Of a stretch of 64,000 nucleotides of DNA, positions 1 to 64,000 are shown one piece after another. The stretch is from Thermoanaerobaculia bacterium. GTDB lineage: Bacteria > Acidobacteriota > Thermoanaerobaculia > UBA5066. How positions within the stretch are numbered: position 1 is the first letter of the stretch; every line of letters begins with the position of its first letter. The position numbers and the translations under genes are program-made. The notes under the pieces were generated by a model. The model searched no databases and had not been told where the DNA came from. It worked only from the letters and a program-made list of their open reading frames with translations. The stretch is taken from the NCBI GenBank assembly GCA_963719225.1, contig CAVRAY010000001.1, positions 2,656,001 through 2,720,000 on the forward strand, read 5' to 3'.

Positions 1-541
1 GCGAAAGCCATGCCGCGACGCCTTCCACGGCCCAGGACGGCTCGAGGGGAGCGGCCTGCCGCAGCGAAAGGAGGGCGACCTGAAGAGCGGCATCGCTCAG
101 TGCGTTCCCCTTCTCCCGGGTCGCCGAGGCGACGAGAATGACCGGAGAGCGCAGCGCGCCGTTTCGCTCCCGGCCGTCCCAGCCGGAGGCCGTGACGCCG
201 GGTCCGGCGGTGAACAGGACGTTCAGCGGAGACCGGGCGGAAAGCGGCCTCGACCATCCGTCACGGTCCACGAGAGCCGAGATGAAAGCAGCGAAGTCGC
301 GGGCCAGCTCATCGCGCTGGCCCGCCGGGATTCCCGCGTCGAAGCTCACGAAGAGCTCGCCCGAGCGAAGGGCGCGGCGCTCGGCGGAGCGGGCATAGGG
401 CGAGCGCAGAATCTCCAGACGCCTCCGCGAGGCCGCCGCGTCCGAGGACTCGTCCGGAACGCTCGCGAACGCCGGGAGGCACGGAAACAGCGCGACCGAC
501 ACGAAGACGAGAACCGCGAGGCAACGGGCCTTGACGCGCAT
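1..541 (-). CDS. Secreted hypothetical protein, 3'-truncated by the window edge; possible peptidase-like
   Basis: Not in the ORF track. ATG at 541 overlaps the PP2C stop; the frame is open to base 1. Signal-peptide-like start MRVKARCLAVLVFVSVALFPCLPAFA; ends ...EPSWAVEGVAAWLS. Confidence 0.6.
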   Translation of the reverse strand, partial: MRVKARCLAVLVFVSVALFPCLPAFASVPDESSDAAASRRRLEILRSPYARSAERRALRSGELFVSFDAGIPAGQRDELARDFAAFISALVDRDGWSRPLSARSPLNVLFTAGPGVTASGWDGRERNGALRSPVILVASATREKGNALSDAALQVALLSLRQAAPLEPSWAVEGVAAWLS

Positions 542-1440
542 CAGCTCTGGGGCTTGGAGTCGGGATCGGGCGCGGGCGTGCCCGGCCCCTCGACGTTGAC
601 CGCGGTGCTTTCGCCCGAGGTGACCACCTGCCGCCGGATCGCCTCGTTTCCGGCGTGGCCCCCTTCCTTGCGCGCCGCGTCTCCCGCGACCTCGACGAGG
701 ATGGCCGTGATGTTGTCGACACCCCCGCGGTCGTTCGCCACGTCGATCAGCTGTCGCACGGTTTTCTCGAGATCGTCTTCGGACTTGAAGCGCGCGAAAA
801 GGTCCTCGTCGGGAACCATGCCCGTGAGGCCGTCGGAACACAGGAGGAACCGGTCGCCCGAGCGCACGGGAACCTCGATGAGGTCGACGGAGACGTGGGC
901 GGCGCCGCCGAGCGCGCGCGTCACGACGTTCTTGAGCGGATGGCTCTTGGCTTCGTCCTCGCTCAGGATGCCCGCGTTCACCTGCTCCTGAACCCACGAG
1001 TGGTCGTCCGTGAGGCGCCGAAGCTCCCCGTCCCGAAAGAGGTAGGCGCGGCTGTCGCCCACGTGCACGAGCGTCGCGCGGTCCGCGTCGAAGAGAGCCG
1101 CGACCACCGTCGTGCCCATGCCCTTGAGCTCGGGCCTGTTCTGCACGGCCCGCATGACTTTCTCGTTCGCCTTCTCGACCGCGGTCGTGAGACGGTTCCC
1201 CTCGAGCGAGACGCGGCTGTTGAACCCGAAGGGCCACGAGCTTTCGTGCTCCTCTTCCGTGGCGGCGATGTATTCCTGAATCGACTCGACGGTGATCCGC
1301 GAGGCGACCTCGCCCGCGGCGTGGCCGCCCATGCCGTCGGCGACGACGAAAAGGCCGCGCTCGGAGTCGAGGAGATAGGCGTCCTCGTTGTGACGTCTCT
1401 TTCGGCCGACGTCGGTGAGTCCGAATGCGGAGACGCTCAC
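541..1440 (-). CDS. PP2C-family Ser/Thr protein phosphatase (Stp1/PrpC-like)
   Basis: Motifs TDVGRKRRHNEDA, VADGMGGH, GMGTT, HVGDSRAY, LTDDHS, LCSDGL, GGVDNIT. Confidence 0.95.
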   Translation of the reverse strand: MSVSAFGLTDVGRKRRHNEDAYLLDSERGLFVVADGMGGHAAGEVASRITVESIQEYIAATEEEHESSWPFGFNSRVSLEGNRLTTAVEKANEKVMRAVQNRPELKGMGTTVVAALFDADRATLVHVGDSRAYLFRDGELRRLTDDHSWVQEQVNAGILSEDEAKSHPLKNVVTRALGGAAHVSVDLIEVPVRSGDRFLLCSDGLTGMVPDEDLFARFKSEDDLEKTVRQLIDVANDRGGVDNITAILVEVAGDAARKEGGHAGNEAIRRQVVTSGESTAVNVEGPGTPAPDPDSKPQS

Positions 1441-1447
1441 GCCTCGA

Positions 1448-2104
1448 TCATCCCTTCCGTCCGAAGACGCCGCTCGGGGTCTTGCGCTCGCCGCTGAGCC
1501 CCTTCTTCGGACGCACTTCCTGAAGCAGCTTCAAGGTCTCGGCGTCTTCGGGAAGCCACGTGAGAGCCTGTTCCAGATGACGCTCGGCCTTCGAGTTCAG
1601 GCCGGCCTGCATGTACAGCTTTCCGGCGTCGCGGTGAAACAGCGCGTTGTTGCCGTCGAGCCGGATCGCGGCCTCGATGGCGTCGACGCCCCGGCGGACC
1701 TGGCCCATCACCTTCATGCAGGCGAGCGCGAGGTAGTGCTGTGCCTTGGCGTCCTTGTCGTAGTGGTTCACGGACAGGTCGAACTGCGCGATGGCCTCGG
1801 GATAGTTTCCCTCCCGGTAGGCCTTGACGCCTTTCGCCAGATAGACGCGCGCCTGCGCCGCCGGGTCCTGGGAGATGGGCCGGTTCTTCTCGAGCTCGAG
1901 GTCGTGCGCCTTGCGCCGCACAGGACTCGTGAGGACGTTCATGGCCTCGGTCAGGATCTGAAAACGCTCTTCAGCCTGTTTCTTGGGGGCGGCGTCCTGA
2001 AACCGGTCGGGGTGGTACTCGCGGGCGAGCCGGCGGAACTTCTCCCGGACTTCCGAATCGGAAGCGTCTCGAGGAACCCCGAGCACGTCGTAATAATTCG
2101 TCAA
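1448..2104 (-). CDS. DnaJ-domain protein with C-terminal TPR repeats
   Basis: NYYDVLGV...YHPD J-domain followed by TPR-like helices. Confidence 0.85.
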   Translation of the reverse strand: MTNYYDVLGVPRDASDSEVREKFRRLAREYHPDRFQDAAPKKQAEERFQILTEAMNVLTSPVRRKAHDLELEKNRPISQDPAAQARVYLAKGVKAYREGNYPEAIAQFDLSVNHYDKDAKAQHYLALACMKVMGQVRRGVDAIEAAIRLDGNNALFHRDAGKLYMQAGLNSKAERHLEQALTWLPEDAETLKLLQEVRPKKGLSGERKTPSGVFGRKG

Positions 2105-2203
2105 CTCGACCTCGCAGGGCCCTCTGCCCGCCCTACCCGGGTTGTCGGCACGGATCAGATTCTCACACCCGGGGCCCGAAATTCCAACAGCGGGTGAGAG
2201 GGC

Positions 2204-3226
2204 TCACGTCTCCTTGCGGGCGACCTCGCGCCGTGCCGTGGAACGGACCGCATCGGGCACGTTCCGGTCGGTGGAGAGAGTCTTCTGATCCTTGGCGCTG
2301 AGGCGCATGACGAGCGAGATGGTGACGTCGATCGGGGAGCGCGGGTTCCTCACGATGGCCCGCATGGTGCCGTAGTGGCGCATCCAGTCCCGCCTGAACG
2401 CGATCGACCGGAGGACCTCCTCCGAGACACTCTTCATGTTCGCGATAGTCTCGGCGTCTGCGTCGCGCGTCTTCGGCGACTTCAGGACAGCGGACGAGAC
2501 GAGCCGATTGCGATCCTGCACGAGGAACATCCGCTCTTCCTTGTTGCCGCGGTACGCCAGCCGGATCCTGTCGACGACCGACATCGTCGCGACCCGGGCG
2601 AAGAGACTCTTCTTCTGGTCCTCGGTGAGCCCCGCGTCGTCCACGGGCACGTCCGGGGCCACGGCGGCCGGCACGTCCTCGACTGCCTCGTCCAGGTCGC
2701 GCCCTTCGTCCCTCTCGCGCTCTTTCTTGAGGAAGAACTCTTCGAGGAACTCGTCGGCCCTCCGCCGGATCTCGGGCGAGAGCCTCGGGTTCTCGAAGAG
2801 CCGCTCGACGATCACCGGGGAGGCGATGAGCCGCGTCTGGTTCGTGACGAGGATGTCCTGGAGCGGGGCATCCACGCGTTCGGCGAGCCACGCGAGCGTC
2901 TCGTCCGGGACGGCGCGATGTCGGATGAGAGGCTCGAGGACGAATGCGTCGTGCGTTCGGCGCGCCACGACCGCGAGCTGCTCGGGCCTCACACCGTCGC
3001 TCATCACGGCGCCCTTCAGACTGGCCGTGTCGAACGCCTTGAAGGACTCCTCGGCGACGGGCGCCAGCTGCTCGTCCCCGGAGGCCAGGATGCTCGCGAT
3101 GGCGCGGACGAGTTCCTCGGGCGGCAGCGGGATCATTCCCCGGGCGGCGAAATCGAGGATCTGGCGCGAGGCTTCTCCTCGCTCGATCTGGGTGAGGAGA
3201 TCGCCTTCCGGCGCGACGTCGGTCAC
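2204..3226 (-). CDS. Conserved hypothetical helical-repeat protein
   Basis: 340-aa ORF in operon orientation with typical codon usage; NPRL/NPRSP helical motifs. Confidence 0.65.
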   Translation of the reverse strand: MTDVAPEGDLLTQIERGEASRQILDFAARGMIPLPPEELVRAIASILASGDEQLAPVAEESFKAFDTASLKGAVMSDGVRPEQLAVVARRTHDAFVLEPLIRHRAVPDETLAWLAERVDAPLQDILVTNQTRLIASPVIVERLFENPRLSPEIRRRADEFLEEFFLKKERERDEGRDLDEAVEDVPAAVAPDVPVDDAGLTEDQKKSLFARVATMSVVDRIRLAYRGNKEERMFLVQDRNRLVSSAVLKSPKTRDADAETIANMKSVSEEVLRSIAFRRDWMRHYGTMRAIVRNPRSPIDVTISLVMRLSAKDQKTLSTDRNVPDAVRSTARREVARKET

Positions 3227-3265
3227 GGCGAGCCAGCTTAACCGAGAGGCAGCTAACCTTCCCGG

Positions 3266-4090
3266 TCAGCCGTTTCGGGCTGCATCGATGACGTAGTTCT
3301 TCACGGTCTCGTGCTCTCCGCCCAGGACGCCGAGCGGCCGGCCGTCCACGATGACGTCCACCGCCCCCGCGTTCCCGAGGGTGAGCGTGAACGTGGCGCC
3401 GTTCGCGAACTCGCGTTTTGATCCCTTCGGGAAGAGCCCGCGCACCACGAGCCGTCCGTCCACGAGGACTTCGGCCCAGCAGTCGTCACGGAAGCTCAGG
3501 GTGAGCGTTCGTCCCCGCGAGCCGGCTGGGGATGCGGCGCCGGGCAGCGCGGTCCCCGCGGGCAGCGCGACCGTGGCTGCCGCGACCGCGGGGGGAAGCG
3601 CGAGCGACGCCGGCCCGCTCTCCGCCCGCGCCGCCGGAACTGCCGAGGCCTCCGGTCCGCGGCGATCGGTGCTGCGGGAACGCATGAATGCCGCCGCGCC
3701 GGTGACCACCGCGAGCGCAAGCGCGATCGCGATGCCGCGCAACGTCGTCGAGGACGACACCGAACGCCGGGGCTGCGACAGGCGGAGGCCGGCCGTGCTG
3801 GTCGTCGCCTGGTGCTGCCGCCGCAGGCACTCGGCCTCCCAGCCCGCGTGAACGTGCCGGAACGCCGTGACGGAGCGTTCGGCATCGAGGCCGAGATGAA
3901 GAGCGATGACGCGAACGAAGCCCTTGGAAAAAACGCCGGCGGGAAGCTGTTCGTAACGGCCGGATTCGAGCGCGGCGATATGCCTCATCGAAACTTTCGT
4001 CGCGGCCGACAGCTGTTCCCGGCTCACATCGCGTAATTCGCGTTCGCGGCGAAGTTCTTCGCCGAATTCCTGGGCAGTTTCGGCAGTCAC
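3266..4090 (-). CDS. RodZ-like protein (HTH, TM, C-terminal DUF4115-like domain)
   Basis: GEELRRERELR...ALESG...LPAGVFSKGFVR HTH, one TM segment, C-terminal CWAEV...LGNAGAV. Confidence 0.85.
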   Translation of the reverse strand: MTAETAQEFGEELRRERELRDVSREQLSAATKVSMRHIAALESGRYEQLPAGVFSKGFVRVIALHLGLDAERSVTAFRHVHAGWEAECLRRQHQATTSTAGLRLSQPRRSVSSSTTLRGIAIALALAVVTGAAAFMRSRSTDRRGPEASAVPAARAESGPASLALPPAVAAATVALPAGTALPGAASPAGSRGRTLTLSFRDDCWAEVLVDGRLVVRGLFPKGSKREFANGATFTLTLGNAGAVDVIVDGRPLGVLGGEHETVKNYVIDAARNG

Positions 4091-4110
4091 CCGGTTCCCC
4101 GTAAGACGTT

Positions 4111-4139
4111 AGCCTATGGTGACTTACCGCCCCTGTCAA
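4111..4139 (-). promoter_or_regulatory. Sigma70-type promoter for the rodZ-like gene
   Basis: Minus strand TTGACA (4134-4139), 17 bp spacer, TAGGCT (4111-4116). Confidence 0.65.
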
Positions 4140-4878
4140 CGAAATTCGGGCCGTTTCCGAGGAGTCTACGCGCGCAGGCCGCAAGGAGCGCGTCCGCCGC
4201 GGGGTCTTCCGCGAGTCTCCTCCATTCCTCACGCGACGCCGAGGTCAGGAGCGAAAGTGCCGCGGCCCGCGGTGTGACGCAGTGCGTCAGGAGGGCGACT
4301 CGGATCGGGGGCCGGCTCGCCCAGTGCCTGTCGCGCGCGAGGAGAGCGAGCGCTTCGGGCCGCGGATGCCCGGTCGCGAGCCACCGCTGGAGGTCGTCGG
4401 ACGTGAGCCGCGGATTCGTCAGCGCCGCCTCGAGGACGCGAAGGTCCGGATCGTCCAGGAGGGACGGAAAGAGCGCCGCAGCGGCGAGCCGCGCGACCGC
4501 GACCTTCTCGCCCAACGCGAGGAATCTCAGGGCATCCTGGAGCTTCCGATTCGCCGAGACGCGAACCGGCGGAGGGGCACGCTGCTCGCGGCCGATGTCG
4601 AGCAGGTCGCGCCAGGTGAGGTCCTCGAGGCACCGGAGCGCCGCGTGTCGGGGTGTTTGCGGGTGCGCGGCGATGAGGCGCCGCACGCTCCGGAACGCGA
4701 GGAGCGTCTTGGAGGAGAGGATCTCCTCGATCATCGCCTCCGAAGCTTGCGGGTGCCGGAGAGCCTGAAGCGCATCGCGCTCCGTGAGGCGGGGAAGGTT
4801 GTCGGCGACGAGCGCGGCGAGGGTCGGGCGGTCCGCGCTCGAGATCCGGGCAGACAAGCCCGTATTGCCTTCGGCCAC
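4114..4878 (-). CDS. Hypothetical helical-repeat protein
   Basis: GTG start 1 nt after the trpA stop; HPQTP/TNPRL motifs resemble the 2204-3226 protein. Confidence 0.65.
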   Translation of the reverse strand: MAEGNTGLSARISSADRPTLAALVADNLPRLTERDALQALRHPQASEAMIEEILSSKTLLAFRSVRRLIAAHPQTPRHAALRCLEDLTWRDLLDIGREQRAPPPVRVSANRKLQDALRFLALGEKVAVARLAAAALFPSLLDDPDLRVLEAALTNPRLTSDDLQRWLATGHPRPEALALLARDRHWASRPPIRVALLTHCVTPRAAALSLLTSASREEWRRLAEDPAADALLAACARRLLGNGPNFVDRGGKSP

Positions 4879-4879
4879 G

Positions 4880-5689
4880 TCAGCCCTTCGTCGTCGCAGC
4901 CGCGAGCGCGCGCACGAGGCCCGCGGCGGCTTCGACGGGATCCCGGCCCTCCTGAAGGGCCTCTTCCATCGAGCCCACGACCGCGCTACCGACGACGACT
5001 CCGTCCGCGAAGGAAGCGACGGCGCGCACCTGCTCCGCCGTGGAGACGCCGAAGCCGACCGCGATCGGAAGGCGTGGCACGTTCTTCCGGACGCGGGCGA
5101 CGAGCGCCTCGAGCCCAACGGGAAGCTCCGTGCGCGCTCCCGTGATGCCCGCGCGCGACACGACGTAGAGGAACCCGCGCGACAGCGATCCCGCCCGGCG
5201 GATACGCCCGTCCGGAGAGGTCGGCGCCACGAGATACACCGGATCGAGCTTCGCGCTCTTCAGGATCGACGCGAATCCGCGGCCCTCCTCGGGCGGAAGG
5301 TCCGTGACGAGAACCCCGTCCGCACCCGCCTCGGCCGCGCGGTGCGCGAATTCGGCCTCGCCCATCGCGAGGATCGGGTTCGCGTAGGTGAAGACCACGA
5401 CGGGTGCTGCGAAGCGGGCGGCGCGCAGCTCCGCGAGCAGCGAGAGAGCCGCCGGCAGCGTCGTCCCCGACGCGAGCGCGCGCTCGCTCGCGCGCTGGAT
5501 GACCGGCCCGTCGGCGAGAGGGTCGCTGAAGGGGATCCCGAGCTCGACGACGTCGGCCCCGGATTCCGCGAGCGCGGGCAGGAGCCGCCGCGTCGTCGCG
5601 AGGTCCGGGTCGCCGGCCTCCACGAACACCACGAGAGCCGCGCGACCCGAAGCCTTCGCTCTTCCGAAGGCGCGCCCGATGGGATTCAC
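4880..5689 (-). CDS. trpA: Tryptophan synthase alpha chain
   Basis: [36 protein letters not shown]; GTG overlaps the trpB stop. Confidence 0.97.
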
Positions 5690-6906
5690 AGCGTGACGCC
5701 CTCGCGCCGCGCCACGGAAGCGACGTCCTTGTCGCCGCGGCCGGAGAGATTCACGAGAAGGACCGTGCCCTTCGGCCGTCGGGGAGCCTCGGCGATGGCC
5801 CAGGCGACCGCGTGCGCCGTCTCGAGAGCGGGAATGATGCCCTCGGTTTCGGCGAGGCGGTGGAAGGCCGCGAGAGCCGCCTCGTCGTCGACGGAGACGT
5901 ATCGCGTCCTTCCGAGCTCGGCGAGGCGCGCGTGCTCGGGTCCGACGGCAGGATAGTCGAGCCCGGCGGAGACGGAGTGCGTCGGGAGGACCTGCCCGTC
6001 CGCGTTCTGCAGGATGAGCGTGCGCGTGCCGTGGAGGACGCCGATCGAGCCCTGGCCGAAGCGCGCCGCGTGCTCGCCGGGCGAGAGGCTTCGGCCTCCG
6101 GCTTCGACCCCGACCATCTCGACCCCGGGGAAGGGAAGGAACTCCCGGAAGAGGCCGATCGCGTTCGAGCCCCCGCCCACGCAGGCCACGAGGAGGTCCG
6201 GCAGCCTTCCGAGAAACCTGCGGCTCTGAGCGAGGGCCTCGCGTCCGATGACCGCGTGAAAGTCGCGGACCATCGTCGGAAACGGATGCGGTCCCAGGAC
6301 CGAGCCGAGGACGTAGTGCGTCGTCGCCGTCGACGCGACCCAGTCGCGCATCGCCTCGTTGATCGCATCCTTCAACGTGCGCGTGCCGCCCATCACGGGC
6401 ACGACCGTCGCGCCGAGGAGCTTCATGCGGTAGACGTTCAACGCCTGGCGCTCCACGTCCACGGCCCCCATGTAGACGACACACGAGAGCCCGAGGAGCG
6501 CGCAGGCCGTGGCCACGGCGACGCCGTGCTGGCCGGCACCGGTCTCCGCGATGACGCGGGACTTCCCCATGCGGACGGTGAGCAGAGTCTGGCCGAGCGC
6601 GTTGTTGATCTTGTGGGCGCCCGTATGGAGGAGATCCTCGCGCTTGAGGAAGATCCGCGCGCCCCCGAGGCTTTCCGAGAGCCGCTTGGCGTACGTGAGC
6701 GGCGTGGGACGTCCGGCGTACGTCTTGAGGAGATCGTCCAGCTCGCGCCGGAATGCAGGATCGCGCCGCGCGTCCCTGTAGGCACGGGAGAGCTCCTCGA
6801 GCGGCGCCATGAGCGTCTCCGGCACGAAGCGCCCACCGAAGGCGCCGAACCGGCCCTGCGCGTCGGCCTCCGGGGGACGGAAAGCGGCTCCTCTCGCTTC
6901 AGGCAC
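5686..6906 (-). CDS. trpB: Tryptophan synthase beta chain
   Basis: [42 protein letters not shown]. Confidence 0.98.
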
Positions 6907-8350
6907 CTCGAACCTCCTTCACGAACGCCGCGATCTTCGCCGGGTCTTTGACTCCCGGCGCCGTCTCGACGCCCGACGAGACGTCCACGACGTCGGGTCT
7001 CACCTTCCTCACCGCGTTCGCCACGTTCCCGGGCTGCAGTCCGCCCGCGAGCACCACGGGTCTCGAGCGATCGATCCCTTCCAGGAGACTCCAGTCGAAG
7101 ACGCAGCCCGTGCCGCCTCCCGCTCCGGCGACGGACGTGTCGAAGTGGAGGGCATCGCCTTCGGCTTTGCTCGCCGAGGAGAGGTCGTCGCGGCCGACGC
7201 GAATGGTGTTCCAGAACGTGATGTCCGAAGAGAAGAATTCCTTAGAAGGTGAAAGAGCGGGGTTGGGCATTTGAACGACGTCCGGGCGGACAAGGTCGAC
7301 GATGCGCTGCACGTCCTCTTCCGTCGCCGTCTCGTCGAAAACCGCCACGACGCCCTTCACGCTGCCTTTCGCTTTCATTCGCAGAAGTCTCCCCTCTTCA
7401 GGCGTCAGTCGCCGCGGCGACCGCGGCGCGAAGACGAGGCCGATCCAGTCCACGCCCTGTTCCAGACAGGCATCCACGTCTTCCCCCCGCGTGATCCCGC
7501 AGATCTTGACCTCCGTCGCGTTCTCGCCGCGCAGCGCGCGCAGCGTCGCGGCGGGGTCCGTAGCCTTGAGAAGCGTCTCACCCACCAGAAAGGCACCATA
7601 GCCCGCGGCGGCGAGCGCCTCGACATCGTGCCGCGACCGGATGCCGCTCTCGGCCACGCGCGCGACCGACGCCGGAAGGAGCGCGCCGAGGCGCGCCATT
7701 CCGGCCAGGTCGACTTCGAAAGTCCTCAAGTCGCGTGAATTCACGCCGACGATCTCGGCGCCCGCGCCGAGCGCCCGCTCGATCTCCCCCTCGTCGTGCG
7801 CTTCCACGAGAACCGCGAGTGCGCGGGACCTCGCGGCCGCATGGAGCCGCCCGAGGGTGGCGTCATCGAGGGCCGCGACGATGAGAAGCACGGCGTCGGC
7901 GCCCAGAGCGGCCGCAAAGTCCAGCTGGATCTCGTCCACCACGAAGTCCTTCATGAGGACGGGCAGGCCCGACGCCGCCTTCGCGCGTGGCAGCCACGAG
8001 GGGTCGCCGCCGAAGAAATCCTGCTCGACGACGACGGACACCGCCGAGCCGCCGCCACGCCGGTAGGCGCGCGCGACGGTTTCGATGCGCGACGCGGCGT
8101 CGGGAAGGATCAACCCCGCGCTCGGCGAGCGGTGCTTGATTTCGGCGAGAAACACAGGAAGAGGAAGAGAAGAGATTTGCTTAGAAGGGGAAGAGAGGGA
8201 ACGCGCGAAGCCGACTCCGTCCGGCGGAGCAGCGGGCTGCGCTGCAGCGGCAGAGGCGCGCACCTGGGCACCCATCTTGGCGGTGAACTCCCCCGCCGCG
8301 ATGCGCCGCCGCTTTGCCGCGAGAATCTCGCTCAGAACCGATTCGCCCAC
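6899..8350 (-). CDS. trpCF: Bifunctional indole-3-glycerol-phosphate synthase / PRA isomerase (TrpC-TrpF fusion)
   Basis: [27 protein letters not shown], then [29 protein letters not shown]. Confidence 0.95.
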
Positions 8351-8375
8351 CCCTCTTACCCCTTCTAAGCAATCT

Positions 8376-9419
8376 TCAATCTTCTCTCTCGTCCCCTCGC
8401 GAGATCCGAATGAGATCTTCGAGAGCCGTCGCCGCTTTCCCGTCCTCGAGCGCGGCCTCGGCCCGCGCCACGCCTTCCCGGAAATCCGAGGCGATGCCCG
8501 CCACGACGAGCGCGGCGGAGGCGTTCATGAGCACGACGCTCCGCGCGTCGCGCCGGAAGCCGCCGAGGACGGCCCGCAGAATCTCCGCGTTCGTCACGGC
8601 GTCTCCGCCACGGAGCGCGTCGGGGCTGCCATCGTCGAGGCCGAAGTCCACCGGGCCGAGCTGCAGAAGCTCGACGTCCCCGCCGCGAACCTCGGCGGCG
8701 AAGGTGCGGCCGAAGGGCAGGAGCTCGTCCCCTCCCGTCTCGTGCGAAAAGACGAGTCCGTGCTCCGTCCCGAGCGCCGCGAGGGCGCCGGCGATCACCG
8801 GGACGCGCTCGGGATGATCGACGCCGACGATCTGACGTGTGACGCCGGCGGGATTCGAAAGAGGCCCGGCGAGGTTGAAGACGGTGCGCAGGCCCAGCTC
8901 GCGCCTGAGCGGACCGACCTTCTTCATCACGGGGTGATAGAGCGGCGCGAAGAAGAACGTGACGTTCGCGCGGGCGAGCGCCTCGGCGGCGAGCACGGGC
9001 GACATCTCGATGTCGACGCCGAGCGCCGCGAGCACGTCGGCCGAACCGCAGGCGGAGGAAACCGCGCGGTTGCCGTGCTTGGCGACCGGCGCGCCGGCTC
9101 CGGCGGCGACGAAAGCGGCGGCCGTCGAGACGTTGAACGTGCCGAGTGAATCGCCTCCGGTGCCGCAGACGTCGATCGCGCGCGCGGCCAGCGCGGCATC
9201 CACCGGAGGCCTCAGCGAGCGCGCCCGGAGGGCGTCCACGGCGCCCGCCACGGCCTCGACCGTCTCGCCCATGGCGGCCAGGGCCGAGAGAAGGCCTCCC
9301 GCGATCGCCGCCGGGATCTCCTCGTCGAGGAGCGCCGAGACGGCGCTCCTCGCGTCCTCGCGCGTCAGGCGCCTTCCACGCGTCACGGAATAAAGCGCGC
9401 GATGGGCCGCCGTCGTCAT
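8376..9419 (-). CDS. trpD: Anthranilate phosphoribosyltransferase
   Basis: DVCGTGGD, FNVST, AKHGNRAVSS, GSADVL, RTVFNLAGPLSNP; ATGA overlap with trpG. Confidence 0.96.
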   Translation of the reverse strand: MTTAAHRALYSVTRGRRLTREDARSAVSALLDEEIPAAIAGGLLSALAAMGETVEAVAGAVDALRARSLRPPVDAALAARAIDVCGTGGDSLGTFNVSTAAAFVAAGAGAPVAKHGNRAVSSACGSADVLAALGVDIEMSPVLAAEALARANVTFFFAPLYHPVMKKVGPLRRELGLRTVFNLAGPLSNPAGVTRQIVGVDHPERVPVIAGALAALGTEHGLVFSHETGGDELLPFGRTFAAEVRGGDVELLQLGPVDFGLDDGSPDALRGGDAVTNAEILRAVLGGFRRDARSVVLMNASAALVVAGIASDFREGVARAEAALEDGKAATALEDLIRISRGDERED

Positions 9420-9985
9420 GCGAGCCGCCCGGCGACGAAATTCTTCAGGAGACGCTCCCCCTGGGGCGTGAGGATCGACTCGGGATGGAACTGCACGCCC
9501 ACGAGCGGGAGTGTCCGGTGCGCCAGTCCCATCACGAGGCCGTCCGCGCTCGTCGCCGTGACGCGCAGCGCGGCGGGTACCGAATCCTTCTCGACGACGA
9601 GGGAGTGATAGCGCGTGGCCGTGAACGGGTTCTCGAGGCCTTCGAAGAGCCCTCTCCCGTCGTGCGCGATCTCGGAGGTCTTTCCGTGCATGAGGACGGG
9701 CGCCCGGGAGACCTTTCCGCCGAAGACGGCGCCCAGAGCCTGATGGCCGAGACACACGCCCAGGAGCGGGATGGTCTCGTTCCGGCGGAAGAGCTCGCAC
9801 GAGATCCCGGCATCCTCGGGGCGGCCCGGCCCCGGTGACACGACGAGCCGGTCGGGCTTCGCGGCGAGAACCTCGTCCACGGACAGGGCGTCGTTCCGCA
9901 CCACGCGGACGTCGTCGTCGAGGGTCGACAGAATCTGGACGAGGTTGTATGTGAAGGAATCGTAGTTGTCGATCACGAGGATCAT
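9416..9985 (-). CDS. trpG: Anthranilate synthase component II (glutamine amidotransferase)
   Basis: IDNYDSFTYNL, SPGPG, GVCLGHQ, RYHSL, QFHPES. Confidence 0.96.
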   Translation of the reverse strand: MILVIDNYDSFTYNLVQILSTLDDDVRVVRNDALSVDEVLAAKPDRLVVSPGPGRPEDAGISCELFRRNETIPLLGVCLGHQALGAVFGGKVSRAPVLMHGKTSEIAHDGRGLFEGLENPFTATRYHSLVVEKDSVPAALRVTATSADGLVMGLAHRTLPLVGVQFHPESILTPQGERLLKNFVAGRLA

Positions 9986-11364
9986 CGGTACGTCCCCGCT
10001 CTCTCCACGGCGCGCATGAGAGCGCGCGCCTTGTTCTCGCATTCGGTGGCCTCGGACTCTGGATCCGAGTCCGCGACGATCCCCGCCCCGGCCTGGATGT
10101 GCATCGTGCCGTTCGCCACGACCGCCGTTCGAATCGCGATCGCGACGTCGAGGTTGCCGGCGAAGTCGAGATAGCCCACGGCTCCCCCGTAGGCCCCCCG
10201 TCTCACGGGCTCGAGATCCTCGATGATCTCCATCGCGCGAATTTTCGGCGCCCCGGTCAGCGTGCCCGCCGGAAACGTGGCGGTCAGCGCATCGACGGCG
10301 CCCTTGTCGGGCGCGAGGACGCCCGTCACTCGCGACGCGATGTGCATGACGTGCGAGTAGCGCTCGACGTGGAAGAAGTCCTTGACCCGGATGCTGCCGG
10401 CCTTCGCGACCCGGCCGAGGTCGTTCCGGCCGAGGTCCACGAGCATCACGTGCTCGGCGCGCTCCTTCGGGTCGGCGACGAGCTCCCTCTCGAAGGCGAG
10501 GTCCTCCTCCCGCGTCGCCCCACGCGGCCGGGTCCCGGCGAGCGGAATCGTCTCGGCCGTCGACTCTCCCGCTGAGGCGGCCACGTGGACGAGACGCTCG
10601 GGGGACGCGCCGAAGATCGCGCCGTGAGGCGTTCTGAGGTAGTACTGGTAGGGCGAGGGACTGAGGGAGCGCAGGGCGCGATAGACCGCGAAGGAATCGC
10701 CCGTGAACGGCGCGGACCACCTCCGCGAGAGGACGACCTGGAAGACGTCCCCCGCGCGGATGTGCTCCTTCGCGCGCTCGACGGCGGACAAGAAGGACGG
10801 AAGAGGAAGAGATTCTTCGAATGAGAGAGAGGGGGACGGAGCCGGAGCCGTGGGCACGGGCGTCGCGGTGGCGCGGGCTTGAAGGTCCCGTAGCCTTTCG
10901 AAGGCTCTCTTGTCCTCGCCGGTTCCTTCCCCGGCGTGGGTGACGAAGAGAAGCCGGTGACGCACGTGATCGAACGCGATGACCGCGTCGAAGATCCCGA
11001 ACCAAGCGTCGGGCATCCCGATCGGGTCAGGCTTCGAGTCGGGCAGCCGCTCGAGCCGGCGCACCGCGTCGTAGCCCACGTAGCCGACGGCCCCGCCCGT
11101 GAAGGGAGGCAGGTCCTCGCCTCCCGCCGCCGTCACGTGGCGAGGAAGCGTCCGGAGCGCGTCGAAGGGATCGCTCGCCCGGCCCGAGATCTCGCCCGAC
11201 GGCGACGCGCCCAGGAACGACCAGCGCGCGACACGGTCTCCGCCCTCGACCGATTCGAGGAGGAAGCACGGCCCACCCCCGGAGAGGAGTCCACGCATCA
11301 ACGCGACCGGAGTCGTGAGATCCGCCGGCTGCTCGACGACGACCAGCTGCCCGGGCGCTTTCAC
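9982..11364 (-). CDS. trpE: Anthranilate synthase component I
   Basis: [47 protein letters not shown]. Confidence 0.96.
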
Positions 11365-12794
11365 GGCCTCTCTCGGCGCGGCGCCTTCCGGCGCTCGACG
11401 AGCTTCAGAGCGACCTCGCCCGGCGCGACGCCGCGCGCCGTCAGGAGAACGGCGAGATGGTAGAGCAGATCGGCCGCCTCGCCGGCGAGCGCTCCCGCGT
11501 CGCCGGTGACCGACGCGAGCGCCGTCTCGACGGCTTCCTCCCCCACTTTCTGGGCGATGCGCGGCACGCCGGCATCGAGGAGCTGATTCGTGTACGACCC
11601 GGCGACCGGCGACTCCTTCCGCGCGCGGACGACCGCGAAGAGAGCCGTGAGGTCGAGCGCGTCCGCGGATCCCGCATCCTTCCCGGCGACCCCCAGCGTC
11701 TCGACAGACGAGAAACACGAATCCGCCCCGGTATGGCAGGCCGGACCCGACGGACGAACGTCGTAGAGCACGGCGTCGTCGTCGCAGTCGAGCGAGATTC
11801 CGACGACGTGCTGCACGTTTCCGGACGTCTCCCCCTTCTTCCAGAGCTCCTTCCGCGATCGGCTGTAGAAGTGCGCCAGGCCGGTCTCCCGCGTCCTGGC
11901 GAGGGCCTCCGCGTTTGCCCAGGCGAGCGTGAGGACGTTGCCCGTCACGACGTCACGCATGATGACGGGGACGAGCCCGCTCGCGTCGTAGCGGGGCAGG
12001 AGAGTGCGCACGTGCGCCGGCGCGGGACGAACCGCGAGCCCGGCCCGGCGCATCGCTTCCTTGACCGCGCCTACCGTGAAGACGCGGTCGTGGAAAAGTG
12101 AGGCCGCGAGCACGGCGTCCGCGCCGCCGATGACGACGGCCTTTGCGAAATCGTCGAGCTGGCCGGCTCCCCCTGAAGCCACGATCGGAACCTCGACGGT
12201 CGCACGCACCGAACGGAGCATCTCGAGGTCGAACCCCGCCTGCGTTCCATCCGCGTCGACGGACGTCAGGAGGATCTCGCCCGCGCCCGCTGCGGCTGCC
12301 GCGGAGGCCCATCCCGTCACGGTCCGGTCGGTCGGACGGCGTCCCCCATGCGTCATCACGCGCATCACCGAGACGCCGCTCGCGTCGCGCAGACGCTTGC
12401 CGTCGATCGCGACGACGACGCATTGCGATCCGAATTGCCCGGCAAGCCTCGTGATGAGAGAGGGGTCTTCGACCGCGGCGGTGTTCACGGTCACCCGGTC
12501 GGCCCCGGCGCGGAGAAGCGCATCCGCGTCCTCGACGGACCGGACCCCTCCACCAACGGTGAACGGGATCGAGAGAGCTTCGGCCACGTGCGAGACGAGC
12601 TCCACGAGCGTGCCGCGCTTCTCGTGAGCGGCGCGGATGTCGAGGAATGCCAGCTCGTCGGCGCCTTCTGCCTCGTAGCGCACCGCGGCCTCGACCGGAT
12701 CGCCCGCGTCGCGGAGGCTTTCGAACGAGATGCCCTTGACGACGCGCCCGCCCGCGACGTCGAGGCAGGGGATGACGCGAACCGCGACCGTCAT
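11361..12794 (-). CDS. hisF-hisIE: HisF-HisI-HisE fusion (IGP synthase cyclase + PR-AMP cyclohydrolase + PR-ATP pyrophosphatase)
   Basis: RVIPCLDV...LLTSVDADG...ASGGAG (HisF); [23 protein letters not shown] (HisI); [14 protein letters not shown] (HisE), all in one frame. Confidence 0.93.
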
Positions 12795-13588
12795 GAAGAC
12801 CTCCCCTGGTCGCGGGCCGCCCTCAGCCGCGACACTGTCGTGGCGCCGGAATGAAGCGCGCGGCCGAGGATGGCGCCGCGAGGTCCGCCCGCGAGCGCGT
12901 GGTTCACCAGCTCGAGGTCTTCTTCGCCGCGCATGCCGCCCGACGCGAGGATCTCGCCTCCGAACACGCGGCGCACGGCGGACAGGAGCTCGAGATTCGG
13001 GCCGGTCATGGCCCCGTCCCGCGAAACGTCCGTGACGAGAAGAGCCGAGACGCCGAGATCCGCGAGCGAGCGGGCGGCGGAAACGGCGTCTCCCATTCCG
13101 GCATCCTCGGTCCAGCCACGCACCGTCGGACGCCCGTCCTTGCAGTCGAGAGCGACCACGATGCGGGACGACAAAGACGAAGAGGAAGAGGAAGAGGAAG
13201 AGGAAGATTTTCTTAGAAGGTGCGTGAGGGCTGCGCGGTCGAGCAGCGCAAGGCTGCCGATAACCGCGCGTGCCCCGTTCCCCCTTTCTAAGAAATCTTC
13301 AACAGCTGCGGCCGTACGCAGCCCTCCCCCGACCTGCACAGCGACCCCCGCAGCGTCCGAAACAGAAAGAATTTCTTCGATCTCCTGTTCGTTGCTGCCC
13401 GTCCCGAACGCCGCGTCGAGGTCCACGACGTGGATCCCGTCGGCGCCCTCGGAAGCGAATCGCTCCGCGGCCCGGGCGGGGGGCTCGTCGTAATACGTCA
13501 CCTCTTCGCGCTTGCCTTTCAGCAGCCGGACGACGTGGCCGCCCATGACGTCGATCGCGGGCCAGAGAGCGAGTCGCTCGTCGCTCAC
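12791..13588 (-). CDS. hisA: ProFAR isomerase HisA with poly-Ser insertion
   Basis: [38 protein letters not shown]. Confidence 0.95.
13179..13207. repeat. (GAAGAG) x about 4.8 tandem repeat encoding the Ser run in HisA
   Basis: gaagag gaagag gaagag gaagag gaaga, directly adjoining a TTCTTAGAAGG motif. Confidence 0.85.
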
Positions 13589-14214
13589 GCCGCGTCCTCT
13601 CTAAGAAAATTCGAAAGGAGGATGCGGCCGCTTTCCGACGACTTCTCCGGGTGGAACTGGCAGCCCCAGACGCTTCCCCGCTGCACGATGGCGGCGAATT
13701 CCCCGCCGTGGTCGCAGGCCGCCGCGACGTCCGCGGCGTCGACGCCCTCGGGCCTGAAGGAATGGACGAAGTAGACCCAGCTTCCGTCCGGCAGTCCCTC
13801 GACGAACCCGTCGGGGCGACGGGTCAGGAGCTGGTTCCAGCCCACGTGGGGCGTGCGGACGCGCGCGCCGAAGGGGCGGACGCGGCCCGGCACGAGCCCG
13901 AGACCCTTGTGCACTCCGTGCTCCTCGCTTTCCTCGAAGAGGAGCTGGAAGCCGAGGCACAGGCCGAGGAGCCGCCCTCCGCGCTTGACGGCGGCACGCA
14001 CGGCGGACTCGAGGCCGGTCTCGAGAAGGCGGCTCATCGCCGGTTCGAAGGCGGCGACGCCGGGAAGCACGAGCCGTCGGGCGGATGCCACGCGGTCGAG
14101 GTCGGCCGTGAAGTCCACCTCCGCGCCGAGGCGACGGAACGCCCGGATCACCGAGGCCGTGTTGCCGACCCCGTAGTCGACGAGCGTGACGGACGAGCCG
14201 GCGGGCGTCGTCAT
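13585..14214 (-). CDS. hisH: IGP synthase glutaminase subunit
   Basis: VDYGVGN, LPGV, GLCLGFQLL, PHVGWN, YFVHS, QFHPEKS. Confidence 0.96.
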   Translation of the reverse strand: MTTPAGSSVTLVDYGVGNTASVIRAFRRLGAEVDFTADLDRVASARRLVLPGVAAFEPAMSRLLETGLESAVRAAVKRGGRLLGLCLGFQLLFEESEEHGVHKGLGLVPGRVRPFGARVRTPHVGWNQLLTRRPDGFVEGLPDGSWVYFVHSFRPEGVDAADVAAACDHGGEFAAIVQRGSVWGCQFHPEKSSESGRILLSNFLREDAA

Positions 14215-14807
14215 GCCGTGAGCGTTCCTTTCGTCGAAGGCACGTCCGTGCCCGTGACCGCCATCGCCTGGCGCAGCGCGCGCGCCGCCGACTTGAAGAC
14301 CGCCTCGGCCGCGTGATGGCCGTTCTTCGCGCGGACGACGTCCACGTGAAGGTTGAACTTGCCGCGAAACGCGGCGGACTTCCAGAATTCCTCGACGAGC
14401 GCGAACGGAAAGTCCTTCGTGACGAGGAGGAGCTCCTTGTCGACCGGCGACTCGAAGACGATGTAGGGCCGGCCCGAAAGGTCGACGACGGAGCGCGCGA
14501 GCGCTTCGTCGAGGGGGACGAGGGCCGTCCCGAATCGTTCGATTCCCGCCCGCGAGCCGAGCGCCTGGTCGAGCGCCTCGCCGAACGCGAGGCCGACGTC
14601 CTCGACGGTGTGATGGGCGTCGATGTACACGTCCCCCGCCGCGCGCACCGTGAGGTCGACGCGCGCGTGCTTCGCGATCGTCTCGAGCATGTGCGACAGG
14701 AAGCCCACCGGCGTCTCCACGTCCGCCCGTCCGTCGCCGTCGAGAGCCAGGGCCAGGGAAATGGACGTCTCCTTCGTCTTCCGCTCGACCGTTCCGGACC
14801 GGCTCAT
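14211..14807 (-). CDS. hisB: Imidazoleglycerol-phosphate dehydratase
   Basis: Start ATG 14807; RKTKET, FLSHML, HHTVEDVG, PLDEAL, NGHH..EA.FK, PSTKG. Confidence 0.96.
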   Translation of the reverse strand: MSRSGTVERKTKETSISLALALDGDGRADVETPVGFLSHMLETIAKHARVDLTVRAAGDVYIDAHHTVEDVGLAFGEALDQALGSRAGIERFGTALVPLDEALARSVVDLSGRPYIVFESPVDKELLLVTKDFPFALVEEFWKSAAFRGKFNLHVDVVRAKNGHHAAEAVFKSAARALRQAMAVTGTDVPSTKGTLTA

Positions 14808-15870
14808 ATCACCTCCAGGAAGGACTCGAGGAAGAGATCGTTCTCGGCCTGTGACCCGATCGAGACCCGCAGCCGTCCGGGCGCAGCCGACGTCATGTCG
14901 CGGACGAGGATGCCCCGGTCGAGGAGGCCGCGGCGCACCCGCGGCGCATCGGCCCCCGGGGGCGTACGAAGAGGAAGTTGGAACGCGAGCTGGCGACGGC
15001 GGAGCCGGCAGCGCGAAGCGTCGCGGCGACCCGTTCACGTTCCGCCGCGATCCTCCTCACGTGCTCCCGCGAAACCTCCGGATGGGAGAGAACGGCGATG
15101 GCCAGCTCCTCGGCCGCGAGGTCCACGCTGAACGGCAGGATGGCCTTCTCGACCTCGCGGACGAGCGCGGGATCCGCGACCGCATATCCGATGCGAAAGC
15201 CCGCCGCCGCGTAGGCCTTCGAAAGGGTGCGGAAGACGACGAGGTTCGCGCGCGGGCCGACGAGGGGGAGCGCATCGTCCGCCGGCTCCGCGAAGTCCAC
15301 GTACGCCTGATCGAGAAGGACGACCCGGGCGGCGTCGAGGAGGCGCTCCAGGAAATCTTTCCCGACGACGCCGCCGGTCGGGTTGTTCGGCGAGCAGACG
15401 AGCGGAACGGCGCCCGGCTCCCGCGAGGCTTCGAGGAACGCGTCCTCGGCCAGCGCGAAGTCGGGTCCGGTGCGCGGCACCTCGGCGACACGCGAAGAGG
15501 CGATCGCGGCGATCTGCCGGTAGAGCGAGAACGTGGGCGTCGGGAGCACGAGGGTCCCTCCGCCGGCAAACACGGACACGGCGGCCAGGATCACCTCTCC
15601 CGAGCCGTTCCCGACGACGATCTCCTCCGGGCGTCGGCCGACCGCGTCCGCGATGGCCCGTTTCAGGCGCGGCGCTCCGAATTCCGGATAGCGGCCCCAC
15701 CTTTTCGCCGCGAGGCGCGCGAGGACCTCGGTGCGGATCTCCTCGGGCACGTCGAACGGCGACTCGTTGAAGTCCAGCTTCGCGCGGAGCGGCGGCGCGT
15801 CCTCGGGGACGAGGCGATAGGCCTCGAGCGCCCGGATCTCCTCGCGGATCGGCACGGTCCGGCGCGTCAT
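14804..15870 (-). CDS. hisC: Histidinol-phosphate aminotransferase, frameshifted near 14953-14962
   Basis: KLDFNESP, GNGS.E, SPNNPTG, DQAY, RTLSKAY, RIGY. The C-terminus GILVRD...LRVSIG...EN is in another frame and ends at a TGA overlapping the hisB ATG. Confidence 0.9.
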
Positions 15871-17273
15871 GGCGCCCTCCGTTCGAGCGCGGCCGCGTGC
15901 GCCGCGAGGCCTTCGAAGCGCGCGAGAGCGGCGGCCGGCCGCGCGAGCCGGCGCGCGGCGTTCGCCGTCGCCTTCACCGATCGGCCCCAGCGCCGGAAAT
16001 CGCGCACGGAGAGGCCCGAGAAGCTGCGCGCCGCGCCCCCGGTCGGGAGCACGTGGTTCGGACCGGCGAGGTAGTCACCGAGCGCGGTCGGTGTCGAAGA
16101 GCCGATGAAGAGGGCGCCTGCGGTCGGAAGAAGCTTGCCGCTGAATCTCTCCGCGGACTTCCCCATCAACTGCACGTGCTCTGCGGCGATCTGCGAGCCG
16201 GCGGAAGCAGCGAGAGATATTTCTTTGAAAATGAAGATCCGGCCGCGCCGGAACAGCGAGGCGCGCGCGGCGGCCGCATTCACCTTCAAGGAAAACGAAT
16301 CGAGGGCTCGCAATTGGGCCGAGACCGCGGCCCGTACTGCGGCGGCGAGCCTGCTTGAATTCGTAAACAGAAGACACATCGCGTCCGGATCGTGCTCGGC
16401 CTGTGCCAGAAGATCCGCCGCCACGAGGTCCGCGTCGGCATCGGCGGAAGCGACGATCAGGACTTCCGACGGACCCGCCGGCATGTCGACCGCCACGAGG
16501 CCCGACACGAGGTGCTTCGCCGCCGCTACGAAGCGGTTGCCGGGGCCCACGATCTTCGCGACACCACAGACGGAGACGAGCCCCGCGACTCCGTGAGCGC
16601 CCCCCGCGAGCAGCACCTCGTCGACACACAGCTCGCGCGCCGCCCACCGGAGCTCGGGACTCGCCTCCCAAGCGTTGGGCGGCGTCGCGACGACCACGCG
16701 CGGCACCCCCGCGACGCGCGCCGGCACGACGCCCATCAGGAGCGAAGACGGATAGAACGCACGGCCTCCCGGGACGTAGACGCCGACGGATTCGAGCGGC
16801 ACGGATTTCTCGACGAACGAGACGCCGAGGGAGTCCTTGAAAGAGAAGCCCGACGAAGACGATGAGAGCTGCTTGCGGTGATACGCCTCGATGCGGCGGC
16901 GGGCGAGGCGGAAGGCAGAAGCGAAAGACTGATCCACACGAGATGGCTTTTCAAGACACGGATCAATACAGATCTTCTTAGAAGGGTAATGGGGCCGCTC
17001 GCTTTGTCGCACCGCCGTCGTCGGTCCGTCACGCCGCTGCCCCTCTCCCCCTTTCATAGAAACCGTTCTCTTCGAACCGTGGGCGCGCGCCGGTTTGAGG
17101 TCGAAGCGCTCCACGTACTCCCGGAGCGCGGGTTCCCCTCTTCGCAGAACGTCCTCCACAACCGGCAGGATCTGCTTCAACGTGGAGAAGTCGGGCGCCG
17201 CGCCCCGCCGGCTCTTCAACAGCGTTTCCAGCTCCCGTCGCCCCTCGCGCGTCGACGCGTCGACGGTCTTCAT
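15867..17273 (-). CDS. hisD: Histidinol dehydrogenase with N-terminal insertion
   Basis: GVYVPGG, YPSS, KIVGPGN.FV, DMPAGPSE, LAQAEHD, GDYLAGPNHVLPT. Confidence 0.95.
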   Translation of the reverse strand: MKTVDASTREGRRELETLLKSRRGAAPDFSTLKQILPVVEDVLRRGEPALREYVERFDLKPARAHGSKRTVSMKGGEGQRRDGPTTAVRQSERPHYPSKKICIDPCLEKPSRVDQSFASAFRLARRRIEAYHRKQLSSSSSGFSFKDSLGVSFVEKSVPLESVGVYVPGGRAFYPSSLLMGVVPARVAGVPRVVVATPPNAWEASPELRWAARELCVDEVLLAGGAHGVAGLVSVCGVAKIVGPGNRFVAAAKHLVSGLVAVDMPAGPSEVLIVASADADADLVAADLLAQAEHDPDAMCLLFTNSSRLAAAVRAAVSAQLRALDSFSLKVNAAAARASLFRRGRIFIFKEISLAASAGSQIAAEHVQLMGKSAERFSGKLLPTAGALFIGSSTPTALGDYLAGPNHVLPTGGAARSFSGLSVRDFRRWGRSVKATANAARRLARPAAALARFEGLAAHAAALERRAP

Positions 17274-18913
17274 CACGACTTCCCGGTCCCCGCGCGCACG
17301 TTCGCGCGCAGGCGTTCGACGAACGCCGCGATCTCGGTCCGCCGCGCCACGAGCGCGCCACGCCCGAGGATGAGCGTCGCGCGGCTCGGAAGAATCGTCT
17401 CGATCTCGGCGAGTCCGTTCGCGGCCATCGTGGATCCCGACTCGATCAGGTCCACGACGACGTCCGTGAGCTTCAACGCGGCGGCGAGCTCCACGGAGCC
17501 CGCGAGAGGAACGATCTCGTGAGCGATCTTCCTCTCGTCGAAATAGCGGGCGGCGAGGCGGCGGTACTTCGTTCCCACGCGCACGGGCTGCCCGTCCGGT
17601 CTGAAAGTCTCCCCGGCCCTCCCGATGAGCGACAGTCGGCACGCTCCGAAGGGCAGCTCGACGGGCGACGTCACGTCCTCTCCGCTCTCGGCGACGCGGT
17701 CACTGCCCACGATGCCCAGATCGGCGCCTCCGTGCGCCACGTAGGTTGGCACGTCGTCGTCCTTGAGCAGAAGGAGCTCGAAAGCGCCGTCCGCCGCGGA
17801 AACGAGAAGACGCCTGCCGTCCGGGTCGTCGAACGCAGCGCCTGCCGCGCGGAGCACCGCGAGCGCCTGCGGCAGGAGCCTTCCCTTGCCCACGGCGATC
17901 CGGAGGGGTCGCGTTCCCCCGTCCGCGTCGGCGCCGTCGATCGCGGCGCCGAGCGCCTCGAGCCCGATGCAGAACCCGAGAGCGGGTGCGGCTGTTCCAA
18001 AGCGAGCGAGGAGGCCGTCGTACCGGCCGCCTCCGGCGATCGTACCCTCTCCGCCCGAGGCGTCCACGCTGAACGTGAGCCCCGTGTAATAGGGAGCCAA
18101 CGGGGTATCCGCCAGGTCCACGACGACCGGCAAGCCGGGCCTTGCGGTTTTCGCCACGGCGACGGCCCGCGCGAGCTCCGCGGCAGCGCCCGCGAGAACC
18201 GGCAGCCGGAAGAGTCCCGAGCCGGAATCGAAGCCGACGAGGAGAGCACGGGCAACTTCCGAGGCGGCCTCTTCGGTCGCGCCCGACCGGAAGAGCAGCG
18301 CTTCGAGCTGCGTCACGTGCCGCGCCCGCGCCGTCGCGGCAGCCTCGGTGAGGCCCGCGCCCCCTCCGCGCGCCAGAGCCGGCGCGACGGCGGCGAGCAA
18401 CCGTTCGAGAAGGCCCGCCCAGCCCAGCGTCAGCCTCAGGCGCTCGGCAGGAACGTCCCCGAGACACGAGAGCGCGAGGGCGAGCATCTCGCCGTCGACT
18501 TCCGGCCGTCCGTCGCCGTAGCGCTCCGCTCCCACCTGCGCGAACTCCCGCCGCCGCCCGACGCCCGTCTCTTCATCGCGCACGACGTCGCCCCTGTAGA
18601 ACAGCGACACGGGATCCGAGATCGCGCCGAGGCGCGGCGCGACGACGCGTGCCGCCATGGGCGTGAAGTCCGCCCGAAGAGAAAGAGTGTTGCCCTGCCG
18701 GTCGAGGAACCGGTAAACACGCTCGTCTCCCTCGGCCGTCACGCCGGCGTAGGGATCCGCGAAATCGAGGACCGGGAGGATGACCTCGCGCAGGCCGGCC
18801 TCCTGGAGCTTCCGAACGACGGAATCCTCCGCCTTGCGGCGCCGCTCGGCCGCGTCGAAGAGGAACGCCTGTACCCCGCGCGGGAGGTTGGGATCGGGAC
18901 GGTCGGACTTCAT
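17273..18913 (-). CDS. hisZ-hisG: HisZ-HisG(short) fusion ATP phosphoribosyltransferase
   Basis: HisRS-like N part (LRADFT, REFAQVGAE, YYTGLTF, AGGGRYD) fused to IAVGKGRL, DVPTYV, GSVELA, VDLIESGST; no HisG C-terminal regulatory domain. Confidence 0.9.
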   Translation of the reverse strand: MKSDRPDPNLPRGVQAFLFDAAERRRKAEDSVVRKLQEAGLREVILPVLDFADPYAGVTAEGDERVYRFLDRQGNTLSLRADFTPMAARVVAPRLGAISDPVSLFYRGDVVRDEETGVGRRREFAQVGAERYGDGRPEVDGEMLALALSCLGDVPAERLRLTLGWAGLLERLLAAVAPALARGGGAGLTEAAATARARHVTQLEALLFRSGATEEAASEVARALLVGFDSGSGLFRLPVLAGAAAELARAVAVAKTARPGLPVVVDLADTPLAPYYTGLTFSVDASGGEGTIAGGGRYDGLLARFGTAAPALGFCIGLEALGAAIDGADADGGTRPLRIAVGKGRLLPQALAVLRAAGAAFDDPDGRRLLVSAADGAFELLLLKDDDVPTYVAHGGADLGIVGSDRVAESGEDVTSPVELPFGACRLSLIGRAGETFRPDGQPVRVGTKYRRLAARYFDERKIAHEIVPLAGSVELAAALKLTDVVVDLIESGSTMAANGLAEIETILPSRATLILGRGALVARRTEIAAFVERLRANVRAGTGKS

Positions 18914-20490
18914 GCGGGAATCTCAGGATGGGGATGAAGCGACTCTTCGAAGAATTGGAAAGCCATCCGCAAGCGGGAAGGCAGGCGCTCGAGAAGCTCT
19001 CTTGGAGTCGTCCGCTTTCCCGTGAAAAGCGTTGCCTGGCCCGCGGCCTGGAGCAGGAGCAGCGTCTGCCCATCCACGACGCGCGCCCCGGCAGCGCGTG
19101 CCGCCTTCGCGAGCTCGGTGCCGCCCTCTCGGTAGGGCGCGTCGATGACGAGCATACCGGGGCGGAGGAGGCCCGGGTCGCACGGGAGGGGATCCCCCGC
19201 GCGGAGACCGAGGGAGGTGGCGTTGACGATGACACTCGCGGCGGGCCATGCCGCTTCGGACTTCTTCGAAAGCGCGCGCACGCCGGTTTCTCTGGCGAGG
19301 TCTTCGCCGCGCTCCTTGGTCCGGTTCGAGAGGAAGACCTCCCATCCCCTTTTTCTAAGAACATCCACCGCGACCCGAGCCGCACCACCAGCCCCGAAGA
19401 CGATTGCGACCCCCGCATTCGCTTTCTCTTTCCTTTTCTCCCTCAAAGGATCTTCAATCACGGCCTCGAAGGCATCGCGATCCGTGTTTGTCCCGCGCAG
19501 TCGGAGCGGCTGGCCCGGGGCGCTCGACCTGAGCAGCGTGTTGACCGCCTTCTCGCCGTCCTCGTCCGTGCCGGCGAGATGCGCGGCCTCCTCCTTGAAC
19601 GGGATGGTCACGGACGCGCCGGCGAGAGGAAGTCCGAGGCTGTCGAACGTCGCGACCAGCGGCTCGAGCTCCTCCGTTAGCGAGCGCATTGCGAACGGTA
19701 CGTAGAGCGAATCCTGACTGAGCGCCTCGAAGCTCGCGTTGTGGAGGGCGGGCGAGAGTGAGTGCGAGACGATGCCTCCCAGGAGTCCGAAGAGCCGGGA
19801 CACCTTTCGCCTCCGGCCGACGCCGTAGATCTCCGCCAGGTCGAGGGCGAGGAGCTGCCCCGGCGCCGTCCCGCGCCCGGGAAGGAGGGCGCCGTACGCG
19901 AGCGAAGCCCCGAGATACGGCGCGAGTGCGCGCGTGCAGATGCCGACCTCTCCCATGCCGAACGTCGAGAGGCGCCCATCCCGATGGGCGGCCTGGAGCT
20001 CGAGGAGACGGCGGGCATCGCCTGAGTCGTTCGCCGTCGCCACGACTTTCACGAAGCGAGCCTGCGTCGCGAGCATCCGGGCAACGAGGGTGCTCATGTC
20101 GGCAGGGATGCCCTCCGGGTCATGAAGAGAGAGAATTTTCTTAGAAGGGGAAATGCGGGCGGCCTCGTCCCCGCCGTCGCGGCGGAACTCCACGTCGCCG
20201 AGTTCAAACCCGGCGTCCAGAGCCTTCGAAATCAGTCTCTGGGCCTCCCCTGCCGGTCCCCGGAACGTGCCGCCTTCTGATGCGGATCGGACGGTCGCAA
20301 CGAGTGTTCTTCCTTCAAAGCACGCGCGAAGCGCGCCGAATTCGGGCTCTTCGGACATGGCGTCGAGGCGCAGCTCCAGCGCGACCGAGGGAGGCAGCTC
20401 GGCGAGAGCGGAACATGCCCCCAGCGCTTCGGCGTTCGAAGCCGGAGCCACCGAGACGACGAGAAGCGTGTTTTCCGCGGTCTGGGCCAA
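18910..20490 (-). CDS. aroDE: Type I dehydroquinase - shikimate dehydrogenase fusion (AroD-AroE)
   Basis: ELRLD, EGG, SLHD, GMG, APGQ then HSLSP, SVTIPFKE, AVNT, NTD, GAGGAAR. Probable TTG start at 20490 with GGAGG upstream. Confidence 0.88.
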   Translation of the reverse strand: MAQTAENTLLVVSVAPASNAEALGACSALAELPPSVALELRLDAMSEEPEFGALRACFEGRTLVATVRSASEGGTFRGPAGEAQRLISKALDAGFELGDVEFRRDGGDEAARISPSKKILSLHDPEGIPADMSTLVARMLATQARFVKVVATANDSGDARRLLELQAAHRDGRLSTFGMGEVGICTRALAPYLGASLAYGALLPGRGTAPGQLLALDLAEIYGVGRRRKVSRLFGLLGGIVSHSLSPALHNASFEALSQDSLYVPFAMRSLTEELEPLVATFDSLGLPLAGASVTIPFKEEAAHLAGTDEDGEKAVNTLLRSSAPGQPLRLRGTNTDRDAFEAVIEDPLREKRKEKANAGVAIVFGAGGAARVAVDVLRKRGWEVFLSNRTKERGEDLARETGVRALSKKSEAAWPAASVIVNATSLGLRAGDPLPCDPGLLRPGMLVIDAPYREGGTELAKAARAAGARVVDGQTLLLLQAAGQATLFTGKRTTPRELLERLPSRLRMAFQFFEESLHPHPEIPA

Positions 20491-20520
20491 AACGAAAACC
20501 CCCTCCGGTCCGGAGGGGGC
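20489..20520 (-). terminator. Attenuator terminator hairpin, also covering the aroDE ribosome-binding site
   Basis: Minus strand GCCCCCTCCG-GAC-CGGAGGGGG followed by TTTTCGTTTT. Confidence 0.85.
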
Positions 20521-20591
20521 TGGGTGAGTGCTACCTGAAAACCCGCGCGCCTCCGGACCACGATGGGCCGGCGGCGCGAAGCGCGGCCGGC

Positions 20592-20633
20592 TCAGCTGTG
20601 ATGCACGTGCCAGTGGCGCACGACGAAGATCAT
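20592..20633 (-). CDS. His/Trp-rich attenuation leader peptide MIFVVRHWHVHHS
   Basis: ATG ATC TTC GTC GTG CGC CAC TGG CAC GTG CAT CAC AGC TGA, upstream of the terminator/antiterminator and the aro-his-trp operon. Confidence 0.85.
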   Translation of the reverse strand: MIFVVRHWHVHHS

Positions 20634-20668
20634 GACGGGTTGAGTAGACCCGAAACCCCGAGCCCCTG

Positions 20669-22177
20669 TCAAGGCTTCCTCCTCCAACGCACGCCCTGGG
20701 GCGTGTCCTCGAGGACGATTCGCTTGCCGAGGAGCTCGTCGCGGATCGCGTCGGCGCCCTTGAAATCCCGGGCCTTCCGGGCCTGCCTTCGGGCCTCGAT
20801 GCGCTCCAGGATCCAGGTCTCGTCAAGGTCGATGGATTCGGAAGAGGATTTCTTGGAAGGTGAAGAGGGGACCGGCGCATCGGGAGCGGAAGCGGCCGAA
20901 CCCACCAGGATGCCGAAAACGTCGCCTGCGACCTCGCTCAAGAGACCTCGTGCGGCCGTCGCATCCGGCGCCGAAAGGTGCCCCGCTTCGAGATCCATGT
21001 TCGTCGCCTTGACGAATGAGAACAGCGCACCCAGGGCGGCGGCGGTGTTCAGATCGTCCTCGAGAGAGGAGAACACCGCGGCGCGCGCCGCCGTCACTCG
21101 CTCCGCGAAGCCCTCTCCCGCTGCCTCCGGCATATTCACCTTCGAAGAAATCTCCTCCTTTTCTCTTCTCCCCTCTCTCTCTCCCAGCCGCATGTCCAGC
21201 GATTCCAGTCGCTCGACCGCGGATGTCGCCGCCTTGAGCCCCTCGAGCGTGAAGTTCAGCTTCATGCGGTAGGGAACCGAGACGAGGAGATAGCGGATGG
21301 CGCGCGGCGAGAAGCCTTTCTCGAGGAGGTCGGGAAGCGTGTAGAAGTTCCCCTTGCTCTTCGACATCTTCTCGCCGTCCACGAGGAGGTGCTCGGCGTG
21401 GAGCCAGAGGTTGACGAACGTCTTCCCGGTCGCGCCTTCGCTCTGCGCGATCTCGTTCTCGTGGTGCGGAAAGATGTTGTCGACGGCGCCCGTGTGGATG
21501 TCGAAGGTCTCGCCGAGATACTTCATCGACATCGCGCTGCACTCGAGGTGCCAGCCGGGCCTCCCGCGGCCGAGCTCGGTCGTCCACGACGCGGACTCGG
21601 GCTCGCCTTCCTTCGCCGCTTTCCACACCGCGAAATCGCGGACGTCCTCCTTCTCGTACTCGTCGTCGGCGACGCGCGCTCCGCGTTTCACGGCCGAAAG
21701 GTCGATCTTCGAGAGCCTTCCGTAGGCCGGAAACGTCGCGATCCGGAACCAGAACGAGCCGTCGCTTTCGTACGTGTGTCCGCGGTCGGCGAGCTTCCGC
21801 ACGAGCGCGACCATCTCGGAGATGTGATCCGTGGCGCGAGGATAGAGCGCGGCCGGGACGACGCCGAGCGTGCCGAGGTCCTCGAAGAACGTCGCGATGT
21901 GCCCCGCCGTGAACTCGCGGAGCGGCAGCCCCGACTCCACGGCGCCACGGATCGTCTTGTCGTCGATGTCCGTGAGATTCATGATCTGGGTCGTCTCGAA
22001 AGAGAGAGCGCGGAACACGCGGCACATCACGTCCTCCCAGACGAACGTCCTGAGGTTGCCGATGTGCACGCGGTTGTAGACCGTCGGGCCGCAGGTGTAG
22101 AGCCCGACCTTCCCCTCTCGGACGGGTCTGAACTCCTCGACCGTGCGGGTCAGAGTGTTGAAGAGGCGCAGCGTCAC
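20669..22177 (-). CDS. cysS: Cysteinyl-tRNA synthetase
   Basis: YTCGPTVY, HIGN, TDIDDK, GRPGWHLECS, FPHHENE, KMSKS; GTG start 22177. Confidence 0.97.
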   Translation of the reverse strand: MTLRLFNTLTRTVEEFRPVREGKVGLYTCGPTVYNRVHIGNLRTFVWEDVMCRVFRALSFETTQIMNLTDIDDKTIRGAVESGLPLREFTAGHIATFFEDLGTLGVVPAALYPRATDHISEMVALVRKLADRGHTYESDGSFWFRIATFPAYGRLSKIDLSAVKRGARVADDEYEKEDVRDFAVWKAAKEGEPESASWTTELGRGRPGWHLECSAMSMKYLGETFDIHTGAVDNIFPHHENEIAQSEGATGKTFVNLWLHAEHLLVDGEKMSKSKGNFYTLPDLLEKGFSPRAIRYLLVSVPYRMKLNFTLEGLKAATSAVERLESLDMRLGEREGRREKEEISSKVNMPEAAGEGFAERVTAARAAVFSSLEDDLNTAAALGALFSFVKATNMDLEAGHLSAPDATAARGLLSEVAGDVFGILVGSAASAPDAPVPSSPSKKSSSESIDLDETWILERIEARRQARKARDFKGADAIRDELLGKRIVLEDTPQGVRWRRKP

Positions 22178-22298
22178 GTTGGGCGATTCTCGACGACCGC
22201 CCGGGATTTCGCCAGCGGACCGCCGCGGCTGCGGTTGGCACGTGTCTCGCGTGGCGGCCGCAGACCGGCCATCTTGACTCCACGTACGGAGGGATCCC

Positions 22299-23204
22299 TT
22301 GAAGAGAATCCGAGCAGCATCAGCCGCCCTTCTCCTCTTCCTGTCGACCGACCTGTCGGCAGCGGAACTCGTCCGCATGGTGCGGTACAAGCTGTCCGCC
22401 GGGGACCTCGCGAGCGGTGAGGCCGCCGCCGAGGAATACAAGCGAACGACCGGTGTGGACGCGGAGTATCTCGACGCCGTCGGCTGGCTCGCGCGCGGCG
22501 CCCAGATGCTCGGCCGGCGTGAAAAGGCGTCCGCGTATGCCGCCGAGGTCAGGAAGGCGATCCCCGCCGAGGATCACGCGCTCCTCGTGCCGCTGGGGGC
22601 CGCCATCGAGGTCGAGGGAAGGATTCTGCTCGCGGCGGAGGGCCGCGGCGCGGCGCTTCGTTTCTGGGAATCGGAGCTCGCGCGCGCCAAGGACCCTTCG
22701 CTCCGTTCGCGCATCCGGAAGAACATGAACCTCGTGAGCCTCGAAGGGCAGAAAGCTCCCGAGCTCGGCGGAACGGGATCGCGCCTCGCGAGCTTTGCCG
22801 GCAAGCCCGTCGTCCTTTTCTTCTGGATGGCGGGCTGCGGTGATTGCAAGGCGGAAGCGCCAAAGGTCGCGCGGCTCGCCGCGAAATACGGCTCGAAGGC
22901 GGTCTTCCTCGCGCCGACACGCCTTTACGGCAACGCCGGCGATGTCAAGGACCCCACCCCGGAGGTGGAGTCGGCCAACATCGAAAAGGTCTGGGCGGAG
23001 ACGTATCCCGGGCTCGCATCCGTTCCACGAACCATCGACACGGAGACGATGGTGCGCTACGGCGTCTCGGCGACTCCGACGTACGTCCTCGTCGACAGAA
23101 AGGGCGTGGTCCGCCTCTATGCGCCGACGCGTCTGACGGAGGCCGACCTCTCGGCCCGGATCGAGTCCTTGCTCGGGGAGTCCGTCCCCGCGAAAACCCC
23201 GTGA
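22299..23204 (+). CDS. Secreted TlpA/thioredoxin-fold protein
   Basis: Signal peptide; GKPVVLFFW..GCGDC; ATPTYVLVDRKG. Confidence 0.8.
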   Translation: MKRIRAASAALLLFLSTDLSAAELVRMVRYKLSAGDLASGEAAAEEYKRTTGVDAEYLDAVGWLARGAQMLGRREKASAYAAEVRKAIPAEDHALLVPLGAAIEVEGRILLAAEGRGAALRFWESELARAKDPSLRSRIRKNMNLVSLEGQKAPELGGTGSRLASFAGKPVVLFFWMAGCGDCKAEAPKVARLAAKYGSKAVFLAPTRLYGNAGDVKDPTPEVESANIEKVWAETYPGLASVPRTIDTETMVRYGVSATPTYVLVDRKGVVRLYAPTRLTEADLSARIESLLGESVPAKTP

Positions 23205-23226
23205 CGCCTGTGCGCTATCCTCGAAG

Positions 23227-24141
23227 GTGATGTTTCGATCGCCCGCCGCGCCTCCGCTGCTCCTCCTCGTGGACGACGACCCGTATCAGGCCGAAGTGGC
23301 GTCGTACATCGCCTACGAGCTGGGCTGCGATTTCGAGAGCGCTCTCTCGGGCACGGAGGCCCTCGAGAAGGTGGACGCGCGGAAGCCCGATGTCGTCCTG
23401 CTCGACGTGCGGATGCCCGACCTGTCCGGCTACGAGGTGTGCCGGCGCATCAAGACCGTCGGCGCGACTGCGGGAACGCAGGTGATCTTCGTGACCGCGC
23501 GCACCGAGGAGGAAGACCTCCTGCAGGGCTTCGAGGCGCTCGCGAACGACTACGTCACGAAGCCTTTTTCGGCGCGCGAGCTCAAGGCGCGCGTGAAGAA
23601 CGCGCTGCGCATCAAGGAGCTCCTCGACACGCTCACGGCGCGTACCCAGATCCTCGAGCTGCAGCAGGACATCTCGGCGAAGATCGAGGAGGAGGACGTC
23701 ACCACCGAGGACTTCCGGAGCCGGCTCCTCGTTCCCATCCTGGACCGGATCTCGTCCGTCTTCGGCGCCGACGGCGTGACGCTCCACGTGCGCCGCTCAG
23801 GAGGCGTCGAGCTCAGCGCGGCGGCATCCACCAACTGGCCGGGCGGAAATCCTCCGGAGTTCGTCGCGACCCTCGGCCTCGAGGAGGATCCGCGCACGGG
23901 ACGCGCCCCGCGGCTTCCGGGCGAGACGCGCGACGGCGCCATGGATTGGACGATCACGTCCGCTCCCGTGTTCTCCGGCCGCGAGCTCCTCGGGACCCTC
24001 CGCCTCTATCGCCGCGGGCCCCTTTCACCGCCGGGCCAGTCGCCTGAGCTCGAGCATCTCATTGCGTTCGCGGCCCACCTCGGCCGGATGCTTCACCGTC
24101 TCCAGCTCGTCGACGAGCTGCGCGCGAAGGCGGGAGCGTAG
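23227..24141 (+). CDS. Response regulator (receiver + GAF-like region)
   Basis: LLVDDD, LLDVRMP, FVTA, DYVTKPF. Confidence 0.85.
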   Translation: MMFRSPAAPPLLLLVDDDPYQAEVASYIAYELGCDFESALSGTEALEKVDARKPDVVLLDVRMPDLSGYEVCRRIKTVGATAGTQVIFVTARTEEEDLLQGFEALANDYVTKPFSARELKARVKNALRIKELLDTLTARTQILELQQDISAKIEEEDVTTEDFRSRLLVPILDRISSVFGADGVTLHVRRSGGVELSAAASTNWPGGNPPEFVATLGLEEDPRTGRAPRLPGETRDGAMDWTITSAPVFSGRELLGTLRLYRRGPLSPPGQSPELEHLIAFAAHLGRMLHRLQLVDELRAKAGA

Positions 24142-24148
24142 GTTTCGT

Positions 24149-24664
24149 TTACCAGGTCCCCTTCTTCTGCCGCTTGAGGACCTGGCGCAGGAGGAGCCCC
24201 TTCTTCAGCGGGGAGAGCCGGTCGACGTAGAACTTCTGGTCGAGGTGGTCGATCTCGTGGCAGAAAGCCCGGGCGAGAAGATCGCTCCCTTCGAGCGTCC
24301 GCTTGTTGCCGCGCTCGTCGAAGGCCTCCACGGTCACCCGCTCCGGCCGGTCGAGAGTTTCGACGAGGTCGGGAAGGGACAGGCAACCCTCCTCGTCGCG
24401 GATTCGTCCCTGGGTGTCCACGACGAGCGGGTTGACGAGGACGAGCAGCTGCGACGGGTCTTTTCCGACGGAGAGGTCCACGATCGCGACACGCAGGTTG
24501 ACGCCGATCTGCGGCGCGGCGAGGCCGATGCCCGGCGCCGCCCAGCAGGTCTCTTTCATGTCCTGGAGCAGCGCGGCGAGATCCGGGTCGTCGAAAACCT
24601 CGACAATTTCGTTTTTCGCGACGAGTCGCGGATCCCCATACTTGACGATCTCGCGTATGGCCAC
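24149..24664 (-). CDS. def: Peptide deformylase
   Basis: GIGLAAPQ, EGCLS, HEIDHL. Confidence 0.96.
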   Translation of the reverse strand: MAIREIVKYGDPRLVAKNEIVEVFDDPDLAALLQDMKETCWAAPGIGLAAPQIGVNLRVAIVDLSVGKDPSQLLVLVNPLVVDTQGRIRDEEGCLSLPDLVETLDRPERVTVEAFDERGNKRTLEGSDLLARAFCHEIDHLDQKFYVDRLSPLKKGLLLRQVLKRQKKGTW

Positions 24665-24825
24665 ACGGTCTCCGGCAACGATCGGCGCGCTCCACTTTTC
24701 AGGAGAGGGGCGGCGGCGCGCGGAGATTGAAGGGCTTCCGGGGTCCGGTCAAGCGTCCCCGGCGGGGGACGAGAAGCCCGGCCGCCCGTGGTATGGAGGT
24801 CGCATAGGATTGTGTGAGGAACGTC

Positions 24826-26814
24826 ATGAATCCCCGCAGGCTGCCCGCGTCCGCATTCGCCGCCGCCCTCCTTCTCGCCACGGCGGGCGCGCCCGGCCGC
24901 GCGGAAGCCCAGCGAGAGGGATACACGTACCTCTCGTACGCGCAGGCCGACGTTCTCCTCGTCTCGAGCGCGGAGAGCGACGTCTCGGCCCTTGTCAACA
25001 TGCCGGTTCTCGCGGGCGACAGCCTGGTCACGGGAGTCGGGTCGCGCGCGGAGGCCGTGCTCGCCGACGGCAACGTCGTCCGCGTGGACGGGGTCACCGA
25101 GCTTCGCTTCGAGAAGATGGCGCGCACCTACGACGCGGACGACGACCAGGACCTTCTCTTTCTCGCGCGTGGAACGGCGGCCGTCGAGGTCCGCGACGTC
25201 GCGACGCGCGAACACGCGCTGCGACTGGACACGGACGACGCCACGGTTCTCTCCGCGTCCCGCGCCCTCTTTCGGGTAGACGCCGCGCGGCGCGGCACCG
25301 AGGTCTACGTCCTCTCGGGCAAGGTCGAGGTCCAGGGCCGCGTCGATCGAGCGCTCGTGCGCGCGGGCGAATACGCGTTCGTGAGCGGAGACAAAGAGAT
25401 CGAGGTCGAGGTGTCCGCGTCCCCTCGCGACCGGTTTGCGCGCTTCATCGAGGAGCGCCGGGACCGGACCGACCGCCGCGAGTCGACGCGCTACGTCTCG
25501 TCGGACTTCGCGTACGACTACGACACGGCCTCCTTCGAGGATTACGGAAGCTGGGTGTACGTCGCCACGTACGGTGCGTACTGCTGGCGGCCGCGCGTGC
25601 CGCCCGGCTGGACGCCCTACGCGCTCGGTTACTGGCGGTGGACGCCCGCCGGCATGACCTGGGTCTCCTCCGAGCCGTGGGGATGGCTTCCCTATCACTA
25701 TGGAACCTGGGTCTACGACGCCCTGCTCGGCTGGCTCTGGGTCCCCGGCGACGAGTACTCCCCCGCCTGGGTCTACTGGAGCTACACGTCCGACTGGGTG
25801 GGCTGGTGTCCGATCGGGTATTACTCGACGTACTACCGACATTCGCGCCGGGTCGGCGGCGGTCCGACTCCCCACGCCCGCACGGTCGTCGGCGGTCCGG
25901 TTCCCCACATCTACCCGCATCTTCGCGGACAGGTCGCGGTCGGGCAGATCGACCCGAAGGGATGGCACTACGCGCCGGCCCGGCGACTCGGGGTCCGACT
26001 CGATCCGGCTCGCGACATCGTTCGAGGAGACCGTGTGCCTTTCCGGCCGGGCGAGATCGGTATGATCGCGACGGCTCCGCTTCGCTTCGAGCGCGGCGGC
26101 AGCGTGTCCGCGTCGATCCAGGAAGCAATCCGCCGTGTCCCGGGCACGGAGAGCGGCAAGACGCCGGCCTCCGTGAACGACGGTCTCACGGCCGTCCTGC
26201 GGCGCGACCGCACGCTTTCGCCCGCCGCCCAGGACGATCTTCGCCGTGCCGTCGTAAGCGCCGGGCATGATCCCGCATACCGCCAGGCACCTCTCGAAAC
26301 CCCGCGCGGTGCGGACAAAGGCTCGTCCGCCGACTCCTGGCGCCGGGGATTGGACCGGAGCCCCTCGCGCGGCGCACCCGGTGAAAGTCCGGTCCGATCG
26401 GGACAGGCTTCCTCCCCTTCGCCCGAGCGGGGCATTTCGCGGCGTCGCGGAGAAGAGGGCTGGCGTTCTCCCTCCTCGGCGCCTCCCGCTCCGATCCAGC
26501 GCCGCGCCGAACCGCCGGCGCGCCACGACGATTCGGGCTGGCGAGCGCCGCAACCCCGCGTCATCGAACGGGATCGCGCTCACGACTCGCCGTCGCCGCG
26601 CGAGGCGCCGATGCGCGAGGCCCCCAGGGCCGCGCCGCAGTCCGCCCCTCCGTCCGCGCCCCATTCGGCTCCCGCGGCTCAACCGGCTCCGCCACCTCCC
26701 TCCCAGTCGGCTCCCGCGCCCCCGGCGCAATCGGCTCCCGCGCCCTCGCGGCGCGATGGGGCGATCCGAACGTTCGACCGGGCCGTTCCGGAAGAGCAGC
26801 TCCGCGTGGCCTGA
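24826..26814 (+). CDS. Secreted FecR-like / Trp-Tyr-repeat (DUF6600-like) protein with Pro-rich tail
   Basis: Signal peptide; FecR-like N domain; W.PY..G.W, EPWGWLPYHYG.W, PAWV.W; QSAPAP repeats at the C-terminus. Confidence 0.75.
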   Translation: MNPRRLPASAFAAALLLATAGAPGRAEAQREGYTYLSYAQADVLLVSSAESDVSALVNMPVLAGDSLVTGVGSRAEAVLADGNVVRVDGVTELRFEKMARTYDADDDQDLLFLARGTAAVEVRDVATREHALRLDTDDATVLSASRALFRVDAARRGTEVYVLSGKVEVQGRVDRALVRAGEYAFVSGDKEIEVEVSASPRDRFARFIEERRDRTDRRESTRYVSSDFAYDYDTASFEDYGSWVYVATYGAYCWRPRVPPGWTPYALGYWRWTPAGMTWVSSEPWGWLPYHYGTWVYDALLGWLWVPGDEYSPAWVYWSYTSDWVGWCPIGYYSTYYRHSRRVGGGPTPHARTVVGGPVPHIYPHLRGQVAVGQIDPKGWHYAPARRLGVRLDPARDIVRGDRVPFRPGEIGMIATAPLRFERGGSVSASIQEAIRRVPGTESGKTPASVNDGLTAVLRRDRTLSPAAQDDLRRAVVSAGHDPAYRQAPLETPRGADKGSSADSWRRGLDRSPSRGAPGESPVRSGQASSPSPERGISRRRGEEGWRSPSSAPPAPIQRRAEPPARHDDSGWRAPQPRVIERDRAHDSPSPREAPMREAPRAAPQSAPPSAPHSAPAAQPAPPPPSQSAPAPPAQSAPAPSRRDGAIRTFDRAVPEEQLRVA

Positions 26815-26848
26815 GCCGCCGCCGGAACGCTCCCTCTACAATCAAGGC

Positions 26849-27136
26849 GTGGCGCGGCCTCGCAGCGGCAATCGTTTCCTTCGGGCTCTGTTCGTGATCT
26901 ATGCGCTCGAGGCAGGAGCGTTCCTGACGCTGGCTCCATGGGGACGGTACTGGACGGTGCGCGTCGTCGAGCGGTCTCCAGGGCGCACGCGCCCCTTCCT
27001 CGCCTCCTCGTACTTCCGCAGCTTCCTGCTCGGTCTCGGCCTGCTGCACCTTTGGGCGGCGGCCACCGAAATCGAGGCGTGGAGACGGGAGCCGCGGGAC
27101 GATGCCCCTCCCGACGCCCCGCGGGAGACCGCGTGA
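26849..27136 (+). CDS. Small membrane protein
   Basis: GTG start with TACAAT 6 nt upstream; two hydrophobic segments; stop overlaps the acpS start. Confidence 0.6.
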   Translation: MARPRSGNRFLRALFVIYALEAGAFLTLAPWGRYWTVRVVERSPGRTRPFLASSYFRSFLLGLGLLHLWAAATEIEAWRREPRDDAPPDAPRETA

Positions 27137-27561
27137 GCCTCCGCGTCACGGCCGGCGAGGGCCTGCCCCCGGGCTCTCTCGTCGTCGGTGTCGGGCTCGA
27201 TCTGTGCGAGGTCTCGCGCGTGGCGCGTGCCCTCGAACGGCACGGTACGCGGTTCGTCGAAAAGCTGTTCCGGCCCGGTGAGGTGCGCCGCTCCCCGGAG
27301 TCACCCGTCTATGCCGAGCACCTCGCGGGCCTCTTCGCGGCCAAGGAAGCGGCGATGAAGGCGCTCGGCACCGGGATGCGCGGGGTCTTCTTTCGAGAGC
27401 TGGCGATCGTCCGGGCGTCGGGAGGTCCGCCCCGCCTCGCGCTCTTCGGACGGGCGATTTCCTGCGGCGAGCGGCTCGGGGTGGCGGGTGCGCACGTGAC
27501 GATCACCCACACGCGGGAGCTCGCCGCCGCCGTCGTCGTGCTCACGGGCGCCCCGCACTAG
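27133..27561 (+). CDS. acpS: Holo-ACP synthase
   Basis: GVGLDL, FAAKEA..KALGTG, TITH. Confidence 0.92.
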   Translation: MSLRVTAGEGLPPGSLVVGVGLDLCEVSRVARALERHGTRFVEKLFRPGEVRRSPESPVYAEHLAGLFAAKEAAMKALGTGMRGVFFRELAIVRASGGPPRLALFGRAISCGERLGVAGAHVTITHTRELAAAVVVLTGAPH

Positions 27562-27573
27562 AATGGCGAACCG

Positions 27574-27966
27574 GTGAGCAGCCTTCCGCCGGGCCTCGCG
27601 GGCCGCAAGATCCTCGTCGTCGACGACGAGCCGACGATCCTGAAGATTCTTTCGTTCAAGCTGCGACTCACGGGCCTTCAGCCGATCGAGGCCACGGGCG
27701 GCGAGGAGGCCCTGCGCCTCGTGAGGGAGGAGGCGCCGGACCTCGTCCTTCTCGACGTCTCTCTCACTCCGGGCCTCACGGGCTTCGACGTCTGCCGGAT
27801 CCTCAAGGAGAATCCGGCGACGTCCCACACGCCGATCGTCATGCTCACGGCGCGGACTCTTCCGTCCGAGCGCGACCTCGGCCTGCGGCTCGGGGCGTCG
27901 AGCTACATCACGAAGCCCTTCTCGACGAAGGTCCTCATCCAGGAGATCGAGAAAGCGCTGAGTTAG
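27574..27966 (+). CDS. Single-domain response regulator
   Basis: ILVVDDE, LLD, MLTA, YITKPF. Confidence 0.88.
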
Positions 27967-28610
27967 CCGCCCCCGACTTTTCTCGGAGTGCCGCCGTGGG
28001 TGCCGCCGCCCTTCGGGCCGGAGCCCTTGGGGCCTTTCGGCGCCGTGTAGCCTTTCTTCTTCTCGGTGGGAGGGACCGGCTTCTTCTCTTTTTCGGCTTC
28101 GCCCTCGGCCGCTTCGGCCTTCTTCTCGGCCTTCTCGCCCTTGTCCTCGCCGCCCTTCCCAGAGACGAGCTTCTTCGCCTTCTCGAGGAGCGATTGCTTC
28201 TTCTCCTCGGCGGCCTTCGCCGCGACCTTCTTCTCGGCCTGCCGGTGCGCCCAGTCGAAGTCGATGAACTCGAGGATCGCCATCTCGGCGCCGTCGCCCG
28301 GACGCCGTCCGAGCTTCAGGATGCGCGTGTAACCGCCCGCACGCGACTGGAAGCGCGGCGCGATCTCCTCGAAGAGCTTCTTGACGGTCGGAGCTTCCGG
28401 GATCGTCTTCAGGACGAGACGGCGCGCGTGGAGTCCCCCGCGCTTCCCGAGGGTGACCATCTTCTCGATGAGCGGCCGGAGGTCCTTCGCCTTCGGCAGC
28501 GTCGTCTGGATGCGCTCGTGGGTGATGAGGGACGAAAGCTGGTTCCGGAACAACGACTTTCGATGCGCCGTCGTCCGGCCGAGCTTTCGGCCCGCGCGAT
28601 TGTGCTGCAT
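27963..28610 (-). CDS. rplQ: 50S ribosomal protein L17 with Lys/Glu-rich C-terminal extension
   Basis: RKLGRT.AHR, ITTTL-like [16 protein letters not shown]. Confidence 0.96.
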
Positions 28611-28617
28611 GGAACCC

Positions 28618-29589
28618 TCAGCGCCCCGCGCTGGCCGGGGACTCGAGCTTCATGCCGAAGGCGAGGCCCTTGTCGCGCAGGATGTCCTTGATCTCGTTCA
28701 GGCTCTTGCGCCCGAAGTTCTTGGTCTCGAGCATGTCCTTCTCGGTCTTCTGGACGAGCTCGCGAAGAGTGCGGATGCCGGCGTTCTTCAGGCAGTTCGC
28801 GCTGCGGACGGACAGCTCGAGCTCCTCGACGTTCGTGTCGAGAAGCGCGTCGAGCTCGCTCTGAGGCATCTCGGCGCCGGCCGTCGCGGTTGCCTCGTCG
28901 GTCTCCACGTTCACGAAGATCGCGAGGTGCTCGCGCAGGAGGACCGCCGCCACGCCGACGGCGTCACGCGGCGAGATCGTGCCGTTCGTCCAGACCTCGA
29001 TGACGAGCTTGTCGTAGTCGGTCGCCTGGCCGACGCGGGCCGCCTCGACGTGATAGTTCACGCGGCGAACCGGCGAGTGGGCCGAGTCGAGGGGGATCGT
29101 GCCGATCGGCGCCTCGGGATCGAAGTTGCGATCGGCGGGCACGTAGCCGCGCCCCTTGCTGACCGTGGCCTCGAGCCGCAGGCGGCCGCCGTCGGCGAGC
29201 GTCGCGACGGGCGCGTCGGCGTTGAGAATCTCGAGCTGCGCGTCGTCCTCGAACGCGTCGGCGGTCACGGCGCCCTTGGTCTTCACGTCGAGCGTGAGCG
29301 CTCGCGGACCCTCGTCATGCAGACGGATCGCGAGCCCCTTCAGGTTGAGAATGATGTCCGTGACGTCCTCGACGACGCCCGGCACGGCCGTGAACTCGTG
29401 CTCGACGCCCTCGATCTTCACCGCGGTGACCGCGGCGCCTTCGATCGACGAGAGGAGGACCCGCCGGAGCGCGTTCCCGACCGTCGTGCCCCAGCCGCGC
29501 TCGAGCGGCTGAGCCGTGAACCGGCCGTAGTTCCCCTTCTCCTCATCGACCTCGAGACGGTTCGGACGCTGAAAGCCCTTCCACAACAT
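28618..29589 (-). CDS. rpoA: RNA polymerase alpha subunit
   Basis: [32 protein letters not shown]. Confidence 0.98.
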
Positions 29590-29651
29590 ATGTCACTCCT
29601 GGCCCTGCGACTTATCCGCTGTGCGGCGCGCGCGGGCTCCTTTTCGAACGG

Positions 29652-30278
29652 TTACTTGCTGTAAAGCTCGACGATGAGCTTCTCGTTGACCTGCAAGGCG
29701 ACGTCCTCGCGCTTCGGGAGCGTCACGACCTTGCCCTGGAACTCCGACGCGTTCAGCTCGAGCCACGCGGGAATCCCGCGGCCCTTCGCCGTTTCGACGG
29801 CTCCCGCGATCAGCGGGTTCGTCTTGCTCTTGTCCTTGACGGAGACGACGGCGCCGGCTCCGACGACGTAGCTCGGGATGTTGACCTTCTTCCCGTTCAC
29901 GCGGACGTGCCCGTGGCGAACGAGCTGGCGCGCCTGCGCGCGCGAGCCGGAGAATCCGAGCCGGTGGACGACGTTGTCGAGCCGGCGCTCGAGCAGCGAG
30001 AGCAGGTTCTCGCCCGTGACGCCGCGCATGCGCTCGGCCGCCTCGAACGTCAGCCGGAACTGGCCCTCGAGGACTCCGTAGAACCTCTTCAGCTTCTGCT
30101 TCTCGCGGAGCTGGATGCCGTATCCGAGGATCTTCGACCGGCGCTTGCCGTGCTGGCCGGGCGGGAAATTGCGACGCTCGATGGCGCACTTGTTCGTGAA
30201 GCAGCGGTCCCCTTTGAGGAACAGCTTCATGCCCTCACGCCGGCACAACCGGCAGACGGATTCGCGATAACGAGCCAC
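29652..30278 (-). CDS. rpsD: 30S ribosomal protein S4
   Basis: [29 protein letters not shown]. Confidence 0.98.
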
Positions 30279-30280
30279 GG

Positions 30281-30718
30281 TCAGACCCTCCTGCGCTTAC
30301 GCGGCCGGCAGCCGTTGTGGGGAATGGGCGTCGCGTCCCGGATGGAACGGATGTCGATGCCGGCGGCGGCGAGGGCCCGAATGGCGCTCTCGCGCCCGGC
30401 GCCCGGGCCGTTCACGCGCACGTCCAGCGAGCGCACGCCGTGCTCCTGCGCGATCTGCGCGGCGTTGCCGGCGGCGAGCTGAGCGGCGAAGGGCGTGCCC
30501 TTGCGCGAGCCCTTGAAGCCGATGCGCCCGGCCGACGACCACGCGAGCACGTTGCCCTGCTGATCGGTGATCGAGACGATCGTGTTGTTGAAGGACGCCT
30601 GCACCGTCGCGAGCGCGTGCGGGATGTTCTTCTTGTCCTTCTTGGGGCCTTTTTTCTTGCCCTTGCCGGCAGCGGGCTTGGCGGGCGTCGCTCCGGTCGG
30701 TTCTGTCGGGTTTGCCAT
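30281..30718 (-). CDS. rpsK: 30S ribosomal protein S11
   Basis: [25 protein letters not shown]. Confidence 0.98.
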
Positions 30719-30740
30719 GTCTTATTTCCTCTTGGTGCCC

Positions 30741-31124
30741 TTACTTCTTCGTGGCTTTCTTCTTCCCGGCCACGGCGCCCTTGCGGGGACCCTTCCGCGT
30801 GCGGGCGTTCGTGTGGGTGCGCTGTCCGCGGACGGGCAGGTTCCGGCGGTGTCTCACGCCGCGATAGCAGCCGATCTCCATGAGACGCTTGATGTTCTGG
30901 GAGGTCTCCTTGCGGAGATCGCCCTCGACCTCGTAATCGTCCTGGATCGTCTTGCGGATCCGGGACACCTCGTCCTCGGAGAGATCCTTGACGCGCGTGT
31001 TCCGGTCGACCTTCGCGGTCTCGAGGATCTTGCCGGAGCTCGGGCGCCCGATCCCGAAGATGTAGGTCAGGCCGATTTCGACGCGCTTGTTCGGGGGAAG
31101 GTCGACGCCTGCGATACGTGCCAT
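30741..31124 (-). CDS. rpsM: 30S ribosomal protein S13
   Basis: [23 protein letters not shown]. Confidence 0.98.
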
Positions 31125-31137
31125 TCTCGGATTCCTC

Positions 31138-31251
31138 TCAGCCCTGACGCTGTTTGTGCTTGACGTTCTCGCAGATGACCCGCACCACGCCGGCGCGGCG
31201 GATCACCTTGCACTTGCTGCAGATCTTCTTGACGGACGTGCGGACTTTCAT
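31138..31251 (-). CDS. rpmJ: 50S ribosomal protein L36 (missed by the ORF track)
   Basis: [37 protein letters not shown]. Confidence 0.96.
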
Positions 31252-31264
31252 GCGGGACCTCGAT

Positions 31265-31483
31265 TCACTTGTACCGGTAGATGATGCGGCCGCGCGTCAG
31301 GTCGTACGGCGAAAGCTCGACGAGGACCTTGTCCCCCGGCAGGATGCGGATGAAATGCTTCCGCATCTTCCCGGAGATGTGCGCGAGCACCTGATGCTTG
31401 TTTTCCAATTCGACCTTGAACATCGCGTTCGGCAACGGCTCGATGACCGTCGCGGTCACTTCGATGGCGTCTTCCTTCGACAT
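31265..31483 (-). CDS. infA: Translation initiation factor IF-1
   Basis: [23 protein letters not shown]. Confidence 0.98.
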
Positions 31484-31504
31484 AAACCTTCTGTCTCGCC
31501 TCCG

Positions 31505-32323
31505 TCAGACCGCGACGGGAAGCGGATATTCGTGAAAGCCGGGTGCGCCCGTCTGCACCGAGCCGGCCGAAAAACGCCCGAAGCCGAGCACGACGGGCCC
31601 CTGTGCCGTGGCGACGACCGTGTGCTCGAAGTGAGCCGACACGCGGCCGTCCTTCGTGCGGACCGTCCAGCCGTCGGTGTCCGTCGTGACGGCCGCGGCC
31701 CCGAGATTGAACATCGGCTCGATCGCGAGCGTCATGCCCTCCCGGATGATCTCCCGCTTACCCGGCTGTCCGTAGTTAGGCACCTGCGGCTCCTCGTGGA
31801 GCGCCGTCCCGATGCCGTGCCCCACGAACTCGCGCACGACCCCGTACTTCCGGCTCTTCGCGACGGTCTCCACCGCGGCGCCGACGTCTCCGATGCGCCC
31901 GCCGACCACGACGGCCCCGATGCCGGCGAGAAGCGCGGAATGAGTCGTCTCGACGAGCTCCTTGACGGGAGGGGCCACGGGCTCGAGAGCGACCGTACGC
32001 GCGGCGTCCGCGAAGTAGCCTTCGACGATGGCGCCCAGGTCGAGTCCCACGACGTCGCCCGGCTCGAGGACCCGCTTCGGCGACGGAATCCCGTGAACGA
32101 CCTCGTCGTTCAGCGAAATGCAGAGCGTCTTCGGATAGCCGCGATAACCCGGGAAGGCGGCCTTGCCGCCGCGCGAAGCGATGCCGGTCGCGGCTACCCG
32201 GTCGATCTCCTCGGTCGTCACGCCGACGCGGCAAGCGGCGATGCACTCGGCGAGCGTCTCGTGCACGATGCGCGCGGCGCGCTCCATCTTGAGGATCTCG
32301 GACTTGCCCTTGCAGGTGATCAC
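31505..32323 (-). CDS. map: Methionine aminopeptidase type I
   Basis: CIS.N..VVHGIP, GHGIG..LHEEP, IEPM, SAHFEHT. Confidence 0.96.
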   Translation of the reverse strand: MITCKGKSEILKMERAARIVHETLAECIAACRVGVTTEEIDRVAATGIASRGGKAAFPGYRGYPKTLCISLNDEVVHGIPSPKRVLEPGDVVGLDLGAIVEGYFADAARTVALEPVAPPVKELVETTHSALLAGIGAVVVGGRIGDVGAAVETVAKSRKYGVVREFVGHGIGTALHEEPQVPNYGQPGKREIIREGMTLAIEPMFNLGAAAVTTDTDGWTVRTKDGRVSAHFEHTVVATAQGPVVLGFGRFSAGSVQTGAPGFHEYPLPVAV

Positions 32324-32907
32324 GACTTCACCGCCCGGCTGCGCTCGACGGCCGACGCCACGTCCGCCGCGACCGCCTCGACGGGGCGGTCTCCGTCGAT
32401 CGTGACGAGCGCCCCGGCTTTCGCGTACAGGTCGGCGAGAGGCGCCGTCTTCTCGCGGTAGACGCGGAGCCTTTCGGTGATCGTCTCTTTCGTGTCGTCC
32501 GCCCGACCTTCGAGCGTCGCGCGCTTGAGCAGGCGCTCGACGAGGACGGCATCCGGCACGTCGATGAAGAGAACCGCGTCGACGCGGCCTCCGGTTTCCT
32601 TCAGGAGCGCCTCCAAGGACCGCGCCTGCGCGACCGTCCGCGGATAGCCGTCGAAGATCGCGCCGTTCTTCGCGTCGGGCCCGTCGAGGCGCTCCTTCAG
32701 CATCCGCGTCACGAGGTCGTCCGGCACGAGCGCGCCCGATTCCATGATCGGCTTCGCGATGGCGCCGAGCGCCGTGCCGCGGGCCACGTGGCTCCGCAGG
32801 AGATCGCCCGTCGAGATCTGGGGAATGCCGGCAGAGGCCGCGAGCCGCGACGCCTGAGTCCCCTTTCCCGAGCCGGGAGGGCCGAAGAATACGATGGCGG
32901 AAGGCAT
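32320..32907 (-). CDS. adk: Adenylate kinase (short LID)
   Basis: GPPGSGKGTQ, STGDLLR, DGYPR, RADD. Confidence 0.96.
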   Translation of the reverse strand: MPSAIVFFGPPGSGKGTQASRLAASAGIPQISTGDLLRSHVARGTALGAIAKPIMESGALVPDDLVTRMLKERLDGPDAKNGAIFDGYPRTVAQARSLEALLKETGGRVDAVLFIDVPDAVLVERLLKRATLEGRADDTKETITERLRVYREKTAPLADLYAKAGALVTIDGDRPVEAVAADVASAVERSRAVKS

Positions 32908-32909
32908 CG

Positions 32910-34316
32910 TCAGCCCCGGCGCCCCCGGATGCGGCCCTTCTTCATGAAGCCGTCGTAGTTGCGCATCACGAGCTGCGACTCCACCTGCTGGACGGTGTCC
33001 ATCGCGACGCCCACGACGATGAGGAGCGACGTGCCGCCGAAGTAGAACGTGATGCCCAGGCCCTGCGTGAAGAAGACCGGGAGGTGGGTATCGAGCCAGG
33101 GCCCGATTCCCGGGAGCCCCTGCACCTTGAAGCCCATCATGAGGAACTCGGGAATCAGCGCCACGACGACGAGGTACACCGCGCCGATCAGCGTGATGCG
33201 GGTCAGCACGTTGTCGATGTAGTCCGACGTGGCCTTGCCGGGACGGATGCCTGGAATGAAGCCGCCGTACTTGCGCATGTTCTCGGCCGTGTCGTTCGGG
33301 TTGAAGATGATCGAGATGTAGAAGTAGCAGAAGAAGATGATCCCGAGCCCGTAGAAGAGGTTGTAGAGCGGCTGTCCGATGGAGAGCTGCTCGGCGATCT
33401 TCTTCATGAAGTCGCTCTTGATGGCGGACGCGATGTACTGCGGAAACTGGATGATCGAGATCGCGAAGATGATCGGGATGACGCCGCCCGTATTTACGCG
33501 CAGCGGCAGGTACGTGTTCTGCCCGCCGTAGACCTTCCGGCCCACGACGCGCTTGGCGTACTGCACGGGGATGCGCCGCTGGGCCCGTTCCACGAAGACG
33601 ATCGCCGCGACGACGCCGATCATGAACGCGAGGAGGATGATCCCCGTGAAGAGAGACATCCCGCCCCGCTGTACCTGCTGGATCGAGTTGATGACGGCGG
33701 TCGGGAAGCCCGCGACGATGCCCGCGAAGATGATGAGCGAGATTCCGTTGCCGATTCCGCGTTCCGTGATCTGCTCCCCGAGCCACATGACGAAGGCCGT
33801 GCCGGTCGTCAGCGTCAGGATCGCGAGAAGAACGAAACCGACCTTGCCGACGTCCGACCCCGGGTCCCGGATCGCGAGAGTGCGGCCGCTCGGCGTCGTC
33901 TGGCTCCAGAGCCAGAGCGCGATGCCGGCGCCCTGAACGACCGAGAGGACGACGGTGCCGTAGCGCGTGTACTGCGTGATCTTCCGGCGCCCCATCTCGC
34001 CTTCCTTCGAGAGCTTCTCGAGGTAGGGCCAGACGACCGTCAGGAGCTGCAGGATGATCGATGCCGTGATGTACGGCGTGATGCCGAGCGCGAAGACCGA
34101 CAAGCGCCTCAAGGCGCCGCCCGAGAAGACGTCGAGGAAGCCGAGCAGGCCTCCGGCGCTCGCCTTGAAGAACTCCTCGAGGGCGGAGGCGTCGAGACCG
34201 GGCGTCGGGATGTGCGAACCGATCCGGTAGATCGCGAGCAGCCCGAACGTGAAGAGCACACGCTTCCTCAGGTCGGGGATCGCGAAGATGTTGCGGAACG
34301 ACTCGAGGATCTGCAT
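32910..34316 (-). CDS. secY: Preprotein translocase SecY
   Basis: LGITPYITASI, WLGEQITERGIGNGISL, GGFIPGIRPG, FGGTSLLI. Confidence 0.98.
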   Translation of the reverse strand: MQILESFRNIFAIPDLRKRVLFTFGLLAIYRIGSHIPTPGLDASALEEFFKASAGGLLGFLDVFSGGALRRLSVFALGITPYITASIILQLLTVVWPYLEKLSKEGEMGRRKITQYTRYGTVVLSVVQGAGIALWLWSQTTPSGRTLAIRDPGSDVGKVGFVLLAILTLTTGTAFVMWLGEQITERGIGNGISLIIFAGIVAGFPTAVINSIQQVQRGGMSLFTGIILLAFMIGVVAAIVFVERAQRRIPVQYAKRVVGRKVYGGQNTYLPLRVNTGGVIPIIFAISIIQFPQYIASAIKSDFMKKIAEQLSIGQPLYNLFYGLGIIFFCYFYISIIFNPNDTAENMRKYGGFIPGIRPGKATSDYIDNVLTRITLIGAVYLVVVALIPEFLMMGFKVQGLPGIGPWLDTHLPVFFTQGLGITFYFGGTSLLIVVGVAMDTVQQVESQLVMRNYDGFMKKGRIRGRRG

Positions 34317-34768
34317 TACCGGGCCAGGACCTCACAGCGGCCGCCCGCGGCTTCGATCTTCTTCTTCGCGCCTTCCGTGAATTGGTGCGCCGAGACGATG
34401 AGCGCCTTCTTGAGCTCGCCGGAGCCGAGGACCTTCACGCCCTGGCTCGTCTTCTTGACGCCGGCGTTCTTGAGGGCCTCGAGGGTCACGGTGTCGCCGG
34501 TCTTGAACAACCGCTCCAGAGCCTCGACGCTGACGGTCGACCACTCCCTGCGGAAGATGTTCGTGAAGCCGCGCTTCGGCATGCGGCGATGGAGCGGCAT
34601 CTGGCCGCCTTCGTGGCCGCGCAGGTGCGAATAGCCGCTCCTCGAGTTCTGTCCCTTGTGGCCCTTGCCCGACGTCTTGCCGAGGCCGGAGCCCGGGCCG
34701 CGGCCGATGCGCTTCTTCGACGACGTCGCGCCCTTGCGGGGCCCGAGGTTGTGGAGTCCGTGCGACAT
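34316..34768 (-). CDS. rplO: 50S ribosomal protein L15
   Basis: GRGPGSG.GKT.G.GHKGQ, EGGQMPL.RR.PKRGF. Confidence 0.96.
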
Positions 34769-34772
34769 GCGT

Positions 34773-35255
34773 TTACCTCGCCGCGCCACCCTCGACGATT
34801 TCGACGAGGTGGCGGACCTTCTGGACCTGGCCCCGAACCGTCGGGGTGTCGGGGCGGACGACCTCGTGGCGGATGCGCCGAAGGCCGAGCCCGAAGAGAG
34901 TGTGTTTCTGGTCGACGGGCGCGCAGATGCCCGATTTGATCTGGCGAATACGGATTTGCTTCGGAGCGGCCGCTGCGGCGGCCGCAGGAGCCGCCGCCTT
35001 CGCGGCGGCCCGGGGTTGCTTAGAAGGGGAAGATGTCAGCGCCGCAGCACTCTCACCGGTCGCGCTTTCTGGGGCCGCCGCGTCGACCTGCGAAGGCACA
35101 TTCACCTTCGAAGAAACTTCGGACGATTCGGCCTTCTTCGCCGCAGCAGTCTTCAGCTCCGCCGGGCCGGCCTGCGCGGGGGTACTCACTTTCGAAGAAG
35201 TCTTCTTCTTCTCGGTCTTCCTCTCGATTCTGTCGGTCTTTTCCGTCTCGCTCAT
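34773..35255 (-). CDS. rpmD: 50S ribosomal protein L30 with about 100-aa low-complexity N-terminal extension
   Basis: C-terminal IRIRQIKS...TL.GLGLRRI...DTP.VRG...KVRHLV; ATG overlaps the rpsE stop. Confidence 0.88.
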
Positions 35256-35911
35256 CCGATCTTCTCCGTGGTCTCGGGCACTGCCACCGGCACCGCCGCG
35301 ACGGGGGCAGCCGTCGCCGGCTCCGCCTTCGCTTCGCCGTTGCCGACGCCGCGCGCTTTCGCGATCGTCGCTTCGAGCTGCAGGTGCTGGAGCGCGTCGA
35401 ACGTGGCCTTGACGACGTTGTGCGGGTTCGTCGTGCCGAGCGACTTCGTCAGGATGTTCTGGACGCCCGCCGATTCGAGCACCGCGCGGACCGCTCCGCC
35501 CGCGATGACGCCGGTGCCTTCGGACGCCGGCTTCAGCATCACGCGGCCCGCGCCGTAGTGGCCGACGATGGGGTGTGGAATCGTCTTGCCTTTCAGCGGG
35601 ACGCTGATCATCTTCTTCTTGGCCATCTCGATGCCCTTCTTGATGGCCATCGGGACTTCCTTCGCCTTTCCGGCGCCGTAGCCGACGCGGCCGTGTCCGT
35701 CGCCCACGACGACGAGGGCCGAGAACGAGAAGTTCTTGCCGCCCTTGACGACCTTCGTCACGCGGTTGATGTGCACGACGTGGTCGATGAGGTCGGCTCC
35801 GGCACGGCCTTCACCGAGGGCGCCGGCCGGGCGGGGCGGCGGTCCGCCGGGGCGGTTGCCGCCCGGACGGTTCGGGCGCGGGGGACGATTGGTCGGCGCG
35901 TTGCTGCTCAA
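35252..35911 (-). CDS. rpsE: 30S ribosomal protein S5
   Basis: [25 protein letters not shown]; probable TTG start overlapping the rplR stop. Confidence 0.94.
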
Positions 35912-36276
35912 AACTTCAACCCCTTCTCGCGAGCGGCTTCCGCGAGCGCTTTCACGTTGCCGTGGTAGAGATGGCCTCCGCGATCGAACACGACGGCCGA
36001 GATTCCCTTCGCCTGGGCGCGCTCGGCGATGAGCGATCCGACCTTGACGGCGGCCGTCTTGTTGGCTGCGCTCTTCGCCTCGCCGCGCACGCCCGCCTCG
36101 CGCGACGTCGCGTGCGCGAGCGTCGTGCCTTTTGCGTCGTCGATCAGCTGAACGGAAATCCAGCGGAGGGTCCTGGAGACCGCGAGGCGCGGCCGTTCGG
36201 CCGTGCCTTTCACTTTCCGCCGGATCCGCGCGTGGATGCGATCCTTCGCCTCGACCCGGGCTTGTGCCTTGTCCAT
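35908..36276 (-). CDS. rplR: 50S ribosomal protein L18
   Basis: RPRL, QLIDD, VFDRGG.LYHG. Confidence 0.96.
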
Positions 36277-36288
36277 GGTGCTCTTTCC

Positions 36289-36846
36289 TTACTTGCCCGT
36301 GGCCTTGCCGGCCTTCTTCTTGAGGACCTCGCCCACGAAGCGGAAACCCTTCAGCTTGTAGGGGTCGGGGGGGCGAATGCCGCGGATCTCGGTCGCCGTC
36401 TGGCCGACCTTCTGCTTGTCGACGCCCGTGACGATGATGTGCGTGATGTCCTTGGCCTTCGCGTCCGGCGCGACCTCGACCTTGATGCCCTCGGGCATCG
36501 GGAACTTCACGACGTGCGAGAAGCCGACGCTGAACACGACGGCCTGCCCCTTGACCTCGGCTTTGAAGCCGATGCCGACGAGGTCGATCTCGCGCTTGAA
36601 GCCCTGGGTGACGCCCAGGACCGCGTTCTGGAGGAGCGCGCGGTTCAGGCCGTGGAGCGCCTTGTCTTTCTTCTCTTCGCCCGCCCGCGCGAGGCGGACG
36701 ATCCCGTCTTTCTTCTCGACCGTGATGCCCGCGAGGATGGGTGTCACGACGGCGCCCTTCGGCCCCTTCACCGTGACCGAAAGATCCGCGACCTGGACGT
36801 CGACGCCCTTGGGAATGGGAATGGGCTTGAGACCGACTCGAGACAT
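36289..36846 (-). CDS. rplF: 50S ribosomal protein L6
   Basis: MSRVG, VKGPKG, RPPDPYK.KG. Confidence 0.96.
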
Positions 36847-36854
36847 GTCGCTCC

Positions 36855-37253
36855 TCACCACACCGTGCAGACGACCTCGCCGCCCACGCCGCGCTTCTTC
36901 GCGTCGTGGCCGGTGAGGAGACCCTGCGAGGTGGACACGATGGCGACGCCGAGTCCGCCGAGAACCTCGGGAAGCTCGTTCTTGCCGGCATAGAGGCGCC
37001 GTCCCGGCTTGCTCGAGCGCGCGAGGCCGTGAATGACGGGATTCCCAATATCGTCGTACTTGAGGTAGAGGCGCAGGAGGCTGCCGCCCCGGTCGTCCAT
37101 CACCTTGAAGTTCTTGATGTAGCCCTCGTCCTTGAGGATCCGGGCGAGCTCGACCTTGAAGCGCGACGACGGGATGTCGGCCTTCTCGTGCCGGGCCGAC
37201 AGCGCGTTCCTCAGGCGCGCGAGGAGATCGGAGACGGGATCGCTGATGTTCAT
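36855..37253 (-). CDS. rpsH: 30S ribosomal protein S8
   Basis: DP..D.L.R.RN, SKPGRR.Y, GGEV. Confidence 0.97.
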
Positions 37254-37263
37254 CGTCTCCTCC

Positions 37264-37449
37264 TCACCACGACGCCTTCGTCACCCCGGGCACGTAGCCC
37301 GCGAGCGCGAGGTTCCGGAAGCAGATGCGGCACAGGCCGAACTTCCGCATGAACGCCCGCGGACGGCCGCAGCGCCTGCAGCGGTTTCGCTTGCGGATCG
37401 CGTATTTCAGTTTCGAGTTCGCCTTGATGATCGCGGCGCGACGAGCCAT
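37264..37449 (-). CDS. rpsZ: 30S ribosomal protein S14, Zn-binding type
   Basis: 61 aa; RCRRCGR...LCRICFR...GVTKASW. Confidence 0.96.
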
Positions 37450-37468
37450 GCCTGCGCTCCTTGACTTG

Positions 37469-38014
37469 CTATCGGCCGAACGGCATGCCGAGCTCTCGCA
37501 AGAGAACCCGGGCCCGGTCATCCGAGCCTGCCGTCGTGACGATGGTGACGTTGAGACCCTTGGACTTGTCGATCTTCGTGGGGTCGATTTCGGGAAAGAT
37601 GAGATGGTCCTTGACGCCGAGCGTGTAGTTGCCGCGCCCGTCGAACGCGCGCGTCGGCACGCCCCGGAAGTCGCGCACGCGCGGGAGCGCGACGTTCATG
37701 AGGCGGTCGAGGAACTCGTACATCCTGTCGCCCCGCAACGTCACGCGGCAGCCGATCGGCATGCCGGCGCGCAGCTTGAACGTGGCGATGGATTTCTTCG
37801 CACGCGTGACGACGGCACGCTGGCCGGCGATCTTCGTGAGCTCCTCGGCAGCCGCGTCGACGAGCTTCGCGTTCGTGATGGCCTCGCCGATCCCCATGTT
37901 GAGAACGACCTTTTCCAGCCTGGGAACGGCCATCGGGTTCGCGATCCCGAACTCCTTCTTGAGGACCGGGATGACGTCCTTCTTGTATCTGTCCTGGAGA
38001 CGTGCGGTTGTCAT
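37469..38014 (-). CDS. rplE: 50S ribosomal protein L5
   Basis: [21 protein letters not shown]. Confidence 0.97.
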
Positions 38015-38021
38015 GGCGTCC

Positions 38022-38387
38022 TCACTCGGCCGCCGGCCGGAGGGTGCCGATGGTGGCCCCGCTCTTCTTGGCGTAACGCACCCATTCGCCGCCCTCGGCA
38101 CGGATTCCCACGCGCGTCGGCTTGCCGCCCTCGGGGTCGACGAGCATGAGGTTCGACAGGGCGATCGGCGCCTCGCGCTCGAGGATGCCGCCCTTGATGT
38201 TCTTCTGGGGATTCGCGCGCGTGGCCCGCTTGATCTTGTTGACGCCTTCGACGACGGCGCGGCCCTTCTCGGGCAGCACCTTGAGGATCTTCCCGCGCGC
38301 TCCGCGGTCCTTCCCCGTCAGGACGATGACGACGTCGTCCTTGCGGATCCGGCGCTTCCCGGTGTACGTCGGCTGCCTTTTCTTCAT
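38022..38387 (-). CDS. rplX: 50S ribosomal protein L24
   Basis: GKDRG..G, VEGVN, EAPI..SN. Confidence 0.95.
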
Positions 38388-38388
38388 G

Positions 38389-38763
38389 TCAGATGACTTC
38401 CGGAGCCAGCGAGATGATCTTCATGAACTTCTTCTCGCGGAGCTCCCTGGCGACCGGCCCGAACACGCGAGTCCCGATCGGCTCCCTTTCGTTGTTGACG
38501 AGGACGGCGGCGTTCGTGTCGAACCTGATGTAGCTGCCGTCGCGGCGACGCTGCTCGCGCACCGTGCGCACGATGACGGCCTTGACGACCTTGCCCTTCT
38601 TGACCGGGTCGGGCGCGTCCGGGTTCGACTCCCTCACCGAGCAGGTGATGACGTCGCCGATGCGGCCGAAATCCCCGGTCGAGCCGCCCTGCACCTTGAT
38701 GCACGCCAGACGTCGGGCACCGGAGTTGTCGGCGACCTCGAGGATCGTCCCCATCTGGATCAC
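38389..38763 (-). CDS. rplN: 50S ribosomal protein L14
   Basis: [25 protein letters not shown]. Confidence 0.97.
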
Positions 38764-39170
38764 GATTCCCTCCCCGCCGGCTCGGACGTGCCCTTCGCGG
38801 GCGCCTTCTTCTCGGGCGCGCTCTTCGCCGAGCTTCTCGTCTCGCTGCCCGGGACCTCGGCCGTGTCGGAGACGAGGGCGCGGCCCTTCGTCACGATCGC
38901 GATCACGCGCCAGCGTTTTTTGGCCGACAGAGGCCGGGTTTCCTCGATCTGCACGGTGTCGCCGGGCTGCGCCTTGAGGACGCGGTCGTCCGCCAGGAAC
39001 CGCGCCGACTTCCGCTGGTAACGGCCGTAGCGCGTGTGCTTGACGAGGCGAGACACCTCGACGACCACGGTCTTCTCCATCTTGTTCGAGACGACGGTCC
39101 CGACCTTCCGGCTGCGCCGCGGCTCGACGGCCGTCGCGATTTCAGGGGTGCTGCTCATGGGCGTGCTCAC
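38760..39170 (-). CDS. rpsQ: 30S ribosomal protein S17 with C-terminal extension
   Basis: [20 protein letters not shown]. Confidence 0.94.
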
Positions 39171-39186
39171 TGCTTCCTGTTACGAA

Positions 39187-39693
39187 CTACTTCTTCTTGC
39201 TTTTCTTGCTGGGAGCGGACTTGGCCTTCGGAGGAGCGGCCGTCTTCCCCTTAGGTCCTGAAGATTTCTTAGAAGGGGCCTGAGCCTTCGCAGCCGCGCC
39301 GCCCGTCTTCGAGCCCGTCGCCGCAGCCGTCTTCTTCTTGTGGGCGGCCGCGCGCTTCTTCGCGCCTTTGCCCGTTGCCGCGGCGTGGGGCTTCGGTTTC
39401 GCCGTCCCCGCCGCGCTCTTCTCATTCGCAGAAATCTTCTCTTCGGTCCCCTCCGAAACCCCAGTCTCATGAGTCTCGGCGGCCGCAGCGGCCGCCGCCT
39501 CGGCCGCGCTCATGTGCTGCGCGGTCTTCAGGCGGGCGATGTCCTTGCGGAGCTCCTTGATCTTCATGGGATTCTCGAGCTGGCCCGTAGCCTTCTGGAG
39601 GCGGAGCGTGAAGAGGGACTGCGCCCACTCCTTCGCCTTGGCGGCCTTTTCCTCGGCGGACCAGTCGAGCATCGCCTGGATCTTCATCGTCAT
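39187..39693 (-). CDS. rpmC: 50S ribosomal protein L29 with about 105-aa Lys/Ala-rich tail
   Basis: [16 protein letters not shown]...RKDIARLKT, located between rplP and rpsQ. Confidence 0.9.
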
Positions 39694-39697
39694 CTCG

Positions 39698-40123
39698 TCA
39701 CCTCACCGCCGCGAGGAAGGAGCGCGAGACGAATCGGGTCTTGATCCCGATCTTGTCCGACGCGAGGCCGAAGGCCTCGCGCGCGGTCTTCTCGTCGACG
39801 CCTTCCATCTCGAACAGGATGCGGGCGGGCTTGATGACGCACACCCAGCCTTCGGGCGCGCCCTTGCCCTTGCCCATGCGCGTCTCGGCGGGTTTCTTCG
39901 TGATCGGCTTGTCCGGAAACACGCGGATCCAGAGCTTTCCGCCGCGCTTCACGTGGCGCTGCACCGCGACGCGGCCCGCCTCGATCTGGCGCGCCGTGAG
40001 CCAGCCCGGCTCGAGCGCCTGCAGCCCGTACTCCCCGTTCGAGAGAGACGAGCCCTTGCGCGCCGTGCCGCGCATGCGGCCGCGCTGCTGCTTTCTGTAC
40101 TTGACCTTCGACGGCATCAACAT
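39698..40123 (-). CDS. rplP: 50S ribosomal protein L16
   Basis: [23 protein letters not shown]. Confidence 0.97.
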
Positions 40124-40135
40124 GAGCGTTGTTCC

Positions 40136-40783
40136 TTACGCGACTTTCCGGCGGCTCTTGGCGCGGTGGAGGTCGCCCTTGTAGATCCAGCACTTGACGC
40201 CGATCTTTCCGTACGTCGTGCGCGCCTCGGCGAAGCCGTAGTCGATGTCGGCCTTGAGCGTGTGAAGAGGAAGGCGACCTTCCTGGTACCACTCCGAGCG
40301 CGCGATCTCGGCTCCGTTGAGGCGCCCCCCGCAGCGGATCTTGATGCCCTGCGCGCCGAACCGGAACGCGGACTCCATGCCCTTCTTCATCGCCCGGCGG
40401 AAGGCGACGCGGCGCTCGAGCTGCATCGCGATGGACTCGGCGACGAGCTGGGCGTCCGTTTCGGGGCGCTGGATCTCGACGATGTTCACGTGGATGTCCT
40501 TCCCGAGCCGCTGCTGCAGCCGGTCGCGGAGCTGGTCCACGGACGCGCCCTTCTTCCCGATGATGACGCCGGGGCGGGCCGTCATGATGTTGATCTTCAG
40601 CTTGTTGCCGCGCTCGATCTCCACCTCGGAGACCGCCGCGTTGACGAGATCCCGCTTGAGCTCGTCGCGGAGCTTCAGGTCGTCGTGAAGGAACTTGAGG
40701 TAGTCCTTTTCCGCGTACCAGCGCGAATGCCAGGTCCGGTTGTAGCCGATACGAAAACCGTAGGGGTGGACTTTCTGACCCAT
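40136..40783 (-). CDS. rpsC: 30S ribosomal protein S3
   Basis: [32 protein letters not shown]. Confidence 0.97.
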
Positions 40784-40794
40784 CGTTTGCTCCG

Positions 40795-41451
40795 TTATCC
40801 GGCCGATTCCGGCTTCGTCGGCTTCTTGGACTTCTTCTCGTGTTTTTCGTGCTTTTCCTGATTTGCTTCGGCTGCTTCGACCCGCTCGGCGCGCTTCTCG
40901 TCGGACGCCACTTTCTTGTGCGCTCGCTCGACCGCCCGGTCTTCCCGGCCGGGGCGATGCGCGGCGGCGGAAACGGCGGCCGCGACGCGGCCCTGGCGCT
41001 TCTTGACGAGCGGCTTCGGTGCTTCGGCCTTGAGACCCGCTTCCTTCCGGGCGGCCGCGTCGTCCGAGAGCGTGACCGTCACGTGGCAGAAAGGACGCGG
41101 GATGAGCCACATGCGGCCCTGCGGGCCGCTCATGAAGCGCGGACGGGCGAAGCGCTTCTTGTAGTTGGAGATCGCGCGGATCATCGCGTTGCGCTGGAGC
41201 GGCTTGCGTCCGGCTTCGTCGACGTGGATCTTCGAGACGACGAGCGCGTCCGCGTCCACGCCCGACTCGTTCTGCCGGGCGTTCGCGATCGCGGACTCCA
41301 CGAGCTTCAGGAGGTCTGACGAGCAGCCCTTGCGCGTCGTGCGCAGCGTCGCGAGGGCTTTCCCGACGGGTTTCATCCGGATGAGGTCGGCGACGAGCCG
41401 CACCTTCTGGGCGGAGCCCCTGTAATGGCGGAGACGGGCGACTGCTTGCAT
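40795..41451 (-). CDS. rplV: 50S ribosomal protein L22 with loop insertion and C-terminal extension
   Basis: [25 protein letters not shown]; lies between rpsS and rpsC. Confidence 0.92.
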
Positions 41452-41462
41452 CGCTCTCCTCC

Positions 41463-41816
41463 TCAGGCCTTCGCCGCCGGCGCGGCCACGGGAGCGCCCG
41501 GCGCGCCCGGTGCGCCAGGAACGCCCGGTGCGCCAGGCGTCGCACCCTTCTCGACCTTCTTGCCCGAGTGGCCCTTGAAGATGCGCGTGGGCGAGAACTC
41601 GCCGAGCTTGTGCCCGACCATGTTCTCGGAGATGTAGACGGGGATGAACTTCTTGCCGTTGTGGACGGCGAGCGTGTGTCCGACCATGTCGGGCAGGATC
41701 GTCGAGCGGCGCGACCACGTCTTCAGGACGCGCTTCTCTCCGGCCGCGTTCATCGCGGTGATCTTCTCGAGGAGCGGCGTGTCGACGAACGGCCCCTTTT
41801 TCGTGGAACGAGACAT
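41463..41816 (-). CDS. rpsS: 30S ribosomal protein S19 with (PGA)n tail
   Basis: [20 protein letters not shown]. Confidence 0.97.
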
Positions 41817-41832
41817 GTGTTTCCTCGAATCC

Positions 41833-42654
41833 CTACTTGCGGCGCTTGACGATCATGGCGTCGGTCCGCTTGTTGTTGCGCGTCTTCATACCCTTCGTCT
41901 TCCAGCCCCACGGCGAGGTCGGATGGCGCCCTCCCGACGTCTTGCCCTCTCCGCCGCCCATCGGGTGGTCGACGGGATTCATGGCGACGCCGCGGTTGTG
42001 GGACTTCCAGCCGAGCCAGCGGTTGCGCCCGGCTTTGCCGATGGAGATGTTCTCGTGCTCGAGGTTGCCGACCTGGCCGATCGTGGCGTAGCAATCGACG
42101 CCGACGCGCCGAAGCTCGCCCGACGGCACACGGAGGAGCGCGAAGGCTCCTTCTTTCGCCATGAGCTGAGCCCCGGCTCCGGCGGAGCGCGCGAGCTGAC
42201 CGCCCCCGCCCGGCTTGAATTCGACGTTGTGGACGACCGTGCCGAGAGGGATCGCCTTGAGCGGGAGCGCATTTCCAACCACGATGTCGACGGCGGGACC
42301 GGCCACGACCGTCTGGCCGACCGCGAGGCCGGCGGGCGCCACGATGTACCTCTTCTCCCCGTCGGCGTAGGCGAGGAGCGCGATGCGCGCCGAGCGGTTC
42401 GGGTCGTACTCGATGGAGGCGACCTTCGCCGGGATGTCGCGCTTGTCGCGCTTGAAGTCGATGTCGCGATAGCGTTTCTTGTGTCCGCCGCCCCGCCACC
42501 AGGACGTGAGGTGGCCGCGGCTGTCGCGGCCACCGGTCTTGAGCTTCCCGCGCGTGAGCGACTTTGTCGGCGTGGACTTCGTGATCTCCGAGAAGTCGGA
42601 CGTGGTCCGCTGGCGGAGGCCGGGAGACGTGGGTTTGTACGATTTGACGGGCAT
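41833..42654 (-). CDS. rplB: 50S ribosomal protein L2
   Basis: [21 protein letters not shown]. Confidence 0.98.
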
Positions 42655-42660
42655 GGCGCG

Positions 42661-42960
42661 TTACACCCCTTCGAAGAGGGCCGGAAGCTTCTGGCCCTTC
42701 GCCAGCTTCACGTAGGCCTTCTTGCGATCCTGGGCCCGGCCGATCGACTTGCCGACCTTCTTGATCTTCCCGGACACGGCGACGACGCGGACGGCGTCCA
42801 CCTTGACCTGAAAGAGGGCCTCGACGGCTTTGCGGATCTGGATCTTGTTCGCGTCGCGGGCGACGTCGAACGTGAGGACGTTCTGCGCCTGGCTCATCGC
42901 CGTCGAGCGCTCGGTGAGGACGGGACGAACGAGCACCGACTGCATCGTTCGCTCGCTCAC
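42661..42960 (-). CDS. rplW: 50S ribosomal protein L23
   Basis: P.LTE, ANK.QI..AVE.LF, KKAYV.L. Confidence 0.95.
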   Translation of the reverse strand: MSERTMQSVLVRPVLTERSTAMSQAQNVLTFDVARDANKIQIRKAVEALFQVKVDAVRVVAVSGKIKKVGKSIGRAQDRKKAYVKLAKGQKLPALFEGV

Positions 42961-43676
42961 GCCAGCACCTCGATCGCCGCGCGGAGAGCGTCTTCGGAGA
43001 AGACGACCGTTCCCGCGTTCAGCGCGTCGTAGACGTTGATGCCGAGGACGTCCATCGCCACGACCTTCGGGTTGTTGGAAGCCGCGCGCGAGAGATTGAG
43101 GTTCTGCTTCCGGTCGAGAACGAGCGCCTTGCCCTCGACGCCGAGCTTCGCGAGGACGCCCGCGAAGTCCTTCGTCTTGTGGCTCGAGAGCTCGAGCGAG
43201 TCGAGGAGGACGACCTGGTTGCCGCGCGCCTTCTCGGAAAGCACGCAACGCAGGGCCGCCTTCTTCGCCTTCGCGTTGACCTTCAGGTCGTAGGAATGCG
43301 GCCGCGGGCCGAAGACCGTGCCGCCGTGGCGGTGGATCGGCGGGCGTCCGCCGCCCTGACGCGCGCGGCCGGTGTGCTTCTGCTTGAAGGGCTTCTTGCC
43401 GCTGCCGGAGACTTCCGAGCGCACTTTCGTCTTGTGCGTGCCGCGGTGCTCGCGCGCGCGGATCTGCTTCACGACCTCCCAGACGAGGTGACGGCGGAAG
43501 GGCACGCCGAAGATCTCTTCCGGAAGAGTGACCTCGCCCACCTTCTCGGCCGCGAGGTTGCGAAGCGGGAGCGTGAGCGACGCGCTCTCGCCCGCCTTCG
43601 GCGTGGCCGCGGTGCCGCTCTTCGCGGCTTTTCGGAGGGGGGTTTTCCGGGTCGTCGCCATCATCGCCCCCTTCAC
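42957..43676 (-). CDS. rplD: 50S ribosomal protein L4 (true start may be the ATG at 43664 or 43661)
   Basis: GTH.TK.RSEVSG.GKKP..QK.TGRAR, GG.VFGP. Confidence 0.95.
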   Translation of the reverse strand: MKGAMMATTRKTPLRKAAKSGTAATPKAGESASLTLPLRNLAAEKVGEVTLPEEIFGVPFRRHLVWEVVKQIRAREHRGTHKTKVRSEVSGSGKKPFKQKHTGRARQGGGRPPIHRHGGTVFGPRPHSYDLKVNAKAKKAALRCVLSEKARGNQVVLLDSLELSSHKTKDFAGVLAKLGVEGKALVLDRKQNLNLSRAASNNPKVVAMDVLGINVYDALNAGTVVFSEDALRAAIEVLA

Positions 43677-44329
43677 GCCGCCGCCCCGCGGCTAGCTTTC
43701 CCGGAGAGCTTCTTCACGATCTTGACGACCGTGTTGCGGGCTCCCGGGACCGCGCCCCGGAGGTAGAGCAGGTGGTTCTCCGAGTCGACGCGCACGACGA
43801 CGAGGTTCTTCATCGTCGTCTGCTTGCCGCCCATCCGACCCGAGGAACGCGTGCCGGCATACACCCGCGACGGAAAGGCCGAGGGCCCGATCGAGCCGGG
43901 GGCCCTGTGGAACATCGAGCCGTGCGTGGCCGCGCCGCCGGCGAAGCCGTGGCGCTTCATGACGCCCTGGAAACCCTTGCCCTTGGAGACGCCGACGACG
44001 TCGACGTGCTCCTTCTCGGCGAAGATGTCGCAGAGCACCTTGTCGCCCGGCGCCGCTTTCTCGTCCGCGTCGCAGCGCACCTCGCCGAGGGTCTTCGTCG
44101 GCGGCACGCCCGCCTTCTCGAAATGCCCTTTCGCGGGAGCCGTGAGGCGCCGCGGCGAGACGCGTCCGACGAGCCCGAGCTGAAGGGCGTCGTAACCGTC
44201 GTTGTCCTTCGTCTTGCGCTGGACGACGAGGCAGGGCCCGGCCTCGACGACGGTGACCGGCACGACCGTGCCGTCCGCCTCGAAGACCTGGGTCATCCCG
44301 ATCTTGCGTCCCAGAATTCCGTTGATCAT
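43673..44329 (-). CDS. rplC: 50S ribosomal protein L3
   Basis: G.K.GMTQ, KGKGFQG.MKRH, HR.PGSIG. Confidence 0.97.
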
Positions 44330-44368
44330 CGTGTGCTTCCTCGTCCCGCCTTCGTGTGACGGGACGGT

Positions 44369-44686
<318 letters not shown>

Positions 44687-44701
44687 TTGAATCTCGTTTC
44701 C

Positions 44702-45904
<1,203 letters not shown>

Positions 45905-45928
45905 CGTCTCCTCCGTTGCTCGGGATTC

Positions 45929-48004
45929 TTAAACCGAGACCTTGGCGATGATCCCCTCGGCGATCGCCTTCGGGACCTCGTCGTAGCGTTCGAACTGCAT
46001 CGAGTAGTTGGCCCGGCCCTGCGTGAGCGACCGGAGCGTGGTGGCGTAGCCGAACATCTCCGCGAGCGGGACGCTCGCCGTGATGACCTGGAAGTTCACG
46101 CGCGGCTCCATGTGATTGATCCGGCCTCGGCGCGAGCTCAGGTCGCCGTTCACGGGCCCGAGGAACTCGTCGGGCGTGACGACCTCGACGGCCATCATGG
46201 GCTCGAGGATGACGGGGTTCGCCTTTCGCGCGGCGTCCTGGAACGCCATCGAGCCCGCGATCTTGAAGGCCATCTCCGACGAATCGACGTCGTGGTACGA
46301 GCCGTCGTACAGCTCGACCTGGATGTTGACGGTCGGGTAGCCGGCGAGGACGCCCGTGAGGGTCGCCTCGCGAATGCCCTGGTCGATCGGCTTGATGAAT
46401 TCCTTGGGGATCGTGCCGCCGGTGATGCCGTTGATGAACTCGTAGTCCTTGCCCTCGGGATGCGGCCGAAGCCGGATCTTGGCGTGGCCGTACTGGCCCT
46501 TGCCGCCCGACTGGCGGATGAACTTGCCTTCGCCCGCGACGTCCTTGCGGATCGTCTCGCGGTAGGCGACCTGGGGCTTGCCAACGTTCGCGCCGACGTT
46601 GAACTCGCGCACCATGCGGTCGACGATGATCTCGAGGTGGAGCTCGCCCATCCCGGCGATGATCGTCTGGTTCGTCTCCTTGTCCGTGTGCACGCGGAAG
46701 GTCGGGTCCTCCTGCATGAGCTTCGCGAGCGCCATCCCCATCTTTTCCTGATCGGCCTTCGTTTTCGGCTCGATGGAGAGCGTGATGACGGGCTCGGGGA
46801 ACTTCATCGACTCGAGGACGACGATGTGGTCGCGCTCGCAGATCGTGTCGCCCGTCGTGACGTTCTTCAGGCCGACGGCGGCGGCGATGTCGCCCGCCCA
46901 CACTTCCTTGATCTCCTCGCGCTTGTTCGCGTGCATCTTCAGGAGACGGCCGATGCGCTCGTTCGTCTGCTTCGTCGAGTTGTAGACGCCCGAGCCGGCG
47001 TCGAGGTGCCCCGCGTAGACGCGGAAGAACGCGAGCTGGCCGACGAACGGGTCGGTCATGATCTTGAACACGAGGCCGGCGAACGGCGCCTCGTCGTCCG
47101 TGTCGAGCGCGACTTCCTTCCCGTCGTCATCCACGCCCCGGATCGCGGGAATGTCGAGAGGCGACGGGAGGTAGTCGACGACGGCATCGAGAAGCTGCTG
47201 GACGCCCTTGTTCTTGAACGCCGAGCCGCAGACGACCGGATGGAGCTTGCCCGAGATCGTCGCCTTGCGAAGGGCGGCGCGCATCTCGTCCGGCGTCGGC
47301 GCATGGCCGTCCATGAACTTCTGCATGAGCGCGTCGTCGGTCTCCGCGAGAAGCTCGATGAGCCGCTCGCGGTACTTGTCGTACATGGCCTTGTGGTCGG
47401 CCGGGACTTCGATGGTCTCGAATTCCGCGCCGAGCGCGTCGTCCTTGAAGTCGTAGGCCTTGCCCTCGATGAGGTCGATGACCCCCTCGAAGGTCTCGGC
47501 CGAGCCGAACGGAATCTGGACCGCCGTGGGCTTCGCCCCGAGCTTCGTGATCATCATCTCGACGCAGCGGTCGAAATCCGCGCCGACGCGGTCCATCTTG
47601 TTGATGAACGCGATGCGCGGAACGCCGTAGCGGTCCGCCTGGCGCCATACCGTCTCGGACTGCGGCTCGACTCCGGAGACGGCGTCGAACACGGCCACCG
47701 CGCCGTCCAGCACGCGCAACGACCGCTCCACCTCGGCCGTGAAGTCCACGTGCCCGGGGGTGTCGATGATGTTGATCCGGGTGTCCTTCCAGAAGCACGT
47801 CGTAGCGGCCGACGTGATCGTGATCCCGCGCTCCTGCTCCTGGACCATCCAGTCCATCACGGCGGTGCCTTCGTGGACCTCGCCGAGCTTGTAGCTGACG
47901 CCGGTGTAATAGAGCACACGCTCAGTCGTCGTGGTCTTACCCGCGTCGATGTGAGCCATGATGCCGATGTTGCGGCACTTATCGAGAGGATGAGTTCTCG
48001 GCAT
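45929..48004 (-). CDS. fusA: Elongation factor G
   Basis: [24 protein letters not shown]. Confidence 0.98.
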
Positions 48005-48198
48005 AACGAGTGTGTCCCGTCCCGGGGTGTCTGCGCCGTCGATCGCAGTGTTTCCGCGGTTGCCGAATCGGGCCGGCGCCGGGAACCTGAGATCCGCACG
48101 CTGTGAGGCGTGTCCGGGCTTCTCGAGAGGACCTGTCCGGGTCTGCGCCTTTCAGCGCCGACCGGCCGGTTTCCGCTCACCCGGAGAAGTGTGCAGTC

Positions 48199-48678
<480 letters not shown>

Positions 48679-49053
48679 TTACGCCTTCGGCCTTTTCGCG
48701 CCGTACTTGCTGCGCGACTGCTTGCGGTTCGCGACGCCGACCGCGTCGAGCGTTCCGCGAATGATGTGGTAGCGCACGCCGGGAAGGTCCTTCACGCGGC
48801 CTCCGCGGATCATGACGATCGAGTGCTCCTGCAGGTTGTGGCCGATGCCCGGGATGTAGGTCGTGACCTCGATCCCGTTCGTGAGCCTGACGCGGGCGAT
48901 CTTGCGGAGAGCCGAGTTCGGCTTTTTCGGCGTCGTCGTCTTGACCTGCGTGCACACGCCCCGTCGCTGGGGGCAGGACTGAAGAGCGGGCGATTTCGTC
49001 TTGTAACGGACGCTTTCGCGGCCCTTTCTCACGAGCTGGCTGATCGTCGGCAT
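48679..49053 (-). CDS. rpsL: 30S ribosomal protein S12
   Basis: [22 protein letters not shown]. Confidence 0.98.
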
Positions 49054-49210
49054 GAGAGTTTCGAGACTCCTTCGGACATGAAAAGACGATGGGACGACCC
49101 GTTGAAGGAAGACGACGGAGCGGAATCAGCCGAGTCGACGGCCGAACGGCTGTCCCAGAGGCGCGACACGACCTTTTCGCCGCCGAGCCGGTCCCCGGGG
49201 AAACCGGTGG

Positions 49211-49239
49211 AGAATATAGGTCCCGGCGGGGGCTGTCAA
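49211..49239 (-). promoter_or_regulatory. Sigma70 promoter of the str operon
   Basis: TTGACA (49234-49239), 17 bp spacer, TATTCT (49211-49216). Confidence 0.7.
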
Positions 49240-50180
49240 GCGCGATCCCCTGCGTTTGACAGACGTTGCGCGAGGCTCTCGCCGGTGTCCAAGGCGTGAC
49301 GCACCCTCCGGGCCAGCCGGAAAACCTCGGGTCGCCCGACTTTGGATCCCGGGCCGTACGTTTCGATCTTCTCCAGGGAAAGCCAGGCGAGCTCCACGGG
49401 CAGGCCCGTGAATTCGAGAATGCCGCGGGGAGCGCCTGCCCGTTCGAGGGCGCCGATGTACTTCCCGGCCGCCACGAGGTCTCGGCGGGCCAGGTCAAAC
49501 ACCTCGCCACGGGGGACGGACGTCGGCAGATAGGTGCGGCCTTCCGAGGCATCTACGGCGGCATCCTTCAGAATATTCACGAGTTGCAGCGCTTCCCCAA
49601 AGGTGGCGGCCCTGGAGCGGAGCGTCTCCGCCACCGCCTCGAGGTTCGGGCGATCGAGCAGGAAGAGCTCCGTCAGCATCTCCCCCACGAGGCCGGCGAC
49701 GACATAGCAGTACGCCTTGAGGTCGTCGAAATCAAGGAGCGTGAGACGCCCGTCGCGGACGCGCCCGACGAACCCGGCCATGCCGTCCGCCGTACGGCTC
49801 ACGTATCTGCGGATCGCCTCGGCGGCCCCGGGCGAGAGCCCACGAAACGCATCCAGAACGAAAGGGACCTCGGAGAGGAGCTCCCGGTCTCCGCGACTCG
49901 CCGCGATCCGGGCGTCCGCCCATTTCCGCGAGAGGCCGAGCGCTTCGTCGGGCCTCGGGGCGGCGACGAGACCGATGAAGTCGCGCAACGCGCCGATGCG
50001 AATTTCGGGGGAAACGTGCGAGGCGTCCTCGAACGTGTCGGCGATCCGAAAGAGAAGGTATGCCACCGTGACTTCCCGCCGCGTCGGCTCCGGCAGAGGA
50101 GGGATCGACAGCGCGAAGGTGCGGCTCGTCTTCTCGAGGAGATCGAAGAGATCAGCCACGTCGTCCGGCCATTTCCGCAT
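49236..50180 (-). CDS. Squalene/phytoene synthase family protein
   Basis: TSRTFAL, YLLFRIADTFED, YCYVVAG.VG, LQLVNILKD...D..EGR.YLP. Start uncertain. Confidence 0.88.
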   Translation of the reverse strand: MRKWPDDVADLFDLLEKTSRTFALSIPPLPEPTRREVTVAYLLFRIADTFEDASHVSPEIRIGALRDFIGLVAAPRPDEALGLSRKWADARIAASRGDRELLSEVPFVLDAFRGLSPGAAEAIRRYVSRTADGMAGFVGRVRDGRLTLLDFDDLKAYCYVVAGLVGEMLTELFLLDRPNLEAVAETLRSRAATFGEALQLVNILKDAAVDASEGRTYLPTSVPRGEVFDLARRDLVAAGKYIGALERAGAPRGILEFTGLPVELAWLSLEKIETYGPGSKVGRPEVFRLARRVRHALDTGESLAQRLSNAGDRA

Positions 50181-50290
50181 GTTACGAGACGGACATTTCT
50201 CGCGCCGAGGGGCTCCTGAAGGAATTTCCGGCACGCAACGTGAAACAACACCGGTGTGGCGGTATGGAAGCCACGAAAAGGAGGGAGAAA

Positions 50291-50530
50291 ATGGTCCTTC
50301 TCGAGACTTTCACGGATCAGGCGCCCGGCTCCCTTCAAGGTCCGGAGGCGGTGATCGAGCTTTGCCCGCGCTGCGGAAGGCCTGGCGTGGAACGGCGCTC
50401 GGCCGAAGGCCGCGTCTGCGTCCATGCCGAAACGTCGGAGCTTCTTGCCGACGGCCTGCTGACGATGCCCGTCGAGTCGTGCCCGCTCGGACCTCTTCCG
50501 TTCGACGTCCACGATCCCGACGTGATCTGA
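50291..50530 (+). CDS. Small hypothetical protein with CPRC motif
   Basis: GAGGGAG ribosome-binding site before ATG 50291; CPRC...CVH...C. Confidence 0.5.
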   Translation: MVLLETFTDQAPGSLQGPEAVIELCPRCGRPGVERRSAEGRVCVHAETSELLADGLLTMPVESCPLGPLPFDVHDPDVI

Positions 50531-50570
50531 GGTTTCCGAGATAGGCTTCCGTCGATTAGACGGAGGCCTC

Positions 50571-52343
50571 ATGTCGCAGCCGGCTGCTTTTCCGGCGAAC
50601 GTTCGCGCACGCCGGACGCTCGCCCCTCTCATCCTAGTTGTGCTCTGGGCGGCACCCGGGACCGCGTCCGGGACGATCCCTTCGCCGCTGCGTTTCGCCG
50701 TCTCCTTCCCGAAGGAACGCAGCGCGGCGCCGCTCGACGGACGTGTCTACCTCATGCTGTCAACCGACCCGGCCGAGGAGCCTCGAAAGCAGATCTCGAT
50801 CGGCCTCAAGACGCAGCAGATCTTCGGCATCGACGTGGAGCGTCTCCTGCCCGGGGTGGATGCGGTCTTCGATGCGGCCGTCCTCGGCTATCCGGTCGAC
50901 AGCCTCGCGCGCGTTCCGAAGGGGACGTACATCGTCCAGGCTCTTCTCCATCGCTACGAGACGTTTCGCCGCGCCGACGGCCACGTCGTCAAGCTCCCGA
51001 TGGACCGCTGCGAAGGGCAGCACTGGAACCTCGCGCCGGGCAACTTCTACTCGACGCCGCGGAAAATCGACGTCGACCCCTCCCGGTCCGACACGATTCG
51101 GATTGCGCTCGACCAGGTGATCCCGCCCATCCCCGATCCGCCCGCCACGAAGTGGATCCGGCACGAGAAGATCCGGAGCGAGCGCCTGTCCAGGTTCTGG
51201 GGGCGGGACATGTATCTCGGCGCGCACGTGCTCCTTCCCCTCGGCTTCGACGAGCACCCGGAGGCCCGCTACCCCTTCGTCATCTTCCACGGCCACTTCC
51301 CCGAAACGTTCGGCGGCTTCCGCGAGGAGCCGCCGGACCCGAACCTGAAGCCGAAGTTCAGCGAGCGGTTCCATCTCGAGGGCTACAACCGAATCGAGCA
51401 GGAACAGGCCCACCAGCTCTACAAGGACTGGACGTCTCCCGGGTTCCCGCGCGCGATCGTCGTCGAGATCCAGCACGCGAACCCGTACTACGACGACTCC
51501 TACGCCGTGAACTCCGCCAACCTCGGGCCTTACGGCGATGCGATCGAATACGAGCTCATCCCGTACCTCGAGAAGAAATACCGGGCGCTCGGCGCCGGCT
51601 GGGCGAGATTCGCTTACGGCGGCTCGACGGGCGGCTGGGAAGCCATGGCCGTCCAGGTCTTCTATCCCGACGACTACAACGGCGTGTACGTCGCCTGTCC
51701 CGACCCCATCGACTTCCGCGCGTACACGGTCATCAACCTCTACGAGGACACGAACGCCTACGTCCCCGACTCTCCCTGGAAGAAGATTGCGCGCCCGGCC
51801 CAGCGCGACGCCTTCGGGACGATCTCGGCGACCGTCGAGGACACGAACCGGCTCGAGCTCGTCCTCGGGACGAACGGCCGCTCGGGCGAGCAGTGGGACA
51901 TCTGGCAGGCCGTCTACTCGCCGGCTGGCGCCGACGGCTACCCGAAGCCGATCTGGAACAAGCGGACCGGAGTCATCGACAAGGAGGTCGCCGCGTACTG
52001 GAAGGAGCACTTCGACCTCACGCACATCCTGAAGCGCGACTGGGACAAGGGACTCGGGAAGAGGGTCGAGGGCAAGCTCCACATCTTCGTGGGCGAGGCG
52101 GACAACTACTTCCTGAACAACGCGGTCGTCCTCGCCGAGGAGTTCCTGAAATCGGCGAAGAACCCGCCCTCCGGCGCCTTCGTCGACTACGAGCCTCGCG
52201 CCGAGCACTGCTGGAACGGCGATCACACCCGCCCGAACGCGATCTCCCGCTTGCGCTACCATCAGATGTTCTTGCCCAGGATCGTCGAACGCATCCGGAA
52301 GTCTGCGCCGCCTGGGGCCGACTTAAGTAGCTGGAATTACTAG
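50571..52343 (+). CDS. Secreted alpha/beta-hydrolase (esterase-like) protein
   Basis: Signal peptide; GGSTGG nucleophile-type motif; typical codon usage. Confidence 0.7.
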   Translation: MSQPAAFPANVRARRTLAPLILVVLWAAPGTASGTIPSPLRFAVSFPKERSAAPLDGRVYLMLSTDPAEEPRKQISIGLKTQQIFGIDVERLLPGVDAVFDAAVLGYPVDSLARVPKGTYIVQALLHRYETFRRADGHVVKLPMDRCEGQHWNLAPGNFYSTPRKIDVDPSRSDTIRIALDQVIPPIPDPPATKWIRHEKIRSERLSRFWGRDMYLGAHVLLPLGFDEHPEARYPFVIFHGHFPETFGGFREEPPDPNLKPKFSERFHLEGYNRIEQEQAHQLYKDWTSPGFPRAIVVEIQHANPYYDDSYAVNSANLGPYGDAIEYELIPYLEKKYRALGAGWARFAYGGSTGGWEAMAVQVFYPDDYNGVYVACPDPIDFRAYTVINLYEDTNAYVPDSPWKKIARPAQRDAFGTISATVEDTNRLELVLGTNGRSGEQWDIWQAVYSPAGADGYPKPIWNKRTGVIDKEVAAYWKEHFDLTHILKRDWDKGLGKRVEGKLHIFVGEADNYFLNNAVVLAEEFLKSAKNPPSGAFVDYEPRAEHCWNGDHTRPNAISRLRYHQMFLPRIVERIRKSAPPGADLSSWNY

Positions 52344-52510
52344 TACTTAGATCAAATATGGGCTTGCCGCGAGCTCGGCCGAAACACCGGCTCCGAGTCT
52401 TGGGGGTCCTCTACATGCAAGTTCATCAGAGACGCCCGGGTCCCGGGGCCGCCAACATTAGGTAGGCGCTCCGGGCCCGGCCCCGGTTCCGGAGACGCTC
52501 GGGAGGAACC

Positions 52511-52945
52511 ATGAAAAACATCTCTCTCATCGCGCTGGCAGCGGCGCTGCTGGGTTCGGCGGTCTACGCGGCCGAGGAAACGAACCCGGCCTCGGCATCG
52601 GCAGGGGCCCATTTCAAGCTCGCCATCATCACGAGCGACAAGTACTCGCGCGACGAAAAAGGCGTTTTCGCACCCGATGCTCCGAAAGTCTTCGCGGTGT
52701 ACCGGGTCATCGTCGGACAGGGGACGAAGGTGAAGGCCTCGTGGTTCGCCGAGAAGGTCGCGGGCCTCGAGCCAAAGACGAAGCTGGCCGAGAACGAAAC
52801 GACGTTCTCGTCGAAGGGCGAGTTCATCGGCTCCTTCTACTGCTCGAAGCCGCCTCAGGGCTGGCCGGTCGGCAGCTACTCCGTCAACCTGTACATGGAC
52901 GGCGTGCTCAGGAAGACGCTCGGGTTCCGCGTCGAGAAGAACTAG
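52511..52945 (+). CDS. Secreted hypothetical protein
   Basis: GGAGG ribosome-binding site, signal peptide, W..G.Y.V Ig-like motif. Confidence 0.65.
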   Translation: MKNISLIALAAALLGSAVYAAEETNPASASAGAHFKLAIITSDKYSRDEKGVFAPDAPKVFAVYRVIVGQGTKVKASWFAEKVAGLEPKTKLAENETTFSSKGEFIGSFYCSKPPQGWPVGSYSVNLYMDGVLRKTLGFRVEKN

Positions 52946-52948
52946 GCG

Positions 52949-53377
52949 TCAGCGACGTCCGGACGAGACAGCCGGCAGGATCTCGAACCCCATCTGCCGG
53001 AAATGCCGATCGGTCGTCAGAGCCTGCTTGAGCCGGAGCTCCTGCATGACGACGAGGCTCGTGCAGTCCGTGAAGGAGTAGTTCTTGTCGCGATGCCGGA
53101 AGAAGACGCGCCGCGCCTTCTCCGCCCGCGTAACTCCGATCCACTCCCACCGTACACGGGAGCTCCCTTCGACCTGAGTCCACCAGTTCTGGGCAGCTGA
53201 GAGGCTCAGCCTCATCCGGATCAGAGTCAGAGTCTCATCCAGCACGTAATCCGTTGTGACGAGGATATTGCCCTTCTCGAGTGCCTCATCGCGCGCTGCA
53301 CACGCTCTGCCGTTCACGGGGTCGGAACCGTCTGCGCAGGCCATCCAACCGGCCGTGTCGACGAAGATCCCCTTCAT
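52949..53377 (-). CDS. vapC: VapC-family PIN-domain toxin
   Basis: IFVDT, TDYVLDET, SFTDC.S, TTDRHF; ATGA overlap with the antitoxin. Confidence 0.88.
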   Translation of the reverse strand: MKGIFVDTAGWMACADGSDPVNGRACAARDEALEKGNILVTTDYVLDETLTLIRMRLSLSAAQNWWTQVEGSSRVRWEWIGVTRAEKARRVFFRHRDKNYSFTDCTSLVVMQELRLKQALTTDRHFRQMGFEILPAVSSGRR

Positions 53378-53622
53378 CGCCCGTACAGCACTTCGTCGTG
53401 CCGGTCCGCCGCTCCGCCGTCCACGGAGCGACCCACGGCCTTCGCCCGATAAAGGGTGTCTGCCTCGAGCTCCGGCAACGACGCGGTCATTTCCTCCGCG
53501 GGAACGATCTGGAACGCCGCGCGGCTGCGGTAAATCACGGTGAAACGCGCCCCCTTGCGAACGCGCTCGACCACTCTCGGCAGGGACGCTCGGAGCTGTT
53601 TCGCGTTGATGGTGATGTTCAT
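53374..53622 (-). CDS. Phd/YefM-family antitoxin
   Basis: INAKQLR..L...VE.V.KG....V; 82 aa immediately upstream of the PIN toxin. Confidence 0.8.
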   Translation of the reverse strand: MNITINAKQLRASLPRVVERVRKGARFTVIYRSRAAFQIVPAEEMTASLPELEADTLYRAKAVGRSVDGGAADRHDEVLYGR

Positions 53623-53712
53623 GGCGGCTCCTCACGACAAGTTCATTTTGAGTTGAACACGTTTCCCGGAGGTGCGTCAAGTGGCGGCGCCACCCGGGCT
53701 CGTCCGCACGGA

Positions 53713-53946
53713 TCATCCAAGCCGCCTCACGAAGTCCCGAAGAAGCGAGACGATCCGCGGCAACCTGCGCCGAGCGGGCTCGACGTTCTCGTGGTCGAAC
53801 GGGCAATGGCGGCAGCCCGAGCCGCAGCAGGCGCCGCGGCGGAGCAGATACGCGGTCGTGAAGACCTCGTATCCCGTCTCCGGGTCGAGGTACGTGTCTT
53901 TCCCCTCGGCGATGGCCGCCGCGTGCAGCCGGTCGATCTCGTCCAC
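53713..53946 (-). CDS. Small Cys-rich protein (DUF5522-like)
   Basis: H..A...G...Y.DP.TGY.VFT...L..RG.CCGSGCRHCP. Confidence 0.75.
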   Translation of the reverse strand: MDEIDRLHAAAIAEGKDTYLDPETGYEVFTTAYLLRRGACCGSGCRHCPFDHENVEPARRRLPRIVSLLRDFVRRLG

Positions 53947-53969
53947 GGACGGATTCTGATGAAATCAGA

Positions 53970-54254
53970 ATGCTTTGCGCGAACGTCTTCCGGAGCCGCG
54001 TCCATCGGCGACTCATGAAGCCGGAGGCGGCGCGCGATGCATTCGGGATCCTGCGCGGCCTGCCCCTGAGGGTGGTCGCGTCTGGAGAGCTCTCGTCCGC
54101 GGCGCTGGACCTCGCCCTCGACGCCGGAATCTCCGTCTACGACTCCGTCTATGCGTCCCTCGCCCGCATGCTCGCCGTTCCGCTCGTCACGGCGGACGGC
54201 CGCCTGATCGCCACGCTCCGGAAGGCCGGCGTCGCGGCCCTGCCTCTCGTGTAG
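53970..54254 (+). pseudogene. N-terminally truncated PIN/VapC remnant
   Basis: SVYDSVY..LA...LVTAD.RL present; the N-terminal VVD strand is missing and no antitoxin is adjacent. Confidence 0.6.
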
Positions 54255-54259
54255 GTCGG

Positions 54260-54293
54260 AGAAGGAAACGGGGCCGGCTTTTCGCCGGCCCCG
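54260..54293 (-). terminator. Intrinsic terminator downstream of rpoC
   Basis: 10-bp inverted repeat CGGGGCCGGC/GCCGGCCCCG (54269-54293), followed on the minus strand by TTTCCTTCT. Confidence 0.75.
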
Positions 54294-54319
54294 GGAATTT
54301 GCTTGGAAGGTAAGAGGGG

Positions 54320-58543
<4,224 letters not shown>

Positions 58544-58558
58544 GTGACTCTCTTCTCC

Positions 58559-62833
<4,275 letters not shown>

Positions 62834-62917
62834 TGAGTCAGGTCCCTCTCATGGCCGCGCGCAGGCCGGGGTATGAGGCGCGCGATGGGGCGGCGAAGAA
62901 CGAAGGATGAGGGAGGG

Positions 62918-63298
62918 TTACTTGACTTCGACCTTCGCTCCCGCGTCCTCGAACTTCTTCTTGATCGAGGCGGCCTCGTCCTTCGAGATCCCCTCCTTGA
63001 TCGTTCCGAGGTTCTCGACGAGGTCCTTCGCTTCCTTGAGGCCGAGCGAGCTGTTGACCTCGCGGACGGCTTTGATGACGTTGATCTTGTTCGCGCCGGC
63101 TTCCTTGAGGACGACCGTGAATTCGGTCTGCTCCTCGGCGGCGGCGGCGGCAGGGGCGGCGCCCGCAGCAGCCGCAGGGGCAGCCATCATCGCGGCGGAG
63201 ACGCCGAACTTATCCTCGAGCGCCTTCACGAGGCCGTTGAGCTCGAGGACCGACATCGATTCGATTTCCTTGATGAAAGTTTCGACGGTGAGAGCCAT
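62918..63298 (-). CDS. rplL: 50S ribosomal protein L7/L12
   Basis: [23 protein letters not shown]. Confidence 0.97.
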
Positions 63299-63322
63299 GG
63301 TTCTTCTCCTGATTCTTCGGCG

Positions 63323-63862
63323 TTAGGCCGCGGATTCTTGAGCGGTTTTTTGCTTCGAAATCGCCGCGAGCGTCGCGGCGACGTTGCGATGAGGAGCGGA
63401 AAGGACCGTCACGAGGCGCCGCATCGGCGACTGCATGAGGCCGAGAAGCCTGCCCACGAGCTCGAGGCGCGAGGGCAGGTTCGCGAGGGTCTCGAGCTCC
63501 TTCGCCGCGACGGGCTTGCCGTCGAGAAGGGCGGCCTTGACCTTCAGGTTGGGATTCGTCTTGCCGAACGTGTGCAGCACCTTCGCGAGCGCCACGACGT
63601 CCGTGGCGCTGTAGGCGACGCCTGTCATCCCCGTGAAGTGCTCCTTGAGCGACCCGAGTGGCCTGCCTTCGAGCGCACGGAGGGCGAGGGTGTTCTTGAC
63701 GACGACGTAGCCCGAGTTCGCGCTCTTGATCTGGCGACGCAGGTCGGTCACGGCCGGAACCGTGAGGCCCTTGTAATCGATCAGGAACGCGTGCGCGGCC
63801 TTCCCGACCGTGCCCTGGAGCTCGAGGATCTCGTCGTTCTTGGTGATGCGGGTTGCGGTCAC
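63323..63862 (-). CDS. rplJ: 50S ribosomal protein L10
   Basis: DYKGLTV, VVKNTL, LPSR.EL. Confidence 0.95.
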   Translation of the reverse strand: MTATRITKNDEILELQGTVGKAAHAFLIDYKGLTVPAVTDLRRQIKSANSGYVVVKNTLALRALEGRPLGSLKEHFTGMTGVAYSATDVVALAKVLHTFGKTNPNLKVKAALLDGKPVAAKELETLANLPSRLELVGRLLGLMQSPMRRLVTVLSAPHRNVAATLAAISKQKTAQESAA

Positions 63863-63863
63863 G

Positions 63864-64000
63864 TCAGACCCCCTTCCCGACGAGCTTCTCGGCGGCGGTA
63901 GGGTCGACCGCGATGCCTGGGCCCATCGTCGACGAGAGAACGACCGAACGCATGTACTTGCCCTTGGCGGTGGCCGGCCTGGCTTTCTGAACCGCGCTGA
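63864..64000 (-). CDS. rplA: 50S ribosomal protein L1, C-terminal part
   Basis: ...[28 protein letters not shown]...stop at 63864. Confidence 0.93.

Follow-up and report, generated by a model that had tools for sequence, protein, structure and literature searches.

Does a short word that recurs through the genes of a bacterial chromosome belong to the proteins that those genes encode or to the DNA itself, and what might read it there? The question is raised by a 64,000-nucleotide stretch from a Thermoanaerobaculia bacterium (the window), in which a first-pass annotation, made from the sequence alone, had noticed a recurring AT-rich core. We found a 25-base word that occurs ∼850 times through the chromosome of one Acidobacteriota lineage, mostly in genes and mostly as facing pairs. 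The annotation had claimed at least eight exact copies of CTTAGAAGG, and there are exactly 8 in the window; its looser count of 'about 28' copies came down to 24 sites between 7243 and 54304 when a matrix trained on the genome was applied with a threshold of >12 bits.

Genome-wide, this 25-base matrix, which is asymmetric with a variable centre and one core per arm, gave 856 sites, with 590 (69%) in genes and 266 outside called genes. TTCTTAGAA was present in 273 copies and CTTAGAAGG in 207, compared with 6.7 and 10.3, respectively, expected under an order-4 Markov model; the pattern read backwards, used as a control, gave 0–3 matches per genome. Site density was 5.8–11.3 per 10 kb in intergenic DNA and 1.4 per 10 kb in coding DNA, and the host genes showed no evident functional bias. 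The use of all six reading frames, as originally proposed, held for the whole genome (91, 124, 82, 114, 135 and 44 sites). TTA was the commonest centre in four frames and was absent from the two in which it would make a stop codon (0/91 and 0/135), the change of centre that had been noted in the window. The enrichment also withstood codon-preserving shuffles: 582 coding sites were counted, compared with 67–72 after genome-wide synonymous permutation and 98–117 after permutation within genes (five shuffles each). A literature search found no published account of the motif.

Comparison with 20 relatives supported the earlier suggestion that selection acts on nucleic acid rather than protein. Counting only cases where the amino acid was unchanged, codons ending in A or T were kept at 399 of 480 positions (83%) inside sites and at 2020 of 7383 (27%) outside, a conservation that runs against codon habit. 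Amino-acid identity was lower in sites (63%) than outside them (78%), and the frame in which one site is read differs between species (trpCF codons 323 and 370). The annotation had offered DNA or RNA as the target; DNA is favoured, because four tests for partner pairing in RNA or single strands, given below, were negative.

Within the window, trpCF carries an arm at 7233..7257 (+ strand, 32.8 bits; antisense SPSKEFF), found at the same place in relatives with two frames used, which faces 7382 at a distance of 139 bp. The partner, at 7368..7392 (− strand, 17.3 bits; sense GRLLRMK), uses a different reading frame (GISLKER) in 3 relatives. A second arm in the 5′ part of trpCF (8172..8196, +, 32.4 bits; SPSKQIS) faces 8367 at 185 bp, and this partner (8353..8377, −, 31.1 bits) lies between trpD and trpCF. 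An arm in trpE (10807..10831, +, 30.3 bits; LSFEESL) is alone, its best facing partner here scoring 5.5 bits at 84 bp, and is retained in 19/19 relatives. The hisA pair has the modal spacing: 13204..13228 (+, 31.2 bits; THLLRKS) faces 13290 at 76 bp, in the arm 13276..13300 (−, 30.2 bits; EDFLERG). The pair is retained in 18/20 relatives, and the TTA codon of the second arm in 11 of the 18 having leucine there. Two pairs occupy hisD: 16215..16239 (+, 29.3 bits; FIFKEIS) faces 16289 at 64 bp (16275..16299, −, 18.6 bits; SFSLKVN) and, in the 5′ part of the frame, 16969..16993 (+, 30.0 bits; YPSKKIC) faces 17057 at 78 bp (17043..17067, −, 18.0 bits; TVSMKGG).

The aroDE gene has a weak arm at its 3′ end (18937..18961, +, 13.2 bits), two on the − strand at 19343..19367 (19.2 bits; VDVLRKR) and 19432..19456 (18.7 bits; EDPLREK), and one at 20132..20156 (+, 34.4 bits; SPSKKIL). 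The facing partner of the arm at 19343..19367 is at codon 409 in most relatives and is degraded here (8 bits); that at 20132..20156 is lone here and has a partner at codon 87 in 8/18 relatives. In cysS, a gene named from its translation rather than from a family match, 20844..20868 (+, 32.0 bits; SPSKKSS) faces 21145 at 291 bp (21131..21155, −, 32.0 bits; EISSKVN). The N-terminal extension of rpmD (L30) holds three arms, 35011..35035 (+, 24.2 bits) facing both 35111 (90 bp; 35097..35121, −, 29.3 bits, EVSSKVN) and 35195 (174 bp; 35181..35205, −, 25.0 bits, KTSSKVS), and the C-terminal extension of rpmC (L29) holds two, 39260..39284 (+, 26.7 bits) facing 39429 at 159 bp (39415..39439, −, 25.6 bits; KISANEK). 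A lone intergenic arm just 3′ of the rpoC stop (54294..54318, +, 26.6 bits) has no partner within 600 bp. Both copies that had been called intergenic, at 8367 and 54304, are so and read GGTAAGAGGGG. The listed peptides were likewise recovered: PSK in trpCF, hisD, aroDE, cysS, rpmD and rpmC; LLR and FLE in hisA; FEE/FKE in trpE and hisD; and SSKVN/SLKVN in cysS, rpmD and hisD. For LR, the aroDE copy stands. The hisH copy at 13603 (13589..13613, −, 16.6 bits, in the 3′ end of the gene) is weak, was found in 0/20 relatives, and is doubtful or recent.

The unit of the signal is the facing pair rather than the single word. Neighbours <300 bp apart were convergent in 278 cases and divergent in 11. 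Spacing within pairs peaked at 74–77 bp, with a tail to 300 bp and no helical phase; one of the 278 pairs was closer than 30 bp, and 169 had both arms inside one gene. Lone sites showed the same preference: of 199, 53 had a weak partner that faced them, compared with 4–7 for each other orientation. In the sister genus, neighbours were convergent in 54 cases, tandem in 8 and divergent in 2.

When the sites were mapped relative to the terminus, their density climbed ∼2.6-fold towards dif, a site confirmed by class-wide conservation. There was no strand bias (91 versus 108 lone sites; 36/67 within 0.5 Mb of dif). On contig C1, with rising distance from dif, there were 29.4, 24.8, 22.5, 11.6 and 11.1 sites per 100 kb; GC content, 9-mers of the same composition and rare leucine codons outside sites were flat or rose in the opposite direction. 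Intergenic DNA alone went from 4.2 to 13.4 sites per 10 kb towards the terminus, and clusters per 100 kb from 3–6 to 17 and from 6–8 to 19 on the two chromosome arms, under an assumed order of two contigs. The sites are not restricted to a terminus macrodomain, as there were still 11 per 100 kb at 1.2–2.1 Mb from dif. They are clumped and uneven (gap CV of 1.26 near the terminus), with gaps of up to 150 kb. In one relative (G146), the region around dif, 28% of the genome, held 22 of 33 matches (p = 5e-6); in another (G041), where 49% of the genome held 46/77 matches, the gradient was weak (p = 0.035). The pairs that flank dif here are missing in a third (G004). A classical KOPS skew exists in this genome apart from the motif. 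The first-pass annotation mentioned neither the facing order nor the terminus gradient.

A search of sister genomes limited the motif to two genera. It was dense in all 24 genomes of one Thermoanaerobaculia genus. In a sister genus (5/5 genomes) it was sparse, with at most one-tenth as many sites, though these are paired and most are orthologous; 81 other genomes were at background. Since the compared genomes are kin, they are not independent tests. The sites appear to arise in place: alignment of 66 with their sister-genus orthologues gave 35 that differed by substitution only, 24 with an insertion and 7 outside the alignment.

The reading that we prefer, at a probability of roughly 0.45, is that the arms are polar docking sites for a putative DNA-binding protein acting on terminus-side DNA. 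Each arm would likely be bound by a lineage-specific protein, whose existence we infer, working on late-replicated and late-segregated DNA. Because lone arms are kept, a single arm is presumably useful alone, and a facing partner would add to that use. With spacing free above ∼65 bp and without helical phase, sliding or tracking, or else a flexible bridge, would be a likelier way for two bound units to meet than a rigid loop. A facing pair presents the same arrangement to a machine arriving from either side, and would therefore load it or bar its way in both directions. Signals of chromosome architecture are described as rising towards the terminus (PMC5993296 and PMC11564523, each in excerpt). 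Counting against this reading are the clumping and long gaps, the sites that persist far from dif, the weak gradient in G041, the absence in G004 of the pairs beside dif, the sparseness of sites in the sister genus and the outcome for the candidate readers given below. We suggest only tentatively, and with more doubt, a chromosome system so far undescribed, where a polar signal, written as a head-to-head pair at least ∼65 bp apart, loads or stops a sliding machine from both sides, is needed more towards the terminus and has been worth the rewriting of hundreds of essential proteins. If true, that rewriting for a DNA signal would have taken place in a free-living bacterial lineage, and the head-to-head pair would amount to a new grammar for bacterial DNA signals.

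None of four candidate readers (ParB2, a ZapT-like MerR protein, FtsK and a tandem ComEA paralogue) tracked the motif cleanly. ParB2, encoded beside dif, was rejected, as it has matches in all 121 genomes of the class, and its helix GKSRV(T/S)(I/V)TE is unchanged in motif-negative genomes; 17 outgroup ParB2 loci held no site >13 bits. The ZapT-like MerR protein and the FtsK gamma domain likewise occur, with their recognition regions conserved, in genomes without the motif. The syntenic block around dif contained no new DNA-binding gene except an ArsR-methyltransferase beside metK-ahcY.

A doubtful but serious competitor is that the word joins DUS and USS as a third signal for DNA uptake or recombination. 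Were each arm to promote transfer of the DNA ahead of it without itself surviving at the end of the fragment, arms could carry each other only when they face, and pairs would accumulate by drive. Copy number, use of six frames, intergenic preference, poorly conserved residues and a sharp lineage limit all match uptake sequences as described in the accessible part of PMC2817400. ComEC and ComEA are encoded in 5/5 genomes, with and without the motif, and ComEC is equally present where the motif is missing. An additional secreted protein that has two HhH domains of the ComEA type occurs in 20/24 genomes of the genus, 4/5 of the sister genus (24/29 motif-bearing relatives) and 0/14 of genus g13, and each of 21 copies of its gene from the genus contains sites. 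However, a query and family search did not find it in four motif-rich genomes (180–370 contigs), and tandem forms occur in five motif-negative ones. A pair that lies ahead of comEA here is lacking from 4/4 further genus genomes, lone arms such as that in trpE persist, contrary to strict mutual carriage, and the terminus gradient would have no evident reason.

REP/REPIN elements, Rickettsia palindromic elements and MITEs also have paired arms, and the Rickettsia elements lie in frame within genes. That the pairs are a self-spreading repeat of such a kind, landed in genes, is improbable. The insertions at 24 of the 66 aligned sites would fit, as would the lack of functional bias among host genes, one hisA copy (L139) in which the entire pair is duplicated in tandem, and the convergent heptamer-armed repeats of a sister-family genome (G033). 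Fixed convergent order is also known from Xanthomonas (PMC4692102, in excerpt). As for a cognate transposase, a rough pattern search of the gene calls found no Y1 enzyme. Against this reading, what lies between the arms is the conserved coding sequence of the gene itself (kinase helix C, hisA) with no shared element body, 35 of the 66 sites arose without indels, and the consensus is held across the genus boundary, 52 of 58 sister-genus loci having a site here no more than 300 bp away.

It is more improbable still that the arms pair as a long stem in mRNA or single-stranded DNA. Being reverse complements of one consensus, they could fold (mean duplex −25 kcal/mol), but the arms act as independent copies of that consensus. 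Real partners matched at 18.65 of 38 positions and shuffled partners at 18.63 ± 0.18; folding was −32.7 versus −32.6 as RNA and −16.1 versus −15.9 as DNA; and G-U wobbles numbered 418 on the mRNA strand and 422 on the opposite strand. A small excess in core identity (7.74 versus 7.65 ± 0.03), the only result to favour pairing, was not borne out by centre choice: in 43 cases where a TTC arm lay in a TTA-barring frame, its free partner took TTA 24 times and TTC 5 times. Spacers were unstructured (z = 0.05 and 0.09), and an Rfam search gave no matches. A partner-specific stem is largely refuted. That the arms serve site-specific recombination, with the segment between them inverted or excised, is very improbable. 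Invertible elements do have inverted order and 70–300 bp spacing, and the motif core may resemble the XerC-side arm of Firmicutes dif; however, partners share no private sequence beyond the consensus, enclosed segments had the same orientation in every orthologue aligned, and among the essential genes that an inversion would disrupt are cysS, ileS and rpmD. A protein-level motif or compositional artefact is refuted: the 67–117 matches that survive shuffling do so because the peptides are themselves motif-shaped, and the sites outside genes, the backward control, Markov enrichment, six frames, codon retention and gradient controls all contradict it.

The analogues named in the first-pass annotation are apt, but none fits fully. 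DUS and USS share hundreds of copies, lineage limits, several coding frames, poorly conserved residues, intolerance of stop codons (PMC2817400 and bioRxiv 10.1101/2025.10.24.684340, in their accessible parts) and the presence of competence machinery; they differ in sequence and in the rise of our motif towards dif. DUS pairs lie within 21 nt as terminators, one DUS being enough (PMC2397512, in excerpt), whereas here pairs are 65–300 bp apart and are not terminators. Density also rises towards dif for matS/MatP (partial text of PMC11564523). PMC7188993, in excerpt, places the peaks of ZapT mostly in ORFs and near ter, as our sites are mostly in genes and denser terminus-ward, and it limits MatP to Enterobacteriaceae and Vibrionaceae. 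AIMS, including KOPS, increase towards the terminus on both arms (PMC5993296, as excerpted) but are octamers with a leading-strand bias that grows stronger near the terminus, unlike our unbiased, paired 25-base word. Xanthomonas GGGAATC repeats form many fixed convergent pairs with no leading or lagging preference, but their arms are tandem heptamers, 89–93% intergenic and near stop codons (PMC4692102, in the part available), whereas our arms have one core, are 69% coding and are conserved by substitution. Both matS/MatP and ZapT share the lack of strand bias, but the motif has ∼10 times more sites, spread chromosome-wide rather than in a bounded domain, and asymmetric arms in facing pairs; ZapT has no consensus. 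In turn, matS is palindromic and single. REP/REPIN, Rickettsia elements and MITEs differ in that many of our sites are insertion-free, with neither element body nor partner-specific complementarity; parS and NBS of the ParB/Noc family, in that the helix of the ParB paralogue does not track the motif; and invertible elements, in that our partners are unlike beyond the consensus. HIP1-type words are short perfect palindromes with a cognate methylase, whereas ours is asymmetric, 25 bases long and variable at its centre. If the chromosome system suggested above exists, its head-to-head layout would be nearer to inverted helicase-loading sites, or to the paired boundary elements of eukaryotes and archaea, than to single-site bacterial motifs.

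The first-pass annotation had claimed that an exact core word recurs in the window, which is C1:2656001-2720000 of the genome under study (G000; a 4.75 Mb assembly in two contigs, C1 and C2, with 68% GC, 97% completeness and 6% contamination). Our count agrees, with 8 copies of CTTAGAAGG. Genome-wide, the top over-represented 9-mer is TTCTTAGAA, found 273 times against 6.7 expected from an order-4 Markov model. The final matrix was built with a hard threshold and local background, soft EM fitting having been rejected because it slid onto AT-rich DNA. It spans 25 positions: a purine-rich lead-in, (A/T)T, the core TTC-TT(A/C)-GAA and then (G/A)G(G/T)GAA..G. There were 856 genomic sites above 16 bits, compared with 2–7 for column-shuffled matrices, and 24 sites above 12 bits inside the window. 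The reversed genome gave 152 matches above 16 bits, a control that is inflated because the motif in part reads as its own mirror. Rfam gave no match to the motif.

In our gene annotation, in which 3976 genes cover 89% of the genome, 590 of the 856 sites are coding and are spread over all six frames, bearing out what had been proposed from the window. So too for the two frames where the consensus would create a stop codon and the centre was said to be changed: TTA is dominant at the centre in the other frames and never occurs in these two. Rare codons had also been remarked on; of 264 TTA codons in the genome, 67 fall within sites. The enrichment withstood synonymous shuffles that keep the protein, the codon-preserving check that the first-pass annotation had put forward: exact 9-mers in coding DNA fell from 166 to 0–7, coding matrix matches from 582 to 67–117 and facing pairs from 171 to 2–12. 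No bias towards repair or competence genes was evident in a rough pattern-based gene list, compared without a statistic.

Sites in the his, trp, aro and cysS genes keep their codon position and orientation in relatives (20 of the same genus); the hisA pair was kept in 18/20 and the trpE arm in 19/19. At residues with an unchanged amino acid, codons ending in A or T were kept in 399/480 cases inside sites versus 2020/7383 outside, whereas amino-acid identity was lower inside (778/1230) than outside (48357/61699). At trpCF codons 323 and 370, the reading frame of the site differs between species. The earlier proposal that selection acts on nucleic acid and not protein is thus upheld, rare codons being kept while amino acids are less conserved within sites; the motif is real and strongly selected at the DNA level. 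Compared with orthologues from a sister-genus genome, G083, over 400 kb and including some kinase paralogues, 35/66 sites arose by substitution alone, 24/66 with an insertion of at least three residues and 7/66 lie beyond the alignment. The motif accounts for unusual insertions rich in Ser, Lys and Glu, for rare codons and for what look like protein extensions in these proteomes. Two ribosomal proteins encoded in the window, L30 (window:34773-35255) and L29 (window:39187-39693), have low-complexity extensions of ∼100 residues, each with motif arms. With hisA as the query (window:12791-13588), no match was found in 16/16 genomes of the order's two other families, which suggests that histidine synthesis was lost there.

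Single copies of the motif, or arms, are arranged in pairs that point at each other. Sites that neighbour each other at less than 300 bp in G000 make up 278 convergent, 79 tandem and 11 divergent combinations; within the window, 17 of the 24 sites belong to facing pairs. Spacing among the 278 is below 70 bp in 27, 70–79 bp in 43, 80–99 bp in 61, 100–139 bp in 73 and 140–299 bp in 74, with no helical phase of 10–11 bp (global p 0.40). Of 73 distinct loci from other genomes with spacings of 68–98 bp, 29 are at 74–77 bp. The partner arms match a single consensus independently and are not mutual complements; a stem between them in RNA or single-stranded DNA was rejected, the tests being negative. 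Pairs lie within one gene in 169 cases and entirely outside called genes in 72, some of these 72 sitting in kinase genes with a miscalled start.

Among lone sites, 53/199 have a weak facing partner, compared with 4–7 for any other orientation. Lone arms can persist. The trpE arm is one: a single relative has a strong partner for it and a few have a weak one, at 84 bp, suggesting that existing arms acquire partners. Ser/Thr kinase paralogues in a tandem array at G000 C1:2293328-2319611, and at other loci, share a pair whose arms occupy the same two codons on either side of helix C at a distance of 93 bp, also in sister-genus genomes. In the hisA gene of one relative (G011, L139:1957-2135) the entire pair unit is tandemly duplicated in frame.

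The replication landmarks of G000 are dnaA and parS near 330 kb of C2, a GC-skew switch at 2.1 Mb of C1, and a class-wide conserved dif at C1:2037570. Mapping density relative to origin and terminus, as had been suggested, showed a fall on C1 alone from 29.4 to 11.1 sites per 100 kb away from dif (rho −0.74 in 100 kb bins). This gradient is not paralleled by GC content, by 9-mers matched in composition or by rare Leu codons lying outside sites. Intergenic DNA alone shows it (4.2 rising to 13.4 per 10 kb towards dif), and the proportion of genes that contain a site rises from 4.7% to 15.3%. Origin-side densities that use C2 are less secure because C2 contains duplicated genes; at C2:620000-870000, ruvC and a uvrD-like gene are present in duplicate, which suggests contamination by a related strain. 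The gradient is repeated in G146 (22/33 matches in 28% of the genome) and G083 (5/7 less than 0.5 Mb from dif), and is weak in G041 (46/77 in 49% of the genome, p 0.035). In G000 there is no strand bias or polarity relative to replication or dif.

Directly beside dif lies a second parA-parB operon (C1:2037570-2039524; L141:7570-9524), possibly a terminus-partition system. ParB2 has a match in 121/121 genomes of the class, with dif within a few hundred bases in most retrieved loci. In G083 a further sequence resembling dif, with another centre, lies at its C1:2715946, 1 Mb from the main dif. A second terminus-enriched word, TATCGTTA, was excluded as part of cassette-like arrays and not of the motif system. 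Two G000 arrays, C1:2197269-2208291 and C1:1103017-1113420, comprise 10 and 8 repeats at 0.5–3.5 kb intervals with units ending in GATATCGTTAG, and we take them to resemble integron attC cassette arrays; a tyrosine recombinase gene lies at C1:1115037.

Sister genomes, where presence was another check raised at the outset, do carry the motif: a 15-base pattern has 65–226 copies in 24/24 genomes of the same genus and 6–33 in 5/5 of a sister genus, versus 0–2 in the remaining 81 genomes of the order. A 12-base pattern has 0–2 copies in 112 further class genomes; the motif-negative counts include the unpublished G025 and G030, and no claim depends on them alone. The pair pattern matched at least 118 loci in 46 of 64 parts of the species genomes, all 80 listed being titled Thermoanaerobaculia or Acidobacteriota. 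Sites in the sister genus occur in pairs (54 convergent, 8 tandem, 2 divergent), and of 58 loci from three genomes, some repeated, 52 lie less than 300 bp from a G000 site; their orthologues number 1, 4, 9, 16 and 28 per origin-to-terminus fifth. It follows that the motif predates the divergence of the two genera, and that it expanded in one or shrank in the other.

No other dialects of the motif were seen near the terminus in 200–220 kb each of G144, G124 and G028. The sister-family genome G033 has there a different, tandem-armed repeat family resembling that of Xanthomonas (L490-L499, L171), with many convergent repeats, tandem arms of 7–8 nt, the types GTTTCAG, GTGTCAG, ATCGGGTG and TTTGTGA, and the G-rich arm first. 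In viral collections the pair pattern gave 9 matches, all AT-rich (32–43% GC) with at most one matrix site each, and the single pattern at least 120, among which those listed included none with three or more sites and one above 55% GC; we read these as chance.

These properties ask for a reader that recognizes double-stranded DNA directionally, benefits from a facing partner once a minimum distance is exceeded, is indifferent to phase and acts more strongly towards the terminus. We infer that the arms are putative docking sites of a chromosome-acting protein, two bound units of which would come together by sliding or tracking or across a flexible bridge; to both steps jointly we give a probability of about 0.45, with no reader protein found among the candidates. 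ParB2 and a ZapT-like MerR were rejected, the recognition helix of each being the same in motif-free genomes, as was FtsK gamma, 73–99% identical across the family (by overall identity). Synteny subtraction around dif identified no reader gene.

That the motif is a DNA-uptake signal seems unlikely. What keeps this reading in play is a weak lead, a secreted protein whose two HhH domains are of the ComEA type and which loosely follows the motif; it is absent from four motif-rich assemblies, however, and has tandem-domain relatives in motif-free genomes. Its gene (G000 C1:1007226-1007921; L370:9226-9921) carries one or two motif pairs, one across the start codon, and the first domain is distinct and 75–95% conserved within the genus. 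Readings as a selfish repeat, hairpin, inversion or artefact are weaker still. A docking site remains our preferred reading; that the motif is a new kind of paired chromosome signal is a doubtful proposition.

The motif is a genome-wide DNA signal written through genes. To our knowledge, few bacterial DNA signals override protein sequence across a whole genome, and new machinery came to light through each of the known ones (DUS/USS, KOPS, matS). The chromosome biology of Acidobacteriota is little studied. Under any reading, a 25-base site whose order and spacing follow rules provides a defined bait with which to look for a new DNA-binding system in this phylum. It is apparently undescribed: no published description was found in the open-access literature, subscription journals lying outside that search. 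Should it serve in DNA uptake, no such signal would have been described before outside the two families known to have them (bioRxiv 10.1101/2025.10.24.684340). The motif is like uptake sequences in its protein imprinting (PMC2817400, PMC2397512 and the same preprint), like matS or AIMS in its gradient (PMC5993296, PMC7188993, PMC11564523) and like the Xanthomonas repeats in its pair order (PMC4692102), but fails a defining test of each. The combination of uptake-like imprinting, facing pairs and a terminus gradient is absent in every family tested.

Follow-up and report, generated by a model that had tools for sequence, protein, structure and literature searches.

The window analysed here is a 64-kb stretch of a Thermoanaerobaculia genome (G000) that contains an aro-his-trp operon and a neighbouring ribosomal operon, and it carries repeated copies of a motif that are clustered in the former and sparse in the latter. 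The motif is an asymmetric, AT-rich word of roughly 30 bp with the core TTTCTT(A/C)GAAGG. We built its position weight matrix (PWM) from the whole genome, and the resulting profile resembles a binding site, with near-invariant bases next to freely varying ones. An Rfam search of the window returned no matches at the gathering score, and a literature search, mostly of open-access main texts, found no paper describing this motif. An earlier note on this DNA had listed 12 convergent inverted pairs. On rescoring, eight of these had both partners at 10 bits or more (centres 7243/7382, 8182/8367, 13214/13290, 16225/16289, 16979/17057, 20854/21145, 35021/35111 plus 35195, and 39270/39429), two had a weak partner and two were unsupported.

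In the trp genes, the trpF half of trpCF holds a plus-strand site of 26.0 bits (7230..7253) that is orthologous in relatives and has a minus-strand partner of 18.6 bits 139 bp away (7372..7395). The N-terminal part of trpC holds a plus-strand site of 32.2 bits (8169..8192), which encodes PSKQISS on the gene strand, and its minus-strand partner of 31.3 bits lies 185 bp away at the trpD/trpC junction (8357..8380); this pair is kept in 19 loci, with spacings of 163–228 bp in relatives and changed frames. The trpE site (10804..10827, plus, 19.8 bits) is kept in relatives, mostly without a partner of at least 8 bits, and here its possible partner is weak (10891..10914, minus, centre 10901, 1.6 bits). 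Within hisA, a plus-strand site of 26.0 bits (13201..13224), the outer flank of which, (GAAGAG)n, encodes poly-Ser, faces a minus-strand site of 29.0 bits (13280..13303), and the spacing is 76 bp in 16 of the 16 loci in which both sites were found. The minus-strand site at the end of hisH (13593..13616, 15.3 bits) is without a supported partner, as position 13377 scores −8.0 bits. Two pairs lie in hisD: 16212..16235 (plus, 24.8 bits) with 16279..16302 (minus, 10.3 bits) at 64 bp, and, in the start region, 16966..16989 (plus, 31.4 bits) with 17047..17070 (minus, 15.2 bits) at 78 bp. A further pair that had been called weak, 16835/16950, was unsupported on rescoring.

The aroD-aroE gene holds a minus-strand site of 16.1 bits (19347..19370) with a weak possible plus-strand partner (19253..19276, centre 19266, 4.8 bits) and a third, minus-strand site of 10.6 bits 89 bp outside it (19436..19459). 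Another site (20129..20152, plus, 34.2 bits) is also in aroD-aroE and has no supported partner, with −1.2 bits at 20318. In cysS, sites at 20841..20864 (plus, 26.5 bits) and 21135..21158 (minus, 23.7 bits) are 291 bp apart. The N-terminal extension of ribosomal protein L30 carries a pair spaced by 90 bp (35008..35031, plus, 25.5 bits; 35101..35124, minus, 19.2 bits) and a third site 84 bp outside its minus-strand member (35185..35208, minus, 19.9 bits), and the C-terminal tail of L29 carries a pair spaced by 159 bp (39257..39280, plus, 20.0 bits; 39419..39442, minus, 22.8 bits). A strong site just past the rpoC stop codon (54291..54314, plus, centre 54304, 25.9 bits) stands alone, as had been noticed.

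Genome-wide, the PWM gives 809 hits of at least 14 bits, against about 24 expected from a third-order Markov simulation, and the set of sites analysed below numbers 807. The convergent pairing proposed for the window is a property of the whole genome: among neighbours no more than 300 bp apart, 250 are oriented +/−, 13 −/+, 32 +/+ and 31 −/−, a geometry far from random. An opposite-strand partner of at least 10 bits was found on the convergent side of 490 of the 665 sites that score at least 18 bits and on the divergent side of 26, and random positions give 3.2%. The genome contains 307 facing pairs. Their inner sequences fall into 274 clusters, shared inner sequences being those of paralogues, and a spike in spacing at 93 bp reflects a family of kinase paralogues. 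The purine arm (C-poor) always lies 5′ of the pyrimidine arm (G-poor). At each end of a pair the pyrimidine strand is directed outward, with repeats of variable length at its 3′ end.

Spacing between partners is continuous and mostly 65–260 bp, with a sharp lower edge near 65 bp and a long tail. No helical phasing (periods of 9.5–12 bp, including 10.5 bp) was found in the 307 raw or the 274 de-duplicated pairs. A short rigid loop should show such phasing, which would favour a flexible bridge or sliding or spreading; from the earlier proposal of bipartite sites for a looping or wrapping protein, the bipartite sites survive and the rigid, helically phased loop or wrap finds no support. A weak spacing signal at 7.5–8.5 bp (p about 0.01, uncorrected) was also seen and given no weight.

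The similarity of true partners exceeds that of shuffled ones marginally at most. Core similarity within pairs shows a small excess (9.53 versus 9.43 ± 0.04 of 12 positions, p 0.025), as does the partner match in 66 pairs from relatives (15.05 versus 14.58 of 26, p 0.04). With the motif excluded from de-duplication, perfect inverted repeats are in excess at 8 bp (z about 2) and not at 11 bp or more. Perfect runs of at least 14 bp occur in 5 of the 274 de-duplicated pairs, compared with 7.6 ± 2.6 for shuffled partners; the private variants that some partners had been said to share, a perfect 14-bp inverted repeat and a 17/18 match, are present but occur no more often than chance allows. Position +1 differs between partners in 57% of pairs, and the concordance seen at four core positions in this genome was not replicated (p 0.37).

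Most sites lie in predicted genes (594 of 807), and the 213 intergenic sites are an enrichment (26% of sites versus 10% of bases). Intragenic sites use all six reading frames (296 sense, 298 antisense) and do not favour any part of a gene. Low GC3 and low expression at first seemed linked to the sites, but this association vanished once the sites were masked. Among the 307 pairs, 206 lie inside one predicted gene and 14 span, or fall between, genes that are transcribed divergently. In hisA, trpF and the kinases the DNA between partners is ordinary in-frame host gene, as had been described, but this is not so throughout: 101 pairs do not fall within a single predicted gene, the trpC pair surrounds sequence that is inserted in comparison with relatives lacking the motif, and the L29 pair sits in a clade-specific tail of 90–100 residues that neither of the two motif-free relatives examined has. 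The earlier view that the sites do not bound an inserted element is supported. The cost to proteins is visible in poly-Ser inserts added by pairs and in the L29 tail. Several adjacent codons of hisA differ from motif-free relatives at both sites. Of 282 TTA codons, 72 are found no more than 8 bp from a site, in stretches that make up 0.35% of the genome, which we read as a sign of selection. Pairs stay at orthologous places while individual sites shift.

The density of sites peaks at dif, an observation that goes beyond the earlier note and lends real support to its suggestion of a genome-organisation system. dif lies at C1:2,037,574 and dnaA, parB and parS lie at C2:326–335 kb; we joined C1 and C2 as one circle on the basis of skew, and the gradient does not depend on which way C2 is turned. 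Density falls from 27.8 to 8.0 sites per 100 kb with growing distance from dif. It is about 2.5-fold higher within 1 Mb of dif, the gradient amounts to 2.5- to 3.5-fold over about 2 Mb, and the origin half still holds 8–11 sites per 100 kb. A fit with a free centre to 453 site clusters places the peak at dif (−100 to +150 kb within 2 log-likelihood units), and a step fit delimits a region from −0.96 to +1.05 Mb around dif with 14.7 versus 5.7 clusters per 100 kb. In a Poisson model of 3,823 genes with sites masked, distance had z = −7.9, compared with 0.7 for an expression proxy and −0.1 for GC4, and intergenic DNA alone gave 78 versus 16 sites per 100 kb, higher on the terminus side. Five shuffled or reversed PWMs and four AT or purine patterns gave ratios of 0.32–1.01, versus 2.41 for the motif. 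Two pairs flank dif in this genome.

Pairs are limited to two sister genera (28 of 28 and 7 of 8 genomes; 0 of 26 others), and site numbers vary about tenfold within the genus. Terminus bias in relatives is clear in two, weak in one and unclear in one. The 100 kb near dif and the 100 kb near dnaA hold 18 versus 6 sites in G003 and 34 versus 3 in G013. In G057, sampled 20-kb windows gave 5.5 versus 3.9 sites within and beyond 1 Mb (Spearman −0.16, p 0.49), and exact forward matches, among those listed, are about 2.3 times as dense within 0.7 Mb of dif as farther away. In G019, dif and parB are separated by only about 740 kb, and sites are frequent almost up to parB. Sites flank dif in many relatives and none was found in 4 of the 22 other loci of the genus that include dif. 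Gene order is common to the relatives, and these comparisons therefore do not distinguish an effect of position from one of gene identity. A de novo search for paired motifs in 400 kb around the terminus of the motif-free G082 found none, and the corresponding 400 kb of the outgroup G028 contain a different family of convergent, intergenic arms with 7-nt repeats. Viral contigs yielded one motif match, on a contig of 40% GC with no tblastn match to G000 proteins, and this match was taken as chance.

No reader protein emerged among the candidates that we examined. A second parAB operon adjoins dif, and its ParB paralogue (C1:2,037,865–2,038,620) differs at N178 and R204, residues common to ParB and Noc (numbering by our own count from PMC7383237). 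The combination of A179 and R184 is common to both motif-bearing genera, and each residue alone also occurs in motif-free genomes. The paralogue is found across the order, in all three families and in motif-free genera, and the dif-linked ParAB paralogue is at most a weak candidate for the reader. A fourth HU/IHF paralogue is present in 59 of 63 family genomes, and a synteny-based look for genes gained near the terminus (400 kb per outgroup) revealed nothing convincing. Repeat arms can flank genes for four-helix-bundle or GxxExxY proteins, but the pairs here enclose no such gene: the four-helix-bundle protein is encoded by a single gene without flanking sites in 30 loci, and PF13366 is absent from this genome. 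The Y1 transposase (PF01797) is likewise absent from this genome, and is found in 4 of 28 genomes of the genus and in 17 of 17 of one motif-free genus.

We consider it about an even call that the pairs are two-part double-stranded-DNA sites for a putative terminus-organising protein. Such a protein would read the motif and compact, position or segregate the terminus half of the chromosome, and two bound copies would need to face each other, either joined by a flexible bridge or brought together as they slide or spread. Selection, and not copying of an element, would have written the sites into permissive places in genes, and short local duplications may move them.

Other explanations address parts of this pattern. 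The sites may be subject to a molecular drive like that of DUS, in which pair-bearing DNA is preferentially taken up, protected or recombined and has no chromosomal role. As PMC2817400 and PMC2397512 describe for DUS and USS, there are hundreds of non-palindromic copies here in both orientations, in core genes, in all frames and in permissive places, with peptides reshaped. Less conserved core genes near the terminus are also denser in sites (49.6 versus 14–23 per 100 kb, 86 genes), ComEC is present, and the tenfold variation in number fits a drive. However, the same papers portray DUS and USS as more evenly spread than random, with a single copy sufficing and inverted pairs acting as close intergenic terminators, whereas here wide pairs 65–300 bp apart, mostly intragenic and with added residues, peak at dif; moreover, ComEC occurs in 57 of 63 family genomes and does not track the motif. 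We regard drive as unlikely; if it does operate, its action on spaced pairs would be new in its own right. Local regulation, in which a transcription factor peculiar to the clade would loop or block DNA at these genes and the terminus bias would only reflect the location of target operons, is consistent with the clustering in the aro-his-trp operon beside a site-poor ribosomal operon and with the intergenic enrichment, but it is very improbable given the lack of positional preference in genes, the lack of a link to the expression proxy and a density peak that falls on dif.

The arms could instead be generic hairpin arms that are recognised as a duplex in RNA or single-stranded DNA, during processing, stabilisation or lagging-strand events. 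Their fixed purine–pyrimidine order, the slight within-pair excess in some tests and the different arm family of the outgroup favour this, and predicted core pairing exceeds 0.5 in about half of 70 folded pairs. Yet the transcribed strand has no bias to G·U over A·C (568 versus 559), core pairing probability is alike for mRNA (0.51), antisense (0.53) and swapped arms (0.53), none of five orthologous pairs examined showed consistent covariation, the mismatches at position +1 and the unreplicated core positions tell against it, and an mRNA role would not explain terminus centring. The absence of partner-specific similarity and of G·U bias counts against both RNA stems and inversion sites, two readings raised earlier and now disfavoured; we rate the hairpin-arm reading as distinctly unlikely. 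Site-specific inversion or excision, with the pairs as intragenic invertons, is barely credible: orientation is inverted and some relatives' contigs differ across pair regions (for example, by a 109-bp skip from 16989), but partners share core variants no more than chance, orthologous inner segments retain their direction and reading frame in every aligned locus that carries the motif, essential genes (cysS, L29 and L30) would be disrupted by inversion, and none of the 15 joints inspected, out of 124 in relatives' contigs, changed strand, a weak test. It is also very doubtful that the sites were written from a template, with one and the same tail added to each 3′ end of a short piece of native DNA (or at two nicks, one on each strand) that was then re-integrated, more commonly at the end of replication. 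The outward pyrimidine strands with variable 3′ repeats, the altered hisA codons and the sharp lower edge and long tail of spacing would fit, but degeneracy is position-specific, sites fit each reading frame, partners are not copies of one template and no enzyme was found, the Y1 transposase being missing here and from 24 of 28 genomes of the genus.

If the pairs are indeed sites for a terminus-organising protein, a paired, orientation-dependent cis-element would represent a new way for a bacterium to shape its chromosome. Few lineages are known to have terminus organisers that recognise specific sequences. The motif is also a clear example of essential proteins being overwritten by a signal at the DNA level, with rare codons, poly-Ser inserts and a new ribosomal-protein tail. 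A more specific version, in which pairs over a 2-Mb domain form a terminus address code read by the dif-side ParA–ParB paralogue as a second, terminus-directed partition system, and in which the pull of this system rewrites enzymes and adds the L29 tail, is a long shot. The defined motif and geometry, sharp clade boundary and positional prediction make the paired-site reading ready to test.

Among the closest parallels is MatP/matS, a short motif concentrated at the terminus and read by a chromosome-organising protein, which is the role proposed here. In enterobacteria, matS comprises 23 single sites of 13 bp, roughly one every 35 kb and all confined to Ter (PMC6907758); here, about 800 asymmetric sites form obligate-looking facing pairs 65–300 bp apart and are not Ter-exclusive. 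REPINs, as PMC3337134 presents them, also comprise two inverted copies tens of bases apart, number hundreds per genome and are lineage-specific, but they lie outside genes, occur at a small number of fixed spacings, have a spacer that forms a hairpin and come with a RAYT transposase; our pairs are mostly intragenic, with continuous spacing, unrelated local sequence as spacer and no Y1 transposase. The left part of the motif, ATTTC, resembles the NBS half-site TATTTCCC, although parS and NBS are contiguous 16-bp palindromes (PMC7383237). Replichore polarity is absent from the motif (273 leading versus 252 lagging; 391 of 807 sites point to dif). In this it differs from KOPS and SRS, which are purine-rich, asymmetric and replichore-polar words tied to the terminus. 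Separate polar G-rich words exist in this genome.

The most over-represented 8-mer of the source genome (4.75 Mb in two contigs, 68% GC, 97% complete and 6% contaminated) was TTAGAAGG, and an iterated matrix converged on a purine run, (A/T)TTTCTT(A/C)GAA(G/A/T)G and a second C-poor purine run. Matches of at least 14 bits numbered 809, compared with ~24 in a Markov simulation. The core is near-palindromic and its centre and flanks set direction; purine skew on the motif strand reaches ~150 bp outward, and GC at fourfold sites falls from 0.89 to 0.82–0.83 within and just outside pairs. The earlier note had proposed from the window that copies form convergent inverted pairs, and this arrangement held genome-wide: neighbouring sites at most 300 bp apart were convergent in 250 cases, divergent in 13 and in the same direction in 63. 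A convergent partner of at least 10 bits was present for 490 of 665 strong sites (divergent, 26) and at 3.2% of random positions; degenerate partners are not equally common at random. Among the 12 window pairs named in the note, eight are solid, two have weak partners and two are unsupported. Spacing had 10th, 50th and 90th percentiles of 69, 110 and 212 bp across 274 de-duplicated pairs, in which the suggested 10.5-bp periodicity did not appear (no period at 9.5–12 bp). Additional same-direction sites were concentrated at 21–36 and ~75–98 bp, and this clustering suggests local duplication and decay.

A new result on these pairs is that they centre on the replication terminus, and this position offers a new clue to their role. 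The origin is marked by dnaA, parB and a parS palindrome at C2:326–335 kb, and a dif-like site (the putative terminus site, C1:2,037,574) coincides with the peak of codon-position skew and is kept in relatives; with contig C2 reversed, the chromosome arms measure 2.36 and 2.39 Mb. In 400-kb steps from dif, sites per 100 kb were 27.8, 23.6, 21.4, 11.0, 9.1 and 8.0, with paired fraction and score constant along this distance. A masked Poisson model left distance as the sole predictor of sites (z −7.9), and density in intergenic DNA considered by itself was 78 sites per 100 kb near dif versus 16 far from it. A fit with a free centre selected dif, and a step fit gave a symmetric domain from −0.96 to +1.05 Mb. 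Nine control patterns gave ratios of 0.32–1.01 (flat or reversed) versus 2.41 for the motif. The bias recurred in the compared genomes G003 (18 versus 6 sites per 100 kb) and G013 (34 versus 3), although these are not independent because kin have a common gene order. In G057 it was weak in sampled windows (5.5 versus 3.9 per 20 kb, p 0.49), and the exact matches listed were denser close to dif. In G019 the bias was ambiguous, with sites common nearly as far as the origin-type parB. The origin-type and dif-linked parB copies of this genome (C2:106,815 and 847,467) lie only ~740 kb apart, reflecting either a rearrangement or a mis-join. In one kinase subfamily a 93-bp pair is kept by 13 copies at most 1 Mb from dif and by 2 farther away; the sole near-origin copy has decayed sites (3.8 and 4.0 bits) with similar peptides, a single case. 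Nine tandem Ser/Thr kinase paralogues at C1:2,295,900–2,319,800 each carry the 93-bp pair, and the near-origin member is at C2:144,564. The motif had no replichore polarity in the source genome, whereas other words did: GGGGGGGG (146 versus 10), GGGGGAG (584 versus 227) and TTGTGTT (88 versus 8) are candidates for the FtsK-orienting signal of this lineage.

The strict pair pattern was present in 28 of 28 further genomes of the genus, in 7 of 8 from one sister genus and in 0 of 26 from eight additional genera of the family. A class-wide draw found it in 15 of 251 genomes, every one within those two genera, and a single exact 13-mer occurred in 24 of 24 versus 0 of 16 genomes. The tallies stand without two unpublished outgroup genomes (G025 and G030) included in the 13-mer, class-wide and parAB counts. 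Site numbers in the 400 kb around dif are far lower in the sister genus (15 versus 112); the motif family therefore expanded in the genus of the source genome. The motif-free G028, which belongs to a different family, carries convergent intergenic pairs of its own, made of degenerate 7-nt repeats, 175–250 bp apart, at C1:434,246–434,503 (L120), 639,830–640,040 (L130) and 669,541–669,791 (L131).

Sites are also conserved in place. Genes were called with a purpose-built dicodon model (4,070 genes) and their edges are therefore approximate. The window spans C1:2,656,001–2,720,000 and carries an aro-his-trp operon, cysS, a ribosomal protein cluster and rpoBC, on the minus strand throughout; positions 4880–20490 form a single string of overlapping aro-his-trp genes with aroD-aroE, hisZ-hisG, trpC-trpF and apparently hisF-hisIE fusions. 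Sites in trpCF, hisA, hisD and trpE occupy the same alignment columns throughout the clade, and motif-free relatives have no sites there and proteins without poly-Ser inserts. Spacing of the hisA pair was 76 bp in each of the 16 loci with both sites detected, and the trpC pair was kept in 19 loci at 163–228 bp, one site shifting in place and frame. Of 282 TTA codons in the genome, 72 lie within 8 bp of a site. An L29 tail of 90–100 residues holds a pair in 3 of 3 motif-bearing relatives and is absent in 2 motif-free ones; L30 gave a mixed picture, with extensions also found without sites. L29 (window 39187–39693) has 168 residues, its Lys/Ala-rich tail being confined to motif-bearing genera among those examined, and L30 (34773–35255) has 160 and an N-terminal extension whose length varies.

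The pairs are real, selected, clade-specific and outside any known family. Beside the observed motif, geometry, clade limits, conservation and terminus centring we set a reading from sequence to which we give an even chance: they would be facing double-stranded sites for a putative protein serving the terminus half of the chromosome. Such a protein would read double-stranded DNA, since the pairs show no dependence on strand, on frame or on complementarity between partners. Phasing would be expected of rigid short loops, as in repressor loops, so the two copies, which would have to face each other at a distance of at least 65 bp, may be connected through a flexible bridge or brought together by sliding. 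Their task would concern the terminus half.

Among the alternatives, drive is unlikely, and a hairpin, which the note had offered as long-range mRNA stems, slightly more so. In the hairpin's favour are small within-pair excesses seen in some tests, in the source-genome core (9.53 versus 9.43 of 12, p 0.025) and in 66 pairs from four relatives (15.05 versus 14.58 of 26, p 0.04), but four positions chosen in the source genome failed replication (p 0.37). G·U-type differences on the transcribed strand were not in excess (568 versus 559 of A·C type in 206 intragenic pairs), duplex energies of these pairs equalled those of shuffled partners, and predicted core pairing in the 70 that were folded was 0.51 for mRNA, 0.53 for antisense and 0.53 with a swapped arm; covariation was not consistent at five orthologous pairs, each compared over 13–19 loci. 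Arm pairing is possible, and these predictions make it simply a by-product of the consensus. The private variants that partners were thought to share did not exceed expectation: identity over 26 columns was 14.35, versus 14.41 ± 0.12 with shuffled partners, and perfect runs of at least 14 bp occurred in 5 pairs versus 7.6 expected, so the two examples first cited are ordinary. Templated writing and local regulation are equally improbable, and inversion, another of the note's candidates, is the most improbable of all.

The comparison included KOPS, invertons and repeat-flanked four-helix-bundle genes. A literature search of incomplete coverage found no prior description of the pairs. Nearest in working is matS, and among the nearest in look are DUS/USS and REPINs; as described in PMC6907758 (matS), PMC2817400 and PMC2397512 (DUS/USS) and PMC3337134 (REPINs), each has a defining feature that the pairs fail.

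Two pairs flank dif, and a second parA-parB operon adjoins it (C1:2,037,564–2,039,524; L081:7564–9524). This dif-parAB arrangement, with lptFG on the opposite side, is order-wide (L083–L117), motif-free genomes included; no description of a terminus-linked ParAB pair was found among the papers listed. The dif-linked ParB retains the CTPase signature and has altered DNA-contact residues; counted from the GKSR motif by the numbering in PMC7383237, it carries R173, E178, A179, R184, R201 and L204. A179 and R184 are common to both motif-bearing genera, and each also occurs without the motif; the paralogue is a weak candidate for the reader of the pairs. Near dif, downstream of parB, two outgroup genomes (L108 and L110) have a second partial dif-like word, possibly the trace of an integrated element. 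The distributions of HU/IHF paralogues, four-helix-bundle proteins, Y1 transposases and ComEC do not follow the motif. The source genome has a lone divergent four-helix-bundle gene (C1:776,365–776,730; L197), vertically kept upstream of an mdh-like gene and free of repeat flanks. Y1 transposases (IS200/RAYT type) occur in 4 of 28 genomes of the genus and in none of the source genome's contigs; two related genera have them in 17 of 17 and in 7 of 8 genomes.
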